A DNA stretch of 64,000 nucleotides from Candidatus Latescibacterota bacterium (GTDB lineage: Bacteria > Latescibacterota > UBA2968 > UBA8231). Below, in pieces: positions 1 through 64,000 of the stretch; positions within the stretch are counted from its first letter, which is position 1; each line of letters begins with the position of its first letter. Below the pieces are notes generated by a model. It was not told the DNA's origin and ran no database searches. It was given only the letters and a program-made list of their open reading frames with translations. The DNA is taken from the NCBI GenBank assembly GCA_965206595.1, contig OZ242214.1, positions 5,248,001-5,312,000 on the forward strand. The letters are read 5' to 3'. The translations under genes and the position numbers were made by a program.

Positions 1-1316
1 TCCTCGAGATCGCGGTCGCTGTGGGCCGACGAGACCACGCCCCCCGTGGAGCTCATGTTGTCGACGCCGTTGTGCCGCAGATGGCGCTGGTAGCTGCTGA
101 TCAGCTCTCCCGGCATCCCCTTCAGCTTGCTCGCATCGCTGGTGCGCAGGTCGCCTCGCTGCCCCGACGCCGCGGCAACCGCGGCGTCGGTCTCGAAGAA
201 GACGTGGAAGGTCGAGCTGATGCCGTAGACGTAGCCGGCGATGGCGTGGCGCTCGAGAACCTCCTCGAAATCGCCCCGCAGCCGCGCCGCCAGGGCGTCC
301 GCCTTTTGCGTCGGTTCGCCGGTCGCCACCTGTTGCAGACAGGCGACGCCCGCCGCGGCGGACAGCGGCGAGGCGTTGAAGGTGCCGAAGTGGACGACGC
401 GCCGGTGGCGGTCGCGCTCGGCATCGCCGGTGAAATCGAACAGCGACATGATCTCCTCGCGGCCGGTCACCGCGCCTCCCGGCATCCCTCCGGCGAGGAT
501 TTTGGCGAAGCAGGACAGATCCGGGGTGATGCCGTAGTACTGTTCGGCGCCCCCCGGTGCGAGACGGAAACCGGTGACCACTTCATCGAAAATCAGCAGC
601 ACGTCCCGTTTCGCCGTCCGGGCGCGCAAACCGTGGAGAAACTCCGGCGCGGTGGGGATGCGCCCCCACGAGGCCCCCGACGGCTCTACGATGGCCGCGG
701 CGATGTCGCCATCCTCTGCCAGGATCTCCTCGAGCCGGCCGATGTCGTTGGCAGGCGCCGTGACGAAGCTTTTCCAGACCTCCGGCGGCACTCCGAGAGA
801 GCCGTCGGCGTCGAACGGCGGCTGGAAGCCGTGCACGACGCCGTCGTGCCAGCCGTGGAAGTGGCCCTCGAAGCGGAGCACCTTGTTCCTCCCGGTGAAG
901 GCCCTGGCGAGGCGCAGTGCGAGCAGCGTCGCTTCCGTACCGGAGTTGACGAACCGAACCTTTTCGGCCGAAGGCACGAGCTGCTTGACGATTTCCCCCC
1001 ACTCCACGTGCAGGGGGTGGTCGTTGCCGAAGTGGGTGCCGTCGGCGAGGGCGCGCTGAATCGCCTCGACGACGGCCGGAGGCGAATGCCCCAGAAGCAG
1101 GGCCCCGTTGCCCAACAGGAAATCGATGTACTCGTTGCCGTCGACGTCCCACTTGCGGGCACCCTGGCCCCGCGTGACGTACATGGGAACCGGCTCGAAA
1201 TGGCGGACGTCGTGGCCGACCGCGCCCCCCAGCGCGTCGACGGCGCGCGCGTACAGGGCCGCCGATTGCCTCCGCGCTTCGGAGTAGGTCAGAAGAAAAT
1301 CGCTGGACGAGGACAT
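1..1316 (-). CDS. Class III PLP aminotransferase (glutamate-1-semialdehyde aminomutase-like), 3' end runs off the window
   Basis: Not in the ORF track because there is no stop. Manual translation from ATG 1316 gives MSSSSDFLL...RGQGARKWDVDGNEYIDFLLGNGALLLGH...FVNSGTEAT...FEGHFHGWHD...LIFDEVVTGF...AKILAGGMP...HFGTFNA, the class III motifs. Confidence 0.9.
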   Translation of the reverse strand, partial: MSSSSDFLLTYSEARRQSAALYARAVDALGGAVGHDVRHFEPVPMYVTRGQGARKWDVDGNEYIDFLLGNGALLLGHSPPAVVEAIQRALADGTHFGNDHPLHVEWGEIVKQLVPSAEKVRFVNSGTEATLLALRLARAFTGRNKVLRFEGHFHGWHDGVVHGFQPPFDADGSLGVPPEVWKSFVTAPANDIGRLEEILAEDGDIAAAIVEPSGASWGRIPTAPEFLHGLRARTAKRDVLLIFDEVVTGFRLAPGGAEQYYGITPDLSCFAKILAGGMPGGAVTGREEIMSLFDFTGDAERDRHRRVVHFGTFNASPLSAAAGVACLQQVATGEPTQKADALAARLRGDFEEVLERHAIAGYVYGISSTFHVFFETDAAVAAASGQRGDLRTSDASKLKGMPGELISSYQRHLRHNGVDNMSSTGGVVSSAHSDRDLE

Positions 1317-1755
1317 GGTATCTCCAGAGAATGGGGGGAACCGCGTGCAGCAGCTGAACCAAATAAAAGCAGCGGACTTTGCCGGACAACGCGAGATCCG
1401 CATACGGATCGAGTGCACCCGCATTCCCGCCCCGCCCAGGGTCCTTCCTGGGGCTGACGGCGCCGGGAACGGGCAGAAGCAGGGATGCAGCCAAACCGCA
1501 CTATGAAGATCGAGGGAATGAATCGCGCGGATATTCTGGTTTGGATCGAACCGCGATAAGCTCTCAAGGATGCGTCGGCGTCCGATCCAAGCGGAATTGC
1601 GCGCGCAGGCAGTTAGGTCCTGCAGGCCGGATGGGTCCTCCGATGGGGCGAGCAGTTGCTGGAGCGGCACCTTGCGGGGCGGATGGTGATTGCGCTCCCC
1701 GAGGACGAGTTTCTGTTGCCGAGGTTCAATTCCATCAAGTGGTGAACCAGAGATC

Positions 1756-2657
1756 ATGGATGGTCCGTCGCCTGAAGATGTCGCTCGCATAGGCGTTCTG
1801 ACCGGCCGGCGGCCTACCGGCTTTCGCCGCGCGGCCGGAGAGGCTACACCGCGGCCGCGCGCTGGGTGGTGGACTTGGAAGGCGCCACCGCGGCGTTCGC
1901 CAAGATCGGCGTCGATAGATTGACGGCGAGGTGGCTGCGAGAGGAACACAGGGTGTATTCCGCCCTCGACGGCGACTTCATGCCCAAGCTGCTCGGGTGG
2001 GACGACGGCGAACGACCGCTGCTGTTGCTGGAGGACCTGAGCGGCTGCTTCTGGCCGCCCCCATGGAATGCCGGGAGAGTCGACCAGATCCTCGAAGCGC
2101 TCGCGCGCCTGCGAGCCGCGGATCACGGAGGCCATCTTTCGCCCCTGGACGCTGCCGATTCGGGTCTTGCAGGATGTTGGAACAGGGTGGCAGAGGAACC
2201 GGCGCCGTTTCTGTCTCTCGGTTTGGCGACCGGCCGCTGGCTCCGGGACAGCGCGCCGGTACTAGCGGCGGCCGCTGACGACGCGGTGATCGAAGGCATG
2301 TTCCCCACCCACCTGGACGTGCGCAGCGACAATGTCTGCTTCCGCGACGGGCGGGCGGTCGACGGGCGGGCGGTCATGGTGGACTGGAACCACGCCGTTC
2401 TCGCCCACCCGGACCTGGACATCGCCGGATGGGCGCCGAGTCTGCACGCCGAAGGGGGACCGGCTCCGGAAGAGATCCTGCCCGGCCGCGGGCAAATGGC
2501 CGCGGTGATCAGCGGCTACTTCGCCAAGCGGGCCGGCATGCCGATCATCCCTACGGCGCCGCGCGTGCGCGAGGTGCAGCGGCAGCAGCTCCGCACGTCG
2601 CTGCCTTGGGCGGTGCGCGAGCCGGGACTGCCGCCGCTCGATGGTCCGGCGGTGTGA
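1756..2657 (+). CDS. Aminoglycoside/choline phosphotransferase (APH)-like kinase with an apparent frameshift near 1840
   Basis: ORF 1866..2657 has HLDVRSDN and VDW kinase motifs. The frame from ATG 1756 (MDGPSPEDVARIG...RRAAG) joins GYTAAARWVVDL after a frame change at gccggagaggctac. Confidence 0.7.
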
Positions 2658-2725
2658 GCCGTGTGCGCGCAGAGCCGCTGAACGGATGTCTCCGAGGTCC
2701 GGACTGACGCTCGGGGAAGGGGCGC

Positions 2726-3493
2726 CTACTTCGTTTCCTCTGTCGGTTTTTCCTGGGGTGTTTCTTCGTTCGCCGTTTTTTCGGGAGCTGAGATTTCAGC
2801 AGTCGGTGTTTCGAGCGTCGGTCCAGGTGATGCCTTTTCGGCCGGTGTTTCTTCGCTCACCGTTTTTTCAGGGGCGGCCTTTTTCGAGGGCGTCGTTTCC
2901 ACCTGGGCTTTTTCTGAAGCGGCAGTTGTTTTTTCAGGTACAGGCGTGCCGGTTGCCTTTTCCTCTTTCGGTTTTTCAGGGGATGCTATTTCGGCCGCTG
3001 TTTTTTCGGAGGTTGCCTTTTCGGCCGCTGTTTCTTCGCTCACCGTTTTTTCAGGGGCGGTCTTTTCGGAAGGCGTTGTTTCGCCCGGGAGTTTATCTGG
3101 AGCGGCGGTCTTTTCGGCTTTCGTTTTTTGAGGAGCCGGTTTTTCAACCGCTTTGGGTGGTTTTGGGGCCTTTTTCGCCGCCGCCGGCTTGGTGGGTTCC
3201 ATGGGTTTCTTGGCCTGGGCTTTTTTGGCCGCAGGTTTGGGTTTTTTCAGGTGCTTGCTCACCAGGGTAGCGACCTGAAAGATGTTGACCTGTTTCTTGC
3301 CCCCCAGCACCTGCTGAAGGACCTTGTCGGCATTGATCATGCGCCGGTCCGTGTCCTGCAGGCTGCGCTCGTTGATGTAGTCCCAGAATTTGCGGATGAT
3401 CTCCCCGCGAGTCCGGGGAGTATCGCCGACGATTGCGGAGAGCTTCTTGTCGGGCTCAAGTATCTGGGTGGAAACTTTCTTGAAGTCCATCAT
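2726..3493 (-). CDS. SWIB/MDM2-domain protein with a long low-complexity K/E/T/A/P tail
   Basis: N-terminus LSAIVG...TRGEIIRKFWDYINERSLQD..RRMINAD..L..VLG.KKQVNIFQV...VSKHL is a typical SWIB domain, followed by EKTA/SEET repeats. Confidence 0.85.
   Translation of the reverse strand: MMDFKKVSTQILEPDKKLSAIVGDTPRTRGEIIRKFWDYINERSLQDTDRRMINADKVLQQVLGGKKQVNIFQVATLVSKHLKKPKPAAKKAQAKKPMEPTKPAAAKKAPKPPKAVEKPAPQKTKAEKTAAPDKLPGETTPSEKTAPEKTVSEETAAEKATSEKTAAEIASPEKPKEEKATGTPVPEKTTAASEKAQVETTPSKKAAPEKTVSEETPAEKASPGPTLETPTAEISAPEKTANEETPQEKPTEETK
2841..3062. repeat. Imperfect direct repeats within the SWIB tail
   Basis: tgtttcttcgctcaccgttttttcaggggcgg occurs near 2846 and near 3029, with a degenerate copy near 2758. 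It encodes PEKTVSEET. Confidence 0.75.
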
Positions 3494-3618
3494 CTACCTC
3501 CTGGGGCGAATCTGCGGAGAATGTTGCGCAGGTATGGTTCGAATCGCTGCGGCCGCTCAAGGGTATTGGTGAGGTGCAGTCTGCGCAAATACCGGATAAA
3601 CAGCCGGATAGGCAGGCG

Positions 3619-4848
3619 ATGAAAACTCTGGCGCATGCGGATTTCCCACGGAAGGAGTACGTCGCGAGATACACGCGCATGCAGGAAGCCCTGAAGCGGC
3701 GCGGGCTGGACGGCCTGCTGCTCACCGGGCGGTCCAACCTGCGCTACTTCGCCGGACTCCGGGACGGCGCTTGGGACGCCCACCACTTCTACTTCCCGGC
3801 GGTGCTGCCCGCGGAAGGCGAGCCGGTGTTGATGGCGTCCGACGGCTTTCAGCACCTGGTGAAGCAGTGCTGGATCGAGGACGTGCGGCACTGGCCGCTG
3901 TCCCGGGAGTTCTACATGTCGAGGGAGTTCGCGGGGACGCCCCTGATCTTGGAGGTGCTGCGCGAAAAAGGTTTGGACCGCGGCGTTCTCGGAATGGAGC
4001 TCAGCTCTGACCTGCAGCCGCACATGGGCCACGAGCATTTCGCCGGAATCCTGGCGGGACTTCCGCGGGCGCACATCGTCGATGGCAGCGACGCGGTCTG
4101 GTCGATCCGAAGCGTCAAGTCGGAGGCCGAGATCTCGCGCCTGCGCAAGGCAGCCGAAATTTCCGCCAAGGGGGTGAAGGCCGGCTTCGAACGGCTGCAG
4201 GCGGGCATGACCGAAAAGGAGGTGGCCGACGTCATGACCTCGGCCATGTGCGCCTCCGGGGCCAGTGAGCAGCGCTTCAATGCCCTCTATGCCGGACCGC
4301 GCGCCATGTGGGCCGACGGCATGCCGACCGACTACGCGCTACAGCCCGGCGACCTCGTGCAATTCGACGGCGGCTGCGTGTACGAGGGCTACTGGTGCGA
4401 CTTCAAGAGAATGGCGGCGCTGGGCGAGCCGCGGGCCGATCAGCGCCGCCACTTCGATCTTGCCCGCCAGGGCCTGGAAGCGGCCATCGACATGGTGAAA
4501 CCGGGAGTCGAGATCGCCGCCTTGCTACAGGCGGCTTTCGCTGTCAACAACCGCGCCGGGTACCGCCCCTTTTCCGAGTGGTGCCTGCGGTCGGGTTGGT
4601 CGGCGATCGGGCACGGCCTCGGCCTCGACCTGCACGAGCAGCCGGGACTGTCGGCGGTAAACACCGCCCCCTTGGAGGAGAATATGGTGCTCTGCGTCGA
4701 GCCGTTCGTCACCCTCGATGGAGTGTTTCCTTTCTGGGAGGCGAGCGAGAAGTTCGGCCTCGAAGACGTCTTGCTGGTAACCGCCGACGGAGCCGAGGTG
4801 TTGACCTCCGAGGAGGCGGTCACACGGGACTTGTGGGTGGCCGGATGA
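3619..4848 (+). CDS. M24 Xaa-Pro aminopeptidase / creatinase family protein
   Basis: Creatinase-like N-terminus (GLDGLLL...NLRYFAG), then RSVKSEAEI, D-GCVYEGYWCD, GHGLGLDLHE, VEP and LED motifs. Confidence 0.9.
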   Translation: MKTLAHADFPRKEYVARYTRMQEALKRRGLDGLLLTGRSNLRYFAGLRDGAWDAHHFYFPAVLPAEGEPVLMASDGFQHLVKQCWIEDVRHWPLSREFYMSREFAGTPLILEVLREKGLDRGVLGMELSSDLQPHMGHEHFAGILAGLPRAHIVDGSDAVWSIRSVKSEAEISRLRKAAEISAKGVKAGFERLQAGMTEKEVADVMTSAMCASGASEQRFNALYAGPRAMWADGMPTDYALQPGDLVQFDGGCVYEGYWCDFKRMAALGEPRADQRRHFDLARQGLEAAIDMVKPGVEIAALLQAAFAVNNRAGYRPFSEWCLRSGWSAIGHGLGLDLHEQPGLSAVNTAPLEENMVLCVEPFVTLDGVFPFWEASEKFGLEDVLLVTADGAEVLTSEEAVTRDLWVAG

Positions 4849-5219
4849 AGCGCCGGCAGCGCAATGCGTCGCTGGTCTACTCGACGGAGCACGGTCGCCT
4901 CTGTCCCGGGTGCGACCAGCCGGCCGCCGAGTGCAGCTGCTCCACTCCGGCGGCAGGAAAATCGAAGGCCCCGAAAGGGGGCGGAGTCCTCCGCGTCGGG
5001 CGCGAGACCAAGGGACGCAAGGGGAAGGGAGTGACCGTCGTCACCGGCCTTCCCCTCGGGACCGAGGAGCTGCAGGAACTGGCGAAGCGCCTCAAGGCCC
5101 GCTGCGGAGCCGGCGGTACGGTAAAGGACGGGGTGATCGAGATTCAGGGAGAGCACCGCGACGCCGTGGTGCGCGCCCTCGAAGCGGAGGGGTTTGCCGC
5201 CAGGAGGGCCGGCGGATGA
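4845..5219 (+). CDS. yciH: Translation initiation factor SUI1 family (YciH)
   Basis: LVYSTEHGR...RETKGRKGKGVTVV...LKARCGAGGTVKDGVIEIQGEH. ATGA overlap with the upstream gene. Confidence 0.92.
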   Translation: MKRRQRNASLVYSTEHGRLCPGCDQPAAECSCSTPAAGKSKAPKGGGVLRVGRETKGRKGKGVTVVTGLPLGTEELQELAKRLKARCGAGGTVKDGVIEIQGEHRDAVVRALEAEGFAARRAGG

Positions 5220-5280
5220 GTGGGCGGCCGCGCCCACCTTCAGATTTCGGGTGGCTGGTCAGCCGCGGCCGGAAAACGAG

Positions 5281-6205
5281 TCAGGGGGACCCGGAGCCAG
5301 GGACGTCGACATCGACGGCGCGGATGCGTCCGTCGCCCGGAAAGCGCTCCTGCCCCAACACCTTCGACTCGCACAGGAACAGCGTTCTCATCTCCGGGCC
5401 TCCGAGCGTACAGGCGTAGGCGCTGTACCCCTCGACGTCGATGCGGTCGGCGATCTTGCCCCCTTCCCTGACACGCACGTATCCCCCCGGGCCGCCGTAT
5501 TCGAAGTAGCAGAGGGCAACCCATACGCACCCCTCCTCATCCATGCAGATGCCGTCAGGCGGAGCGCCGAGGTCGGCCCAGGGCCGGCGGTTGACGAGCG
5601 AGCCGTCGGCGTCGATGTCGAAGGCGGTGAGGCGGAAGCCTATCGATTCGGCGAAGATGAGGGTCTTGCCGTCCGGGGTGATGCAGGCGCCGTTGGGGCA
5701 GGTCACGCGGTCGGCGACGATGCGGGATTCGAACCGTCCGCCGTCCTGCTGTACGAGGACGACGTACCCGAACCTCTGCATGTTGCCGGGGTTGGGGATC
5801 TTCGATTCGTCCCAGCCGTCCGCGGGGCTGCCCGATGTAGGCGCGCCCCCCCGCGGCGACAACCATGTCGTTGCAGATGTTGCCGGTGACCGCCGTCATG
5901 TCGGCAACCTCCTCCAGCGCGCCGCCGCGCATCGCCATCAGCTTTCCGTCCATGACCGAGACCACGATCAGGGTGCCGTCAGGCAGCCACCCGAGGCCGG
6001 AGGGCATGCCTGGGACCTCCGCGATCTCCTCGAGGCTTCCGTCGAGGCCGAGGCTCATCACCTTTTTCCCGAGGATGTCGGAGTAGAACAGCCGTCCCTC
6101 CCCGGCGCTGTCAGCCTCCGCCTGAGGCAGCATGCCGGCGGTGCGCCAGCGAGGTCCTTCGGGAAAGAACAGTCCGCCGGCGAGCAGGTCGGGAGTACGG
6201 GCCAC
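5281..6205 (-). CDS. SMP-30/gluconolactonase/LRE family protein with an apparent frameshift near 5831
   Basis: GTG start at 6205 after AGGAGG. FPEGPRW...PSGLGW...CNDMVV...GRAYIG is in one frame and PNG...PDGICMD..GCVWVA...CTLGGP in another (ORF 5281..5862). Confidence 0.8.
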
Positions 6206-6305
6206 GACAGGCCTCCTGGTGAGGGCGATTGCGATCTCTGCGGTGCGTATATATTTACGGGAAATCGGAATGTCATAGCGACCATGACCGGGGGGGAGAG
6301 AAGAG

Positions 6306-7196
6306 ATGGGCCTGACCCTTGAACAGCTTGCCGAATACGACCAACAGGGCGTTGTGGTCGCCCGGGGGATCCTCGAAGAGTACGACCTGCAACCAGTCAT
6401 AGACGAGATCGTCGAGTTCATCGATTCCAGGGCGCGTGAGCTCCATACCGGCGGCAAGATCGAGCATCTGCACGAGGAGGAGCCGTTCGACCTCCGCTTC
6501 GGTCTGCTGGCGCGGCAGTGCGGGGAGATCGCGCAGGGCATGGACATCATGCACCACCGCGGTCCGTCGATGTTCGGGTTTCTGTTCAACGACCACCTTC
6601 TCGACGCCGTCGAGTCGATCGTCGGACCGGAGATCACCTGCAGTCCGATCCAGCACATTCGCCCCAAGCCGCCGGCGACTTCCGATGGGGAGGGAACCGG
6701 CAGCCTCGGCGCAGTTCCCTGGCACCAGGATGCCGGGGTGATGATGGAGGAGGCGGAGGACACCAACATCGTCACCTGCTGGCTGCCCCTGGGAGATTCC
6801 ACAAGGGAAATGGGTTGCCTGCAGGCGCTGCCCGGGGTCAACAGGATCGGTTACGTCAAGCACCAGGCTGCGGGCGGAACCACGGTAGCCCCCGGCCAGA
6901 TTCCCGACATGGACCCCGTCGACCTCGAGTGCCGCCGCGGCGACGTCATCTTCATGCACCGCTTCATCCCCCACCGCTCGATGCCCAACCGCTCCGACCG
7001 CTGCCGCTGGTCGATGGATCTCCGCTACCAGACCAGCGGACAGCACACCGGCCGTACCGGACACCCGGCCTTCGTCGTGCGCAGCGCCTCGGCCCCCGAC
7101 AGCGTACAGCGCGATTTCGGCGAATGGTGCGAGCGCTGGGTCGACGCCTTCGAGAACCCCAGCGGGTTCGTCGGCCATCGCCGCGACTTGGGATAG
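6306..7196 (+). CDS. Phytanoyl-CoA dioxygenase (PhyH)-family Fe(II)/2OG oxygenase
   Basis: PWHQD, TCWLPL...GCLQ, HRS..N and RWSMDLRY motifs. Confidence 0.9.
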   Translation: MGLTLEQLAEYDQQGVVVARGILEEYDLQPVIDEIVEFIDSRARELHTGGKIEHLHEEEPFDLRFGLLARQCGEIAQGMDIMHHRGPSMFGFLFNDHLLDAVESIVGPEITCSPIQHIRPKPPATSDGEGTGSLGAVPWHQDAGVMMEEAEDTNIVTCWLPLGDSTREMGCLQALPGVNRIGYVKHQAAGGTTVAPGQIPDMDPVDLECRRGDVIFMHRFIPHRSMPNRSDRCRWSMDLRYQTSGQHTGRTGHPAFVVRSASAPDSVQRDFGEWCERWVDAFENPSGFVGHRRDLG

Positions 7197-7203
7197 TGCT
7201 CGC

Positions 7204-8778
7204 ATGAGACCACGTCGGGCGCTGCCGACACTGGTGCTGTTTTTTTCTGCCGCGCTCGCTGCGCAGGAGTACCCACCCGGCACCTTCGAGCTGACTCCAA
7301 CCTGGGACCTGGGGTTGCAGCCGAGCCCCCTTGTCGTGCCGGAGCGATTCGAAGTGGAGATTCCCGGCGACATCACCCTCAACATGCCACCCGGTTTCAG
7401 CGCCCAGGTGTTCGCCTCCACCGGACTGGTCGGCCCACGGTTCATGGCTTGGAGTCCCGACGGGGTGCTGCACGTCGCCAGCATGCGCCTGCGAAGCGAG
7501 GTGGTCGCCCTTCCGGACCGGGACGGCGACGGCGTCGCCGACGAGTGGTACGTCGCCGCCGGCGGTTTCCGCTGGCTGCACAGCATCGCCTTCTTCGCCG
7601 GCGATCTCTACGCGGCCGACACCCATGTGCTGGTCCGCCTGTCCGACCTCGACGGCGACGGGGTGTTCGAAGAGCGCGCCGAGTTGGCTCCGCTGCCGGA
7701 AGCCGACGGCGACCTGCATCCGACACGCACGGTGGTGATCGATGAGCTTCGCAGGAAGATCTACGTCAACGTCGGCTCCACCTGCGACCTGTGCCGGGAG
7801 GCGACACCGGAGCGGGCCGCGGTCCTCGAGTTCGACTTCGACGGCTCCAATCGCCGCGTCTTCGCCTCCGGCCTGCGCAACGCCACCGGACTGGCGCTGC
7901 ACCCCTCGACGAACGAGCTGTGGGGGGTCGTCAACGGTCACGACCGCGAGGGTTCCCGGTTGCCGCCCGAGCGTATCGACATCATCCGCGACGGCGGTTT
8001 TTATGGATGGCCGTTCGCCTACGCGTACCGTTCGTGGGTCGACTTTTCGGTGCTTCAGTACGCCCCGGTGCTTCCCATCACCCGGGATGACAGCCTGCTC
8101 GTCGCCTCGATTCCGCGTCCGGTGGCCCTCGCTCCGGCGCGCCTGGCGCCGATGGGCATTCACTTCTACACCGCCGACCGATTCCCCCCGGAGTACCGGA
8201 ACGCCGCCTTCATCGCCTTCCGCGCCGGCCACAAGGCCGCGGTTCCCGGGTGGAAGGTGATGGTGCTGTTCGTCGAGCCCGACGGCAGCGGCGCGGTGCT
8301 GGCCGACTTCATGACCGGACTCGGTCCGCTGGTCAGGGATGCCTCCGCGGTTCCCGGCGAGGGTGTGCGCGGCCAACCGGTAGGGGTCACCACCGACGCC
8401 GAGGGTGCTCTCTACGTCACCAGCGACTTCGTCAATCACATGGTGATACGCGTAACCTACGAAGCCCCTACCGCGGCCGAAGAGGCAGGGGAGGAGCCGG
8501 CCGACTTCGAGCTGGAGGCCAACTACCCGAACCCGTTCAACGCGAGCACGGCAATCCGCTACTCGTTGCGGGCGGTCGCGGATGTCGAGCTGGTTCTGTT
8601 CGACGTCACCGGCCGCCGTGTGGCAACCCTCGTCGACGGGGTGCAGCCGGCGGGCCGGCACACCGCCTATTGGGACGGCCGCATGAACAGCGGCGTCGAG
8701 GTCGCCAGCGGCATCTACATCTACCGCCTGCGGGTCGGAGAGCGGCAGCGGGCGCGCAAGCTGCTGCTGCTGCGCTGA
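7204..8778 (+). CDS. Secreted glucose/sorbosone dehydrogenase-like beta-propeller with C-terminal FlgD-Ig / secretion-CTD module
   Basis: Signal peptide, FASGLRN and GGFYGWP motifs. C-terminus ANYPNPFNASTAIRY...GRRVATLV...WDG...VASGIYIYRL. Confidence 0.85.
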   Translation: MRPRRALPTLVLFFSAALAAQEYPPGTFELTPTWDLGLQPSPLVVPERFEVEIPGDITLNMPPGFSAQVFASTGLVGPRFMAWSPDGVLHVASMRLRSEVVALPDRDGDGVADEWYVAAGGFRWLHSIAFFAGDLYAADTHVLVRLSDLDGDGVFEERAELAPLPEADGDLHPTRTVVIDELRRKIYVNVGSTCDLCREATPERAAVLEFDFDGSNRRVFASGLRNATGLALHPSTNELWGVVNGHDREGSRLPPERIDIIRDGGFYGWPFAYAYRSWVDFSVLQYAPVLPITRDDSLLVASIPRPVALAPARLAPMGIHFYTADRFPPEYRNAAFIAFRAGHKAAVPGWKVMVLFVEPDGSGAVLADFMTGLGPLVRDASAVPGEGVRGQPVGVTTDAEGALYVTSDFVNHMVIRVTYEAPTAAEEAGEEPADFELEANYPNPFNASTAIRYSLRAVADVELVLFDVTGRRVATLVDGVQPAGRHTAYWDGRMNSGVEVASGIYIYRLRVGERQRARKLLLLR

Positions 8779-8878
8779 GTTTCGCGTTCGTCGGGCGCCT
8801 TGTCGGCGAAAGGCCGGCCATGGCCTACCTTCTCCTGTTGCAGCCGCAGACTGCCGCCGCGAACAGAAAGGGCTTCCG

Positions 8879-9094
8879 ATGCCTATCCGCGAGTACCAGT
8901 GCCAGGAGTGCCAGCACCTGTTCGAGGTTGTCGAGCTTTCCGCAGCGACGGCAACGGTATGTGATTCCTGCGGCAGCGATCGGCTGGATCGCCAGCTGTC
9001 CTCCTTCGCCAGCCTCCCTGCGCGCTCCGCCCCGCAGACCCCTTGCGGCCCCTGCGGGTGCGCGCCCTCCGAGGCCTGCACCTGGGAAAACTGA
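8879..9094 (+). CDS. FmdB-family zinc-ribbon protein
   Basis: MPIREYQCQECQHLFE...CDSCGS. Confidence 0.85.
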   Translation: MPIREYQCQECQHLFEVVELSAATATVCDSCGSDRLDRQLSSFASLPARSAPQTPCGPCGCAPSEACTWEN

Positions 9095-9129
9095 CCCCCG
9101 GCGTGGGCGAGTGACGGAGGGGCCAACTG

Positions 9130-10773
9130 ATGCGCGGCGGCGATCTCCTGATCGAGTGCCTGAAAGCACAGGGAGTCGGCTGCATCTTCGGCATGCCGGG
9201 GACGCAGAACATCCAGATTTACGACTCCCTGCTGCGCTGCGGCGGAGACCGGCTCGACCACCTGCTGGTGCGTCACGAGTACTCCGCCTCGGTGATGGCC
9301 GATGGCTACGCCCGCGCCACCGGCGACGTCGGGGTGGCGCTCACCGTGCCCGGCCCCGGCGCCAGCAACGCTTCCACGGGAATCCTCCAAGCCTGCACCG
9401 ACTCCGTTCCGGTGCTGCTGATAACCGGACAGCACGAGTCGAAGCATTATTCCCGCGATCCAAGCAAGCATTTCCACGGCCTCGATCAGCTCTCCTTCTT
9501 CGCTCCGATAACCAAGTACCGCGCCAGCGTCCGCTCCGTCGAGGATATCCCCGTCCACGTCGAGAAGGCGTTCGCCGCCATGCGCGCGCCGCGGCCGGGC
9601 CCGGTACTGCTGGAGTTTCCCCAGGATGTGATCACCGCGGAAGGAAACGCCGCAGTTTCCCCTCGCGTCGAACATCAGGCCGCCCCGGCTCCGGACGAGT
9701 CCCTCATACAGGCGGCAGCCGCCAGGCTGCGCGCGGCGCGGCGTCCGCTGCTGCTGGCCGGCGGGGCCGTCATTGCGAGCGGCGCCCGTGCCGAACTGCG
9801 GCAGCTGGCGGAAAAGATCCATGCCCCGGTCGCTACCACGCGGCGCGGCAAGGGGGCCCTGCCCGAAGATCACGAGCTGGCCCTGTGCGATCTTAACGGC
9901 TACCGCGGCCAGCAGGCCCTGGCCGCGGCCGACTGCACGGTGGCGGTCGGCTGCCGCTTTACCTCGATCGACACCAACAACTGGACCCGCGAGTTCCCGC
10001 GGCCCCTGCTGCAGCTCGACCCCGAGGAGAGCGAGATCGGCCGCGAATACGAGTGCGACATCGGCGTCCCCGGCGATCTGCGGGAGAGCCTGCGGGGACT
10101 GACGGAAACCGCCGGCTCTCCCACCTGCCAGTGGAGCGGCCTGCTCGAGGAATTGCAGGTGCGGTTTGCGGCGCAGCCGGCGCTGCCGTTGCTGCCCGAG
10201 ATACGCGCTGTGCTTCCGGAGGAGGGCATCCTCTCCGTCGACGTGCACGGCATCGGTTACTCGGTCTTCTCCGAGTACGCGATCACCGACCCGAAGACCT
10301 TCATCTACCCCTGCATCGGAGTATCCCTCGGACACGCCTTCCCCGCGGCCCTCGGCGCCAAGGTCGCCCATCCCGAGCGGCCCGTGGTCTGTTTCAGCGG
10401 CGACGGCGGTTTCCTGATGGGAAGCTTCGAGCTGGCCACCGCGGTCCGTTACGGGATCAGCGTGGTAGCGGTGGTCGTCAACGACGGCGCCCTGACGGCG
10501 ATCAAGGGCTCTCAGCAGCGGGACTGCGAGGGCCGCACCATCGACACCGAGCTCACCAACCCGGACTTCGTCGCTTTTGCGCGCTCGTTCGGCGCCCATG
10601 CCGAGCGCGTCGAAGATTTCTCCGGATTTCGCCCCGCCTTCGAAAGGGCGCTGGCAGCGGAGCGCCCGGCGGTGATCGAGGTCCTCATGCAGGACCGCCA
10701 CCAGGAGATCATCAGTTGGATCACCTGGCTGCGGGAGTATCCGTTGAGAGGGCAGGGGTCTTCGCAATGCTGA
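9130..10773 (+). CDS. Thiamine pyrophosphate-dependent enzyme (acetolactate synthase-like family)
   Basis: FGMPG, RHE..A..MADGYAR, GPG..N and the TPP motif GDGGF...VVVND. Confidence 0.9.
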   Translation: MRGGDLLIECLKAQGVGCIFGMPGTQNIQIYDSLLRCGGDRLDHLLVRHEYSASVMADGYARATGDVGVALTVPGPGASNASTGILQACTDSVPVLLITGQHESKHYSRDPSKHFHGLDQLSFFAPITKYRASVRSVEDIPVHVEKAFAAMRAPRPGPVLLEFPQDVITAEGNAAVSPRVEHQAAPAPDESLIQAAAARLRAARRPLLLAGGAVIASGARAELRQLAEKIHAPVATTRRGKGALPEDHELALCDLNGYRGQQALAAADCTVAVGCRFTSIDTNNWTREFPRPLLQLDPEESEIGREYECDIGVPGDLRESLRGLTETAGSPTCQWSGLLEELQVRFAAQPALPLLPEIRAVLPEEGILSVDVHGIGYSVFSEYAITDPKTFIYPCIGVSLGHAFPAALGAKVAHPERPVVCFSGDGGFLMGSFELATAVRYGISVVAVVVNDGALTAIKGSQQRDCEGRTIDTELTNPDFVAFARSFGAHAERVEDFSGFRPAFERALAAERPAVIEVLMQDRHQEIISWITWLREYPLRGQGSSQC

Positions 10774-12449
10774 AGTTGATCTCGTTTTTCCTCGACGACC
10801 CCCAGGGCCGCCGCAACTTTTCGCGCCTGATGCGCCTGTTGTCGGTGTTCGCCGCGCTGGTGGCCCTCTTCAGCGTCCTCTTCCACGTCCTGATGCTGCA
10901 CGAGGGCCGCACCTACAGCTGGTTCACTGGGTTGTACTGGACGCTGACTGTGATGTCGACCCTCGGGTTCGGCGACATCACCTTCCACACCGATCTCGGA
11001 CGCGCCTTCAGCATGGTGGTGCTGCTGAGCGGCACCCTGTTCATGCTGATGCTGCTGCCCATCACCTTCCTGCAGTTTTTCTGGATGCCATGGGTGCAGG
11101 CGCAGACCGCGGCGCGGAGACCGCGGGAGCTCGACTCCGGCATCCGCGACCACGTCGTGCTCACGCAGCACGATCCGGTTTCCATGGCCCTGATCGAGCG
11201 GCTGACCCAGTTCAACTACTCATACGTGCTTATGGAATCGGACGGTGCCGAAGCGATGCGTTTCTCCGACGAGGGCCTGAAAGTCATCGTCGGAAATCTC
11301 GACGATCCCGACTCCTACCGCCGCGCACGCGTCTCGGAAGCGGCGCTCGTGGTCTCCGCCTGCAGCGACGAGGTCAACGCCCAGGTCGCCTCGACGGTGC
11401 GCGGGATTTCCGAAGAGATCCCGATTATCGGCACCGCCGATGCTCCGGCCTCGGTCGACATCCTGCAGCTCGCCGGATGCACTCACGTGCTGCAGCTGGC
11501 CGACATGCTGGGGGAATCGCTGGCGCGGCGCATTACCGCGGGGGATGCGATGGCGCACGTGATCGGCGAGTTCGAGGAGTTGATGATCGCCGAGGCCACG
11601 GTCACTCGCACCCCATTGGTGGGCAAGACCCTGGCGGAGGCGGACCTGCGCCGGAACGTCGGAATCACCGTCGTCGGCGTGTGGGAACGGGGCGAGTTCC
11701 AGCCAGCGCGGCCGGAAGCCCCGATCGCCGAGAACACGGTGCTTGTCCTGGCGGCGAACCGGCAGCAGCTGTACCGCTACGACAGCCTTTTTGCGATCTA
11801 TAACCAGAACCCCGATCCGGTGATCATCATCGGCTCGGGCCGCGTCGGCCGCGCCACGGCGAGGGCCCTGGCCGAGCGCAAGGTCGACTACCGTATCGTC
11901 GAGCGCGACCCCAATGCGGTCGACGTCGATGAAAAAACCGTGGTCGGGTCGGCTGCCGAACTGGAGGTTCTGAAGAAGGCCGGAATCGACAAGGCTCCGG
12001 CGGTGGTGCTGACCACCCGGGATGATGAGACCAACGTCTACCTCGCCATCTACTGCCGGCAGCTGAGGCCGGACATGCAGATAATCGCCAGGGCGAACAT
12101 CGAGCGCAGCGTGCCGACCTTGCACCGGGCCGGAACCGATTTCGTGATGTCCTACCCCTCGATGGGCGCCCGGGAGATCGCCAACCTCCTCAAACGCAGC
12201 AGCACGTTGATGATCGCCGAGGGACTGGAGGTGGTGCGCATCCCGGTGCCGGCAAGTCTTGCGGGCAAGAGCATAGCCGCATCCGAGATCCGCCCGCGCA
12301 CCGGCTGCTCCGTCGTCGCGACCAGCCTCAACGGATCGACCAGCGTAAACCCCGATCCCGGACAGCGGTTGCCTGCAGGTGGAGAGATGATCCTGATCGC
12401 GACCGCCGAAGGGGAGCGCAAATTCCTCAGGGAATTCCGGGGGGCCTGA
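10767..12449 (+). CDS. Potassium channel protein with two TrkA-N/TrkA-C (RCK) modules
   Basis: Two TM helices around the pore signature STLGFGD, GSGRVG Rossmann motif and TrkA-C repeats. Confidence 0.88.
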   Translation: MLKLISFFLDDPQGRRNFSRLMRLLSVFAALVALFSVLFHVLMLHEGRTYSWFTGLYWTLTVMSTLGFGDITFHTDLGRAFSMVVLLSGTLFMLMLLPITFLQFFWMPWVQAQTAARRPRELDSGIRDHVVLTQHDPVSMALIERLTQFNYSYVLMESDGAEAMRFSDEGLKVIVGNLDDPDSYRRARVSEAALVVSACSDEVNAQVASTVRGISEEIPIIGTADAPASVDILQLAGCTHVLQLADMLGESLARRITAGDAMAHVIGEFEELMIAEATVTRTPLVGKTLAEADLRRNVGITVVGVWERGEFQPARPEAPIAENTVLVLAANRQQLYRYDSLFAIYNQNPDPVIIIGSGRVGRATARALAERKVDYRIVERDPNAVDVDEKTVVGSAAELEVLKKAGIDKAPAVVLTTRDDETNVYLAIYCRQLRPDMQIIARANIERSVPTLHRAGTDFVMSYPSMGAREIANLLKRSSTLMIAEGLEVVRIPVPASLAGKSIAASEIRPRTGCSVVATSLNGSTSVNPDPGQRLPAGGEMILIATAEGERKFLREFRGA

Positions 12450-12489
12450 CAGTCAGGCTCGCCGCCGGACGCCCCGCACCCGGGGTCAG

Positions 12490-13539
12490 CTATTCGGCGG
12501 GGACCGCATCCAGCTCGCGCAGCACCGCGCGCGCGATTTCGACCTGGGGCGGATTTAGGTTGTTGCGAACCACCCGCTGCAGGGCGACCCGCCCCCACTC
12601 GTCTCCCTTCCTGGCGAGGTCGACCGCTTCCTCGAAACCACGTTCGGAATAGCTGAAGTCGCGCGGCCGGGTATCGAGGTCGAGCGTTTCCCAGTAGTAA
12701 CGCAGACCTTGGGAGCCGCTCCAGTCCGCGTAGACTTCCTCCCACGTAAGGCCGCTGAGCCGCTGCAGGTGGGGCTGCAGCATGTGTTCGGCGATGAGGT
12801 CCGAAGCCGCCTGGTAGCGGTTGTCGAGCGACACCCGCAGCCGGTCGGCGGTGAGGTTGGGCAGCGCCTTGTGAACCATCAGGGCGTTGAAGACCAGGGT
12901 GTCCCCGATTTCGAAGTCGGTGCTGTACCACTCACCTTCGAGTTCCCCGGGTTCGATTTTCAGGCCCCCGGCGCCGAGTGAGAAGTGGTGGTCGAGGAGG
13001 TGCTCGATCTGGCGCGACCGGGGCAGGATCGCCAGCGGCCCCAGCGCGATCGGACAGTCGCCGACCGGCGCCCAGCAGGTGTAGGTGTCGAAGTTGCCCT
13101 GGAAGTGAACGAAGTCCTGGTGCATGGGGGTGGTGTGGTCGGTGAACTTCGGGAACCAGAGGCGGGCGATCTTCTGGGGATGCGGCAACACCGGCTGACC
13201 GATGATCTTGCCCATCAGCTCGAGAACTTCGGGCCAGTGACCGGAGCGATGGAAGGATTCGAGCTTGTAGACTGCGGAGTACACCTCGGTGTACTCGGGG
13301 TCCCCTTCGGTGCAGGCCCTGGACGGGTCGGCAATGCCGTCGGCAGGGTCGGTACCGGGGACCAGCCAGCCGGCCCCGGCAATCACGGAGAGCATGTCGC
13401 GGCGCAGGGCGAGCAGGCGGTTGGCGTCCTGCAGGCCGCGAAAGAACAGGTAGCCCTCCTCGGCGATACGGCGACGCAGTTCCGGCCCGTCGCCGAGGGC
13501 GTCGTTCGAGACCCTGAATTCCTTCAGTGTTTCATTCAT
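12490..13539 (-). CDS. PhyH-family Fe(II)/2OG dioxygenase
   Basis: HQD, TCWAP.GD, VHKALPN and RVSLDNRY motifs. Confidence 0.88.
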   Translation of the reverse strand: MNETLKEFRVSNDALGDGPELRRRIAEEGYLFFRGLQDANRLLALRRDMLSVIAGAGWLVPGTDPADGIADPSRACTEGDPEYTEVYSAVYKLESFHRSGHWPEVLELMGKIIGQPVLPHPQKIARLWFPKFTDHTTPMHQDFVHFQGNFDTYTCWAPVGDCPIALGPLAILPRSRQIEHLLDHHFSLGAGGLKIEPGELEGEWYSTDFEIGDTLVFNALMVHKALPNLTADRLRVSLDNRYQAASDLIAEHMLQPHLQRLSGLTWEEVYADWSGSQGLRYYWETLDLDTRPRDFSYSERGFEEAVDLARKGDEWGRVALQRVVRNNLNPPQVEIARAVLRELDAVPAE

Positions 13540-15416
13540 CTGACTTCACCTTCTGCCGGTCGGCGAACGCACCGCTCCCCTCCTGGCGCGATCAGGGCCG
13601 GTCCCCAGGGAAAGGCGAACGTCGGCGGGTGCGCGTAGCGACGCTGCCGGAGGCGCAACCGCCCGCCGCATCCGGGCGCCAGGCGTACGACGAAGGCGGA
13701 CCTTCGCTGCGAATCGAATCCCCCCTGCAGCTCGAAAGTCTTGCCGTTCAGGGAAACGAGCTCGCTGTGGTGCTCGGCGTAGGCGCCTCCCTGGACGACG
13801 ACGGTGCGCTCGTGCACCGGGCTGAGATTGGCCAGCGACACGTCGACGTTCTCCGCGTCCATGCGCTCCACGAGGGCGCCGACGTCCCGCGGCAACCCGG
13901 CGCGCCGGCGGTCGGCGTCGAAGTAGCGCAGGCGGCAGTGCAGAGAGTGGCCGTCCCGTCCCGTCGGCAGACCGCCGAGCATGAGGCGGGTCAGGTTCTC
14001 GGTGACCGCCGGATTCAGGCCGTTCATGTCGTCCGAAAGGCGGGTGTCTGGGGTGGTCCTGTCGGCGCGCATCTCCGCCACCCGGCGGCGCAGCAGCTCG
14101 AGGTCGGATTCGAGCGCTTTTTCGGGAAACGAACCGCCTCCTCCGCGCACGAACGCCACCCAGTCGTCGCCGACGCGTTCGGCATCCTGCGCGTCCTGCG
14201 ACCAGAACCAGGTCTGCAGGGCGCCTGCGTCGAAAGGTGTCGGCTGATGGGCGTACCAACCCTCGTCACCGTGCATGCGCGGGTACATGGTGCGGCCATC
14301 GATCTCGGCGGCGTTGTCGTTGACGCGGTCGATGACCCCTCTCCAGAGATCGACGTACGATTGCTTCCCCGTCATCAGCAGGGCGTTGGCGAACCCGTAG
14401 AAGGCGCGGCTGTAGGCGCAGCAGCGGTGCGCCGGCTCCCCGGTCTGCGGGACGGTGACGGTGAATCCCCAGCCGTAGCAGCCGCCCCACCACCTGCCGC
14501 CGCACTCGCCGCCGATACTGCCGTCGAGACCGATGTTGCTCGGAATGATGCCGTCGTTTTCGTCGGTGCGTTCGACCCAGGCGTCGACGTACTCCAGCAG
14601 CCAGTCGCGGTAGCGCTCGCCGTCTCCGAGAGCGAAGGCGGTCAGGGCGAGTTGGGTCGCCCCGAGGTTGTTCGGGTGGTCGCCGGCGACGTCGGTGTAC
14701 TCCTCGAAATGCGCCAGCATTTCCGCGTAGCTGCGCTCGTTGTGCAGGAGCCCAAAACGCCCCTCCACCTCGATCGGGTCACCTGCCCAGTCGAGGGCCG
14801 TGGCCTTGCGCGGCATCGGCCCCCGGCTGCCGTTCATGAGCGAGCGGATCAGGCGGTGCCGCGGGTCGTAGTTGGGAGCCTGCGGGTCCTCGTCCATGTA
14901 GAAGCCGGCGAAGCGCCTGGCGCGCTGCAGGTAGCGCCGGTCGTACGGGTCGCTCAGTCCGTAATGGAAGAAGGCGCTGAACCCCTCGCCGTGGTGGAAC
15001 CAGTCGAGGCTGACGGGAAACTCCCTGTAGTACATACCGTCCCTTGCGAACGGCACCTCGACGGTTTTGGCTTCGGTGTACTGGCGCAGGTGGCCCTCGA
15101 AGCCGCGGCGGAACAGGTCGAGGATGTCGTCCTCCGCGCCAAGGGCGTGCAGCACGGTCCAGTTCAGCTGGTTTTCCGCGGCGTCGTCGGGGCCGTCGTC
15201 TCCCCCCCAGCGCGGTACGCACAGCAGGTAGCCCCGCTCGTCGAAGTAGCGCTCGTAGAACTCGCGGCAGGCCTCGGCCTGGGCGTCGAGAAGCTGGCGC
15301 TGGAGCAGCGCCCACCGCGGCGGGTGCATCGGCGTGTCGAGTGTCAGGTTCGGCGCATGCGGTTCGTGTCCGCCTGGGGAACAACCATGGTTTTTCATAT
15401 CGGAAAGGGTACGCAT
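13536..15416 (-). CDS. Large hypothetical protein, W/Y/D-rich, probably an enzyme; start may lie further downstream
   Basis: Long ORF with typical codon usage and motifs RWGGDDGPDDAAEN, DWFHHGEG and WWGGCYGWGF. ATGA coupling to the downstream PhyH gene. Confidence 0.75.
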   Translation of the reverse strand: MRTLSDMKNHGCSPGGHEPHAPNLTLDTPMHPPRWALLQRQLLDAQAEACREFYERYFDERGYLLCVPRWGGDDGPDDAAENQLNWTVLHALGAEDDILDLFRRGFEGHLRQYTEAKTVEVPFARDGMYYREFPVSLDWFHHGEGFSAFFHYGLSDPYDRRYLQRARRFAGFYMDEDPQAPNYDPRHRLIRSLMNGSRGPMPRKATALDWAGDPIEVEGRFGLLHNERSYAEMLAHFEEYTDVAGDHPNNLGATQLALTAFALGDGERYRDWLLEYVDAWVERTDENDGIIPSNIGLDGSIGGECGGRWWGGCYGWGFTVTVPQTGEPAHRCCAYSRAFYGFANALLMTGKQSYVDLWRGVIDRVNDNAAEIDGRTMYPRMHGDEGWYAHQPTPFDAGALQTWFWSQDAQDAERVGDDWVAFVRGGGGSFPEKALESDLELLRRRVAEMRADRTTPDTRLSDDMNGLNPAVTENLTRLMLGGLPTGRDGHSLHCRLRYFDADRRRAGLPRDVGALVERMDAENVDVSLANLSPVHERTVVVQGGAYAEHHSELVSLNGKTFELQGGFDSQRRSAFVVRLAPGCGGRLRLRQRRYAHPPTFAFPWGPALIAPGGERCVRRPAEGEVR

Positions 15417-15524
15417 AGGGCCGCGACTTGAGTAGCCGTACCCCAGCGGTCACAGCACCCGGTCAGGTCAGGCGCACCTCCCGGCTTTTCCAGGTTCCAG
15501 CCAATGCGGATCTTCGGTTGCGAG

Positions 15525-17066
15525 ATGCTCTTTGCCGAGATAGTCCGAACCTCCCGGTCCGTAGGAGGCAGCCGCGCGCGGCTGCAGAAAATCGCCCGTG
15601 TCGCCGAGTGCATGCGGGGCCTCGGCCCGGCAGAGCGCGAGGCCGGCGTCGCTTTCCTTACCGGCGAGCTGCGCCAGGGCCGCATCGGGCTCGGGTACGC
15701 CGCCGTCGCCGATTCCATGCCGGGAAGCGCCGCGCCGTCGCCGAGGCTGGCGGTCGCCGCCGTCGACCTCGCATTTGCGGAGATCGCTTCGATGGGCGGC
15801 CCCGGTTCGGCCAAGGCAAAACTTCAGAGACTGGGCCAGCTGCTGTCCCAAGCGACGGTGGAGGAGCAGGAGTTCCTGGCGCGTCTGGTGTTCGGGGAGC
15901 TGCGACAGGGGGCGCAGGAGGGGATCGTCGTCGAGGCGGTCGCCAGGGCGGCGAGCCTCCCCGCGGCATCGGTCCGGCGAGCGGTGATGCTGTCGGGAGA
16001 CCTGCGCCAGGTCGCCGTCGCCGCCCTCACCGGAGGGGAGGGAACCCTCGCCCAATTCCGCCTGCAGCTGCTATCGCCCGTCCAGCCGATGCTGGCCCAG
16101 ACCGCCCAGGACCTGGAAGAAGTGTTCGCCCGCCATGAGCGCGTCGGCCTCGAATACAAGCTCGACGGTGCGCGCGTGCAGGTGCACCGGCTAGGCGACG
16201 ACGTCCGCGTGTTCACGCGCAAGCTGAACGACGTCACCGCCGCGGTTCCCGAAGTCGTCGAAGCGGTGCGAGCGCTCCCGGGTACGCGCCTGATTCTCGA
16301 CGGCGAAGCGATCGTCCTGACCGGCCAGGGCCGGCCGGCCCCGTTTCAAATCACGATGCGCCGCTTCGGACGCCGGCTCAAGGTCGAAGAGATGAAAGCC
16401 GAACTGCCGCTTTCCTCGTTTTTCTTCGACTGCCTGCACCTCGACGGCCAAGACCTCATCGATCTCCCGGGCCGGGAACGCGCCCAGGCGATGAGCGGCC
16501 TGGTGCCGGAGGCCGGACGGGTACCTGTCCTCGTCACCGCGTCGCCCGGGGACGCCCGCCGGTTCATCGACGGCGCCCTGCAGGCCGGGCACGAAGGGGT
16601 GATGGCCAAGGATCCGGAGGCACCCTACGAAGCCGGACGCCGCGGGGCCGGCTGGATGAAGCTGAAACCGTCGCACACCCTCGACCTGGTGGTCCTGGCC
16701 GTCGAGTGGGGCAGCGGCAGACGCCGCGGCTGGCTTTCAAACCTCCACCTCGGGGCCCGCGACGAGGCCGGAGGATTCGCCATGCTCGGCAAGACGTTCA
16801 AGGGAATGACCGACGAGATGCTGCGCTGGCAGACCGCAAAGCTGCAGGAGCTGAAGGTGGCCGAAGAGGGTCACGTCGTGCACGTGCGGCCCGAGCTCGT
16901 GGTCGAAGTCGCGTTCGACGGAGTGCAGGCGAGCCCCCAGTATTCCGAGGGGATGGCGCTCCGCTTCGCCCGCATCAAGCGGTACCGTCCAGACAAACGT
17001 GCCGCCCAGGCCGACACGGTCGCCGCGGTGCGTGAGATCTTCTCCAAATGGCGGGAAAGCGGTTAA
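15525..17066 (+). CDS. ATP-dependent DNA ligase
   Basis: Motif I EYKLDGARVQVH, plus ILDGE, FDCL, EGVMAK, WMKLK and LRFAR. N-terminal DNA-binding domain present. Confidence 0.95.
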   Translation: MLFAEIVRTSRSVGGSRARLQKIARVAECMRGLGPAEREAGVAFLTGELRQGRIGLGYAAVADSMPGSAAPSPRLAVAAVDLAFAEIASMGGPGSAKAKLQRLGQLLSQATVEEQEFLARLVFGELRQGAQEGIVVEAVARAASLPAASVRRAVMLSGDLRQVAVAALTGGEGTLAQFRLQLLSPVQPMLAQTAQDLEEVFARHERVGLEYKLDGARVQVHRLGDDVRVFTRKLNDVTAAVPEVVEAVRALPGTRLILDGEAIVLTGQGRPAPFQITMRRFGRRLKVEEMKAELPLSSFFFDCLHLDGQDLIDLPGRERAQAMSGLVPEAGRVPVLVTASPGDARRFIDGALQAGHEGVMAKDPEAPYEAGRRGAGWMKLKPSHTLDLVVLAVEWGSGRRRGWLSNLHLGARDEAGGFAMLGKTFKGMTDEMLRWQTAKLQELKVAEEGHVVHVRPELVVEVAFDGVQASPQYSEGMALRFARIKRYRPDKRAAQADTVAAVREIFSKWRESG

Positions 17067-17123
17067 ACGCCCGCTTTGGCCAAGCTGTCTCAATGGGGAC
17101 ACCCGTTTCAGGAGGGTAAATCC

Positions 17124-17534
17124 ATGGGAATGAAAAGGATCGCAACCCTGATCGCCGCGCTGATGCTCATTGTCGCGGTGACGAGCTACGCGCAGCGGTT
17201 CGGCGGCGGTGGCGGACGCGGACGTGCAGGTGGCGGCGGCATGCTGCCGCTCGAGAGCGACTGGGCCCTGATCAGCTTCGAGCTCGACGTCTCTCCAGTC
17301 ACCCTCGGCAAGCTGCGAACGGTGTACCAAAAGGCCTGGGATCAACGTAGCGACCTGTTCGCCCGCATGGGCAACCAGGAGGTCGATCGCGCCCGGTTCC
17401 CGGAGCTTATGGGGAATATCCAGTCCGAACTCGACGGCGCCCGCAACGAGACACTGTCGAAAGCACAGGTCGCCCGTCTCGTCGAGCTGCGCTCGAGGCG
17501 CCGTGACATCGGCGGAGGATTCGGCCGGCGGTAG
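17124..17534 (+). CDS. Hypothetical secreted helical protein
   Basis: RBS GGAGG, signal peptide MKRIATLIAALMLIVAVTSYA, Gly-rich linker and helical body. Confidence 0.7.
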   Translation: MGMKRIATLIAALMLIVAVTSYAQRFGGGGGRGRAGGGGMLPLESDWALISFELDVSPVTLGKLRTVYQKAWDQRSDLFARMGNQEVDRARFPELMGNIQSELDGARNETLSKAQVARLVELRSRRRDIGGGFGRR

Positions 17535-17621
17535 ACGCCTAGACGTGAATCCCATTCCTTACCCCGAAGAGAGGTTCCCAGACGAACCCGGTTACGGCCC
17601 GCAAACGAAAGCGAACGAGAA

Positions 17622-18356
17622 ATGAACGACGAACAACGCTTCCAGTTCGACCTCGAGGGGTTTCTCATCATCAGAAACGCGCTGTCGCCGGAGGAGGTAG
17701 CCGAGATAAACCGCGTCGCCGACGAGAGGTATCCCTACGGCGAGCCGGAGGAAAAGGGGGAGTGGTCGGTGTTGCCGTGGGGCGAGCCGGTGAAACGGCT
17801 GATCGATCACCCGAAGATCCTGCCTCACCTCGTGGAGCTGCTCGGGGACCGCGTCCGTCTGGACCACGACTACGCGCTCTTCATGGATGAAGGGGAAGAA
17901 CGTGGGGGACTTCACGGCGGAACCGGTTATACCCACTGGTATCGCTACCGCAACGGCAGGATGTCGAACGGGCTGACCGTGGTCACATGGTTCCTGACCC
18001 CGGCCCCGTCGGGGGCCGGCGGCTTCGCCTGCGTGCCCGGGAGCCACAAAAGCAACTTCGATGCGGCGGACATCCCGGAAGAGGTGCGTTCCTATCAACG
18101 CCCGGTGGAGTACGTCGTCCAGCCAGCCGCCGAAGCGGGGGACGCCCTGATTTTCACCGAGGCGGTGATTCACGGCACCATGCCCTGGCGCTCCTCGACG
18201 GAGCGACGGACGCTGCTGTTCAAATACAGCCCGGGCCACTCGTCCTGGGCCAGGGACTGGTACGGCGGTTGCGACGTCGGCGAGCTCACGGCGCAGCAGC
18301 AGCGGCTGCTCGCGCCCCCCTCCGCGCAGGCTCACGAACCGGTGATTCAGCCGTAG
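17622..18356 (+). CDS. PhyH-family Fe(II)/2OG enzyme with HxG instead of HxD/E
   Basis: GFLII.NALS, LHGG, VPGSHK, GDALIF.E..IHGT and RRT motifs. Confidence 0.85.
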   Translation: MNDEQRFQFDLEGFLIIRNALSPEEVAEINRVADERYPYGEPEEKGEWSVLPWGEPVKRLIDHPKILPHLVELLGDRVRLDHDYALFMDEGEERGGLHGGTGYTHWYRYRNGRMSNGLTVVTWFLTPAPSGAGGFACVPGSHKSNFDAADIPEEVRSYQRPVEYVVQPAAEAGDALIFTEAVIHGTMPWRSSTERRTLLFKYSPGHSSWARDWYGGCDVGELTAQQQRLLAPPSAQAHEPVIQP

Positions 18357-18390
18357 GACTGCAGGTCTCGATATCGGCCTTTTTCCATTG

Positions 18391-18411
18391 CCCCCCGTTT
18401 TGCAAGGGGGG
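18391..18411. terminator. Possible hairpin terminator between convergent genes
   Basis: cccccc-gttttgcaa-gggggg stem-loop between the stops at 18356 (+) and 18426 (-). No clear U-tract. Confidence 0.3.
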
Positions 18412-18425
18412 AGGGTGAAAAGCGG

Positions 18426-18719
18426 TTATTCCTTCTCCCCCGCTTTCGTTTCGGCTTTCGCCTTGCCCCGGCGGCAGTTACCGCCTTCCCGCTCGCGGAG
18501 TCCGCCTCCGTCGCCCTTCGTCCAATCCCCTATCTCGGAACGGTGCTCCTCCCTCAGGGCGCGCAACTGCTCCTTCTGGCTGTCCGTCAGCTCGAGAGCT
18601 GCCAAGCCACCGCGTTTCCCCTTTTCGTGTCAGAAGCGGCCGCCTGCATCGGCGTCATCGGGACCTGTCATGCCGAGAAGGACGAGCCCGAGAAGGGCGG
18701 TCAGAAATAAACGGGTCAT
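18426..18719 (-). pseudogene. Spy/CpxP-like (LTxxQ) periplasmic protein with an in-frame TGA at codon 30
   Basis: RBS AGGAGG, then MTRLFLTALLGLVLLGMTGPDDADAGGRF*HEKGKRGGLAALELTDSQKEQLRALREEHR. TGA at 18630-18632. Confidence 0.6.
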
Positions 18720-18980
18720 CGATTCATTCCTCCTGAGTGGTGAAGCGTGCAGCCGGTCTTCGTCATCCTCTCCCCTTGATCGTCTGTCAGCTTCTTGGAC
18801 AGCGGCTTTGCGGAGGGCGTTTTATCGCGCCGGAAACCTCAGGACACCCTTCCATTTGCCCACATGGAGAAATCGGATGTACGCTCCGCTCTTCTATGGA
18901 TCCCGCGGTTCGAGCCCGACTTGTGACCTCGGAACGCGATCCGTTGTCCGTCCACCGTTTACCGGGAGACCTCAGAAGAA

Positions 18981-19751
18981 ATGAACCTGTCCTGCTGTGC
19001 CTGGGCATTGTCCGGGAGTCCCTGCGAAGTGTCCGGCCAGGTTGCCGGCCTCGGCTTCGAATCGGTCGACCTGCGGCCCTTCGCCTTTGCGGGAGAGAGG
19101 GGGAGAAAGGAGCTGGCCTCCGCCGGCCTCAAGGTCCGCTGCGTCGCGGCTTCCGCCGCCGTTCACGACGATCTTGCCCTCGAGTCGGACGACGGCGCCG
19201 TCGTGGGCGCTGCGCTGGGCCAGCTCGACATCGCCTTCGAGTACGCCGCCGCCCTCGGCGCCGGCACCGCCTACATCGTCCCCGGTGGGGAAGCGGTGCC
19301 CGACCTCGGGAGGTATGCCGCCGCCCTCGGCGAGGCGGCCGGACTCGCGCAACAGAGCGGCCTGCGGCTGGCGGTGGAGCATTTCCCGGGACGCGCCCTG
19401 CCAACCGTGGCAGGCACCCTCGAACTCCTGGCGGAAATCGACCACCCCAACCTCTACCTGCTGTTCGACCTCGGGCACGCCCAGATGTCCGACGAGGATC
19501 CTGTGGGAGCGATCGAAGGGGCGGAGGCGCGGCTGGGGTACGTCCACCTCGACGACAACAATGGCGTCGACGACTCCCACTTGGCGCTGTTCGACGGTGT
19601 CCTGACCAGGGAAACGCTGCGCCGCACCCTGGCAGCCTTGCCGTCGGTCGGCTACGATGGTCCGGTCAGTCTGGAGCTCAATCCCAAACTCCCGGACCCG
19701 GCCGATGCCCTGAGGAGGAGCCGGGAGGCGGTCGAAGATGCGTTGAGCTGA
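18981..19751 (+). CDS. Sugar phosphate isomerase/epimerase (xylose isomerase-like TIM barrel)
   Basis: LAVEH, FDLGH, YVHLDDN and GYDGPVSLE metal-binding motifs. Confidence 0.88.
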   Translation: MNLSCCAWALSGSPCEVSGQVAGLGFESVDLRPFAFAGERGRKELASAGLKVRCVAASAAVHDDLALESDDGAVVGAALGQLDIAFEYAAALGAGTAYIVPGGEAVPDLGRYAAALGEAAGLAQQSGLRLAVEHFPGRALPTVAGTLELLAEIDHPNLYLLFDLGHAQMSDEDPVGAIEGAEARLGYVHLDDNNGVDDSHLALFDGVLTRETLRRTLAALPSVGYDGPVSLELNPKLPDPADALRRSREAVEDALS

Positions 19752-20017
19752 GGGAAGGTTTTTTGCAGTTCGCGACTCCTGCGATGAAGGGCCAATGCGG
19801 CCGTCGGGGCGCGTACTGTATCGGGGGGAATCGCGGCGTCTCCCAGGGTCTGGCGGCGTCGCAATAGCTGCCGAAAGCCGGGGACCGCGGCGAGGGTGAC
19901 CCGAAACCCTGGCAGGAGCGCTGCAGGAGCCGAAGGTGGCCGTGTCGTGCACATGCGGCCAGGGTTCGTGGAGGGAGCGGGCTTCCTCGGGGACGGCGGC
20001 CTAGTCGCCGGCGCCGC

Positions 20018-20902
20018 TCAGCCGGCATAGAAGTAGGAGGGGACCCCCTCTACGCCGGGCTTCAGCCGGAACAGCGAGCCGGCCAGCGGTTGCCCGGCCA
20101 GGGCTTCCTCGCCCAGGCCCTCGCGCGCGCAGGTGACGTAGAGGTCCTCGAGGTTTTCGCCGCCGAAGGCACAGGAGGTCACGTTGCTGACCGGCAGCCT
20201 GAACTCGCGAATCAGGGCACCGGAAGCAGAATCGTAGCAGCGCACCCCCGACCCCTGGTACACGGCGATCCAGAGGTTGTCATCGGCATCGATCGCCATG
20301 CCGTCGAAGCCGCCTGCGAGCTCGTTGACGACTGCGACGCGCTCGTTGCCGATCTCCCCGCTGTCGATGTCGTAGTCGTAGGCGCGCACGTTGTTGGCCG
20401 CGGTGTCGATGTAGAACATGGTGTCGCAAGCGCCGTTCCAGACGATGCCGTTCGAAATCGTCACCGGCGAAATCTTTTCGGTGAGGGTGCGGTCCGTATC
20501 CAGGCAGTACAAGGCTCCGGCGTTGGGTGTGGCGTCGAAGGCCATGGTGCCTGCCCACAGGCGTCCCCCCGGATCGCACTTGCCGTCGTTGAAGCGGTTG
20601 CCGGGGATGTCCCGTTCCGGATCGACGATCGGGGCGATCTTCCCGGACTCGAGGTCGAGGGTGGCGATACCGTTGTGGAGGGCGACCACGACGCCGGCGC
20701 CGGCATGGGGGACAACGGTCCCGACCGCCTGACAGGTCGGGATAACGCGGTTGGATCCGGTTTCGGGGTCGTAGAGGTATAGCTCGTGGTCGAGGATGCT
20801 CACCCACAGGAGCAGCTTGCGCTGCGGGTCCCAGATAGCCCCCTCTCCGAGGCGGGCGGGCTTCTCGACGACGACTTCGAATTCAGCGTATTCGTTGGCC
20901 AT
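20018..20902 (-). CDS. SMP-30/gluconolactonase (regucalcin-like) protein
   Basis: LGEGAIWD, RFNDGKCDPGGRLWAGTM, SNGI.W, DGMAID and TSCAFGG motifs. Confidence 0.93.
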   Translation of the reverse strand: MANEYAEFEVVVEKPARLGEGAIWDPQRKLLLWVSILDHELYLYDPETGSNRVIPTCQAVGTVVPHAGAGVVVALHNGIATLDLESGKIAPIVDPERDIPGNRFNDGKCDPGGRLWAGTMAFDATPNAGALYCLDTDRTLTEKISPVTISNGIVWNGACDTMFYIDTAANNVRAYDYDIDSGEIGNERVAVVNELAGGFDGMAIDADDNLWIAVYQGSGVRCYDSASGALIREFRLPVSNVTSCAFGGENLEDLYVTCAREGLGEEALAGQPLAGSLFRLKPGVEGVPSYFYAG

Positions 20903-21113
20903 GAACAGTTCCCGTAATTAATGGGTGAAAACAGAAGAATACGGGACGGCGGCCTGGTTTGCCATCCTCTCGGAGGGGGACATACACTTCTGCGCGTGTT
21001 CGGCAACCGCGCCGGCCGCAAGGATCCGGGCACTTTCCGGGCAGAGCGCACCGCGCGTTGCTGGACGATCTGCACGCCGTTGGCCGGTGCCCCTGGTCGG
21101 AGACACAGAAGCC

Positions 21114-21731
21114 ATGAAAACCCATCTGCCACAGGCACCCCTGGCCGGCCGCAGCCACTGGGTGTTCGACATGGACGGCACCCTGACCGTGGCGGCCCAC
21201 GATTTCGACGCCATCCGCAGCGAGCTCGGAATGCAGCCGGAAAAGCCCCTCCTGGAGACCCTGGCAACCCTGCCGGCCGATGAAGCCGAAAGGGCCAACC
21301 ACCGGCTCGCTGAAATCGAGCTCGAAATCGCGGCCGACGCCGTCGCCCAGGAAGGGGCGGCCGAGCTTCTCGCTCACCTGCTCGATGGCGGGCGAAACAT
21401 CGGCATCCTGACGCGCAATACCGGCCCGGCCGCCAGGGAGACGCTCGCCGCGGCCGGCCTGATGCGGTATTTCGAGGACGGCGCCATCGTCGCGCGCGAA
21501 ACCTGCGCACCGAAACCGAGCCCCGCCGGTGTGCACCACCTGCTGGGGCACTGGCGGGCACCGGCCGCTGCCGCCGTCGTTGTCGGGGATTACCTGTACG
21601 ATTTGCAGGCGGGGCGGGCAGCGGAGGTAACGACCGTCCACCTCGACGTCACCGGACTGTTTCCCTGGCCGCAGTTCGCCGACTACGCGGTCAACCACCT
21701 CCGGCAGTTGCTCGTCCTGGCGGGCGGGTAA
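21114..21731 (+). CDS. HAD-superfamily hydrolase
   Basis: FDMDGTL, LTRN, KP.P and VGDYLYD motifs. Confidence 0.9.
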   Translation: MKTHLPQAPLAGRSHWVFDMDGTLTVAAHDFDAIRSELGMQPEKPLLETLATLPADEAERANHRLAEIELEIAADAVAQEGAAELLAHLLDGGRNIGILTRNTGPAARETLAAAGLMRYFEDGAIVARETCAPKPSPAGVHHLLGHWRAPAAAAVVVGDYLYDLQAGRAAEVTTVHLDVTGLFPWPQFADYAVNHLRQLLVLAGG

Positions 21732-21754
21732 GTCGGGCCCCATACCGAGTTTTC

Positions 21755-22084
21755 GTGCCGTATGATGAATCCCTGGGACAACGCGTTCGCGACCTGCTGG
21801 CCCCCCAAAAGGGATTGTCGGAGCGCAAGATGTTCGGCGGACTCTGCTTCATGCTGAACGGCAACATGTGCTGCGGAGTGATTGCCGGCGACCTGATGTT
21901 GCGCGTCGGGCCGTACCAGTACGCCGGGTGTCTGGAGCACCCGCACGCGCGGGAGATGGATTTCACCGGCAAAGCACTGAAGGGGTTCGTCTATGTCGGG
22001 CCCCAAGGCCAGGAATTGGACGCCGAGTTGGCCGGGTGGGTGCAGTTGGCGGTCGACTTCGCGCTTGGCTTGCCGGCCAGGTAG
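21755..22084 (+). CDS. TfoX/Sxy N-terminal domain protein
   Basis: YDESL..RVR...ERKMFGGLCFMLNGNMCCGV...MDFTGK...GFVYV. Confidence 0.88.
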   Translation: MPYDESLGQRVRDLLAPQKGLSERKMFGGLCFMLNGNMCCGVIAGDLMLRVGPYQYAGCLEHPHAREMDFTGKALKGFVYVGPQGQELDAELAGWVQLAVDFALGLPAR

Positions 22085-22090
22085 GTGGAA

Positions 22091-23080
22091 TCAGCCCCAA
22101 AGCTTCGGGGCGGGCGGGTACAGCAGAGAGCCTTCGTAACGCAACCCCGGGGTGCGGTCTTTTTGCAGCAGCAGCGGGCCGTCGAGGTCTACGAAGTCGG
22201 CGTCCCGGGCGAGCAGCGCGGCCGGTGCCATCGCCAGGGATGTGCCCACCATGCATCCGACCATCACCCCGAGGGAAGCGGCGCGGGCGGCGGCAACGAC
22301 GGCGAGGGCTTCGGTCAGGCCGCCGGTCTTGTCGAGCTTGACGTTGACGAAATCGTAGCGGCCGGCAAGACGCTCGACGTCGGCGCGGGTGTGGCAGGAC
22401 TCGTCCGCACACAACGGCACCGGGTGCTCGAGTCGCTCCAGGACGGCATCCCCGGAGGCCTGCAACGGCTGTTCGATGAGGGCAACATCGAGATTGGCCA
22501 ACTGGCTGCCGCAGCCTTCCAGTTCCGCGGCGGACCACCCTTCATTGGCGTCGACGATGAGCTGCGGTTTCGGGGCATTCTCGCGGATGGCGGCGATGCG
22601 CTCGATATCGCCTTCTCCTCCGAGCTTGATCTTGAGCAGGGGACGCTCCTTCTGGGCTGCTGCCGCCCGTCCCATCGCCTCGGGAGTGTCGAGGCTCAGG
22701 GTGTAGGCGGTGGCCACCGGAACCGGAGGCGGCAGACCGGCGAGTTCGTACACGCGCCTGCCCAGCCGGCGGGCATCAAGGTCCCAGAAGGCGCAGTCCA
22801 GGGCATTGCGCGCCGCCCCCGCGGGCAGGGCGCGCTGCAGTTCATCGCGGCCCAGGCCGCCGGAGGTCAGCTCGGGGCGAAGCGCCTCGACCGCGGCGGC
22901 CACCCCCTCGAGCGACTCGCCGTAACGCGCGTAAGGGACGCATTCCCCGCGGCCGGTGGCGCCTCCATCGGCCAAGTCGACAACCACGACATCGGCAGAG
23001 GTCTTGGCCCCCCGGGAGATTGCGAAGTTGCCGGCAATCGGCCAGCTCTCGGTGCGGACGCGCAGTTTGAGGGATGCCAC
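22091..23080 (-). CDS. dgcA: N-acetyl-D-Glu racemase / L-Ala-D/L-Glu epimerase (enolase superfamily)
   Basis: GECVPYARYGE, KIKLG, VDANEGW, IEQP, ADES, NVKLDKTGGLTEA, GCM and DLDG motifs. Lies directly downstream of a DUF1611 gene. Confidence 0.88.
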   Translation of the reverse strand: MASLKLRVRTESWPIAGNFAISRGAKTSADVVVVDLADGGATGRGECVPYARYGESLEGVAAAVEALRPELTSGGLGRDELQRALPAGAARNALDCAFWDLDARRLGRRVYELAGLPPPVPVATAYTLSLDTPEAMGRAAAAQKERPLLKIKLGGEGDIERIAAIRENAPKPQLIVDANEGWSAAELEGCGSQLANLDVALIEQPLQASGDAVLERLEHPVPLCADESCHTRADVERLAGRYDFVNVKLDKTGGLTEALAVVAAARAASLGVMVGCMVGTSLAMAPAALLARDADFVDLDGPLLLQKDRTPGLRYEGSLLYPPAPKLWG

Positions 23081-23088
23081 GCCGGCAG

Positions 23089-24090
23089 CTACTGAAGCGC
23101 GTCGACCAGCCGGCCTGCCCCGTGGCGGCAGGCGTCGACGGCCGGCAACCCGGTTCCCCCTTCGATCGCTGCCAACAGCGACTCTGCGTCCCCGTCCTCC
23201 AGCTTCGACGTGTTGATGGAAACGCCGGCTACGCGGCAGTCCGGATTGGTGAGGCGGGCGGTGCGTTCGTTGAGGTCGATGCAGGCCGCCAGGGAGGGGA
23301 GCGGGTAGTCGGGCAGACCGCGCATGTGTTCGCGGCCCGGGTCGTGGCAGAGCACCAGCCGGTCCGGCTGCGAGCCGTGGATGAGCCCGAGGGTAACGCC
23401 GGCGTACGAGGCGTGAAACAGCGATCCCTGCCCCTCGACGAGGTCCCAGTGATCCGGATCGGCGTTGGGGCTCAGCTCTTCCGCGGCTCCGGAGATGAAG
23501 TCGGCGACCACCGCGTCCACCGAGATGCCGCTTCCGGCGATGAAGATCCCCGTCTGGCCGGTGGCGCGGAAGTCGGCGGAGATGCCGCGCGCCCGCATCT
23601 CCTTCTCGATCGCCAAAGCGGTGAACATCTTGCCGCAGGAGACGTCGGTGCCGACCGTGAGCAGCCGTTTGCCGGTGCGCCGGACCCCGCTGCCTACCGG
23701 GAGATCGATCTCGGGATAGCGCACGTCGACGAGATCGAGGCCCGCGGCTGCGGCCGTTTCGGCGAGTGCGGGGATTTCCCCGAGCCTGGTGTGGAGACCG
23801 CTGGCGATGTCGTATCCCAAGTCGAGGGCCGCGGACAGCGAGGCCATCCACTCGTCGGAAATGACGCCGCCGCGATTGGCGACGCCGACGATCAGGGTGC
23901 GGGCACCGGCGGCGCGTCCTTCTTCCAGGGTGAGGTCCGGCAGGCCGAGGTCGGCGCGGCAGCCGTCGAGCCGCAGCTGGCCGACGCACCAGCCGGGCCG
24001 CCAGTAGGCTATGCCCCCGGCGGTCTTGGCGGCCAGCTGGTCGGCGGCGTCTCCGAGAAACAGCAGGTAGGGTTTTTTAAGGGGCTGCAC
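23089..24090 (-). CDS. dgcN: DUF1611 protein, D-glutamate N-acetyltransferase
   Basis: PYLLFLGDA...AAKTA.GI..WRP, TVGTD.SCGKM, ATGQTG and EGQGSLFH motifs. Confidence 0.88.
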   Translation of the reverse strand: MQPLKKPYLLFLGDAADQLAAKTAGGIAYWRPGWCVGQLRLDGCRADLGLPDLTLEEGRAAGARTLIVGVANRGGVISDEWMASLSAALDLGYDIASGLHTRLGEIPALAETAAAAGLDLVDVRYPEIDLPVGSGVRRTGKRLLTVGTDVSCGKMFTALAIEKEMRARGISADFRATGQTGIFIAGSGISVDAVVADFISGAAEELSPNADPDHWDLVEGQGSLFHASYAGVTLGLIHGSQPDRLVLCHDPGREHMRGLPDYPLPSLAACIDLNERTARLTNPDCRVAGVSINTSKLEDGDAESLLAAIEGGTGLPAVDACRHGAGRLVDALQ

Positions 24091-24322
24091 CGGTCGGACA
24101 GGGGAGTTTGGTGGGCGGAAATCGAGGCACCAACCTACCGGCGACGCCGGCCGCGGTCAAGGCGGAGGAAAGCGGAAGCACAAGCGCCGGAAGGGGATGC
24201 GTCACCCGGGCGCGGAACCGGCCCGCTGCCGTACTGTATATTCACCGGTGCGGATCCCGGCTCTTGATAACAGACTCTTCGCCGGGACTCCGGCGGCCAA
24301 CTGAAGGGAAAGCGGACGACTC

Positions 24323-24742
24323 GTGGAAACCCTGGTCATATGTCCCGAATGCGGCAAAAGGGTCTCCCTGCGGGGACTGAACGGGCATCTGCGCTTCGAG
24401 CACGACTACGGCCTTCAGAAAGCCAGGAAGATGGCCGCGGCAATCGACGTCGACCCCACCCTGAATCGTCTCGAGCAGGAGGTGATGCAGCACGTCGCTC
24501 TCCTGTACCAGCTAAAAAAGGAAGCAGAGGAGCTGAAGCAGGCGCACCGGGAAGGGGTCATCGGAGAGGCCCTGTACGAACGCATGATCACCCACAAGGG
24601 CCAGGAACTCACTGCGGCGACCCGGTACCTGCAGCGGCTGGAGAGCAGCTGGTTGGAGCGCATGGGGGAGCGCACCGGTATTTCCGACCTTGGCGAGAAG
24701 CTGGAAATCGTGGGTCCCGCCGGCGCTTCGAACCCGGGCTGA
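24323..24742 (+). CDS. Hypothetical protein with an N-terminal C2H2-like zinc finger and coiled coil
   Basis: CPECGKRVSLRGLNGHLRFEH followed by helical heptads. Confidence 0.65.
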   Translation: METLVICPECGKRVSLRGLNGHLRFEHDYGLQKARKMAAAIDVDPTLNRLEQEVMQHVALLYQLKKEAEELKQAHREGVIGEALYERMITHKGQELTAATRYLQRLESSWLERMGERTGISDLGEKLEIVGPAGASNPG

Positions 24743-24744
24743 TC

Positions 24745-25124
24745 CTGTTTCCGGATTCGGACGGCACCGCCTGCGTTTGGCGGGAAGGGATCTGGCGGCC
24801 AGTGGCGGGCCTGTCTTCCGCAGGCCGTGGTTCACACCGGGCGCCGACGGCCGCATGGAAGCGCGCGGCGGGGGTTCGTACGTCGCGGTCGTGGAATTCG
24901 GGGAGCCGATGCGGGCCCGGGTGTTGCTGGGGTACGGCAAAGCCAGCCAGCCGCACCCCCCTCACCGGGGCGATCAGCTCGAGCTGATGGCGCGGCAGGA
25001 GCTGCGGCCGGTGTGGCGCATCCGGGAGGAGGTGGAGGCGCACCTGGAGCGGCGGGAGATGGTGGAGTGGGATGGGGAAAGTGAACGCGGCGAGAGCGCC
25101 CTCGCCGTTGCCCGTGACAGGTAA
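24745..25124 (+). pseudogene. C-terminal fragment of a penicillin/AHL acylase (Ntn hydrolase, S45)
   Basis: GGSYVAVVEFGEPMRARVLLGYG.ASQP..PHRGDQLEL.ARQELRPVWR.REEVEAHLE resembles the acylase beta-chain C-terminus. The rest of the gene is missing. Confidence 0.65.
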
Positions 25125-25176
25125 ATTCCGCTTCTTGAAACGGTTCGCGAGGAACGGAACAGGCCCCCTTCCCCCC

Positions 25177-25737
25177 ATGATCGCCAAAACCCGCAAAGTA
25201 CCCCGGAAAAAGAACGCCACGCCGATCGAGATCGGCGCCCTGCTGATGGAGACCGTGTGCGTTTCCGGGGTCTCCGAGCAGCCGGCCCTCGAGGAGCTGG
25301 CCGAGTACCTCGGCACGCCGCTGGGGCGGATGCAGTCCGAGTTGCTGTTTCTGCGCGCCTTCGCCGTCGATTTCGCCCTCAACATGTCGCTTGGAGACGG
25401 TCCGGCGCGCTGGGCGATAGCGGAGCAGTACTACCGGCATTGGGAGACGGTGGCGGAGGGCGCCGGGGAGGATACGATCGACGGCCTGGAAGAGCATCTC
25501 ACTTTTTACACTGAAGTAGTCAACGCCTCCCACATCGGGGCCGCCGGCTTGACGGAGCAGGTCGGCATGGCCTTCGCCTCGCGCTGCCTGTCTGCCGACG
25601 CGGGCGGGGAGGACGGAGACTCCCAATCCGGAAACACCGTCGATCTGGCGATGCTCGGCGGCTCGATGTTCGTCGCCCTGTTCGACGAGGTCTCCGACAT
25701 GCTCACCCAGGTCGAAATCGTTCTTATCGATCCATGA
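25177..25737 (+). CDS. Hypothetical helical protein
   Basis: ORF with host-like codon usage directly upstream of cfa. Start codon uncertain. Confidence 0.6.
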   Translation: MIAKTRKVPRKKNATPIEIGALLMETVCVSGVSEQPALEELAEYLGTPLGRMQSELLFLRAFAVDFALNMSLGDGPARWAIAEQYYRHWETVAEGAGEDTIDGLEEHLTFYTEVVNASHIGAAGLTEQVGMAFASRCLSADAGGEDGDSQSGNTVDLAMLGGSMFVALFDEVSDMLTQVEIVLIDP

Positions 25738-25756
25738 GAAAGGAGGATGGGCAGTC

Positions 25757-27058
25757 ATGACTGTCGCCGCCGCTTATTCTGCGGTCGAGACAACGCTTGG
25801 CCTGATCGAGCAGGTCTTCGGCGGACTCGACCAGCGCAGCATCGCCATGCGGCTCTGGGACGGCACCACCTGGGAGCCGGCCCCGGGTACGGAGGCGAAA
25901 TGCACCGTCGTCCTGCAGCACCCGGGAGCCCTGCGAAGGATGCTCCTCGCTCCGACCGAGCTTAACCTTGCGGAGTGCTACCTTCACGACGACTACGATA
26001 TCGAGGGAGACTTCGAAGTCCTCATGCCGGTCGCCGAACAGCTGGTCGCGCAGCCCCGCAGCTTCTGGGACAAGCTTCGAATCGGGCGCCAGCTGCTTAG
26101 TCTGCCTGCCTGCCGCGGGCGTTCGCAGAACGGCTTGGGGAGGGCGCGGCTGTCCGGCTCGGAGCATTCCATGGACCGCGACAGCGCCGCGGTCACTCAC
26201 CACTACAACGTTTCCAACGCCTTCTATTCTCTCTGGCTCGACCGCAACATGGTCTATTCCTGCGCGCTGTTCGGGTCCGCGGACGAATCGCTGGACGCCG
26301 CCCAGGAGCGCAAGCTCGACTACATCTGCCGCAAGCTGCGGCTGCAGCCGGGAGAGCGTTTTCTCGACATCGGCTGCGGCTGGGGCGGCCTGATCACGCA
26401 CGCCGCCCGCGAGTACGGGGTCCAGGCCCTTGGCATCACCCTCAGCCAGCCGCAGGCCGATGTCGCCAACGAGCGCATTCGCGAAGCGGGACTGCAGGAT
26501 CGCTGCCGCGCCGAGGTGGTCGATTACCGGGAGCTTAAGAAGTCGGAGTTCGACAAGCTCGCCAGCATCGGCATGGTTGAGCACGTCGGCGAAGAACGGC
26601 TGCACGAGTACTTCGGCGCCGCCTTCGGGTTGCTGAAGCCGGGCGGGGTGTTCCTCAACCACGGGATCGGTGACCTGTCGGGCCGCCCGCGCAGCCGCAA
26701 ACCCGGGTTCGTGCGCACCTACGTCTTCCCCGACAGCGCCCTGCCCTCGATCGCGTCGGTTGTCAGGGCAGCGGAGGACAACCGCTTCGAGCCGCGCGAC
26801 GTCGAGAGCCTGCGCGAGCATTACGCCCTGACCCTGAGGCACTGGGTGCGGCGCCTCGAGGCGCGGCAGGAGGAGGCGGAGAAAGAGGTGGGAGAGACGA
26901 CCTACCGGGTGTGGCGGCTCTACATGGGGGGCTGTGCCCACTGGTTCGCCGCCGGCTACATCGGGGTGTATCAGACCTTGCTGGTCAAGCGCCGCGAGGG
27001 CCGCAGCGGCTTTCCCCTGCTGCGCAACGACTGGTACGAACCAAGGTCCGATTCATAG
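25757..27058 (+). CDS. cfa: Cyclopropane-fatty-acyl-phospholipid synthase family SAM methyltransferase
   Basis: HHYNVSN.FY.LWLD..MVYSCA, LDIGCGWGG, SIGMVEHVG, HYALTL..W and RVWRLYM motifs. RBS AGGAGG. Confidence 0.93.
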   Translation: MTVAAAYSAVETTLGLIEQVFGGLDQRSIAMRLWDGTTWEPAPGTEAKCTVVLQHPGALRRMLLAPTELNLAECYLHDDYDIEGDFEVLMPVAEQLVAQPRSFWDKLRIGRQLLSLPACRGRSQNGLGRARLSGSEHSMDRDSAAVTHHYNVSNAFYSLWLDRNMVYSCALFGSADESLDAAQERKLDYICRKLRLQPGERFLDIGCGWGGLITHAAREYGVQALGITLSQPQADVANERIREAGLQDRCRAEVVDYRELKKSEFDKLASIGMVEHVGEERLHEYFGAAFGLLKPGGVFLNHGIGDLSGRPRSRKPGFVRTYVFPDSALPSIASVVRAAEDNRFEPRDVESLREHYALTLRHWVRRLEARQEEAEKEVGETTYRVWRLYMGGCAHWFAAGYIGVYQTLLVKRREGRSGFPLLRNDWYEPRSDS

Positions 27059-27316
27059 CTCCCCGGCCTTTCTCTGAAGTGGACACACCAACCAGCCGGC
27101 CCTCGAACCCCTCATTGCGGCCCTCGGTCCCCAGCTCAGCCCCGCCGACCTGGGGGAGGTGCGCCGCATCACCGCAGAGCTCCAGCAGCGCATCGAGCGT
27201 TTCCGGCGTCCTTGGAAGTAGGTCCCCGTCTCTGCCCCTCGAAGGCCCGCTCCGGTCAGCCACTCCCCTGGAATCTCGAACGGCGGATGCGGTCCGGAGG
27301 CAGGTGAGTTGATACG

Positions 27317-27970
27317 ATGCACATAGAAAACCACCGGCTCCGGGGTGACGGAGTGGAGTTCACCGAATCGCCGAACATCGGCGACCCCTTCGCGCCGGGC
27401 TACCCCGACACCATCGTCATACACTACACCGCCTGCCCCGACGCGTGTGCCGCCATCGCGACCCTGACCGATCCGGAGCGGCAGGTCTCCGCCCACCTCG
27501 TGGTCGCTCGGGACGGGGCCGTCGCGCAGCTGGTTCCGTTCGATACGGTCGCCTGGCACGCCGGGGTCAGCGCGTGGAGAGGGCGGACCTCCCTCAACCG
27601 GTTTTCGCTCGGAATCGAGGTCGACAACGCCGGGCGTCTCGAAGCGAGGGACGGCATGTATCTCACCAGGTTCGGAGGCAGCTGTCCTGCCGCGGAGACG
27701 GTGCGCGCCGTGCACCGCAACGAAACCGAGGCGGGGTACTGGCACGCCTATCCCGACCGGCAGCTCGACGTCGTCGAACAGCTTTGCCGTTTGCTGATAG
27801 CGGAGTACGGAATCGTCGAAATCGTCGGCCACGAGGAGATCGCGCCGGACCGCAAAATCGATCCGGGCCCCGCCTTTCCCCTCGACGAGATGAGGTGGCG
27901 GCTTCTGGGCGGGACTGGGCCCGATGGACTGGCGAATCGCAGCGGAGCGGCTTCTCGTGCGGCCTCGTAA
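27317..27970 (+). CDS. N-acetylmuramoyl-L-alanine amidase (Amidase_2, AmpD-like)
   Basis: IVIHYT, SAHLVV, AWHAG.S.W, SLGIE and GHEEIAPDRKIDPG motifs. Confidence 0.92.
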   Translation: MHIENHRLRGDGVEFTESPNIGDPFAPGYPDTIVIHYTACPDACAAIATLTDPERQVSAHLVVARDGAVAQLVPFDTVAWHAGVSAWRGRTSLNRFSLGIEVDNAGRLEARDGMYLTRFGGSCPAAETVRAVHRNETEAGYWHAYPDRQLDVVEQLCRLLIAEYGIVEIVGHEEIAPDRKIDPGPAFPLDEMRWRLLGGTGPDGLANRSGAASRAAS

Positions 27971-28015
27971 CCACGGAAAGCCGCAAGGAAAATCACAGAA
28001 AAGAGAGGCAGACGG

Positions 28016-29164
28016 ATGAAGATCACCGCGATCAAGCCGGTCCTCGTCAGCGAAGGGGGGCACAACTACTCCTTCGTCAAGGTGGAAACCGACGAGGGCA
28101 TCTACGGTCTCGGCGAGGCCGGCGTCGGCCGCCGCGTCACCGCCGTGGCCGCGGTGTGGAAGTCGTTCGAGCGCGACCTCGCCGGAGCCGATCCGTTCCG
28201 CATCGAGCACCTCTGGCAGGTGATGTTTCGCGGCGGCTTCTTCCCGGGAGGGGTGGTGCAGACCGCGGCCCTGAGCGCCGTCGACATCGCCCTCTGGGAC
28301 ATCAAGGCGAAGGCGCTGAACGTCCCTGTCTACGAGCTGCTCGGGGGCCGCGTCAGGGACAAGGTGGCCTGCTATCCCCACGTAGTCGGAGCCGACACCG
28401 ACAGCCTCGTGGCCGGCTGCCGGGCGCGTGCCGAAGCGGGGTGGAAGTTCGTGCGCTTCTCCGTCGACGATGTCGAGGGAAGAGAGCGGCTGTTCGAGCC
28501 GGGGCGCGCGCTGCGCCGGACCGTCGAAGGGGTGCGCGCCGTCCGCGAGGAGCTGGGAGAGGAGATCGAGATCTGCGTCGACGTACACACCCGCCTCGAC
28601 CCGCCGGACGCCATCCACTTCTGCCGCCAGGTAGAGCCCTACCGCCCCTTCTTCATCGAGGATCCGCTGCGCAGCGAGAATGCCGCCAGCCTGCGCATGG
28701 TGCGCCAGCAGACCAGCGTGCCTCTGGCGATCGGCGAGCAGTTCGCCAGCAAGTGGCAGTTCCGCGAGGTCCTGGAGGAGGACCTGCTCGACTACTGCCG
28801 CCTCGACCTGTGCATCGTCGGCGGTCTCACGGAAGGCAGGAAGATCGCCGGCTGGTGCGAGACTCATTACGTCGCCCTGGCGCCGCACAATCCCCTCGGC
28901 CCGGTCTGTACCGCGGCCAGCCTGCACTTCTGCCTCGCCTCGTCGCTGGTCGGGGTGCAGGAGCTGTCGCGCGAGCCGGGGACCGTCCTCAAGGAGGTGT
29001 TCCCCGTCCAGGCCGGCTTCGCAGACGGCCACCTGCTGGTGCCCGAAGGGCCGGGGCTCGGGGTGGAAATCGACGACGCAGCCGCGGCCGCAAATCCCCA
29101 CGTCGAGGACGACGGCCGGGGCTGGGGGTACCGCCGCGTGGACGGCTCCTATTCCAACTGGTAG
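28016..29164 (+). CDS. Mandelate racemase / galactonate dehydratase-like enolase-superfamily enzyme
   Basis: VETDEGIYGLGE, ALWDIKAK, VDVH, FIEDP, GEQ, HNP and PGLG motifs. Confidence 0.9.
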   Translation: MKITAIKPVLVSEGGHNYSFVKVETDEGIYGLGEAGVGRRVTAVAAVWKSFERDLAGADPFRIEHLWQVMFRGGFFPGGVVQTAALSAVDIALWDIKAKALNVPVYELLGGRVRDKVACYPHVVGADTDSLVAGCRARAEAGWKFVRFSVDDVEGRERLFEPGRALRRTVEGVRAVREELGEEIEICVDVHTRLDPPDAIHFCRQVEPYRPFFIEDPLRSENAASLRMVRQQTSVPLAIGEQFASKWQFREVLEEDLLDYCRLDLCIVGGLTEGRKIAGWCETHYVALAPHNPLGPVCTAASLHFCLASSLVGVQELSREPGTVLKEVFPVQAGFADGHLLVPEGPGLGVEIDDAAAAANPHVEDDGRGWGYRRVDGSYSNW

Positions 29165-29242
29165 CGAGGGGCCGGAAGCCGGGGCGGGTTCCGATCCCCG
29201 GGGCCAGCCTGTATTTTCTCACTCTCCCACTCTGGGCACCCT

Positions 29243-31489
29243 ATGGCATTGCTGACTCTCCTCATCGCACTCGCCCTCATCCGGATACCTGACCCTGCCG
29301 GGGCCGACGGCTGGCCCCACTGGAGGGGCCCCGGCCACAACGGCGCTTCCGGCGAGACCGGTCTGGTTTCGGCGTGGTCCCAATCCGGCAGCGGCCAGCT
29401 CTGGAGCGCCGACTTCAGCGGCCGCTCGACTCCCATCCTCATGAACGGCCGCGTCTACGTCATCGGCCGGGTTGGGGAGGGGATCACCGAGCAGGAGCGC
29501 ATCGCCTGCTTCGATGCCGGTACCGGCGCCCTGCTCTGGGAAGACCGCCTCAACATCTTCCACACCACGATCCCGTTCAACCGCGTCGGCTGGGCAAGCC
29601 TCGCCGGCGATCCCGAGACCGGCAACGTCTACGCCCACGGGGTACAGGGGATCTTCAACTGCTACTCCGGCGCCGGCGAGCTGCTGTGGTCGCGGTCGCT
29701 GACCGAGGAGTTCGGCCGCATCTCCGGGTACGGGGGCCGCACCCACACTCCGTTCGTCGACGGCGACCTCGTGGTCATCTCGTTCCTCAACTCGAGCTGG
29801 GGGGACCAGGGGGTGCCCCGGCACCGGTATTTCGCCTTCGACAAGAACAGCGGCGAGGTGGTGTGGGTGTCGACTCCGGGCGGGCGGCCCCTCGACACCA
29901 CCTACTCGACCCCCGTGGCCGCCGAGATCGGCGGGCAGCGGTTGCTGATCGCCGGCAATGCCGACGGGGCCGTCTACGCCCTGCGCGTCGCCACCGGAGA
30001 GAAGGTGTGGGGCTTCCGGCTCAGCAAGCGCGGCATCAACGTCTCCGTCGTAGCCGGCGGCGACAGGGTCTACGTCTCCCACAGCGAAGAGAACGTCGAC
30101 AACACCGAAATGGGCCGTGTCGTCTGCATCGACGCCACCGGCACCGGGGACGTGACCGGCACCGGGGAAATCTGGCGCTTTGACGCCTGTCTGGCCGGCT
30201 ACGCCTCGCCGGCGCTCGGCGACGGCAGGCTGTACGTCGTCGACAACTCCGCCAACCTGCTCTGCCTCGACGCCGGCGACGGAACCCTTCTCTGGGAGCG
30301 CAACATCGGCACCGTCGGCAGGGGCTCCCCCGTGGTCGCCGCCGGCAAGGTCTACGTCACCACCGTCAACGGCAGGTTCGAGATCCTGCAGCCGGGAGAG
30401 GGGGAGTGCCTGCTCCTCGACGAAGAGCTGCTGGCCGCCGAAGGGGGACGGCCGCTCGAGATTTACGGCTCGCCGGCCGTCGCCTGGGGCTGCGTCTACT
30501 TCGCGACCGAAAACGGGCTGTTCTGCCTCGGCGATTCCTACCGCGGGCCTTGGGCCTCCGGCCCGTCCGGCTCTTCGGCAGCGTCGACGGGCGCTCCTGT
30601 TTCGGCGGATAACCAGCCGGCCTCGATTCAGCTCGAGCCCGCGGAAGTCCTGCTCGCTCCGGGAGAGTCGGCGCGCTTCAGGGTCAGCATCTTCGATGCC
30701 GCGGGCAGGCCGCTGGCGGAAGAATCCCTGCTACCGCAGGAAGTGGACTGGCAGCTCGAAGGGCTGGCCGGGGAAATCGAGGCGGAAGATGCGGCAACGG
30801 CTCTCTTCACTGCGGTCCCCGAGGTTTCGCAGACCGGCCTCATTCGCGCGAGCCTCCGTTTCGGGACCGAAGAGAGCGCGGCTCTGGCGGCACTCGTCCG
30901 CGTGCGGGTCGCCGCGGCGCGCGGCTGGAGCGAAGACTTCGAATCCCTGAGCGCTGCCGAAGGGGAGAATGCCGCTCCCTCCCACTGGATCGGGGCGGCG
31001 CGCAAGTTTTTCGTCCGCGAGCTCGACGGCAACAAGGTTCTGGCAAAACCGCTGGCCAAACGCGGTCTGCAGCGCTCCAACGTCTACCTCGGTCCGCCGC
31101 AGATGTCGGGATACACCATCCGGGCGGACATGATGGCCGCCCGGGGGAAGCGCAACCGCCCTGACATGGGGCTGATCGCCAACCGCTACACCCTCGACAT
31201 GATGGGCAACCACCAGCGCCTCCAGATCCGCTCCTGGGCGTCCGACCTGCGCATGGCGAAAACCGTCGACTTCGGGTGGGAACCGGAGGTCTGGTACACC
31301 GTCAGGATGACGGTCGACGTCGAAGCGGACAGGGCGGTCGTAAGGGGCAAAGTCTGGCGCCGCGGCGATGTCGAGCCGAAAGACTGGACGATCGAAGCGG
31401 AGGACCCGCTGCCGAACCGCAACGGCAGTCCAGGGCTCTACGGGTACTCGGCGGCCGAGATCTACTACGACAACGTCCGCGTGTGGTAG
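29243..31489 (+). CDS. Secreted PQQ-like (BamB-type) beta-propeller with Ig-like and C-terminal concanavalin/DUF1080-like domains
   Basis: Signal peptide, WPHWRGP, repeated DA.TG..LW and SP/TP motifs. C-terminus W.PEVWY...GKVW...W...PGLYG...YDN. Confidence 0.85.
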   Translation: MALLTLLIALALIRIPDPAGADGWPHWRGPGHNGASGETGLVSAWSQSGSGQLWSADFSGRSTPILMNGRVYVIGRVGEGITEQERIACFDAGTGALLWEDRLNIFHTTIPFNRVGWASLAGDPETGNVYAHGVQGIFNCYSGAGELLWSRSLTEEFGRISGYGGRTHTPFVDGDLVVISFLNSSWGDQGVPRHRYFAFDKNSGEVVWVSTPGGRPLDTTYSTPVAAEIGGQRLLIAGNADGAVYALRVATGEKVWGFRLSKRGINVSVVAGGDRVYVSHSEENVDNTEMGRVVCIDATGTGDVTGTGEIWRFDACLAGYASPALGDGRLYVVDNSANLLCLDAGDGTLLWERNIGTVGRGSPVVAAGKVYVTTVNGRFEILQPGEGECLLLDEELLAAEGGRPLEIYGSPAVAWGCVYFATENGLFCLGDSYRGPWASGPSGSSAASTGAPVSADNQPASIQLEPAEVLLAPGESARFRVSIFDAAGRPLAEESLLPQEVDWQLEGLAGEIEAEDAATALFTAVPEVSQTGLIRASLRFGTEESAALAALVRVRVAAARGWSEDFESLSAAEGENAAPSHWIGAARKFFVRELDGNKVLAKPLAKRGLQRSNVYLGPPQMSGYTIRADMMAARGKRNRPDMGLIANRYTLDMMGNHQRLQIRSWASDLRMAKTVDFGWEPEVWYTVRMTVDVEADRAVVRGKVWRRGDVEPKDWTIEAEDPLPNRNGSPGLYGYSAAEIYYDNVRVW

Positions 31490-31508
31490 CGGCACGGGGG
31501 AAACAGGA

Positions 31509-32966
31509 ATGAGAGAACTCTTTACAAATCCGCGGTTCCTCGGCGCAGTCCTGGCCGCGATGGCGGCTGCTTCGGCGGCCGCGGTTGTCCCCGCAGGGAC
31601 TACCGAAACCGCGATGTTCGGCTTCACTCCGGATCGCAACATGACGGTGGAAGCGGGTCCCCTGCCGACAGGGTGGAACCCGGAAACCGGGGAGGGGATC
31701 CTGTGGACGGCGCAGCTCGGCTCCCAGACCTACGCCGGCCCCCTGATCCACGGGGGCAAGGTGTTCGTCGGAACCAACAACCAGGCGCTGTACAATGGGA
31801 AACTCACCGGCGACCGCGGCGTCATCGCCGCCTTCGCGCTGGGAGACGGCAGCTTCCTGTGGCAGTCGACGCACACCAAGCTCCCTTCCGGGCGGGTCAA
31901 CGACTGGCCGCAGCAGGGAGTCTGCTCGACCCCGTACGCCGAGGGGGAGCGCCTTTATTACGTCTCCAACCGCTGCGAGGTCGTGGCCGCGGACACCGAG
32001 GGGTTCCGCGACGGCGAGAACGACGGGCCCTACCGGGACGAGGCGGATTCCAGCGACATCGACGGGGACGTCGTGTGGAAGCTCGACATGATCGAGGAGC
32101 TCAACGTCTTCCCGCACAACCTGGCCGTCTGCTCTCCCGTGGCGGCCGGCCACCTGCTGTTCGTTATCACCGGCAACGGCGTCGATGAAGGCCACGTCCA
32201 CATCCCGTCGCCGTTCGCCCCCAGCTTCATCGCCGTCGACAAGAGAACGGGCGAGTTGGCCTGGGAGGACGCCTCCCCGGGGGAGAACATCCTCCACGGC
32301 CAGTGGTCGAACCCGGCTTACGGGGTCATCGCCGGCCGCCCCCAGGTGATCTTCCCCGGCGGCGACGGCTGGGTCTACGCCCTCGACCCGGCGACCGGCG
32401 CGCTGCTCTGGAAGTTCGACTGCAACCCCAAGGAATCGGTCTGGGAGCTGGGGGGCAGGGGGACGCGCAACGCCATCATCTCGACCCCCGTCATCTACGG
32501 GAACCGCGTCATCATCGGCGTCGGCCAGGACCCCGAGCACGGCGAAGGGGTGGGCAACCTGTGGTGCATCGACGCCACCGGAAACGGCGACGTCACCGCC
32601 ACCGCGGCGGTCTGGCACCTCGGGGGCAGGAGCTTTCATCGCACCATGTCGACGGCCGCCGTCGAAGGGGGCCTGGTGTACCTCGCCGACCTCAGCGGCT
32701 TCGTCTACTGCATCGACGCCGAGACCGGTGAGGTGCAGTGGAAGTACGACGCCTTCGCCGCGATCTGGGGGTCCGCCCTGGTCGCCGACGGCAAGGTCTA
32801 CATCGGCGACGAGGACGGCGACGTGGCGATCCTCAAGACCGGGCGCGAGCTCGAGGTGATCGCCGAGATCAACATGGGCAGCTCGGTGTACACCACCCCG
32901 GTCGCCGACTCCGGCATCCTCTACATAGCCAGCCGCAACCGCCTGTTCGCCATCGGTGCGCCGTAG
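31509..32966 (+). CDS. Secreted PQQ-like beta-propeller protein
   Basis: Signal peptide, WTAQLGSQTYAGP and repeated D..TG...W blades. Confidence 0.85.
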   Translation: MRELFTNPRFLGAVLAAMAAASAAAVVPAGTTETAMFGFTPDRNMTVEAGPLPTGWNPETGEGILWTAQLGSQTYAGPLIHGGKVFVGTNNQALYNGKLTGDRGVIAAFALGDGSFLWQSTHTKLPSGRVNDWPQQGVCSTPYAEGERLYYVSNRCEVVAADTEGFRDGENDGPYRDEADSSDIDGDVVWKLDMIEELNVFPHNLAVCSPVAAGHLLFVITGNGVDEGHVHIPSPFAPSFIAVDKRTGELAWEDASPGENILHGQWSNPAYGVIAGRPQVIFPGGDGWVYALDPATGALLWKFDCNPKESVWELGGRGTRNAIISTPVIYGNRVIIGVGQDPEHGEGVGNLWCIDATGNGDVTATAAVWHLGGRSFHRTMSTAAVEGGLVYLADLSGFVYCIDAETGEVQWKYDAFAAIWGSALVADGKVYIGDEDGDVAILKTGRELEVIAEINMGSSVYTTPVADSGILYIASRNRLFAIGAP

Positions 32967-32976
32967 CCGTCCGGGG

Positions 32977-34080
32977 ATGAGCGCGACCCCGGCAGAAAAC
33001 CCGCCCGCCTCCCTGGCCGAGAAGGCCGCCGCTGCCCGGGAGCGGCTCGACGCCCACGTGCGCGAGCTGGTGCACTGGCATTTCGGCCCCGATACCGGGT
33101 GTCCCTTCTGGCTCCAGTTCGCCGGACAGCTCGACTTCGACCCCCGCACCGAGATCGGCGGCTACGATGACCTGAAGCTGCTCGGGCACTTCCGCGACGA
33201 GTGGCTGCGCGGCGGGCCGGTGCGCAGGTGGGTGCCCAAGGCATACGCGAACGATCCCGTGTACGTGTTCGAGACCGGCGGCTCGACCGGCCTTCCCAAG
33301 AACCGCATCAACATCCGCGACTTCGAGATCGACTACCGGCAGTTCGGCGAGCGCCTTTCCGAAGAGGGGTTCCCACAGGGCGGCGACTGGCTGATGCTGG
33401 GACCGACGGGACCGCGGCGACTGCGCCTGGCGGTCGAGCGCCTGGCCCAGATGCGCGGCGGCATCTGCTTCTTCGTCGACCTCGACCCCCGCTGGGTCAA
33501 CAACCTGATCCGCCGCCGGGCCCACCAGGAGCTCGAGGCCTACAAGAGCCACGTCGTCGACCAGGGGCTGAAGATCCTGCGCGCCCACGACAGCGTCCGC
33601 TGCCTGTTCACGACCCCGAGGCTGCTCGAGGCGCTGTGCGAGAAGGTCTCGCTCCCAAGGGCCGGGATCACCGGGATCTTCTGCGGCGGCACCGAGATGG
33701 ACGCCCAGTTCCACCGCTTCGCCCGCGAGGAGCTCGTCCCCGGCATCGATTTCGTGCCGACCTACGGCAACACCCTGATGGGCCTGGCGCACTGCCGGCC
33801 CTTCGATCCGGAACAGGGGTACGACATCATCTACCATCCGCCGCACCCGCGCGCCGTTATCGAGCTCGTGGACCGGGAAGACAGCAGCCGTACGGTCGCC
33901 TACGGGGAGACCGGGAGGGCGATGCTGACGACCCTCACCCGGGAGTTCTTCATGCCCCGCTTTCTCGAGCGCGACGAGGGGGAGCGCGCCGAGCCGGTCG
34001 ACGACTACCCGTGGGACGGGGTCGCCAACGTGCGCCTGCTGTCGTCGCTGCAGGAGTCCGTGACCGTAGGGGTGTACTGA
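32977..34080 (+). CDS. EhpF/GriC-like adenylate-forming enzyme (carboxylate reductase component)
   Basis: WHF.P.TG.PFWL, FDP, ETGGSTG.PK, PTGP, GG.CFF.D.DPRWV, H.VDQ, TTP, GGTE, YGE.G, PR..ERD and terminal GVY are collinear with EhpF as I recall it. Confidence 0.8.
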   Translation: MSATPAENPPASLAEKAAAARERLDAHVRELVHWHFGPDTGCPFWLQFAGQLDFDPRTEIGGYDDLKLLGHFRDEWLRGGPVRRWVPKAYANDPVYVFETGGSTGLPKNRINIRDFEIDYRQFGERLSEEGFPQGGDWLMLGPTGPRRLRLAVERLAQMRGGICFFVDLDPRWVNNLIRRRAHQELEAYKSHVVDQGLKILRAHDSVRCLFTTPRLLEALCEKVSLPRAGITGIFCGGTEMDAQFHRFAREELVPGIDFVPTYGNTLMGLAHCRPFDPEQGYDIIYHPPHPRAVIELVDREDSSRTVAYGETGRAMLTTLTREFFMPRFLERDEGERAEPVDDYPWDGVANVRLLSSLQESVTVGVY

Positions 34081-34085
34081 CCGCC

Positions 34086-35522
34086 ATGGCCGCACCCTGC
34101 CACATCCCGATTCTCAGACAGGGAGAGCCGTACCGCAGCCTGCGCCTGGAAACCCTGCGGCACACAGCCGGGGGCGAGCCGGTCGCCGAGGTCTCCCAGG
34201 CCAACGCCGGCCTCATGGCGCGCGATCTGTCGCGGGCCCACCTCGCGCAGCAGCAGCTGGCAGCGCTGCCGGCGGAAGAGCTGCTGCGGATCTGCCGCCG
34301 CGCCGGCGAGCTGTTCGCTTCCGCCGACCTGCCGCTCGGCGAGCAGGCGCAGTCCTTCGACACCTACGTCGCGCAGCTGTCGGCCACCACCGGACTGCCC
34401 CGGACCCTGTGCCGCAGCAACGCCGCCAAGATCGTCTCCGCCCTCCGACAGATGGCCGAAATCGTCGGCGGACTGACGCGCGACGCCGGGTTCGATATCA
34501 TCGACAGCGGCTGGGGGGAGCAGGGCGCGCGCCCGCTCAGCTACCGGCGCCTGGCCGACGCTCTCGGAGCGGTGCTGCCCAACAATTCCCCCGGGGTGCA
34601 CACCCTGTGGCTGCCTGCGCCGGCTCTGAAGATTCCGGTGGCGCTGAAGCCGGGCGGAAGGGAGCCGTGGACTCCCTTCCGCATCGCCCAGGCCTTCATC
34701 GCCGCCGGCTGTCCCCCGGCCGGCTTCAGCCTCTATCCCGGCGGCCACGACATCGCCGGGGAGCTGCTGCTCCGCTGCGGCCGCTCGCTGCTGTTCGGGG
34801 GAGAGGAGACGGTCGCCCCCTGGGCCGGCGACCCCCGCGTCGAGATACACGGCCCTGGGTGCAGCAAGATCCTGTTCGGCAGCGATGCCGCCGACGACTG
34901 GGAAAGGCATCTGCCGCTGCTGCTCTCCTCGGTCGCCGACAACGGCGGCCGCTCCTGTATCAATGCCTCCGGGGTGTGGGTTCCCGCCCAGGGGCGCGAG
35001 ATCGCCGAGGCCCTGGCCCGGCGCCTGTCCGAGATCGAGCCGCTCCCCCTCGACCACCCCGAGGCCGCCCTCGCCGCCTTCCCGGACCCGGACGCGGCCC
35101 GGCGGATTTCCGACTTCATCGATCAGAGGCTGGAAACTCCCGGGGCCGCCGACCTGACCGCGGCGGTTCGGGGCAACGGCCGCGTCGCCACCGCAGGCGG
35201 GTGCACCTTCCTGCGCCCGACGGTGATCTGGTGCGAGGATCCGGAGCACCCGCTCGCCGACACCGAGTTCCTGTTCCCGTTCGTCGCCGTGGTCGAGGCT
35301 TCCGCGGAAGAGATGGCGGAACGGATCGGCCCTTCCCTCGTCGTCACCGCCGTGACCGAAGACGCGACGCTACGGGCGCAGCTGATGGGCTCTTCCAGGA
35401 TCGACCGCCTCAACTTCGGGGAGGTGCCGACGAACGAGATCTCCTGGGACCAGCCGCACGAGGGAAACCTGTTCGAGCTGCTCTACAGGCAGCGGGCCTT
35501 CACCATGAGGCGGCGCGCCTGA
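34086..35522 (+). CDS. ALDH-fold acyl-adenylate/acyl reductase (GriD/LuxC-like)
   Basis: VLPNNSPG, LKPG..EP, LFGG, HGPG.SK, catalytic NGGRSCINAS and EFLFP motifs. Starts 5 nt after the EhpF-like gene. Confidence 0.82.
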   Translation: MAAPCHIPILRQGEPYRSLRLETLRHTAGGEPVAEVSQANAGLMARDLSRAHLAQQQLAALPAEELLRICRRAGELFASADLPLGEQAQSFDTYVAQLSATTGLPRTLCRSNAAKIVSALRQMAEIVGGLTRDAGFDIIDSGWGEQGARPLSYRRLADALGAVLPNNSPGVHTLWLPAPALKIPVALKPGGREPWTPFRIAQAFIAAGCPPAGFSLYPGGHDIAGELLLRCGRSLLFGGEETVAPWAGDPRVEIHGPGCSKILFGSDAADDWERHLPLLLSSVADNGGRSCINASGVWVPAQGREIAEALARRLSEIEPLPLDHPEAALAAFPDPDAARRISDFIDQRLETPGAADLTAAVRGNGRVATAGGCTFLRPTVIWCEDPEHPLADTEFLFPFVAVVEASAEEMAERIGPSLVVTAVTEDATLRAQLMGSSRIDRLNFGEVPTNEISWDQPHEGNLFELLYRQRAFTMRRRA

Positions 35523-36658
35523 TGCAGGGGTTCGAGTACGAGAGCGTAACCCGCCTGGTGTTCGGCACCGGGGCTCTGGACAGGCTCGGCGGGCTGGCCG
35601 CAGAGCTCGGGGCCGGGCAGGTGCTGGTGGTCACCGACCCCGGCATCGCCGCCGCCGGCATCCTCGACAGGGCGACCGAATCCCTCGCCGCGGCCGGATT
35701 GCAATACGCCGTCTTCGACGGGGTCGAGAAGAATCCTGGCAGCCGCCACGTCGAGACCGGGCGCCGCTTCGCCGAGGAGCTGCCGCGGCCGGCCGACTTC
35801 GTCGTCGCTCTTGGCGGCGGCAGCGCCATGGACTGCGCCAAGGGAATCAACTTCCTGCTGACCAACGGCGGCCGCATCGAGGAGTACCGCGGCGACGGCA
35901 AGGCGAAAAAGCCGCTGCTTCCGGCCATCGGCGTCCCGACCACCGCGGGGACCGGCAGCGAGGCCCAGCGGTTCGCCCTGATCGGGAAAGGGGAGAGCCG
36001 CATGAAGATGGCCATCGGCGACCGCACCGCCCGCTTCCGCGTCGCCCTGCTCGATCCGGAGCTGACCGCGACGGCTCCGCCAGAGGTGGCCGCGGCCGCG
36101 GCCACCGACGCCATTTCGCACGCAGTGGAGAGCTTCGTCAGCGCCAACGGCAACGAGGTCTCGCGGATGTTCGCAGGCCGCGCCTTGCAGCTTCTGGCGG
36201 CCAACCTGCACGAAAGCCTGCGCGCCGGCTCCGTCGAGGCGCGCGCCGGCATGCTGCTCGGAGCCCACTGGGCCGGGGCGGCCATCGAGAACTCGATGCT
36301 GGGGGCCGCCCACGCCTGCGCCAACCCCCTGACGGCCCGCTACGGGATCATCCACGGAGTGGCGGTCGGAGTGATGTTGCCGCACGTGATCCGATTCAAC
36401 GGCGCCTCGGTCGACGGACGCTACACCGAGCTTGCAAGAGCGGCCGGTCTGGAGGGGGCGGGGGCGGAGGCCCTGGCGGAGGGCGTGCGCTGCTGGAACG
36501 CCGAGGCGGACCTGCCTGAACGCCTGCGCGATCTCGACGTCGAAGCGGCCTCCCTGCCGGGCCTCGCGCGCGAGGCCGCGGCGCAGAGAACGGCGCGCTT
36601 CAATCCCCGGCCAGCTGGAGAGCGGGAGCTCGCGGGCCTGTACGAGGCGGCGTTCTGA
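35522..36658 (+). CDS. Iron-containing alcohol dehydrogenase
   Basis: VVTD, GGGSAMDCAK, PTTAGTGSE, DAISHAVES, GAAHACA and HGVAV motifs. TGATG coupling. Confidence 0.92.
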   Translation: MQGFEYESVTRLVFGTGALDRLGGLAAELGAGQVLVVTDPGIAAAGILDRATESLAAAGLQYAVFDGVEKNPGSRHVETGRRFAEELPRPADFVVALGGGSAMDCAKGINFLLTNGGRIEEYRGDGKAKKPLLPAIGVPTTAGTGSEAQRFALIGKGESRMKMAIGDRTARFRVALLDPELTATAPPEVAAAAATDAISHAVESFVSANGNEVSRMFAGRALQLLAANLHESLRAGSVEARAGMLLGAHWAGAAIENSMLGAAHACANPLTARYGIIHGVAVGVMLPHVIRFNGASVDGRYTELARAAGLEGAGAEALAEGVRCWNAEADLPERLRDLDVEAASLPGLAREAAAQRTARFNPRPAGERELAGLYEAAF

Positions 36659-37791
36659 TGCGGTTTACCCAACAACTGGCTGTTCTGGTCCTGGCGGCGG
36701 CGGCTGCCGCGGCAGTTCCGTCAGACTGGCCGAGCTTTCGCGGCGATGCGGGCCTGACTGGCGTCGCCGCCGCGCCGGTTCCCGGGGACCTGCAGCTGCT
36801 GTGGGCCCTGGATACCGCGGCGTTCGGAGACAGCGCCGCCCAAGGTGGAAGCGTCGGAATTGAATCGACCGCGGCGATCAGCGGTGGAACGGTCTACGTC
36901 GGCACCCTCGGCGGCCGCCTGCTCGCAGCCTCCCTCGCCGACGGCGACATCGAGTGGGCCTACAAGGCCGCTGGCGAGGTGAAATCCTCTCCTGCGGTCC
37001 ACGGGGGCGCCGTCCTGTTCGGGGACGAGTCCGGGATCTTTCACGCCGTCGACCGGAAAAGCGGGGCCCCGCTCTGGACGTTCGCCGCGGATGGGGGGAT
37101 CACCTCGTCGCCGAACCTGTCCGAAGGCCGGGTCCTTTTCGGCAGCTACGACAATCACCTGTACTGCCTGGCGCTCGAGGACGGCCAGCTGCAGTGGAAG
37201 TTCGAGACCGGCGGCTTCGTGCACGCATCCCCGGCAGTGGCCGGCACCCTCGCGGTCGCCGGAGGCTGCGACGGGCAGCTACGCTTCATCAGTATCCCCA
37301 CCGGGGTCGAGACAGCGAGCATACACGCCGGCCAGTACATTGTAGCCAGCGCCGCGGTCGCGCGGGACGCAGCCTTTGTCGGCACCTTCGACAACGAGGT
37401 GGTGGCCGTCGACCTGGGAACCGCCAGAGTCGCCTGGCGCTACGCACCGGAACGCCGGTTCCCGTTCTATTCCTCGGCGGCCGTGAGCCGCGGGACCGTC
37501 GTGGTCGGCGGGCGCGACAAGCAGGTGCACGCCCTCGACGCGGCCAGTGGAACCCCGCGCTGGACCTGGGCAGCGGGCGCCCGTGTCGACTCTTCTCCCG
37601 TCATTGCCGGCGAGCGCGTCTTCGCCGCCACCACCGCCGGCAAGGTGGCCGCCCTCGACCTCGCCGACGGCAGCGAGCGCTGGCAGTTCGATACCGGCGA
37701 ATCGTTCACCGCCTCTCCCGCCGTGGCCGCAGGCAGGCTCGTCATCGGCTCGCAGGAGGGCATACTCTACTGCTTCGGAAAGCCAGGATGA
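36658..37791 (+). CDS. Secreted PQQ-like (BamB/AfsK-type) beta-propeller protein
   Basis: Signal peptide, WPSFRG and repeated SSP(A)V...G..W blades. TGATG coupling. Confidence 0.88.
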   Translation: MRFTQQLAVLVLAAAAAAAVPSDWPSFRGDAGLTGVAAAPVPGDLQLLWALDTAAFGDSAAQGGSVGIESTAAISGGTVYVGTLGGRLLAASLADGDIEWAYKAAGEVKSSPAVHGGAVLFGDESGIFHAVDRKSGAPLWTFAADGGITSSPNLSEGRVLFGSYDNHLYCLALEDGQLQWKFETGGFVHASPAVAGTLAVAGGCDGQLRFISIPTGVETASIHAGQYIVASAAVARDAAFVGTFDNEVVAVDLGTARVAWRYAPERRFPFYSSAAVSRGTVVVGGRDKQVHALDAASGTPRWTWAAGARVDSSPVIAGERVFAATTAGKVAALDLADGSERWQFDTGESFTASPAVAAGRLVIGSQEGILYCFGKPG

Positions 37792-39140
37792 CTACCCATC
37801 TCCCGGAACCGGCGACCACCCGGCTCGACGACCTGCTCACCGACACCGAGGTCGGCAGCGTTTTCGTCTCCAACTACCCGCCGTACTCGTTCTGGAACGA
37901 GAGCGACGTCGCCGATGCCCGCGCCCTTCTCGGCACCCCGCCGGTGCCGGAGGCCGTTCCCGACCTCGGCCTCTACCTGCACGTGCCGTTCTGCCGCAAG
38001 CGCTGCAAGTTCTGCTACTTCCGTGTATATGTAGACAAGAACGCCGCGCAGATCCGGCAGTACCTCGACACGATGGCGAGGGAAGTGGAGCTGTACGCCG
38101 GCTCGCCCAGGATCGCCGGCCGCGAGCTGAGGTTCGTCTACTTCGGCGGCGGCACTCCCAGCTACATAAGCGCGCGCCACCTGAAGGCGCTGGCGGCTCG
38201 CCTCAATGCTGCGCTGCCGTGGGACGCCGCGGCGGAAATCGCTTTCGAGTGCGAGCCGGGAACGCTGACCGAGGCCAAGCTGGGGGCGATCCGGGAGATC
38301 GGTGTTACCCGCCTGAGCCTCGGCATCGAGAACATGAACGACGCCATCCTGCGCGAGAACGGCCGCGCCCACACCACCCGGGAGGTGTTCCGCGTGCAGC
38401 CCTGGGTCGCGGCCCAGGGGTTCGCACAGGTCAACGTCGACCTGATCGCCGGCATGGTCGGCGAGACCTGGGAGACCTGGAGGGAAACCGTAGAGCGCAC
38501 CGTCGATCTCGCCGCCGACAGCATCACCGTCTACCAGATGGAGCTGCCGTTCAACACCGTGTACTCGCAGTCGATTGCCGGGGGCGGACGCGAGGAGATG
38601 ATCCTCGCCGACTGGCGGACCAAGCGGGAGTGGCACGCCTTCGCCTTCGACCGTTTCGAGGCTGCCGGGTACGAGCGCTCGAGCGCCTACACCGTCGTCA
38701 AGCAGGGGACGGAGCAGTCCTTCGTGTACCGCGATGCGCTCTGGCGCGGCAGCGACATGATCGGCGCCGGAGTCGCCTCCTTCTCGCACATGGGCGGCAT
38801 ACACTACCAGAACGCCTCTTCCTGGGAGCAGTACCTCGGCGACCTGGCGGAGGACCGGCTGCCGCTGGCGCGGGCCTTCGCGACCAACGCCGGCGAGCGC
38901 CTGACGCGGGAGCTGATCCTGCAGCTCAAGCTCGGGCAGGTCAGCACCCGCTACTTCGAGGAGAAGCACGGAGTCGACATCCTCGACCGCTTCGCCACTC
39001 CCCTCGAGGGCCTGCGCGACGAAGGGATGCTGACCTGGGACGAAACGGCCGTCACCCTCACCCGCACCGGCCTGCTGCGCGTCGACCAGCTGCTGCCTGC
39101 ATTCTACGACCCGAGGTACCGCAATGCGCGCTACACCTGA
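37788..39140 (+). CDS. HemN-like radical SAM enzyme (class C methyltransferase-like)
   Basis: NYPP, LYLHVPFCRKRCKFCYF (CxxxCxxC), YFGGGTPS, RLSLG, NVDLIAG and a HemN C-terminal domain. ATGA coupling. Confidence 0.9.
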   Translation: MTTHLPEPATTRLDDLLTDTEVGSVFVSNYPPYSFWNESDVADARALLGTPPVPEAVPDLGLYLHVPFCRKRCKFCYFRVYVDKNAAQIRQYLDTMAREVELYAGSPRIAGRELRFVYFGGGTPSYISARHLKALAARLNAALPWDAAAEIAFECEPGTLTEAKLGAIREIGVTRLSLGIENMNDAILRENGRAHTTREVFRVQPWVAAQGFAQVNVDLIAGMVGETWETWRETVERTVDLAADSITVYQMELPFNTVYSQSIAGGGREEMILADWRTKREWHAFAFDRFEAAGYERSSAYTVVKQGTEQSFVYRDALWRGSDMIGAGVASFSHMGGIHYQNASSWEQYLGDLAEDRLPLARAFATNAGERLTRELILQLKLGQVSTRYFEEKHGVDILDRFATPLEGLRDEGMLTWDETAVTLTRTGLLRVDQLLPAFYDPRYRNARYT

Positions 39141-41217
39141 GATCCGGGCCTGGGGGCGCCAGCTCATGCTGCTGGCCGCCCTTGCCCCTGCTGCTGCCGC
39201 CGCCGACGAACCCGCGGCCACCCCGGACCCGCCAGCCTACACCGCCGGCGAGGTGGTCGTCACGGGGTCGCGCTACACCCTTCCGGAACGGGGAGGGATG
39301 GTGACCCGGTGGCCGATGGCGCTGCGCGACACCCCGGCCTCGGTCGCTGTGGTGCCGGGGGCGCTCGTCGCGGCGCAGCACCGCGAGGTTCTCGGCGAGG
39401 CGCTGGCAAACGTCAGCGGCGTCAACGTGCAGAGCGGCTTCGGGGTCTCCGACTACTTCGTCGTGCGCGGCTTCGACTCGCTGTCGAGCGGCATGGTCCT
39501 CTACGATGGCGCCGTCGAGCCGGAGGTCAGCTTCTACCCGATGTACAACGTCTCCCGCATCGAGGTCCTGAAAGGCCCGGGTGCCTTCCTGTACGGAGGT
39601 AAGCCGCTTTCGGGCGCCGTGAACGTCGTCCGCAGAAAACCGGTCTTCGGCGGCGGCCCGTTCGCCGTTCTCGGGGGCAGCTACGGCAGCCATGGCAGCT
39701 ACCGGACGACCGCCGACGCCGGCTGGAGACGGGGAGAGCGGGTGGCCCTGCGGGTCAATGCCATGGGGCGCGGCTCGGACAACTACCGCGAGGACAAGGG
39801 GTACTCCGAGTGGGCGATCAACCCGGCCGCTGCGGTCCGTTTCCGCGACCGCGCCGTCATCGAGGCAAGCGCCGAGTACATCGCCAACGACTACAGCCCG
39901 GACTCCGGGCTGCCCCTGCTCGGCGAAGACCTGGCACCGGTGCCGCGCACGCGCTCGTACCAGGCACCCGGCGACTTCTCCGAGCAGGCGATCCTGCGCC
40001 TGCGGCTCGACGGCGAGGTGAAGCTGTCGGACCGCATGACTCTGCGGGACAAGCTCTATTTCACCAACTTCGAGTGGCCGTCGGCCGGCACCCTGCTCAA
40101 CGGCGTCCTTCCCGGCGAGGACGGCTCCCTGAGAGTGTTGCGCACGCAGCTGTCGCTCGACGACCGCCAGCGCTTCTTCGGCAACCAGCTCGAGGCAGTA
40201 ATGGAACGCGGCAGGCACAGACTGCTTGCCGGCCTCGAGGTGGCGCGACTGACCGACGATTTCACCCTCGATGCGGTGCTGCTGTCAATGATCGATCTCC
40301 ACAGTCCGGTCGAGCCGGGAGGGGGCGGGTTTTCGGTTCAGTCGCAAGCCGCCGAAGCCCGCGCCACCGTCCTCGCCCCGTACGTCGCCGCCCAATGGCC
40401 AATCACCGGGAGTCTCGAATCGATAGCAGGCCTCCGCTTCGACCGCATCGGCTACGAAGAGGAGATCTCGGCGAGCGAGCGCAGTTACGGCAAGCTCAGT
40501 CCCTTCCTCGGCGCCACCTGGTCGGCGACGGAAGATCTGCGGCTGTACGCCAGCGCCGGCAGGGCTTTCGCCCCTCCTTCCACCCAGGTAACCGGCGAGC
40601 GCGAGGCCGAGGAGAGCAGGCAGCTCGAAGCCGGTGCGCGCCGGCAGTGGCTGCAGGGTAGGGTGCGGGCTTCGGCCGCCGCCTACCTGCTCCAGAAGGA
40701 GAACATCGCCATCCCCGACGGGACCGGGATCGTGAAGGAGAACGGCGCCCAGCGCTCCCGGGGGATCGAGCTCGAGGTGGCCGCGCAGCCGTCCCGGCGC
40801 TGGTATTTCCTCGCTGCCTACGCCTTCGCCGCCGCCGAGCTGACGGCCTTTACCGAGCTCGTGCCGACATTCACCGGCGAGTACGTCTTCGCCGACCGTG
40901 CCGGCAATGTTCCCGCCTTCGCGCCTGCGCATATCCTGAACCTCTGGAGCTCCGCCCGCACCGTGCTCGGCATCGAGGCCGCCCTCGGCGCGCGCTTCGT
41001 CAGCGGCCAGTACATCGCCCCGGACAACGGCTACCGGATCGACCCCGCCCTCACCGTCGACGCTGCCCTGGGGTATCGCGTCGGGGGCGCCCGCATTCGC
41101 CTGCACCTGCGCAATCTGACCGGCGCCGAGTACGAGACGCGCGGCTTCGGCGGCACTGCCGTCATTCCGGGGGATCCGGCTTCCTTCTACTCGAGCCTGG
41201 AGTGGGCCATCCAGTGA
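39124..41217 (+). CDS. TonB-dependent receptor (siderophore-receptor-like)
   Basis: Signal peptide, EVVVTG TonB-box-like segment, DTPASVAVV, VRGF, IEVLKGPGAFLYG...GAVNVV plug and a beta-barrel with NL. Confidence 0.92.
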   Translation: MRATPEIRAWGRQLMLLAALAPAAAAADEPAATPDPPAYTAGEVVVTGSRYTLPERGGMVTRWPMALRDTPASVAVVPGALVAAQHREVLGEALANVSGVNVQSGFGVSDYFVVRGFDSLSSGMVLYDGAVEPEVSFYPMYNVSRIEVLKGPGAFLYGGKPLSGAVNVVRRKPVFGGGPFAVLGGSYGSHGSYRTTADAGWRRGERVALRVNAMGRGSDNYREDKGYSEWAINPAAAVRFRDRAVIEASAEYIANDYSPDSGLPLLGEDLAPVPRTRSYQAPGDFSEQAILRLRLDGEVKLSDRMTLRDKLYFTNFEWPSAGTLLNGVLPGEDGSLRVLRTQLSLDDRQRFFGNQLEAVMERGRHRLLAGLEVARLTDDFTLDAVLLSMIDLHSPVEPGGGGFSVQSQAAEARATVLAPYVAAQWPITGSLESIAGLRFDRIGYEEEISASERSYGKLSPFLGATWSATEDLRLYASAGRAFAPPSTQVTGEREAEESRQLEAGARRQWLQGRVRASAAAYLLQKENIAIPDGTGIVKENGAQRSRGIELEVAAQPSRRWYFLAAYAFAAAELTAFTELVPTFTGEYVFADRAGNVPAFAPAHILNLWSSARTVLGIEAALGARFVSGQYIAPDNGYRIDPALTVDAALGYRVGGARIRLHLRNLTGAEYETRGFGGTAVIPGDPASFYSSLEWAIQ

Positions 41218-42503
41218 GGGCGGCGGCCCCGGCGGCAGGGTGCGGCGGGATCAGCGCCGGCCAGCTCGCCAGGCTCAGGGAGCTGCTCGGGCCGGTTCTG
41301 GAGCGGAACCGGTTCTACCGCCGCAAGCTGGACGCCGCAGGCCTCGGGAACGGCGGCGACGTGGGCACGGCCGCGGATTATGCGCGGCTACCTTTCACCA
41401 CCAAGGACGAGCTGTCTGTCGACCAGACCGCCCACCCTCCGTACGGCACCAACCTCACTTTCGACCGCGACCGCTACACCCGCCTGCACCTGACCTCGGG
41501 CACCACCGGCGAGCGCCTGCGCTGGCTCGATACCGCCGAGAGCTGGGACTGGTGGGGCCGCTGCTGGGGGGAGGTGTACGCCGGCGCCGGGGTGCGGCCC
41601 GGCGACCGCATCTTCTTCGCCTTCTCGTTCGGGCCCTTCATCGGCTTCTGGAGCGCCTGGGAAGGGGCCCGCCGCCTCGGGTCGCTGGCGATACCGGGAG
41701 GCGGCATGAGCTCCGAGCAGCGGATTGAGGCGATCGCCGCCAACGAGGCGACGGTGCTGGTCTGTACTCCGACCTACGCCCTGCACCTCGCCGAGGTGGC
41801 CGGGGATCTCGGCGTGGACCTGTCCTCGGGAAGCGTCGCCGTCACCATCCACGCCGGGGAACCGGGTGCCGGCCTGCCCGCCACCAGGGCCCGTATCGGG
41901 GCGGCCTGGGGCGCCCGCTGTTTCGACCACGCCGGAGCCACCGAGGTCGGCGCCTGGGGGTTCGAGTGCGGCGAACGGAGCGGGATGCACCTCAACGAGA
42001 AGGAGTTCATCTTCGAGGTTCTGGCCCCCGGCGGCAGCGAGCCTGTCGCCGAAGGGGAGCTGGTCGTCACCAATCTCGGCCGCGCCGGGATGCCGGTGAT
42101 CCGCTACCGCACCGGAGACCTGGTGCGCCTCGCCGGGGACGGCCCCTGCCGGTGCGGCCGCCCGGGCAGACGGCTGCAGGGGGGTGTGATCGGCCGTCTC
42201 GACGACGCCCTGCTGATTCGCGGTACCAACGTCTACCCCAGCGCCATCGAGAACGTCGTGCGCCGTTTTCCGCAAGTGACGGAGTTCGCCGTCGACGTGC
42301 GCCGCCGCCGCGCCCTCGACGAGCTCGAGGTCCGGGTGGAGCTGGATGCCCCGGATCCCCCCGGTCTCGAGTCGGAGCTGGCGCAGGCCCTGCACAGCGG
42401 CCTCGGCCTGCGCGCCGCGGTCGCCGCGGTTCCCGCAGGCACCCTGCCGCGCTTCGAACTCAAGGCGCGGCGCGTCACCGATCACCGCGCGAACGATGGC
42501 TGA
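41214..42503 (+). CDS. Phenylacetate-CoA ligase (PaaK)-family adenylating enzyme
   Basis: LPFTTKDEL, TSGTTG, TPTYALHL, AGEPG, GATE, GELVVTNL, IRYRTGD, GRLDD...RGTNVYP and terminal KARRVTD. Confidence 0.9.
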   Translation: MRAAAPAAGCGGISAGQLARLRELLGPVLERNRFYRRKLDAAGLGNGGDVGTAADYARLPFTTKDELSVDQTAHPPYGTNLTFDRDRYTRLHLTSGTTGERLRWLDTAESWDWWGRCWGEVYAGAGVRPGDRIFFAFSFGPFIGFWSAWEGARRLGSLAIPGGGMSSEQRIEAIAANEATVLVCTPTYALHLAEVAGDLGVDLSSGSVAVTIHAGEPGAGLPATRARIGAAWGARCFDHAGATEVGAWGFECGERSGMHLNEKEFIFEVLAPGGSEPVAEGELVVTNLGRAGMPVIRYRTGDLVRLAGDGPCRCGRPGRRLQGGVIGRLDDALLIRGTNVYPSAIENVVRRFPQVTEFAVDVRRRRALDELEVRVELDAPDPPGLESELAQALHSGLGLRAAVAAVPAGTLPRFELKARRVTDHRANDG

Positions 42504-43749
42504 TCCGGGCTACGACGTCGTCGTCGGCGGCGGGGGACCGGCCGGCGCCACCGTCGCTGCGCTGGTGGCGCAAAAAGGCCACCGCGTGCTCCTGCTCGAG
42601 CGCGAGACCACCTCGCAGTTTCAGGTCGGCGAGTCCCTGATGCCGGGAACCTGGGCGACCTTCGACCGCCTCGGCATGCTCGACAGGCTCAGGGAGAGCG
42701 CCTTTCCCCGGAAGTACAGCGTCCAGTTCTACGGCCGCTCAGGGCGCGCCTCGGCCCCCTTCTACTTCTTCGAGAACAACGACCACGAGAGCGCCGTCAC
42801 CTGGCAGGTGCTGCGCAGCGAGTTCGACCGGCTGATGCTGGAGAACGCGCGCGAAAAAGGGGCCGAGGTGAGGGAAGGGGTGCCGGTGCGGGAGGTGGTC
42901 TTCGAGGGGCAGCGCGCTACCGGCGTAGTCGCCGGGATGCCGGACGGAACCCGGAAGCAGATCCGCGGGCGAGTCATCGTCGACGCCACCGGCCAGAGCG
43001 CCCTGATCGCCCGGCGGCTCAAGCTGAAAAGCGACGAGCCTGAGCTGAAGAAGGCCTCGATCTACACCCATTTCGAGGGGGGCATCCGCGACGCGGGGAT
43101 CGACGAGGGAGCTACTCTGATTCTGCACACCAGCAACCAGGACTCCTGGTTCTGGTACATCCCCCTGCCGGAGAATCGCGTCAGCGTCGGGGTGGTCGGC
43201 TCGCTCGACTACCTGCTGCGGGACCGCGCCGACGGGGGGGCGCAACGGGTTTTCGACGCCGAGCTGGCGCTCTGCGAGCCGCTGCAGGAACGGCTGCGCC
43301 CCGCCCGCCAGCTGTTCCCCGTAAAGGTCACCAGGGACTTTTCCTACCGCGCCGACCGCATCTCCGGGGACGGCTGGGTGCTGGTCGGGGACGCCTTCGG
43401 CTTCATCGACCCGATCTACTCCTCCGGCCTCTTCTTCGCCCTGAAATCGGGGGAGATGGCGGCCGACGCCATCTGCGAGGGATTGGACAACGGCGATCTG
43501 TCGGCGCAGCAGCTCGGCAAGTTCGGGCCCGGGTTCATCACCGGCATGGAGGCGGTGCGCAAGCTGGTCTATGCTTTCTACACCCGGGAATTCAGCTTCT
43601 CCGAGTTCCTTCAGCGCTACCCGGAGTGCAAGCAGGGCATCGTCGACATCCTCAGCGGCGAGGTGTACAAGGAGGGGGTGCTCGACGTATTCGGGCCGAT
43701 GTCGGAGATGGTCGACCTGCCTGCGGACAAGATGTTGCATTTAGACTAA
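42496..43749 (+). CDS. Flavin-dependent halogenase-like oxidoreductase
   Basis: GGGPAG, GESLMP, FPRK (candidate catalytic Lys), VLRSEFD..ML, DATG, WFWYIP (WxWxIP) and GDAFGFIDPIYSSG motifs. Confidence 0.8.
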   Translation: MADPGYDVVVGGGGPAGATVAALVAQKGHRVLLLERETTSQFQVGESLMPGTWATFDRLGMLDRLRESAFPRKYSVQFYGRSGRASAPFYFFENNDHESAVTWQVLRSEFDRLMLENAREKGAEVREGVPVREVVFEGQRATGVVAGMPDGTRKQIRGRVIVDATGQSALIARRLKLKSDEPELKKASIYTHFEGGIRDAGIDEGATLILHTSNQDSWFWYIPLPENRVSVGVVGSLDYLLRDRADGGAQRVFDAELALCEPLQERLRPARQLFPVKVTRDFSYRADRISGDGWVLVGDAFGFIDPIYSSGLFFALKSGEMAADAICEGLDNGDLSAQQLGKFGPGFITGMEAVRKLVYAFYTREFSFSEFLQRYPECKQGIVDILSGEVYKEGVLDVFGPMSEMVDLPADKMLHLD

Positions 43750-43908
43750 GCCCAAAATAGAGTGTCCTCCGAGGTGCGAACTTCCTCGGATAAGCCAGTC
43801 CAGTGTGGCAACCCGGGATAAAATGGTGGCAGATTTCGAGGCGACAGCTGTTGGATTGGGCTCGAAAAGAGTCAGGTTAGCGTTAGCCATATAGAGGAGA
43901 TTGCCGAG

Positions 43909-44761
43909 ATGAACAATCCTGTCCCAAAACGTAAAGACCTTATAAATCCAACACTTGCCGCCATCCGTACGTTGGGCGGTAGCGCATCTGTTGGTGAGAT
44001 AGACAATCAGGTTATTGAATTCTTGTTTTTGTCTAGTGACATAATAGACATTCCTCATGGAGATGGAAGTAAATCAGAACTCCATTACAGGTTGGCTTGG
44101 GCAAGAACAGACCTTAAGAGATTCGGATTGATTGACAACTCAGAACGCGGTGTTTGGTCCTTGACCTCCGCTGGACAAAACACTGCCACGGTTGACCCGG
44201 ATGAAGTCATCAGAGCCGGTTCTAAGCGGGCCAAAAATAGAATTGAACTGGAGACGCAAACTGATGAAGAAGATTTGGAGGGGGGAACATACGATTCGGC
44301 ATCATGGCGAGAGGATTTGTTGAAGGTCCTTCAGAATATAGCTCCTGACGCATTTGAGCGGTTGTGCCAAAGGCTACTTCGGGAATCTGGCTTTATTGAG
44401 GTTGAGGTAACGGGCAGGTCTGGTGACGGTGGAATTGATGGGCACGGAATCATTCGCCTTGCTGGATTGATCTCTTTCCCCGTGCTGTTTCAATGCAAGC
44501 GTCATAGAAACAGCGTTGGCGCCAGCGTAGTCAGAGACTTTCGTGGCGCAATGATAGGCCGTTCCGAGAAGGGCGTCATTTTGACCACTGGCACTTTCAC
44601 CAGAGATGCCCAAAAAGAAGCCACAAGAGATGGTGCTCCTCCGATTCGACTTGATAGACGGGGAATCGTTGATCGACAGAATAAAGGAAACCAAACTCGG
44701 AGTGAATGCACGCCAGGTAGAAGAGGTTACTCTGGACTATGAATTCTTTAAGTCCATTTAG
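43909..44761 (+). CDS. mrr: Mrr-family (type IV) restriction endonuclease with a frameshift near 44647
   Basis: Mrr_N (RLAWARTDLK..GLIDNSERGVWSLT) and catalytic FE...GDGGIDG...QCKR...RDFRGA. Removing one base restores PIDLIDG...FFKSI* ending at 44761. Visibly AT-richer than its flanks. Confidence 0.85.
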
Positions 44762-44808
44762 TATTTGGAGCTCTCTGAGTTGGATAGTATAGTCGACATC
44801 CTTTCTCT

Positions 44809-45950
44809 GGGTGTAGCCTCCATTTTACGCATTTCTTAACAAGAGTGGGACCCCAATTCCGGGGACGAGTTGTACTTTTGGGTATATGCACTTACGCCCA
44901 AAAACCGGAAAGGGGTCCCGGATGGAAGATACGCACGATTGGAGCGCTCGCCTGACCAACCTGCAGGAAAATGTCCGGCAGTGGGAACATCGCCTGCAGT
45001 CCGGGCAAGCAGGACCGGATGCCTTTCGCCAGATGCTGGGGAAGTTTCGATCGTGTTTGGACGACATCGGTCGAAGCGGTTTCCAACGCTTGGCTCAAGC
45101 TTGTGAATTGGACGACGACACCGTGGTACACCAGGGGAAGGTGTACCGATTCAAGCAGGTGGTCGACAAGGAGTGGATGACCCTGTGGGGCAAGGTTGTG
45201 GTGGCGCGGCGGCTGTATCAGCCCGATCGCGGCGGACCGAGCCGGGTGCCTTTGGATGAGCGCTGCGGCATGGTCAAGCGATTCATGGTGCCGGAACGGG
45301 AGCGCCTGACGGCGTTTCTGGGCGCCGGCATGGTCCCTGCCGAGGTCGAGAACAGCTTGCGTGAATTGCTGCCCGAGCCGCCCTCGCGCACGGCGATTCA
45401 GCAGCTGTTGACCCGGGTCGGACAGTATGCCGAGGACCACGCCGAACAACTCGAGGTGGCCTTGCAAACAGCGGCGCCGCTGGATCCCGAGGGCGACACC
45501 CTGGTGGTCAGTTGGGACGGAGTTACCGTGCCCCTGCGGGAACCGGCACCCAAGCGCGGACGGCCCGCCGAACGACCGATGGACAGCGAAACCGACAGCG
45601 CCCCCACGGCCTGGAAAGAGGCGGGGGTGGGCATGGTCGCCACCTACCTGACGCCGCTGGATCCCGAGGCGGAGGAACCCCAACGCGTCGACGTGCGCTA
45701 TGCCGCCCGTATGCCGGAGGCGAAAATGGAAACTTTGGTCAACGGCCTGGTGAACCAGACGGATCGGGCCCTGCAGCAAGGGAGCTACGAGCACCGGGTG
45801 GTGTTGGCCGACGGCAAGCGCGAGATCTGGCGTACCGTGGATGGGCTCGGGGTGTTCGACGGCTTCACCCGCATACTCGACTTCTACCACGCCGCCCAGC
45901 ATCTGTCGAAGGCCGCCGAGCACCTCTTCGGCAGCCGGCCTTCAGCATGA
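44809..45950 (+). mobile_element. Truncated IS with an ISKra4/UPF0236-like DDE transposase (CDS 44922..45950); left boundary approximate
   Basis: PLDE..G, SWDG, WKEA, ADG...IW and ILDFYHAAQHL motifs. The ORF stops just after the DFYH motif and no right end is seen. Confidence 0.75.
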
Positions 45951-46008
45951 CGCCGTGGCCGGTTCGACCAAGCCATTCCCTGTTTTCCCTTAGCTTTAGG
46001 GGAATCAC

Positions 46009-46236
46009 ATGCGCCTGATCCTCTACATCCTGCTGCTGGTCCTGTACGCCCTCCACAACGATCTCTGGCTGTGGGACGACGGCTCCCTCGTGCTCGGCCT
46101 GCCTGCCGGGTTCCTCTACCACATCGGCTATTGCGTCGCAGCCGCAGGTCTCCTGGTCCTGCTCGTCAACTTCGCCTGGCCCCGGCACCTGTCCGAACCT
46201 GAGGGCGGGGAAGGGCCGGAGGACCCCCGGCCATGA
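46009..46236 (+). CDS. Small 2-TM membrane protein (DUF3311-like), partner of the sodium:solute symporter
   Basis: LH.DLWLW...VLGLP.GF.YH motif. ATGA overlap with the symporter gene. Confidence 0.8.
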   Translation: MRLILYILLLVLYALHNDLWLWDDGSLVLGLPAGFLYHIGYCVAAAGLLVLLVNFAWPRHLSEPEGGEGPEDPRP

Positions 46237-47705
46237 CCATAGGCGTCATCCTCGTTTACCTGTTGCTCGTCCTCTTCGTCGGGGGGCTGAGCCACCGCCT
46301 CTTCCGGGGGACCGGCGAGGACTACTTCGTCGCCAGCCGCACTGTCGGGCCGTTCCTGCTGCTGATGTCGCTGTTCGGCACCAACATGACCGCCTTCGCC
46401 ATCCTTGGGGCCTCGGGCGAAGCCTATCACGAGGGGATCGGGGTGTTCGGGCTGATGGCCTCGGCCTCGGCCCTGGTCATTCCCTGCGTCTTCTTCTTCG
46501 TCGGCACGCGGCTGTGGGCGATCGGCAAGCGCCACGGGTTTCTCACCCAAGTGCAGTACTTCCGCCAGCGTTGGGACAGCGACGGGCTGGGGCTGCTGCT
46601 TTTCGCGGTGCTGATCGCCCTCGTCGTCCCCTACCTGCTGATCGGCGTGATGGGGGGCGGACTGACCCTTCACCAGATCACCAAGGGGCAAGTCCCCGAG
46701 TGGGTCGGGGGGCTGCTGGTCTGCACCGTGGTGATGACCTACGTCTGCTACGGCGGCCTGCGCGGCACCGCCTGGGCAAACGCCTTTCAGACTCTCGTCT
46801 TCATGGTTCTCGGCGGCGTCGCCTTCGCCGTCATCCTCGGGAAACTCGGCGGCCTCGAGGCGGCGATGTCCGCAGTGGCCGCCGCCCATCCCGACCTGAT
46901 GGTCAGGTCGGCGCACATCGAGCCGGCAAAGTGGCTTTCCTACACCTGCATCCCGCTGTCGGTCGGTATGTTCCCGCACATGTTCATGCACTGGCTCACC
47001 GCCCGCAGCGCCAGGACCTTCCGCTACCCGCTGATGTTCTACCCCCTGTGCATCGCCGCGGTCTGGGTTCCGAGCGTGACCCTCGGCATCGCCGGACGCC
47101 TCGACTTTCCCGATCTCGCGGGGCCGGCGGCCAACTCGGTGCTGGTGAAGATGATCGACCTGCACGCCCCCGAGTTGCTGGCCGGGCTGCTGGCCGCCGG
47201 CGTCTTCGCCGCGGTCATGTCCTCCCTCGACTCGCAGGTGCTGTCGATCGGGACCATGTTTACCCAGGACATCGTCCGCCACTACGGCCGCGAGGACAGC
47301 ATGAGCGAGCGCCAGCAGGTGCTCTACGGCCGCCTCTTCGTCTCGGGGGTTCTGGCCGTCACCTTCCTCCTGGCCCAAGTGGCCGACCGCAGCATCTTCA
47401 AGCTCGCGGTCTGGTCGTTCACCGGGTTCGCCTCCCTGTTCCCGGTGGTCCTGGCGGCGCTGTTCTGGCGGCGGAGCACGAAGACGGGCGCCTTCGCCTC
47501 GATCGTCAGCGTCGTCCTGCTCTGGAGCTACTTCTTCGCCCGCGGCTGGGAGACCCCGGGGTACACCGTCGCCGGCAGCGGCGTCATGCCGGTGGCCGTC
47601 ATCCTCGCGGTGTCCGCGGCCGCCATGGTCGCCGGGTCGCTGCTGACGCGTCCGCCCGCGCCAGAGGTGCTGCGGCGCTTCTTCCCGGATGGCGGCGGTT
47701 CGTAG
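46233..47705 (+). CDS. Sodium:solute symporter (SSS) family transporter
   Basis: EDYFVASR, GGLRGTAW...Q and AAVMSSLDSQ motifs; many TM helices. Confidence 0.92.
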   Translation: MTIGVILVYLLLVLFVGGLSHRLFRGTGEDYFVASRTVGPFLLLMSLFGTNMTAFAILGASGEAYHEGIGVFGLMASASALVIPCVFFFVGTRLWAIGKRHGFLTQVQYFRQRWDSDGLGLLLFAVLIALVVPYLLIGVMGGGLTLHQITKGQVPEWVGGLLVCTVVMTYVCYGGLRGTAWANAFQTLVFMVLGGVAFAVILGKLGGLEAAMSAVAAAHPDLMVRSAHIEPAKWLSYTCIPLSVGMFPHMFMHWLTARSARTFRYPLMFYPLCIAAVWVPSVTLGIAGRLDFPDLAGPAANSVLVKMIDLHAPELLAGLLAAGVFAAVMSSLDSQVLSIGTMFTQDIVRHYGREDSMSERQQVLYGRLFVSGVLAVTFLLAQVADRSIFKLAVWSFTGFASLFPVVLAALFWRRSTKTGAFASIVSVVLLWSYFFARGWETPGYTVAGSGVMPVAVILAVSAAAMVAGSLLTRPPAPEVLRRFFPDGGGS

Positions 47706-47741
47706 GGACCGGGGCAGCCGCATGGCTGTTCCCATCCCCCC

Positions 47742-49073
47742 ATGCGCGTAGGCTACATCACCGCCGGGGCCGCGGGCATGTACTGCGGCGCCTGCATCCA
47801 CGACAACACCCTCGCCGCGGCGCTGATGCGCCGGGGGGTCGAGGTCGCCCTGGTGCCGACCTACACCCCGCTGCGCACCGACGAGGTGGACGTCAGCCTG
47901 AAGCAGGTGTTCTACGGTGGCATCGGGGTTTTTCTCGAGCAGAAGCTGCCGCCGTTCAGGCGCATGCCCCGGTTCGTCGACTGGGCCCTCAGGCGTCCCG
48001 CCCTGCTGCAGGGGGTGTCGCGGTTCTCCGCGGCGACGCGGGCCGAGGACCTCGGGGCCCTCACCGTGTCCGTGCTCAAGGGACCGGAGGGCCACCAGCG
48101 ACGCGAGCTCGAACGGCTCCTCGAGTGGCTGCGCACCGATTTCAGGCCGGATATCGTGCTGCTGACCAACAGCCTCTTTCTCGGCCTGGCGGGGAGGCTG
48201 AAGAGCGTCCTCGGGGTCCCGGTGCTGTGCGCGGTGCAGGGGGAGGAGATCTTCCTCGAGGCGCTCGTCGAGCCGTACCGCTCCCAGGCCCTCGGCCTGC
48301 TGCGCGAGCGTGCCGGCGACGCGGACGGTTTCGTCGCCCCCAGCACATACGCCGCCGACTTGATGGCGCAGTACCTCGAGGTCGAGCGCGAGCGCTTCCA
48401 CGTGGTGCCGCTCGGGCTGCACCTCCCCGGACACGGCGCTGGGGAAGCGGCGGCACCCCCTTCCGCGGAGACGCCGTTCACCATCGGGTTCCTGGCGCGG
48501 ATTTGCCCGGACAAGGGGCTGCACGTGCTCGCCGAGGGGTTCGCGCGCCTCGCTGAAGAGAGAGGTACAGAGGCGGTGAGGCTGCTGGCTGCCGGGTGGC
48601 TCGGCGCCGGCGACCGCTCCTACCTGAGGAAGGTCGAGGAAACGCTGCGGCGGGCAGGACTTGCGGCGCGCTTCGAGTACCGGGGGGAGCTGGATCGGAT
48701 GCAGAAGATCCGTTTCCTGCGGGAGCTCCACGTGCTCTCGGTGCCTGCCCCGTTCAAAGAGCCGAAGGGACTCTACGTCCTCGAGGCGCTGGCCAACGGC
48801 GTCCCGGTCGTCCAGCCGGATCACGGCGCTTTTCCGGAGCTGATCGCCGCTACAGGCGGCGGCCTTCTCGCCGCCGGGGCCACGGCGGCAGCGGTCGCGG
48901 CCGGCATCGGGAGGCTGATCGACGACGAGGCCCTGCGGCAGCGGCTCGCCGCCCGCGGTCGGGAGGCGGTTCGCGAGCGTTTCAACGACGACGTCATGGC
49001 CGCCGAGACCCACGCCCTGCTCGAGCGCTTCGTTCCATCCCGCCCGTCCACTTACAAAGAGGAAATCCCATGA
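47742..49073 (+). CDS. Glycosyltransferase family 4 (GT-B)
   Basis: GFLARICPDKGL, EPKGLYVLEALANGVPVV...GAFPE, and an unusual N-terminal MYCGAC motif. Confidence 0.9.
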   Translation: MRVGYITAGAAGMYCGACIHDNTLAAALMRRGVEVALVPTYTPLRTDEVDVSLKQVFYGGIGVFLEQKLPPFRRMPRFVDWALRRPALLQGVSRFSAATRAEDLGALTVSVLKGPEGHQRRELERLLEWLRTDFRPDIVLLTNSLFLGLAGRLKSVLGVPVLCAVQGEEIFLEALVEPYRSQALGLLRERAGDADGFVAPSTYAADLMAQYLEVERERFHVVPLGLHLPGHGAGEAAAPPSAETPFTIGFLARICPDKGLHVLAEGFARLAEERGTEAVRLLAAGWLGAGDRSYLRKVEETLRRAGLAARFEYRGELDRMQKIRFLRELHVLSVPAPFKEPKGLYVLEALANGVPVVQPDHGAFPELIAATGGGLLAAGATAAAVAAGIGRLIDDEALRQRLAARGREAVRERFNDDVMAAETHALLERFVPSRPSTYKEEIP

Positions 49074-49540
49074 CCTGGTTGCTGTTCGCCTTCATCACCG
49101 TGGCCTCCTGGGGGCTGTATGGCCTCCTGCTGCACAGTGGACAGACGGCGATGGCCGATTCCGTCAACGGGCGCTACAAGGCGTTCCTTTTCGTCGGCGT
49201 CGCCTATCTACTGACCGCCGTCCTCGGCTCCCTGCTGGTGCTCAAGATCAACGGCGTCGACTGGGGTTTCCCGGTCAAGGGGGTCGTCTTGTCGATTGTA
49301 GCCGGCACCGCCGGCGCCCTCGGGGCCTTCGGGGTGCTGCTCGCCTTCGGGGCCAAGGGATCGCCGGCGGTGGTGATGGCGATCGTGTTCGCCGGGGCCC
49401 CGGTCGTCAACGCCGTTGCCGCGATGGTCGTGCATCCGCCCGCGGGCGGCCTGGGCGCGCTCAGCTGGCCGTTCCTGCTCGGGATCGCCATGGCCGCAGG
49501 CGGCGGCTGCCTGGTCACCCTGTTCAGGCCGGGTTCGTAG
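49070..49540 (+). CDS. Small multi-TM protein, EamA/DMT-like
   Basis: SWGLYG, about five hydrophobic helices, GA.GA.G and P.VNA. ATGA coupling. Confidence 0.75.
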   Translation: MTWLLFAFITVASWGLYGLLLHSGQTAMADSVNGRYKAFLFVGVAYLLTAVLGSLLVLKINGVDWGFPVKGVVLSIVAGTAGALGAFGVLLAFGAKGSPAVVMAIVFAGAPVVNAVAAMVVHPPAGGLGALSWPFLLGIAMAAGGGCLVTLFRPGS

Positions 49541-49547
49541 GCAGGCC

Positions 49548-49970
49548 GTGGCCTCGGAGTTCCGCACCCGGCGCCGCATCGAGTTCGAGGACACCGACGC
49601 GGCCGGCATCGTCCATTTCTCCCGTTTCCACGTGTTCATGGAGCAGGCCGAGCACGCCTTCCTGCGTTCCCTCGGACTCAGCGTGCACATGCATTTCGAA
49701 GGCGATCTGGTGAGCTGGCCGCGAATGGCCTCCTCCTGCGAGTTCTACGCCGCGGCGAGGTTCGAGGAGGTCGTCGAGATCCACCTGCGAGTGGCGCGCA
49801 TGGGTCCCCGGTCGGTGACCTACGCCTGCGATTTCTGGAAGGGGGAGGAAAAGCTGGCGAGCGGCGAGATCTCTTCGGCCTGCTGCATCTGCAACCCGGG
49901 CGAACCGATGCGGTCGATCGAGATCCCGGCCCTCGTCGCCGCGCGGCTCGACGAGGCGCCGCCGCGGTGA
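49548..49970 (+). CDS. Acyl-CoA thioesterase (4-HBA-CoA/YbgC hotdog family)
   Basis: RIEFEDTDAAGIVHFSRF...MEQAE motif. Confidence 0.9.
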   Translation: MASEFRTRRRIEFEDTDAAGIVHFSRFHVFMEQAEHAFLRSLGLSVHMHFEGDLVSWPRMASSCEFYAAARFEEVVEIHLRVARMGPRSVTYACDFWKGEEKLASGEISSACCICNPGEPMRSIEIPALVAARLDEAPPR

Positions 49971-50680
49971 GCCGCGACCGCGATCCCGATCGCGGCGGAG
50001 CCGGGACCTTCCGGCTCGAGGCCCGCGGCCTGCGCAAGCAGTTCGAGCAGGGCGGGCAGTCGCTGCGTGTCCTCGACGGGATCGACCTCAAGTTGGAGGC
50101 GGGCCAGTCCCTGGCGGTTACCGGCCCCTCCGGCTCGGGAAAGAGCACCCTTCTGCACATTCTCGGGACCCTCGACGAGCCGACCGGCGGGGCCGTGGAG
50201 ATCGGCGGCCGCAACCCCTTTGCCCTGGCGGAACCGGAGCTGGCGCGGCTCCGAAACGAGGTGATCGGCTTCGTCTTCCAGGATCACCACCTGCTGCCGC
50301 AGTACTCCGCCCTGGAGAACGTGCTGATCCCCGCACTGGCCTTCGGCAGGCCGGACGCCGCCAGGCAGCGGCGGGCGCGAGAGCTGCTCGAGCGCGTCGG
50401 CCTCGGCGAGCGCGCCGCCCACCGCCGCGCCGCCCTGTCGGGCGGTGAGTGCCAGCGTGTAGCGGTCGCCAGGGCGCTGATAAACGCCCCGCGCCTGCTG
50501 CTGTGCGACGAGCCGACGGGCAACCTCGATCGCGCCGCCGCGGGGGCCGTTGCCGACCTGTTGTTCGCGCTGCACCGGGATGAGGGGAACATCCTGGTAA
50601 TGGTGACGCACAGCGAAGAGCTGGCCGCCCGCTGTGAACGGCGCATCGAGCTGATCCACGGGCGATGCGCCGAACGCTGA
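49967..50680 (+). CDS. ABC transporter ATP-binding protein (LolD/MacB-type)
   Basis: GPSGSGKS, GFVFQ, LSGGECQR, DEPTGNLD and VTH motifs. Confidence 0.95.
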   Translation: MSRDRDPDRGGAGTFRLEARGLRKQFEQGGQSLRVLDGIDLKLEAGQSLAVTGPSGSGKSTLLHILGTLDEPTGGAVEIGGRNPFALAEPELARLRNEVIGFVFQDHHLLPQYSALENVLIPALAFGRPDAARQRRARELLERVGLGERAAHRRAALSGGECQRVAVARALINAPRLLLCDEPTGNLDRAAAGAVADLLFALHRDEGNILVMVTHSEELAARCERRIELIHGRCAER

Positions 50681-53600
50681 CGCATTTCTGGAAGATCAAC
50701 GCCGCGGTTGCCCTCGGCGCCGCGGTGGCGGCCGCGGCGCTGACCGGGGCCCTCCTGGTCGGCGATTCGGTGCGCGCCAGCCTCCGCTCCCTCGTCCTCG
50801 ACCGACTCGGTTCCGTCGATTGCGCCCTCGTGGCGCCCCGGTTTTTCCGCGCCGCGCTCGCCACGGCGTTGTCGATCGACGACGAGAGCGGCGCCGGTGC
50901 CGGGGTGGCGCCGGCCATCCTGCTCGAGGGGGCCGCGACCCACGCGCGTTCCCGGGCCCGCGCCTCGGTGCAGATCCTCGGGGTCGACGGCCGCTTCAAC
51001 GCCTTTTTCGGCGAAGCGGGCAGACTCCCGGCGTTGCACAGGCAGGGCCCCTTTCCGCCGGCGATACTGAACCAGGGGCTGGCCGCAGACCTCGGCGCCG
51101 CAACCGGGGACGCGGTGCTGCTGGCGCTGCCCCGCCGCGCCGAAGTGCCGCGCGCGACGGTGTTCGGGCGCCGATCCTCCGAGGACGTGGTGCAGACCCT
51201 GCGGACGGTCGTCGCCGCGGTCGTGCCGGACCGCGGACCTGGCGGCTTCGGGTTGAATCCCCACCAGGCGGCCCCCTACAACGTCTACCTCGATCTTGGA
51301 GACCTGCAGCGGGAGCTCGATCTCCCCGGAAGGGCGAACTCCCTTCTGGCCAGGTATCCGGGGGTTTCCGGCGGCATCGCCGCCAGGGCCATGCAACGGG
51401 ACTTGAAAACCGCCATCGGTCTGACCGACCTCGGCTTGGTGCTGCGGGAGCTGCCGGGCGGCGGCCTCTTCGCCCTCGAGAGCGAGCAGTTCATCCTCGA
51501 CGACGCGCGCGCCGACCTGGGGGCCGCGGTGGCCTCCGGGCTCGGCATTCCCTGGTTGCCGGTCTTTACCTACCTCGCCAACAGCCTGTCCGCGGGCGGG
51601 CGCTCGCTGCCGTACTCGACCGTCTCTGCGCTCGGCGAGAGCGCCTTCAGCGGCCGTTTCGGGGCGCTGTTCCTGGCCGGGGGCGGGCCGTTTCCGGGCC
51701 TGCGGGAAGGGGAGATCGCCCTCAATGAGTGGGCGGCCGCGGACCTCGCCGTTGCCGCGGGGGATTCCCTGTGCCTGGAGTACTTCGTCGTCGACGAGGG
51801 GGAGCAGTTGTCGGAAAGCTCCGCCCGCCTGCGGGTCGCCGGCGTTCTGCAGATGCGCGGCCTCGCCGAGGACCGCGAGCTGACCCCCCGGTATCCCGGT
51901 ATTCAGGAGGCCGGCGACATGTCGGCGTGGTCGCCGCCGTTTCCGCTCGACCTCGACCGCATCCGGCCCCAGGACGAGGCGTATTGGGACGAGTACGGGA
52001 CGGCGCCGAAAGCGTTCGTCTCCGAGGGGACCGGAAAAAAGCTGTGGGGCAGCCGCCACGGCAGCCTCACAGCCCTGAGGCTGGGCGCCAGGCCGGGGGA
52101 GGAGCCGGCTGCTGCGGCCGCGGACTTCGAGCGCGCCTTCCTCGCCGCGGTGCAGCCGCAGCAGCTGGGCATGAACTTCATCCCGGTGCGCGAGCGCAGC
52201 CTGGAGGCGGCCGAGGGGGCCACCGATTTCGGCGGGCTCTTCATCGGTTTCAGCCTGTTCCTGATCGCCGCCGCGGCGATGCTGATGGGCCTCCTGTTCC
52301 GGCTCGGGGTCGAACAGCGGGTGCGCGAGATGGGGCTCCTGCGCGCCGTGGGCATGCCGTTGGGGCGCGTGCGCCGGCGGTTCCTCGGGGAAGGTCTGGC
52401 GGTCGCCGCCCTCGGCGGACTGCTCGGAACGGCCGGCGCCGTCGCCTACGCCGGGCTGATGATGGCCGGGCTGCGCACCTTGTGGCGCCAGGCCGTCGGC
52501 ACGTCTCACCTATCCCTGACTGTCACCCCCGCTACCCTCTCAATCGGCTACGCCGCCTCGCTGATCGTCGCCGCCGCGGTCGTCGCCTGGACGGTGAGGA
52601 GCCTCGGACGGCTGGCGCCCCGCGCCCTGCTCGCCGGTGAAACCTCCCGGCCTTCGGTGCGCCGCGGAAGGGCCGCGTTCCTGTTCGCGGCTGGGGCGGC
52701 AGTCGCCGCGCTCGCCCTGTCCGCGGCCGGATCGCTTTCCTCCGCCACGACTGCCAGCGGGCTCTTCTTCGCCAGCGGGGCGCTGCTCCTCGCAGCCGGA
52801 GTGGCCGGGTTTGCGAGCTGGCTGAGAGCCGGAGGAAGGGCTGCCTCCGGGATAGTGCCGTCGACCCTCGGGCTGGCGGTCACATCGACGCGGCGCCAGC
52901 CGGGGCGCAGCCTGCTGGCTGCCGGCCTGGTGGCCTGCGCCTGCTTCGCCATCGCCGCGGTGGCGGCCAACCGCCGCGCCGGCCTGCCGGGAGCGGACGC
53001 ACTGGCAAAGGACTCGGGGACCGGAGGTTATGCCGTAAAGGCGAAAACCGACATCCCGGTGTTTGCCGACCTCGGTAGCGACGACGGGCTGATCGACGAG
53101 GGGTTCACCCCGGAGGAGCGAGCCATGTTCGCCGGCTCCCGGATCTTCCGCCTGCGCGGCTCCCCGGGAGAGGACGCGAGCTGCCTCAACCTCTACAAAC
53201 CGGCGCGGCCCACCCTTCTCGGCCTGCCTGCCGGTTTCATCGACCGGGGCGGTTTCCGGTTCGCGCAGGCCGTCCCGGAAGCCGGCTCCAACCCATGGGA
53301 GCTGCTCACGGAAGAACACGAACCCGGGGTGGTGCCGGCGATCGGCGACTACAACTCCGTGCGCTGGATCCTCCATTCCGGCCTCGGGGAGGAGATCCTG
53401 CTTGCGGACGAAGCTGGCGGCGAGCTGAGACTGCGCCTGGTCGGGCTGCTCCAGGGCAGCATTTTCCAGAGCGAGATCCTGGTATCGGAGGAACAGTTCA
53501 AGCGCCGCTTCCCGGGCGCCGAAGGCTACCGCTTTTTCCTGGCCGAGGCGGGAAACCAGGAGCCGGCCGAGACCGCCGCCCTGCTCGAACGGCGCCTGGA

Positions 53601-54045
53601 GACGTACGGCCTGGAGGCGACGGCCACTGCCTCACTGCTGGCGCGCTTCGGGGCGGTCGAGAACACCTACCTGTCGACCTTCCAGACCCTGGGCGGGTTC
53701 GGGCTGTTGCTGGGAACGGTCGGGCTGGCCCTGGTGCTGCTGCGCAACGCCATCGAGCGCAGCGGCGAGCTGGCGGCCTGGCGCGCCTGCGGGTTCAGCT
53801 GCGCGCGCCTGCGGACCATCCTGGTGCTGGAGAATACGTTCCTGCTGCTGGCCGGGGCCGCCATCGGAACGGTTGCCGCCCTCGTCGCCGTCGCACCTCA
53901 TCTGGTCGTGCACCTGAGCGGCGTTCCCTGGGGATCGCTGGCGGCGACGCTGGGGGCGGTGCTGGCTTTCGGGGTTTGCGCCGCCGCGGCCGTTTCGGGG
54001 TTCGTCCTGCGCCAGCCGCTGCTGCCGGCCTTGAAAAGGGAGTAA
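50665..54045 (+). CDS. Large duplicated FtsX/MacB-type ABC permease
   Basis: Two permease modules (EQRVREMGLLRAVG and ERSGELAAWRACGF) with large periplasmic domains; 1126 aa. Confidence 0.9.
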   Translation: MRRTLTHFWKINAAVALGAAVAAAALTGALLVGDSVRASLRSLVLDRLGSVDCALVAPRFFRAALATALSIDDESGAGAGVAPAILLEGAATHARSRARASVQILGVDGRFNAFFGEAGRLPALHRQGPFPPAILNQGLAADLGAATGDAVLLALPRRAEVPRATVFGRRSSEDVVQTLRTVVAAVVPDRGPGGFGLNPHQAAPYNVYLDLGDLQRELDLPGRANSLLARYPGVSGGIAARAMQRDLKTAIGLTDLGLVLRELPGGGLFALESEQFILDDARADLGAAVASGLGIPWLPVFTYLANSLSAGGRSLPYSTVSALGESAFSGRFGALFLAGGGPFPGLREGEIALNEWAAADLAVAAGDSLCLEYFVVDEGEQLSESSARLRVAGVLQMRGLAEDRELTPRYPGIQEAGDMSAWSPPFPLDLDRIRPQDEAYWDEYGTAPKAFVSEGTGKKLWGSRHGSLTALRLGARPGEEPAAAAADFERAFLAAVQPQQLGMNFIPVRERSLEAAEGATDFGGLFIGFSLFLIAAAAMLMGLLFRLGVEQRVREMGLLRAVGMPLGRVRRRFLGEGLAVAALGGLLGTAGAVAYAGLMMAGLRTLWRQAVGTSHLSLTVTPATLSIGYAASLIVAAAVVAWTVRSLGRLAPRALLAGETSRPSVRRGRAAFLFAAGAAVAALALSAAGSLSSATTASGLFFASGALLLAAGVAGFASWLRAGGRAASGIVPSTLGLAVTSTRRQPGRSLLAAGLVACACFAIAAVAANRRAGLPGADALAKDSGTGGYAVKAKTDIPVFADLGSDDGLIDEGFTPEERAMFAGSRIFRLRGSPGEDASCLNLYKPARPTLLGLPAGFIDRGGFRFAQAVPEAGSNPWELLTEEHEPGVVPAIGDYNSVRWILHSGLGEEILLADEAGGELRLRLVGLLQGSIFQSEILVSEEQFKRRFPGAEGYRFFLAEAGNQEPAETAALLERRLETYGLEATATASLLARFGAVENTYLSTFQTLGGFGLLLGTVGLALVLLRNAIERSGELAAWRACGFSCARLRTILVLENTFLLLAGAAIGTVAALVAVAPHLVVHLSGVPWGSLAATLGAVLAFGVCAAAAVSGFVLRQPLLPALKRE

Positions 54046-54093
54046 CCGCGTACCGGTCGTCCCCGGAAGCAGCGGTTCGAATCGAGGTAAGAA

Positions 54094-55086
54094 ATGGTGA
54101 CAGAAAGCCACGCGTCCACGATCGCCGTCGACGGTCTCTCGAAGACCTACCGGGTTCCGGTGCGCCAACCGGGACTGGCCAATGCCTTCAAGAGCATCTT
54201 CAGACGCGAGACCCGCGAAGTCGAGGCGGTAAGGGAGATCTCGTTCTCCGTCGCAGCCGGGGAGGTGGTCGGCTTCCTGGGGCCCAACGGGGCGGGCAAG
54301 ACGACGACTCTCAAGATGCTGTCCGGCCTGCTCAATCCCGACGCCGGGAGGGCATCCGTTCTCGGACACGAACCGTACGGCCGCGAGCGCGATTTCCTCA
54401 GGCAGATCACCCTGGTCATGGGGAATCGAAACCAGCTGATCTGGGACATTCCCGTTTCCGATTCGTTCGAGCGCAATCGCGCCATCTACCGGCTGCCGTC
54501 CGCATCGTTCCAGGAAACAGTGGCAGGCCTGACCGACCTGCTCGAACTCGGAGAGTTGCTCGACAAACCGGTGCGCAACCTCTCCCTTGGGGAGCGGATG
54601 AAGTGTGAAATCGCCGCGGCGCTGCTGCACAGACCGAAGATCCTCTTTCTCGACGAACCGACCATCGGACTCGACGTCACCATGCAGCGCCGGATTCGCG
54701 CCTTTATCGCCGAGTATAACCGGATCTTCAACGCCACTGTCCTGTTGACGAGCCACTACATGGCCGATGTCGAAGCCCTCTGCCAGCGCGTCATCGTCAT
54801 CCACCACGGGCAGCTGCTGTTCGACGGCGACCTCGCGGACCTCGTGGAGCGTTTCGCTCCCCACAAGACGATTGTCGTCGAGCTGGAAAAGGAAGGAGTC
54901 GACGTGACCCGGTTCGGGCAAGTGGTCGGCAGCGAAGGCTTGCGGCACACCCTGCTGGTGCCCAAGGAGGAGACCGCGCGCGTCACCGGTGAACTGCTGG
55001 CTGAACTGCCGGTGGCCGACCTCACGGTCGAAGATCCCCCGATCGAGGAAGTGATCGAACAGGTGTTCGCGGAGGAGGCGCCATGA
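54094..55086 (+). CDS. ABC transporter ATP-binding protein
   Basis: GPNGAGKTT, LSLGERMK, LDEPTIGLD and TSH motifs. Confidence 0.95.
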   Translation: MVTESHASTIAVDGLSKTYRVPVRQPGLANAFKSIFRRETREVEAVREISFSVAAGEVVGFLGPNGAGKTTTLKMLSGLLNPDAGRASVLGHEPYGRERDFLRQITLVMGNRNQLIWDIPVSDSFERNRAIYRLPSASFQETVAGLTDLLELGELLDKPVRNLSLGERMKCEIAAALLHRPKILFLDEPTIGLDVTMQRRIRAFIAEYNRIFNATVLLTSHYMADVEALCQRVIVIHHGQLLFDGDLADLVERFAPHKTIVVELEKEGVDVTRFGQVVGSEGLRHTLLVPKEETARVTGELLAELPVADLTVEDPPIEEVIEQVFAEEAP

Positions 55087-55886
55087 GGGCGCTGGGCCGC
55101 ATCTACGGCGTCCTGTTGAAGACCGACCTGGCGGAGATGATGCAGTACCGGGCGGCGATGCTGATCTATCTCATCGGCGGGGTGCTGCAACCGGTCGTCT
55201 ACCTCGTGGTCTGGCTGACGGTTGCCGAAGCCAGGGGAGGTACTGTCGGCGACTTCGACAAGGGGGAGCTTGCCGCCTACTACATCGCCTTCATGCTGGT
55301 CAGCCACGTGACCTTCGATTGGCACATGTTCGAGATGGGATGGCGCGTCCGCAGCGGCTCCTTTTCCCCCATTCTGTTGCAACCGCTGCACCCGCTGCAC
55401 CGGGACCTTTCCGAGAACGTGTCGTACAAACTGCTGACCCTGTCGGTCATGGTTCCGGTTGCCGCTCTCCTCGTCTGGTTCTTCGAACCGGCGTTCCCGG
55501 CATCGGCCTGGGCCTGGGTCGCTTTTGTGCCCGCCCTGGTGCTCGCCTTTCTCGTGCGCTTCCTGGTCGAATGGACGGTTGCCCTTCTCGCCTTCTGGAT
55601 CACCGACACGTCCGGCTTGAACCAGGTCTACTACATTTCGGTAACCTTCCTGGCCGGAAGAATGGCGCCCCTGTCGCTGATGCCGGAGTGGGTGCAGAAC
55701 GCCGCGGCGCTGCTGCCTTTCAAGTGGATGGTGGCGTTTCCGGTCGAGCTTCTTCTCGGGCGTCTGACCCCGCGGGAAGCGATCGACGGATTCATCGCCC
55801 AGGGGGCCTGGCTGGTCCTGGCGCTGGCGCTACTGAGCCTGTCCTGGAGCCGCGCCGTGAAGAGATATTCGGCGGTGGGAGCATGA
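55083..55886 (+). CDS. ABC-2 family permease (DUF990-like)
   Basis: QYRA, G.FS..LLQP and terminal YSAVGA. ATGA coupling. Confidence 0.88.
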   Translation: MRALGRIYGVLLKTDLAEMMQYRAAMLIYLIGGVLQPVVYLVVWLTVAEARGGTVGDFDKGELAAYYIAFMLVSHVTFDWHMFEMGWRVRSGSFSPILLQPLHPLHRDLSENVSYKLLTLSVMVPVAALLVWFFEPAFPASAWAWVAFVPALVLAFLVRFLVEWTVALLAFWITDTSGLNQVYYISVTFLAGRMAPLSLMPEWVQNAAALLPFKWMVAFPVELLLGRLTPREAIDGFIAQGAWLVLALALLSLSWSRAVKRYSAVGA

Positions 55887-56668
55887 GCATCCTGCGGCTG
55901 CTCTGCGTCTTCTTTCGCATCGGTCTGCTCAACGAGCTGCAGTACCGGGCGAATTTCCTGCTTCAGCTGTTCAAGACCGCCTTCAACTTCGCCTGGTCGA
56001 TCGGGGCGGTCGCCGTCGTTTTCGCGCATACGGACGATCTCAACGGCTGGCAGCCTGCCGAAGTAGTCGCCCTGCTCGGGGTGTTCGTGCTGATGGGGGG
56101 ACTGATCGGCGTCGTGGTTCAGCCGAGTATGGAGAAATTCATCGAAGACGTGCGGGAAGGGACCCTCGATTTCACCCTGACCAAGCCGGAGGAAGCGCAA
56201 GTGCTGGTCAGTGTCGGCCAGGTGCGGATCTGGCGCCTCCTCGACGTCGTCGCCGGTCCCGTCATCATCGCCGCGGCCCTGCACCACCTGGGGCGCGGCG
56301 TCGGCCCGGAGGCGGCGGTGAAATTCGGCGTCGCGCTGTCAGCCGGGAGCGTGATCATGTACAGCTTCTGGCTGATTCTGGCGACCATCTCGTTCTGGTT
56401 CATCCGCATCGAGAACATACTGATGATTTTTCACGGCATGTACGACGCGGCGCGCTGGCCGGTCACCATCTACCCGGGGTGGCTGCGGGCGGCGCTGACG
56501 TTCCTCGTTCCGGTGACCTTTGCGGTTACCGTGCCGGCGCAGGCGTTGGTGGGGCGCCTGACTGCGGACTTCCTGATCGCTACCGTAGCGCTTGCCCTGG
56601 TCCTGCTCGCCGGCTCGCGGCTGTTCTGGAAAATCGGGGTGCGCCACTATTCCGGCGCCTCGGCGTGA
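55883..56668 (+). CDS. ABC-2 family permease (DUF990-like)
   Basis: QYRANF, GTLDF.LTKP, P..IYP and terminal YSGASA. Confidence 0.88.
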   Translation: MSILRLLCVFFRIGLLNELQYRANFLLQLFKTAFNFAWSIGAVAVVFAHTDDLNGWQPAEVVALLGVFVLMGGLIGVVVQPSMEKFIEDVREGTLDFTLTKPEEAQVLVSVGQVRIWRLLDVVAGPVIIAAALHHLGRGVGPEAAVKFGVALSAGSVIMYSFWLILATISFWFIRIENILMIFHGMYDAARWPVTIYPGWLRAALTFLVPVTFAVTVPAQALVGRLTADFLIATVALALVLLAGSRLFWKIGVRHYSGASA

Positions 56669-56781
56669 GGGGGGTCGGGTGCCGCCGCGGTTGCGGTATC
56701 AGAATTTAACCCTGCGCCAGCCGCTGCAGCCTGCCTTTAAAGGGAGCAGCCGAGAGCCGAGAGGGGAGAGAAAGAAGCCAA

Positions 56782-57622
56782 ATGGCAACGACTATCGTGT
56801 GTTGGAACATTGGAGGGAGGAGGAAGCCTTGGAATGAATTGCTGGAGATGGACGCGGACATCGGGATGCTGCAGGAAGTGCGTACCGTTCCACCCATAGG
56901 CCCACCGGTGGAAGTTCGCCCGGGAGGGCTAAGCGATCCTTGGGGTAAGGACAGTAGCTATACCCGCTGGCCGCTGGTCGTGAAGCTATCCGACCGCGTT
57001 CAGGTCGAATGGTTCAAACCGATTTTGCCTGTGAAGGCTGCGGGTTCAGACGAGATGGTGGTTACCGGAATGGGCAGGTCGCAGCCGCCCGGATCATTCC
57101 ACCTGACCAGGACCCATTTATAGTAGTATCGATGTACGCCAGATGGATCAAACCGCACGTCTCGGTAAAAACCCGGTGGCGAGTCGGCTATGTCGATGCC
57201 TCCGCGCATGTGATTATATCCGATTTGTCGGCCTTCATTGGCGATCTTGATCCCGGCACTCACCGCATCCTGGCAGCAGGTGATCTGAACACCTTCTACG
57301 GGTCAACGGACGAACAGAAGGTCTGCCGGACCGAGACCGAACGGTATTTGAGCGAATGAATGCCCTTGGCCTGGAGTTCATGGGGCCTCAATACCCGAAC
57401 GGACGGCGCGCGGACCCCACCCCCGAAGGTTTGCCGGATGACACCCGGAATGTCCCGACCTACTACAACACCCATGAGAGAACACCCAGGGGGGCACAGA
57501 ATCAGGTCGATTGCGTCTTCGCCTCCCGGGGCTTTCACGACAGCGTGGGCGTCAGGGCCCTGAATGACCCGGATCAATGGGGTTCCAGCGACCACTGCAG
57601 GCTGTTGATGGAAGTCGGATAG
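56782..57622 (+). pseudogene. Endonuclease/exonuclease/phosphatase (EEP) family protein split by two frameshifts (near 57076 and 57320)
   Basis: WNI and LQE in the first frame, AGDLN in the second, PTY, DCVF and SDH in the third, in the expected order. Confidence 0.8.
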
Positions 57623-57707
57623 GTGGGCCTGAAAAACACCCGCCCGAGGGTCAAACGAGCGGCCGCGGACCGAATCCGATCGGTGCGCCCCTTTGTGACT
57701 TGTGGAT

Positions 57708-58100
57708 TTACTCGTTTTCTGTAGACGGGGTAATAAGACTGAGCTTTCCCGACCGATCAACGCCGAAAATAAACGGCCGCGGCGTCGTAGCGAAGGAGCT
57801 CTCCATCTTCTCCAGCGCCAAGACAAGGAGCTTCAGGTATTGCCAGCGGGTTGGGTCTTTTTTCTGCGTGAGGAAGAAGCAACCGACATTGTTTTGGAGG
57901 ATGGCTCGCCGTTCCCCTGGACGGGTCCTGATCTTTTTGTCGCGGGTGATTACGAGCCAGCTCTTGGCACCTGCTACCGGCAGCCAATCAGTGTCCTTGG
58001 TGTCGTGCTGGAAGCGATCCTCCAACCAGAGTACATCATCTCGCACCGCTTTGAGCGCAGTGGCAACACTCTTGGGGATCGAGCGATCTATAAAGATCAT
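57708..58100 (-). CDS. VapC45-like PIN-domain toxin
   Basis: FIDRSI...D.DWL..AG...WLVITRDKKIR..P.E motif. Overlaps the antitoxin stop. Confidence 0.8.
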   Translation of the reverse strand: MIFIDRSIPKSVATALKAVRDDVLWLEDRFQHDTKDTDWLPVAGAKSWLVITRDKKIRTRPGERRAILQNNVGCFFLTQKKDPTRWQYLKLLVLALEKMESSFATTPRPFIFGVDRSGKLSLITPSTENE

Positions 58101-58771
58101 GCAGCACGTTGCAACTCAAACTGAAGCGCCCGCTCTACATGAAGCGGTTCGATATTGAAGTCCGCTGAGATCTGCTCGTACAGGTCGCCCGCTTTGAACC
58201 GCTCCAGGATGATCTCGGTGCGAACTCCGGATGTTGCTACTACAGGAAAGCCGAAACCGTATTCCGGATCGATGACAACGGGGGTGCTGCGTCCCAAGGG
58301 CCACCAGCGCGCTACAAGTTCGTCGGCGTACTCCAACTCCTCCAGGAACGGCTCCAGCACCTCGTTCCACGTCTGCATCCGCTTCTTTCGCCCCACTTCG
58401 ATCAGGATATCTTCACGATCAACAAACACCTCGCGCCCGCCCGTCTTGAATCGCAAGGTCGCCAGTGGACGTGGAGCCTCCAGAATTTCTTGGCAATTGA
58501 GGACTATCTCGCGAATCATCCGAAGCGAAAAGCCCATCTCTTTCAAGCGTCCGATAGCGGCAATTTCCACGAGATCGGTAAACGAGACGATCTCGTGCTT
58601 TTCTTCCCTTTGGACGCCGGGAGTGACAGGTGGTCGGACAACCCGCTGGCCGCGGGTATCGAAATAGGTATACCCCTCGAGCCAGCGCTTTCCCGTACCA
58701 CGGCTCACGTGGGCGAGATGGTCGGCATCCGCAAAGCTGTATAGAGGCCGGATAGCAAGTGTATCGTTCAC
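58097..58771 (-). CDS. VapB45-like antitoxin (HTH + DUF433)
   Basis: PLYSF.DA, SF.DLVE, and DUF433-like VVIDP...FG.PV...GVRTE.I.ERF.AG......ADF. Confidence 0.82.
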   Translation of the reverse strand: MNDTLAIRPLYSFADADHLAHVSRGTGKRWLEGYTYFDTRGQRVVRPPVTPGVQREEKHEIVSFTDLVEIAAIGRLKEMGFSLRMIREIVLNCQEILEAPRPLATLRFKTGGREVFVDREDILIEVGRKKRMQTWNEVLEPFLEELEYADELVARWWPLGRSTPVVIDPEYGFGFPVVATSGVRTEIILERFKAGDLYEQISADFNIEPLHVERALQFELQRAA

Positions 58772-58992
58772 TGCTCTTCTCCTATCCGTTTACCTGCAGC
58801 ATAAGTTTGTGGGACCCTGCCATGCCAGGATCGAATTTATAGTTCTACTGACGGCTTTGGCGGGCTGTCCCCCGACAGTTTTCCCTCCTGCCTGCCTGAC
58901 CCAATCCGGGGTCTGACGAGCCCGTTGGTGGTAAAAACATACACCGCCTCAAAAACCTTGGAAATACATGAGGCATCAACCAAAAGGTGGAA

Positions 58993-59805
58993 TCAGGCCG
59001 CCACCTCCGCGGCGACCGGAACGTACTCCGGGAACACCTGCGGCCAGCTCTGCCCCGTTTTGTCATGGACGGTCTCCGCGTCGATATAGCAGACACTGAG
59101 AGCGCGGCGGGGCCGGTCCGTGGTGTTGGGCTCGGAGCGGTGCAGGGTCCAGTTGTGGAGGAGCACCACCTCTCCTCTTTCCAGCTCGAGGTGCAGTCGC
59201 TTGTCGTCCGAGGCATGCACGGGAATCTGCTCGGGGTAGAGCCCGTCGTGATTGGCGTTGATCATCGACTTGTGGGACCCGGGGACTATCTGCAGGCAGC
59301 CGTTGGCGACCGAGGTCGCGTCGAGCGCCGTCCAGATGGTGACCACCGGGGAGATGCTCAGGCCCCAGCTGCCGGTTCCGTCTTGGTGCCAGTTGAGCAG
59401 GGTCCCGCGCCCGGCCGGTTTGTTCATGAACATCGAGCGGAATGACGAGACCCTGTCGCCGATGATCTTGCGGGTGATGTCGCGGAACAGCGGCTGCTGG
59501 ATGTAGGCGAGGAAGAGGGGGTCCTGCTCGAGGTCCTGGATCTTGCGGTATTTGAGAGACGAGCCCTTGAACACCTTGGTCTGCCTCGCCTTCTCGGGAT
59601 CCCCGGCGGTCGGACACAGCTGCATCATCATGTTCGGGTAGCTCACCCCACCCAGCATGATCTCGTCGATGCGTTCGCACAGCGCTTCGATCTCCGCCAG
59701 CGGGGCGACGCGGCCGAGTCTGACGTAGCCGTTTTCCCGCCAGTACGACAGCTCGCTCTCGCTGATGGCCGGGGGGTGCAGCGCTTCCTCGTTGTTTCTC
59801 GTCAT
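58993..59805 (-). CDS. PhyH-family Fe(II)/2OG dioxygenase
   Basis: NKP, WHQD, WTALD...NGCLQIVPGSH, HRSEPN and RRA motifs. Confidence 0.92.
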   Translation of the reverse strand: MTRNNEEALHPPAISESELSYWRENGYVRLGRVAPLAEIEALCERIDEIMLGGVSYPNMMMQLCPTAGDPEKARQTKVFKGSSLKYRKIQDLEQDPLFLAYIQQPLFRDITRKIIGDRVSSFRSMFMNKPAGRGTLLNWHQDGTGSWGLSISPVVTIWTALDATSVANGCLQIVPGSHKSMINANHDGLYPEQIPVHASDDKRLHLELERGEVVLLHNWTLHRSEPNTTDRPRRALSVCYIDAETVHDKTGQSWPQVFPEYVPVAAEVAA

Positions 59806-59846
59806 TGCAAAACCTCGTTCCGTCGGGTTGTCGATACGGATGGATC

Positions 59847-61613
59847 TCACTCTGGTCCCTGCCGCCAGCGGCCCTCGAAAACCTGCTGGAGCCAGAGCTC
59901 AAGGGTCAGGTAGCGGCAGAGCTGCTGGCTGCGGTCGCTTCCGTTCAGGTGCTCCTCGAGCGTTGCGGTCACTTCCTTCCCTGAAATGTAGCTCCGATAC
60001 AGGGCGCCGGGGTTGGACAGCAGCTCGGAAAAGGTGCTGCGGGCCGGGTCCCGGCGGATCCATCCGGGGTAATCGAAAAGGCCGGTGTGCTCGCCCCGGC
60101 CCCGGAAGCCCAGCCGTCTCCGCAGCCCGCGGAGCTTTGCGCGCGTCCGGACCGCCCACATGGGCCAAGTGAGAGGCAGCCCCGTGGCCTGCCAGGGGAT
60201 GTCATTGAAGTAGTCGGGGAAGGTGGTCAGAAGCATGGTCCGGTAGAGCCGGTTGTTCCGTTTCAGGGCCGTGGGGAGGGCGAAGAGCAGCTCCTGAAAC
60301 TGGTTGTCGAGAAAGGGGAGGCGGTAGTCGACGCCCCGGGCGATCGCCAGCCGCAGTCCGTGGAGGGTGAAGCAGCGCATGCGATGGGTTATGTAAAGCA
60401 CGTGCGCCGAGCCGGCGTGGGAAAACTCCTCCTCGAGGACCGCGGCGAGGCCGGGGGAGCGCTCCGGGTCGAGGAAAAGCACGTTGCGGGCATAATCGGA
60501 AAAGCAGGCTTCTTCGAACAGGTGGCCGCCGCCGACGATTCCATCTCCACCCGCCCCCGACAGGGCCGTCTCGAACAGATCCCCCAGGCCGGGATACTCG
60601 ACGCCGTGCATGTGGTAGAGGTCGAGCTGGCCGTCGGTCGCCCAGACCCCGCCGATGCGGGGGAGAAACCAGTTTCCGGGACCGATCTCGAAGGTGTGGT
60701 GCCGCGCCCCCTTGCGGGCGGCGGCCATGGCGGCGAAGCGGACCTCGCTGCTGCCCTCGGAGCCGAAGGTCAGGGCCGGGACCGGCTCCTGGCGCTGCGG
60801 CATGGCTGCAAGGATCGCCCGGGAGTCGAGCCCGCCGCTGAGGGTCAGGCCGACGCGCTCTCCCGGTCCGCAGCGCCGTTCGACTGCCCGCACGAACCGC
60901 CTGCCCAGCTCTTCGGCCAGCTCCCGGGGGGATGCTTTGCCGATGTCGGGAGAAACCCTACTCCAGTCCCAGTAGCGCCTTTCCTGTATGGTCCGGTCTC
61001 GGAGGTCCCAGGAAAGGCAGGTTGCCGGCGCCAGGCGCTCGACGTTTTCCAGCCAGGTACGGTTTCCCACGAAGTAGCCGATGCCGAGAAAGGCTTCCAA
61101 AGACAGGCGGTCGAGGACGGGACTGAACCCGGGCAGGTGCAGCAGGGCCTTGGACTCCGTCGCCCAGGCGAGGGCGTCTCCGCGGCGGGTCCAGCAGAGC
61201 TGGCGCAGCCCGTAGCGGTCGGAGACGAGGTGGACCTTCCGGGCCCGGGCGTCGTACACCGCGGCGGCGAAGGTGCCGTCGAGGGTGGCGAGTGCGGAAA
61301 GGTAATCCCCGGTTCGGAACAGGGCGTGGAGGAGCGCAGGGCCGGACGCGGCCTCGGCGCCGGGAATGTGAGTGCTCTCGTCGCCAATCCAGCATTCGCC
61401 ATCCATCCAGACGGTGAGGTCGGCAGTGCTGGAGACCTGTTCCTGCTGCGGATTGGTTGGGACGCAGGACCCCCGAACCCCGGGGAAGGAAAGGCAGGGG
61501 CCGGCTATGTGCTTTTCGTGGTATTGGAGTGCGTCCCGCATCTTGAGCAGGGCGGCGTCGGCCTCCTCATCGCTCCAGCCTGCGGGCGCGGTGAATCCGA
61601 CTATTCCAGGCAC
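59847..61613 (-). CDS. Asparagine synthetase-like (AsnB-fold) amidotransferase lacking the N-terminal Cys
   Basis: DG.FA, DRYG, ATESKAL, LSGGLDSR (PP-loop), G.GGD and PFLD motifs. Begins MPGI rather than MCGI. Confidence 0.88.
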   Translation of the reverse strand: MPGIVGFTAPAGWSDEEADAALLKMRDALQYHEKHIAGPCLSFPGVRGSCVPTNPQQEQVSSTADLTVWMDGECWIGDESTHIPGAEAASGPALLHALFRTGDYLSALATLDGTFAAAVYDARARKVHLVSDRYGLRQLCWTRRGDALAWATESKALLHLPGFSPVLDRLSLEAFLGIGYFVGNRTWLENVERLAPATCLSWDLRDRTIQERRYWDWSRVSPDIGKASPRELAEELGRRFVRAVERRCGPGERVGLTLSGGLDSRAILAAMPQRQEPVPALTFGSEGSSEVRFAAMAAARKGARHHTFEIGPGNWFLPRIGGVWATDGQLDLYHMHGVEYPGLGDLFETALSGAGGDGIVGGGHLFEEACFSDYARNVLFLDPERSPGLAAVLEEEFSHAGSAHVLYITHRMRCFTLHGLRLAIARGVDYRLPFLDNQFQELLFALPTALKRNNRLYRTMLLTTFPDYFNDIPWQATGLPLTWPMWAVRTRAKLRGLRRRLGFRGRGEHTGLFDYPGWIRRDPARSTFSELLSNPGALYRSYISGKEVTATLEEHLNGSDRSQQLCRYLTLELWLQQVFEGRWRQGPE

Positions 61614-61674
61614 GGCGATTGAGGGGGTGCGCTCGACAAGGCCCGGCCGGTGAACCGGTCAGGGGGCACTCGAG

Positions 61675-62454
61675 TCAGATGCTCGGCCTGTCTCGGGAGA
61701 CGGCTTTGCGGAAATGTTTGAGCAGGGACCAGGCAAGGAGAAAGGGAAGCAAGGGGGCCAGAATCGGGCGGGCCGCAATCAGGTGAAGGAAGGCCCGCAT
61801 CTCTCCCCTCCGCATCGCCCGGCGGTTCTCGCTGAGGCCCCCGGCCGTAAGCTGGGGCCGCCCCAGCGCCGTCAGCCTGGCCGGTGAGAAGTAGCAGCCA
61901 TGGCGGGCTGCGGCGATCCGCAGCCAGAGATCGTAGTCCTCGCTGTGCCGCATCCGCTCGTCGAACCGCTGGGCAAGCGAGTGGCGGAGCACCACCGAGG
62001 ACGTCTGGCCCGGGTTCGAAACCAGGAGCCGGCGCAGGGAAAGTCTGGCGGGAGTCGGCTCATGCTCCTCTGATTCCTGCGGACCGACCGCGTAGTCGTG
62101 GGCCAGCCAGTCGATGTTTGGATTTTCGGTGAGCCAGGCATCGACAACTTCCAGCTTTTCTTCATTCCAGCGGTCGTCCGCATCGAGGAAAGCGACGAAG
62201 TCACCGGTGGCCGCTTCCCATCCGGTGTTCCTCGCCGCCGAGGGCCCGCGGTTCCGGGACAGGGTAATGAGCTTCACCAGGCCGCTGTCGCACTCGGCAG
62301 CAAATCGTTGCCGCAGGGATTCGACGGGATGCTCGCTGCTGGCGTCGTCGACGACGATGATCTCGTGGGGCATCAGTCTCTGGTTCAGGCAGCTGTCGAT
62401 CGCCGCAGTGAGGTTCGGGGCGTTGCGGGCCGGGATGACAGCGCTGAATCTCAC
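61675..62454 (-). CDS. Glycosyltransferase family 2
   Basis: SAVIP..N, VVDDAS, N.GPSAARN.G, FLDADD and EDYDLWLR motifs. Confidence 0.92.
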   Translation of the reverse strand: MRFSAVIPARNAPNLTAAIDSCLNQRLMPHEIIVVDDASSEHPVESLRQRFAAECDSGLVKLITLSRNRGPSAARNTGWEAATGDFVAFLDADDRWNEEKLEVVDAWLTENPNIDWLAHDYAVGPQESEEHEPTPARLSLRRLLVSNPGQTSSVVLRHSLAQRFDERMRHSEDYDLWLRIAAARHGCYFSPARLTALGRPQLTAGGLSENRRAMRRGEMRAFLHLIAARPILAPLLPFLLAWSLLKHFRKAVSRDRPSI

Positions 62455-62677
62455 CCCGAGAGCTCCTGTCGCGAATAGTCTTCCATCTCCCGGGTGGGGA
62501 CGGTGGAACGGTCCGTCGAAGAGTCGTTCAAAATGTGAGCAGGTTGGCGGGGATCGCCCGGTGGCGATGTACCGGGCTTGAAATCACGGACATCGCCGTT
62601 CTTCGGGGATGATCAGCGAGGAATGATCGGGGAGGACTGTTGTGTTAGGGCAGATGAAGCGAGACCGGAGGGGTGCG

Positions 62678-63790
62678 TTACGACTCGATCAGCTTCAACT
62701 GGGAGCCGAATGTTACTCCCGCGATTTCGCAGGCCATCTGGATTTTCCTCCGGATGGCCCCTGTGCTGAGATTGTGTCCCAGCCACCATCCATTCCCCAA
62801 GTCCAGAGATCTTTTTTCCATAAGGTCAGGATTTTCGGGGTAAAGTTCATTGCGGTTTCACGCAACCAACCGAAGCTTCCGACCCGGGGTTTGAGCTGCA
62901 AGACGCACCATGAATTCGGGATCTCGACGGTCGAATTCTTTAACCAATTCACCCAAAGTTCGGTAACTGAACCCGGTTTCCACCTGCTTGTTGTCGAGAA
63001 TGTAACCGATGATTCTTGTTGCCTTTTTCTTGTTCGACGGCGGCGGAGTGCTGGAGGAGGAGCTCTTCGATGGCGGGCGTGGGGCTGGCGGTGCGACACT
63101 CGACTTCCTTGGCAAAGTGTCGGAAAGCCGCTCCTTCAGAAACGACACGACATCCTCCGGTTCCGGCTTGGTTCCGCAGGATCTTTCTACCTCTTCAGCA
63201 AGCAGGTCACGAAGCATTTCGTCCGGAGTCTCTAGCAGAGTTCGCCAAGCGCCGGGAATTGCCTTACGGGCTTTCTCCCGCTCCCGGTTGCTCTCGTGTC
63301 GTTTTTCCGCTGAACGCCGGGCTTCTCCTGAAACGACGCGCGTTTTCCGAAGGTGTGTATCCAGAAAACGGGCGTATTCGGGTATCCTCTCTTCCCGCGT
63401 CAACTCCGCCCTATAGAACCGTCGCTCCGCAGGGTCACCCGCCGCCATGCTGAGATAAAAATCCCAGAGGTCGCCGTCCGTCAGAATGAGAAACGGAACG
63501 CCCCTGTTCACCGCATATCGGAACAGCTGCTCCTCTCCCGCGATGTCAACACGACCAAGCCCTTTTGCTTCGATGAAGACCAGCGGCCCTCCTCCTTCCG
63601 GTATCAGCGCGTAGTCAACCCATCCCTTGCCAACGGAGAATTCCGGTTTGAACTCCGCTGGGTTAGTGTCGTCCCAATCGAGGGCCCGAAGAATCGGCAG
63701 GATTATCGCCTGCTTCACCTGGGCTTCATTTTCCAGCGATCCGGAGCGAATGCGCTCGACTGCCACTTTCAGGATTTGTTCCAGACTCAT
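62678..63790 (-). pseudogene. HsdR_N-like PD-(D/E)xK nuclease fused to a SeqA-C-like domain, with an in-frame TGA at 62858-62860
   Basis: NEAQVK..I.PIL.AL.WD...PEF...VDYAL...IEAK...QLFRYA...LTDG..W. The same frame continues past TGA as NRNELYP...GWWLGHNLS...KIQMACEIAG to TAA at 62678. Confidence 0.75.
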
Positions 63791-64000
63791 ATGCCGGGGT
63801 CCCACCGTTTTGATGCTGCTTCAAGCCTCGAAATAAGCCCGCGTATCGAGAGTGGGTCAAGGAAGTTGCCCCGGTCATCTCCGGCAGGAGAGGCCCATGT
63901 ATTGGCGCTTGGAGAACCCTCAGATGCCCCGAGAACCAAGGGGTTTTCTGCAAGATCCTAATCCTGGTGTTACCTCGTCGGGTCGTGAGGGGGCGTAGTG

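Follow-up and report, generated by a model that had tools for sequence, protein, structure and literature searches.

Carboxylic acid reductases built from two proteins are the described systems nearest to the core of the locus treated here. The natural substrate of EhpF is a tricyclic N-heteroaromatic dicarboxylate, and, to our knowledge, only two EhpF-type reductases have been characterised, both on aromatic acids: EhpF/EhpG of Pantoea agglomerans, belonging to D-alanylgriseoluteic acid (a phenazine), and GriC/GriD of Streptomyces griseus, belonging to grixazone. Each pair places an adenylating protein of ~360 aa beside an aldehyde dehydrogenase (ALDH)-fold partner of ~460-480 aa. Flavin-dependent halogenases such as PltA, CndH, Mpy16 and Bmp2 are carrier-dependent, and the substrates of the closest solved halogenases are mostly carrier-bound. 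According to the accessible parts of three papers, GriC forms an acyl-AMP that is reduced to the aldehyde by GriD (PMC10179220), EhpG is encoded by an ALDH-family gene adjoining EhpF (PMC11278526), and the ABC system YbbAP takes hydrophobic compounds out of the inner membrane (PMC12646458).

Gene arrays of the present kind can no longer be called fully undescribed, because of a 2026 preprint on sponge microbiomes (Loureiro et al., bioRxiv 10.64898/2026.08.03.742642). As far as its accessible part goes, it defines a "Halo_AMP pseudoclass", that is, a flavin-dependent halogenase together with an AMP-binding enzyme, whose families fall in Latescibacterota (9%), Poribacteria (8%) and Acidobacteriota (16%). 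PQQ-like domains are frequent in these clusters, which also hold radical SAM, glycosyltransferase (GT), thioesterase, TonB and ABC genes; the best hits are BagE and Bmp2, and there is no MIBiG relative. The survey groups them into 20 components and proposes small brominated peptidic products, giving no function in that part. The cluster described below is alike in the halogenase and AMP-binding pairing and in its richness in PQQ-like domains, but it lacks the P450s of the case described there in detail (CC A), and neither an EhpF/EhpG reductase nor scattered forms nor joint inheritance of the parts is mentioned in the accessible part of the preprint.

Organization of the locus

The window is a 64,000-nucleotide stretch of a Candidatus Latescibacterota genome, in which positions 29243-54045 hold 19 ORFs, all called on the + strand and 17 of them host-like:

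g01, 29243..31489, +: exported propeller P1, 748 aa, with signal peptide, propeller and beta-sandwich C-terminus (Ig-like, lectin/CBM-like); Pfam PQQ_2 2.3e-30
g02, 31509..32966, +: exported propeller P2, 485 aa; Pfam PQQ_2 1.1e-27
g03, 32977..34080, +: EhpF/GriC-like adenylating subunit of a two-protein carboxylic acid reductase, 367 aa; AMP-binding-like Pfam
g04, 34086..35522, +: EhpG/GriD-like ALDH-fold reductase subunit, 478 aa; Pfam Aldedh 1.2e-15
g05, 35522..36658, +: iron-containing alcohol dehydrogenase, 378 aa; Pfam Fe-ADH 1.5e-45, ADH_Fe_C 2e-36
g06, 36658..37791, +: exported propeller P3, 377 aa; Pfam Beta-prop_ACSF4 1.1e-55, PQQ_2 4.8e-41
g07, 37788..39140, +: HemN-like radical SAM enzyme, 450 aa; Pfam Radical_SAM 2.1e-20, HemN_C
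g08, 39124..41217, +: TonB-dependent receptor, 697 aa, variable member; Pfam Plug, TonB barrel
g09, 41214..42503, +: PaaK-like aryl/acyl-CoA (or ester/amide-forming) ligase, 429 aa; Pfam AMP-binding_C_2 6.5e-19
g10, 42496..43749, +: flavin-dependent halogenase of PltA/CndH/Bmp2 type, 417 aa; Pfam Trp_halogenase
g11, 43909..44742, +: Mrr-type restriction endonuclease; Pfam Mrr_cat 6.9e-26, Mrr_N
g12, 44886..45950, +: ISKra4-family transposase ORF in a repeated IS; NCBIfam ISKra4 82 bits (cut-off 205)
g13, 46009..46236, +: DUF3311-like small membrane partner of the symporter, 75 aa, variable member; Pfam DUF3311 8.9e-07
g14, 46233..47705, +: sodium:solute symporter (SSS), 490 aa, variable member; Pfam SSF 2.3e-41
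g15, 47742..49073, +: GT4 glycosyltransferase, 443 aa; Pfam Glycos_transf_1, Glyco_transf_4
g16, 49070..49540, +: half-size DMT/EamA-like membrane protein, 156 aa; by annotation of relatives
g17, 49548..49970, +: hot-dog (4HBT, YbgC-like) thioesterase, 140 aa; Pfam 4HBT 5.1e-09
g18, 49967..50680, +: LolD/YbbA-like ABC ATPase, 237 aa; Pfam ABC_tran
g19, 50665..54045, +: giant permease, 1126 aa, with two FtsX and two large periplasmic domains; Pfam FtsX in two stretches

The families named in the preliminary description were confirmed by Pfam, including the three PQQ_2 propellers, Aldedh, Fe-ADH, Radical_SAM with HemN_C, and Trp_halogenase; none of the 19 proteins reached a curated NCBIfam cut-off. 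As had been claimed, no NRPS/PKS core is found among the cluster families. The expectation that rule-based finders of biosynthetic clusters would miss it also holds, in that standard rules do not name this cluster type and the one paper found worked with a custom rule (10.64898/2026.08.03.742642, accessible part).

With the start codons chosen here, 10 of the 18 junctions overlap and five more have gaps of 5-36 nt, and all the coupling sites listed earlier are present: TGATG at 35520-35524 and 36656-36660, ATGA at 37788, 46233 and 49070, and GTGA at 41214 and 49967. The remaining three gaps (58-159 nt) flank both inserted genes, g11 and g12. Since promoter and terminator scans of the locus gave nothing above shuffles, the operon structure is read from gene spacing only. 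In one RNA library labelled as sponge metagenome, short contigs match g02 with 2 differences in 290 and g07 with 3 in 232, which is weak evidence of expression because DNA carry-over is not excluded. The cluster genes are probably co-expressed.

Of the run of 17 co-directional genes described at first, the genes and their direction stand, but the run is interrupted between g10 and g13 by the Mrr and IS ORFs, all ORFs being intact in this strain. The GC content dips to 0.567 over g11/g12, against 0.66-0.72, and g11 has matches in none of ten related loci, while its region is also found in a contig of a DNA run spanning 43140-44838. The IS segment (44801-45933) has three further copies of 97-98.5% identity in the same genome, and contig depth is ~5x greater there. 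Together, g11 and g12 (43909-45950) are a strain-specific low-GC insertion outside the pathway.

Enzymes of the cluster

The core of the cluster is a carboxylic acid reductase pair of EhpF/EhpG (GriC/GriD) type, g03 and g04, as the preliminary description had it. Residues 24-357 of g03 match EhpF in the PDB (3L2K/3HGU, E 2.7e-43), its P-loop T100-K108 is invariant in 23 sequences, and, like EhpF and GriC, it lacks the usual C-terminal ANL domain. In g04, Cys291 is invariant, and an invariant His255 aligns where ALDHs have the general-base Glu. The model of the g03-g04 complex supports their binding: ipSAE was 0.76, 0.76 and 0.74 (best control 0.00), at least 79% of the contacts agree between runs, partner pLDDT is at least 90, and the modelled interface sits on invariant residues. 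Of 80 solved complexes, 58 attain the ipSAE mark, as do 2 of 110 mismatched pairs; this calibration holds only roughly here, since the model was built on alignments made for this analysis. Unlike the EhpF and GriC loci, the surroundings of g03/g04 contain neither phenazine nor 3,4-AHBA genes, and the pair shares its cluster with a halogenase, a GT4, an ABC system and exported propellers; across phyla, g03/g04 is 54-78% conserved. The two aromatic-acid cases do not fix the specificity of g03/g04. For g05, the top NCBIfam model is ErcA (274.9 bits, cut-off 550).

Judged by its sequence, g10 has every hallmark of a flavin-dependent halogenase, and what had been noted as a WxWxIP flavoenzyme is of the genuine halogenase type with all catalytic motifs kept: the alignments retain GGGPAG, the Lys of FPRK, WFWYIP and GDAFGFIDPIYSSG. 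Its structure matches are PDB 8ZOP (206.9 bits), PltA (188.7) and CndH (181.9); with PltA, CndH, Mpy16 and Bmp2 (156-189 bits) it shares the FAD motifs, the catalytic Lys and WxWxIP. Unlike those systems, the cluster encodes no carrier protein, and the CoA ligase g09 is translationally coupled to g10, so a CoA-bound or free substrate of g10 is likelier.

The NCBIfam matches of g09, all under the cut-offs, are PaaK (233.7 bits), FlxY (147.5) and BagE/FevW (92.6), and those of g07, also under the cut-offs, are HutW (180.9), hemN (170.6) and STM4012 (170.1). We do not take g07 for a true HemN; in the PDB it matches HemN (1OLT, 122 bits) and the methyltransferase NocN (9P2U, 108 bits). The thioesterase g17 reaches 61 bits with YbgC/FadM in NCBIfam (cut-off 68.7).

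Exported propellers and transport proteins

The most conserved of the propellers is g02, with a mean column identity of 80% over 23 orthologues and invariant Asp/Glu/His-rich loops. Its model is an eight-bladed BamB-type fold that superposes on BamB (YfgL) at TMt ~0.8, the acidic/His loops being placed with low confidence. Unlike BamB, all three propellers lack the lipobox Cys in their signal peptides, as read from the sequence; they are larger, P1 has extra domains, BamB profile models score far under the cut-off, and their genomic context is enzymatic instead of BAM. The C-terminal 309 aa of g01 have no Pfam match; in Foldseek, their model (pLDDT 82.9) at best weakly resembles lectin and CBM folds (TM 0.35-0.62), and g01 orthologues in relatives are 54-62% identical.

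The ATPase g18 matches LolD (243.9 bits), YbbA (226) and heterocyst DevA (156.6) in NCBIfam, all under the cut-offs. YbbAP-TesA and other type VII (MacB-like) ABC systems, as far as the accessible sources describe them, are alike in combining a LolD/YbbA-like ATPase with one permease that has two FtsX domains, and the thioesterase gene g17 lies directly upstream of the ABC genes. Differences from YbbAP are that the periplasmic domains of the 1126-aa g19 fall in no family (for domain 1, Pfam finds nothing), and that g17 is a cytoplasmic hot-dog enzyme, whereas YbbAP-TesA has a periplasmic SGNH hydrolase. Domain 1 of g19 recurs in all five Poribacteria/KSB1 genomes, as does g15 (52-58% identity), which adjoins g16 every time. 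Pfam finds no match in g16, whose relatives are annotated as DMT-like permease, one carrying EamA (PF00892).

Import, also part of the original claim, proved its weakest step: the TonB receptor g08 is missing from the cluster in two relatives (G016 and G004), and the symporter g14 with its partner g13 in two others (G032 and G040). Where present, g14 is 72-79% identical; g13 scores 29.3 bits with DUF3311, just short of the cut-off of 30.

Proposed pathway and other explanations

We tentatively favour, at a little below an even chance, a module whose substrate is a carboxylic acid, probably aromatic and electron-rich, and whose tailored product goes to the cell envelope. Most likely, an alcohol or aldehyde bearing halogen and sugar would be made from an aromatic acid. 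First, g03 would adenylate the acid; the acyl group would then move to Cys291 of g04 inside the g03-g04 complex and be reduced with NAD(P)H to the aldehyde, which g05 could take to the alcohol. A second carboxylate, on the same or a second molecule, may be activated by g09 as a CoA thioester, ester or amide, after which the adjacent g10 would halogenate the ring, with g17 serving release or proof-reading. Next, g07 might methylate or otherwise modify a carbon, g15 would glycosylate the new hydroxyl, and g16 with g18/g19 would carry the product out of cytoplasm or inner membrane. In the periplasm, the three propellers, P1 with its lectin-like domain among them, would bind or process it; g08 and g14 would be optional feeders. 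We infer the sequence of reactions, an aromatic acid as starting material, in vivo halogenation and methylation, and transfer of the product to the propellers. Several features count against this tailoring pathway: neither a substrate-forming enzyme nor a carrier protein is found in the cluster by Pfam or NCBIfam, the exported propellers are interleaved with cytoplasmic enzymes, and sequences conserved at 60-80% from phylum to phylum are not usual in secondary metabolism.

An unlikely alternative is a catabolic or detoxifying locus with the logic of a polysaccharide-utilisation locus, in which the receptor and periplasmic propellers would capture an external aromatic, the symporter import it, and the CoA ligase, thioesterase, ALDH and ADH convert it. 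The presence of the TonB receptor and SSS+DUF3311, the export of the propellers, the lectin-like domain of P1 and the lack of a scaffold-forming enzyme would agree with this, but receptor and symporter are dispensable members, ring-cleavage and beta-oxidation enzymes and a regulator are all absent from the cluster, and g04 lacks the Glu required in acid-forming ALDH chemistry. Moreover, the motif-intact halogenase, the GT4 and the exporter-type ABC are anabolic features.

It is quite unlikely that the reductase and ADH would instead turn a fatty or other lipid acid into a lipid alcohol, to be glycosylated and, as a halogenated glycolipid analogous to heterocyst glycolipids or bartolosides, pulled out of the inner membrane by the ABC system. 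Although the double-FtsX ABC has the YbbAP architecture (PMC12646458, accessible part) and g18 matches DevA (156.6 bits, under the cut-off), g03 is EhpF-related and gave no LuxE or LuxC Pfam match, g10 falls in the phenol/pyrrole-type group, and acyl carrier and fatty-acid enzymes are absent from the cluster.

Very doubtful is a route in which the cytoplasmic enzymes would make or remodel a small cofactor (e.g., a modified quinone), to be exported and loaded into three or four PQQ-fold propellers as the real effectors. The strict co-inheritance of propellers with enzymes, the conservation of g02 with its invariant acidic/His loops (low-confidence in the model) and the heteroaromatic substrate of EhpF are in its favour, as is a genome with no match to PqqC and none above the cut-off to PqqE, where the PqqC control also matched nothing anywhere. 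The closest propeller folds are, however, of cofactor-free BamB, and cofactor pathways are not known to use a glycosyltransferase or halogenase.

Inheritance of the cluster

In 7 of the 10 related Latescibacterota genomes fetched, drawn from four families of the class, a stretch of at most 36 kb preserves the order g03-g07, g09-g10, g15-g19, and one KSB1 contig has the same gene order; genes flanking the cluster are conserved in only the nearest two of the ten (G001 and G016). The genes are scattered over the chromosome in three genomes (G012, G025 and G029) and, to differing degrees, in four Poribacteria genomes, every tested gene still being kept, and g06 remains with g05 and g07 in split clusters.

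Among 41 relatives, one identical set of 29 has g02, g03, g16 and the periplasmic domain of g19; g07 occurs in 29 and g10 in 27, the deviations from the g03 set lying only in incomplete genomes; all six are absent together from 11. The identity of g03 is 70-98% in its 29 genomes and 73-78% in records labelled Poribacteria and KSB1. An unlinked control gene (a g03 neighbour in Poribacteria), present in 28 of the 41, differs: it occurs in seven cluster-less genomes and was not found in seven cluster-bearing ones. That several unrelated operons merely lie side by side, as the sub-blocks of some genomes and the mobile insertion between g10 and g13 might suggest, is thus extremely improbable and already close to refuted, given the identical or near-identical presence and absence and an order conserved across families and in KSB1.

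The single conserved cluster claimed in the preliminary description is therefore upheld, and so is its recurrence in other little-studied phyla, the records being labelled Latescibacterota, Poribacteria and KSB1. The arrangement is far beyond chance, the same order recurring across families and phyla. The cluster stays together, or at least complete, in several little-known bacterial phyla, and its 17 host genes go together in inheritance, loss and retention and make up one functional unit.

Gene content of the cluster

ORF listing and translation give 19 + strand ORFs (g01-g19) at 29243-54045. Most of them show the high third-position GC of the host type, a GC3-based filter recovering the greater part, and 10 of the 18 junctions overlap with the start choices of this analysis. 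The preliminary description had presented this region as a coupled cluster of 17 host-like genes, and this observation is confirmed by the ORFs, Pfam families, coupling sites and synteny: the quoted motifs (TGATG at 35522 and 36658; ATGA/GTGA at 37788, 41214, 46233, 49070 and 49967) are all present on inspection, and its family calls are borne out by Pfam, including a weak AMP-binding match for g03, the EhpF/GriC-like adenylating subunit. The 17 host ORFs are all intact, but the run is interrupted by two extra ORFs that were not among them (g11 and g12).

Features of the cluster (+ strand; Pfam matches unless stated otherwise)
g01, g02, g06: PQQ_2-type propellers (P1, P2, P3), N-terminal hydrophobic signal sequences, without lipobox Cys (translation)
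g04: Aldedh
g05: Fe-ADH
g07: Radical_SAM + HemN_C
g08: Plug + TonB barrel
g09: PaaK-type C-terminal domain
g10: Trp_halogenase
g11, 43909-44742: Mrr-type endonuclease, interrupting ORF
g12, 44886-45950: ISKra4-family transposase ORF, interrupting ORF
g13: DUF3311, 29.3 bits against a cut-off of 30
g14: SSF
g15: GT4
g17: 4HBT
g18: ABC_tran
g19: FtsX, two stretches

No Pfam match was obtained for g16, whose relatives are DMT-like by source naming, with EamA in one. None of the 19 proteins reaches a curated NCBIfam cut-off, and the g01 C-terminus, g16 and both periplasmic domains of g19 gave nothing usable in Pfam even at E up to 5. For g05 (35522-36658) the best NCBIfam model is ErcA, at 274.9 bits and far under the cut-off of 550. 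ErcA belongs, as an ADH-like regulator, to the PQQ-dependent system of ethanol oxidation; sub-threshold as it is, the match curiously echoes the PQQ-fold propellers. Scans for promoters (2 and 1 promoter-like sites) and terminators (8 and 13 terminator-like sites) returned none exceeding shuffles.

Conservation of the gene set as one unit

Synteny was compared over 36 kb around the g03 orthologue in 10 related genomes, which represent four families of the window's class. The order g03-g07, g09-g10 and g15-g19 is kept, with occasional insertions, in seven of them (G001, G016, G010, G004, G030, G032 and G040), while G012, G019 and G025 hold part of the gene set within the stretch compared. The receptor gene g08 is not in the cluster in G016 and G004, nor are g13/g14 in G032 and G040, and a fourth propeller (P4) follows g07 in G004, G025, G032 and G040. 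The window's cluster is without P4; three unlinked homologues, about 50% identical, lie in the same genome on contig C1 near 5980347, 3967347 and 5612147. Extra in-cluster genes of the relatives (transposases, an AAA_21+DUF3226 pair, transglutaminase-like proteins and GFO oxidoreductases) are not shared and were set aside.

Of the 10 genomes, only the two nearest, G001 and G016, share the window's flanking genes, so that the conserved block has the boundaries first proposed for the cluster. Directly 3' of g19, at 54094-55886, there are two co-directional genes, named from sequence as an ABC ATPase and a membrane protein, which are conserved only in the same two genomes and lie outside the block. 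The upstream ORF 25757-27058 (433 aa), which we take to resemble a methyltransferase of the cyclopropane-fatty-acyl-phospholipid-synthase type, has no match seen among the syntenic loci.

The presence/absence pattern was followed in 41 relatives (G000 included), which are kin, so that the counts do not amount to a statistical test: g02, g03, g16 and periplasmic domain 1 of g19 each occur in 29, and these are the identical 29 genomes. The radical SAM gene g07 also occurs in 29 and deviates in G003 and G005 (86% and 81% complete); the halogenase gene g10 occurs in 27 and was not found in G003 and G013 (86% and 84% complete). Eleven of the 41 are without all six tested genes, and the genus-level split is 14 of 22. 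A small cytoplasmic propeller of 235 aa with a weak Vgb_lyase match (29 bits) is encoded between g03 and g04 in 8 of the 11 Poribacteria-type loci inspected (L040:11679-12380 and seven other loci); its homologue in the window's own genome, 61% identical, lies elsewhere (C1:1136539-1137240; L118:8537-9241, - strand). This gene occurs in 28 of the 41 relatives, in another set: seven genomes without the cluster have it, and in seven that bear the cluster it was not found. Since its distribution does not track the cluster, it was rejected as a member and used as a control, and its different distribution argues that the shared pattern is not merely one of assembly quality.

The genes are not always contiguous. 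In G012 they occupy three to four places (g02-g04; g05-g07 with P4; g08-g10 .. g15-g17 .. g18-g19), and in G025 three places (g01-g09; g10 with g15-g17; g18-g19). The parts are dispersed to varying extent in four genomes whose titles name Poribacteria, in two of them hundreds of kb to Mb apart. All five genomes tested (four Poribacteria and one KSB1) contain g07, g10, g15, g16 and the g19 domain, and the KSB1 contig retains the window's gene order. Within ±10 kb of g03, in the best 80 of 191 loci from a species-representative collection, g01 and g02 are each found in 73, g04 in 68, g06 in 36, g05 in 28 and g07 in 18. From the scattered arrangements and the neighbour counts, the stable sub-blocks are P1-P2-reductase, ADH-P3-rSAM(-P4), (receptor-)ligase-halogenase, GT4-DMT-thioesterase and ATPase-permease.

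Altogether about 13 genes are fixed and four optional; the set is complete in Latescibacterota, Poribacteria and KSB1, with protein identities of 40-78% in the Poribacteria and KSB1 genomes compared. Co-occurrence in other genomes, on which the preliminary description had made its proposal depend, is thus found in the synteny, in the shared pattern of the 29 genomes and in the KSB1 order, and the gene set in all likelihood constitutes one conserved functional module.

Two local variants were also observed. In two Poribacteria loci (L038:11353-13101, and the same position in L045) a 582-aa thiamine-diphosphate enzyme is encoded between the g03 and g04 orthologues, which could provide a 2-oxo-acid route to an aldehyde. 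In the Poribacteria genome G042 (C1:3694931-3696420) three tandem copies of the half-size DMT-like gene stand right after the GT4 orthologue, 72%, 48% and 51% identical to g16.

Insertion between g10 and g13

The interrupting ORFs g11 and g12 lie within the region's only GC dip (0.567) and have no counterparts in any of the 10 related loci. The IS of about 1.13 kb (44801-45933) has three further copies in the genome at 97-98.5% identity, and in two DNA runs contig depth over it is about 5x higher. Since a DNA contig of another run (43140-44838) crosses the g10-Mrr junction, the insertion is not an assembly artefact. The low-GC insertion as a whole extends over 43750-46008. At the same junction the sister genome G001 carries a different insert of 1.6 kb, and in G016, G010 and G004 the junction is 54-83 nt long; this position after g10 is probably a boundary between transcription units.

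Distribution and phylogeny

By record title, the best 80 of the 191 loci comprise 71 Poribacteria, five Latescibacterota, two Gemmatimonadetes/Gemmatimonadaceae, one KSB1 and one unnamed. Latescibacterota do not come together in the 23-row tree of g03+g04, and at least three changes are forced by well-supported branches. L085, titled uncultured Gemmatimonadaceae, is almost identical in g03+g04 to the Latescibacterota genome G019 (branches 0.06), so that its record title and genome taxonomy probably disagree; Gemmatimonadetes was not counted as a further phylum, L085 standing beside G019 on these very short branches. The phylum mixing in the tree, whose inner branches are short, and the patchy genus distribution fit old transfers and repeated loss. 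Database protein matches number more than 8000 for g03 and 6660 for g16, the best 120 of each being mostly unnamed.

Putative carboxylic acid reductase g03/g04

The predicted adenylating subunit g03 (367 aa) and the predicted reductase g04 (478 aa) are encoded 5 nt apart. Against the PDB, g03 matches EhpF (3L2K/3HGU) at E 2.7e-43 over residues 24-357 of 367, and the sequence search returned no solved relatives besides the EhpF entries; ESM Atlas gave only generic AMP-binding clusters. Its size is that of the EhpF-type N-domain, and 23 sequences show no variation at T100-G105, P107 and K108 of the ANL P-loop. In g04, Cys291 is invariant in 23 orthologue pairs and, in a profile-based alignment with KauB, an ALDH, coincides with the ALDH nucleophile; an invariant His takes the place of the general-base Glu found in hydrolytic ALDHs, a substitution that would fit an enzyme that must not hydrolyse its own thioester.

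A model of the g03-g04 complex supports binding between the two predicted partners: ipSAE is 0.76, 0.76 and 0.74, with three controls scoring 0.00 at best, contact agreement between runs is at least 79% and partner pLDDT at least 90. Of 80 solved complexes, 58 reach the mark used for ipSAE, as do 2 of 110 mismatched pairs; these counts hold only roughly here because the model used the analysis's own alignments. The predicted interface comprises g03 181-187, 215-222 and 242-253 and g04 18-20 and 38-49, many of these residues being invariant. We know of no comparable solved complex.

The two-gene architecture, with an adjacent ALDH-fold partner bearing a catalytic Cys, is that of EhpF/EhpG and GriC/GriD. 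In the accessible parts of the sources, GriC is an AMP-binding protein that forms the acyl-AMP of 3-amino-4-hydroxybenzoate (PMC10179220, citing Suzuki et al. 2007), GriD reduces this acyl-AMP to the aldehyde (PMC10179220), and the AMP-binding gene ehpF (1062 bp) has as its neighbour EhpG, 1371 bp, which carries an aldehyde dehydrogenase family annotation (PMC11278526). Unlike the ehp (phenazine) and gri (grixazone) pathways, which have scaffold genes, the window's cluster has none of the phz or griI/griH type among its 19 ORFs (Pfam, NCBIfam). A LuxE/LuxC fatty-acid reductase was rejected for g03/g04, as there is no LuxE/LuxC Pfam match at E 0.01 and EhpF is the only PDB relative.

Ligase g09, halogenase g10 and radical SAM protein g07

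Flavin-dependent halogenases are defined as a family by their conserved motifs. The alignments of g10 keep GGGPAG (GxGxxG), the FPRK Lys, WFWYIP (WxWxIP) and the second FAD motif GDAFGFIDPIYSSG; its FPRK Lys aligns to PIK of CndH and PKK of PltA. GxGxxG, the catalytic Lys, WxWxIP and the second FAD motif are hallmarks of these enzymes, in part according to the accessible text of PMC6644159. The PDB matches of g10 are 8ZOP ('Halogenase', 207 bits), PltA (189), CndH (182), Mpy16 (175) and Bmp2 (156). PltA, Bmp2 and Mpy16 have a carrier-protein partner, whereas no PP-binding domain was found by Pfam in any ORF of the cluster, in which the conserved genes are separated by no more than 36 nt. The ligase gene g09 overlaps g10 by 8 nt and adjoins it wherever both were located by tblastn, g03 lying 8.4 kb upstream. 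Since no carrier is encoded and the ligase overlaps the halogenase, a CoA-bound or free substrate for g10 seems likelier.

The radical SAM protein g07 is under all curated cut-offs, with 170.6 bits for hemN (cut-off 324.95) and 180.9 for HutW (400). It has CxxxCxxC, with Phe where the HemN motif has its fourth Cys. As judged from PDB matches, 108 bits to the methyltransferase NocN (radical SAM core) and 122 to HemN (full length), g07 is about as close to the one as to the other.

One related account was found. A preprint (bioRxiv 10.64898/2026.08.03.742642) screened sponge metagenomes for clusters of a flavin halogenase and an AMP-binding enzyme ('Halo_AMP') and, in its accessible text, reports 840 clusters in 267 families, 9% of them Latescibacterota, 8% Poribacteria and 16% Acidobacteriota, with frequent PQQ-like domains and radical SAM, GT, thioesterase, TonB and ABC genes; common best hits are BagE, BrtI and Bmp2, and there is no MIBiG relative. 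With g09 and g10 the window's cluster falls under this definition, and its architecture is very probably included in the set. The accessible text assigns no function and describes neither a reductase pair nor co-inheritance. The literature search returned no other relevant account, and nothing on 8ZOP or on sets of halogenase, phenylacetate-CoA ligase, thioesterase and glycosyltransferase.

Propellers and the ABC system

The model of g02 is an eight-bladed propeller (pLDDT 79, pTM 0.85) whose closest fold is BamB (TMt about 0.8), PQQ dehydrogenases ranking far below; its invariant Asp/Glu/His-rich loops are the least confidently modelled parts. The likeness is one of fold only: BamB is a lipoprotein of the BAM complex, whereas the window's propellers are without lipobox Cys, and the curated BamB model is not reached (best 148 bits, g06, against 285.2). 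The g01 C-terminus (pLDDT 82.9) gave only weak matches, to Ig-like folds and lectin or CBM sandwiches. No PQQ synthesis gene exceeded the cut-off in the window's own genome, a search in which the PqqC control was likewise silent in every control genome.

With a LolD/YbbA-type ATPase (g18: LolD 243.9 and YbbA 226 bits, both under cut-offs) and a permease of two FtsX stretches (g19), the putative exporter would have the make-up of type VII ABC systems (MacB/LolCDE/YbbAP). The sequence match of g19 to YbbP/MacB structures is limited to one FtsX segment, and its periplasmic domains have no match in the PDB sequence search or Pfam. For YbbAP-TesA, the accessible text of PMC12646458 describes extraction of hydrophobic compounds out of the inner membrane.

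Expression

Part of the stretch is held by 20 of 24 listed sequencing runs, one of which is recorded as RNA (sponge metagenome label; share 0.05). Its contigs, 220-290 nt long, lie on g01, g02, g07, g08 and g15, regions without them being uninformative, and differ from the window at 2/290 positions in g02 and at 3/232 and 10/255 in g07. They are compatible with transcription of a near-identical strain and also with DNA carry-over, and carry no information on co-transcription. A second supposed RNA run, X22, holds only fragments of 18-57 nt.

Interpretation and significance

The reading that we favour, tentatively and with slightly less than even confidence, is that an aromatic acid would be reduced to an aldehyde or alcohol, that the reduced product would then be halogenated, C-modified and glycosylated, and that the tailored product would be exported and handled by the periplasmic propellers. 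Two rival explanations take the same genes differently: an uptake/conversion locus, to be set beside the TonB receptor and symporter genes that some relatives do not have in the cluster, and a lipid-alcohol glycolipid pathway, to be set beside the GT4 gene and a reductase whose solved relative is EhpF. It is improbable that the cytoplasmic enzymes make a prosthetic group or ligand (an aromatic acid, reduced, halogenated, methylated and glycosylated) which the ABC system exports and which loads three or four periplasmic PQQ-fold propeller enzymes; if true, this would be a new cofactor system common to several uncultured phyla.

The cluster is a novel combination of known enzyme kinds, noted yet unexplained in the accessible text of the Halo_AMP preprint (10.64898/2026.08.03.742642). 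If the favoured reading of a tailored and exported aromatic product is true, its product would be a widespread halogenated aryl glycoside, either of the cell envelope or secreted. Dominant sponge symbionts belong to phyla that bear the module, and brominated orphan compounds have long been a puzzle in sponge communities. The module also supplies a third setting for the carboxylic acid reductase of EhpF/EhpG type, a little-studied enzyme, and of the three this one is by far the most widespread. It raises the question of why cytoplasmic tailoring enzymes are so firmly tied in inheritance to exported propellers of the BamB fold. Among close relatives the sharp presence/absence split provides natural plus/minus pairs for comparative metabolomics.
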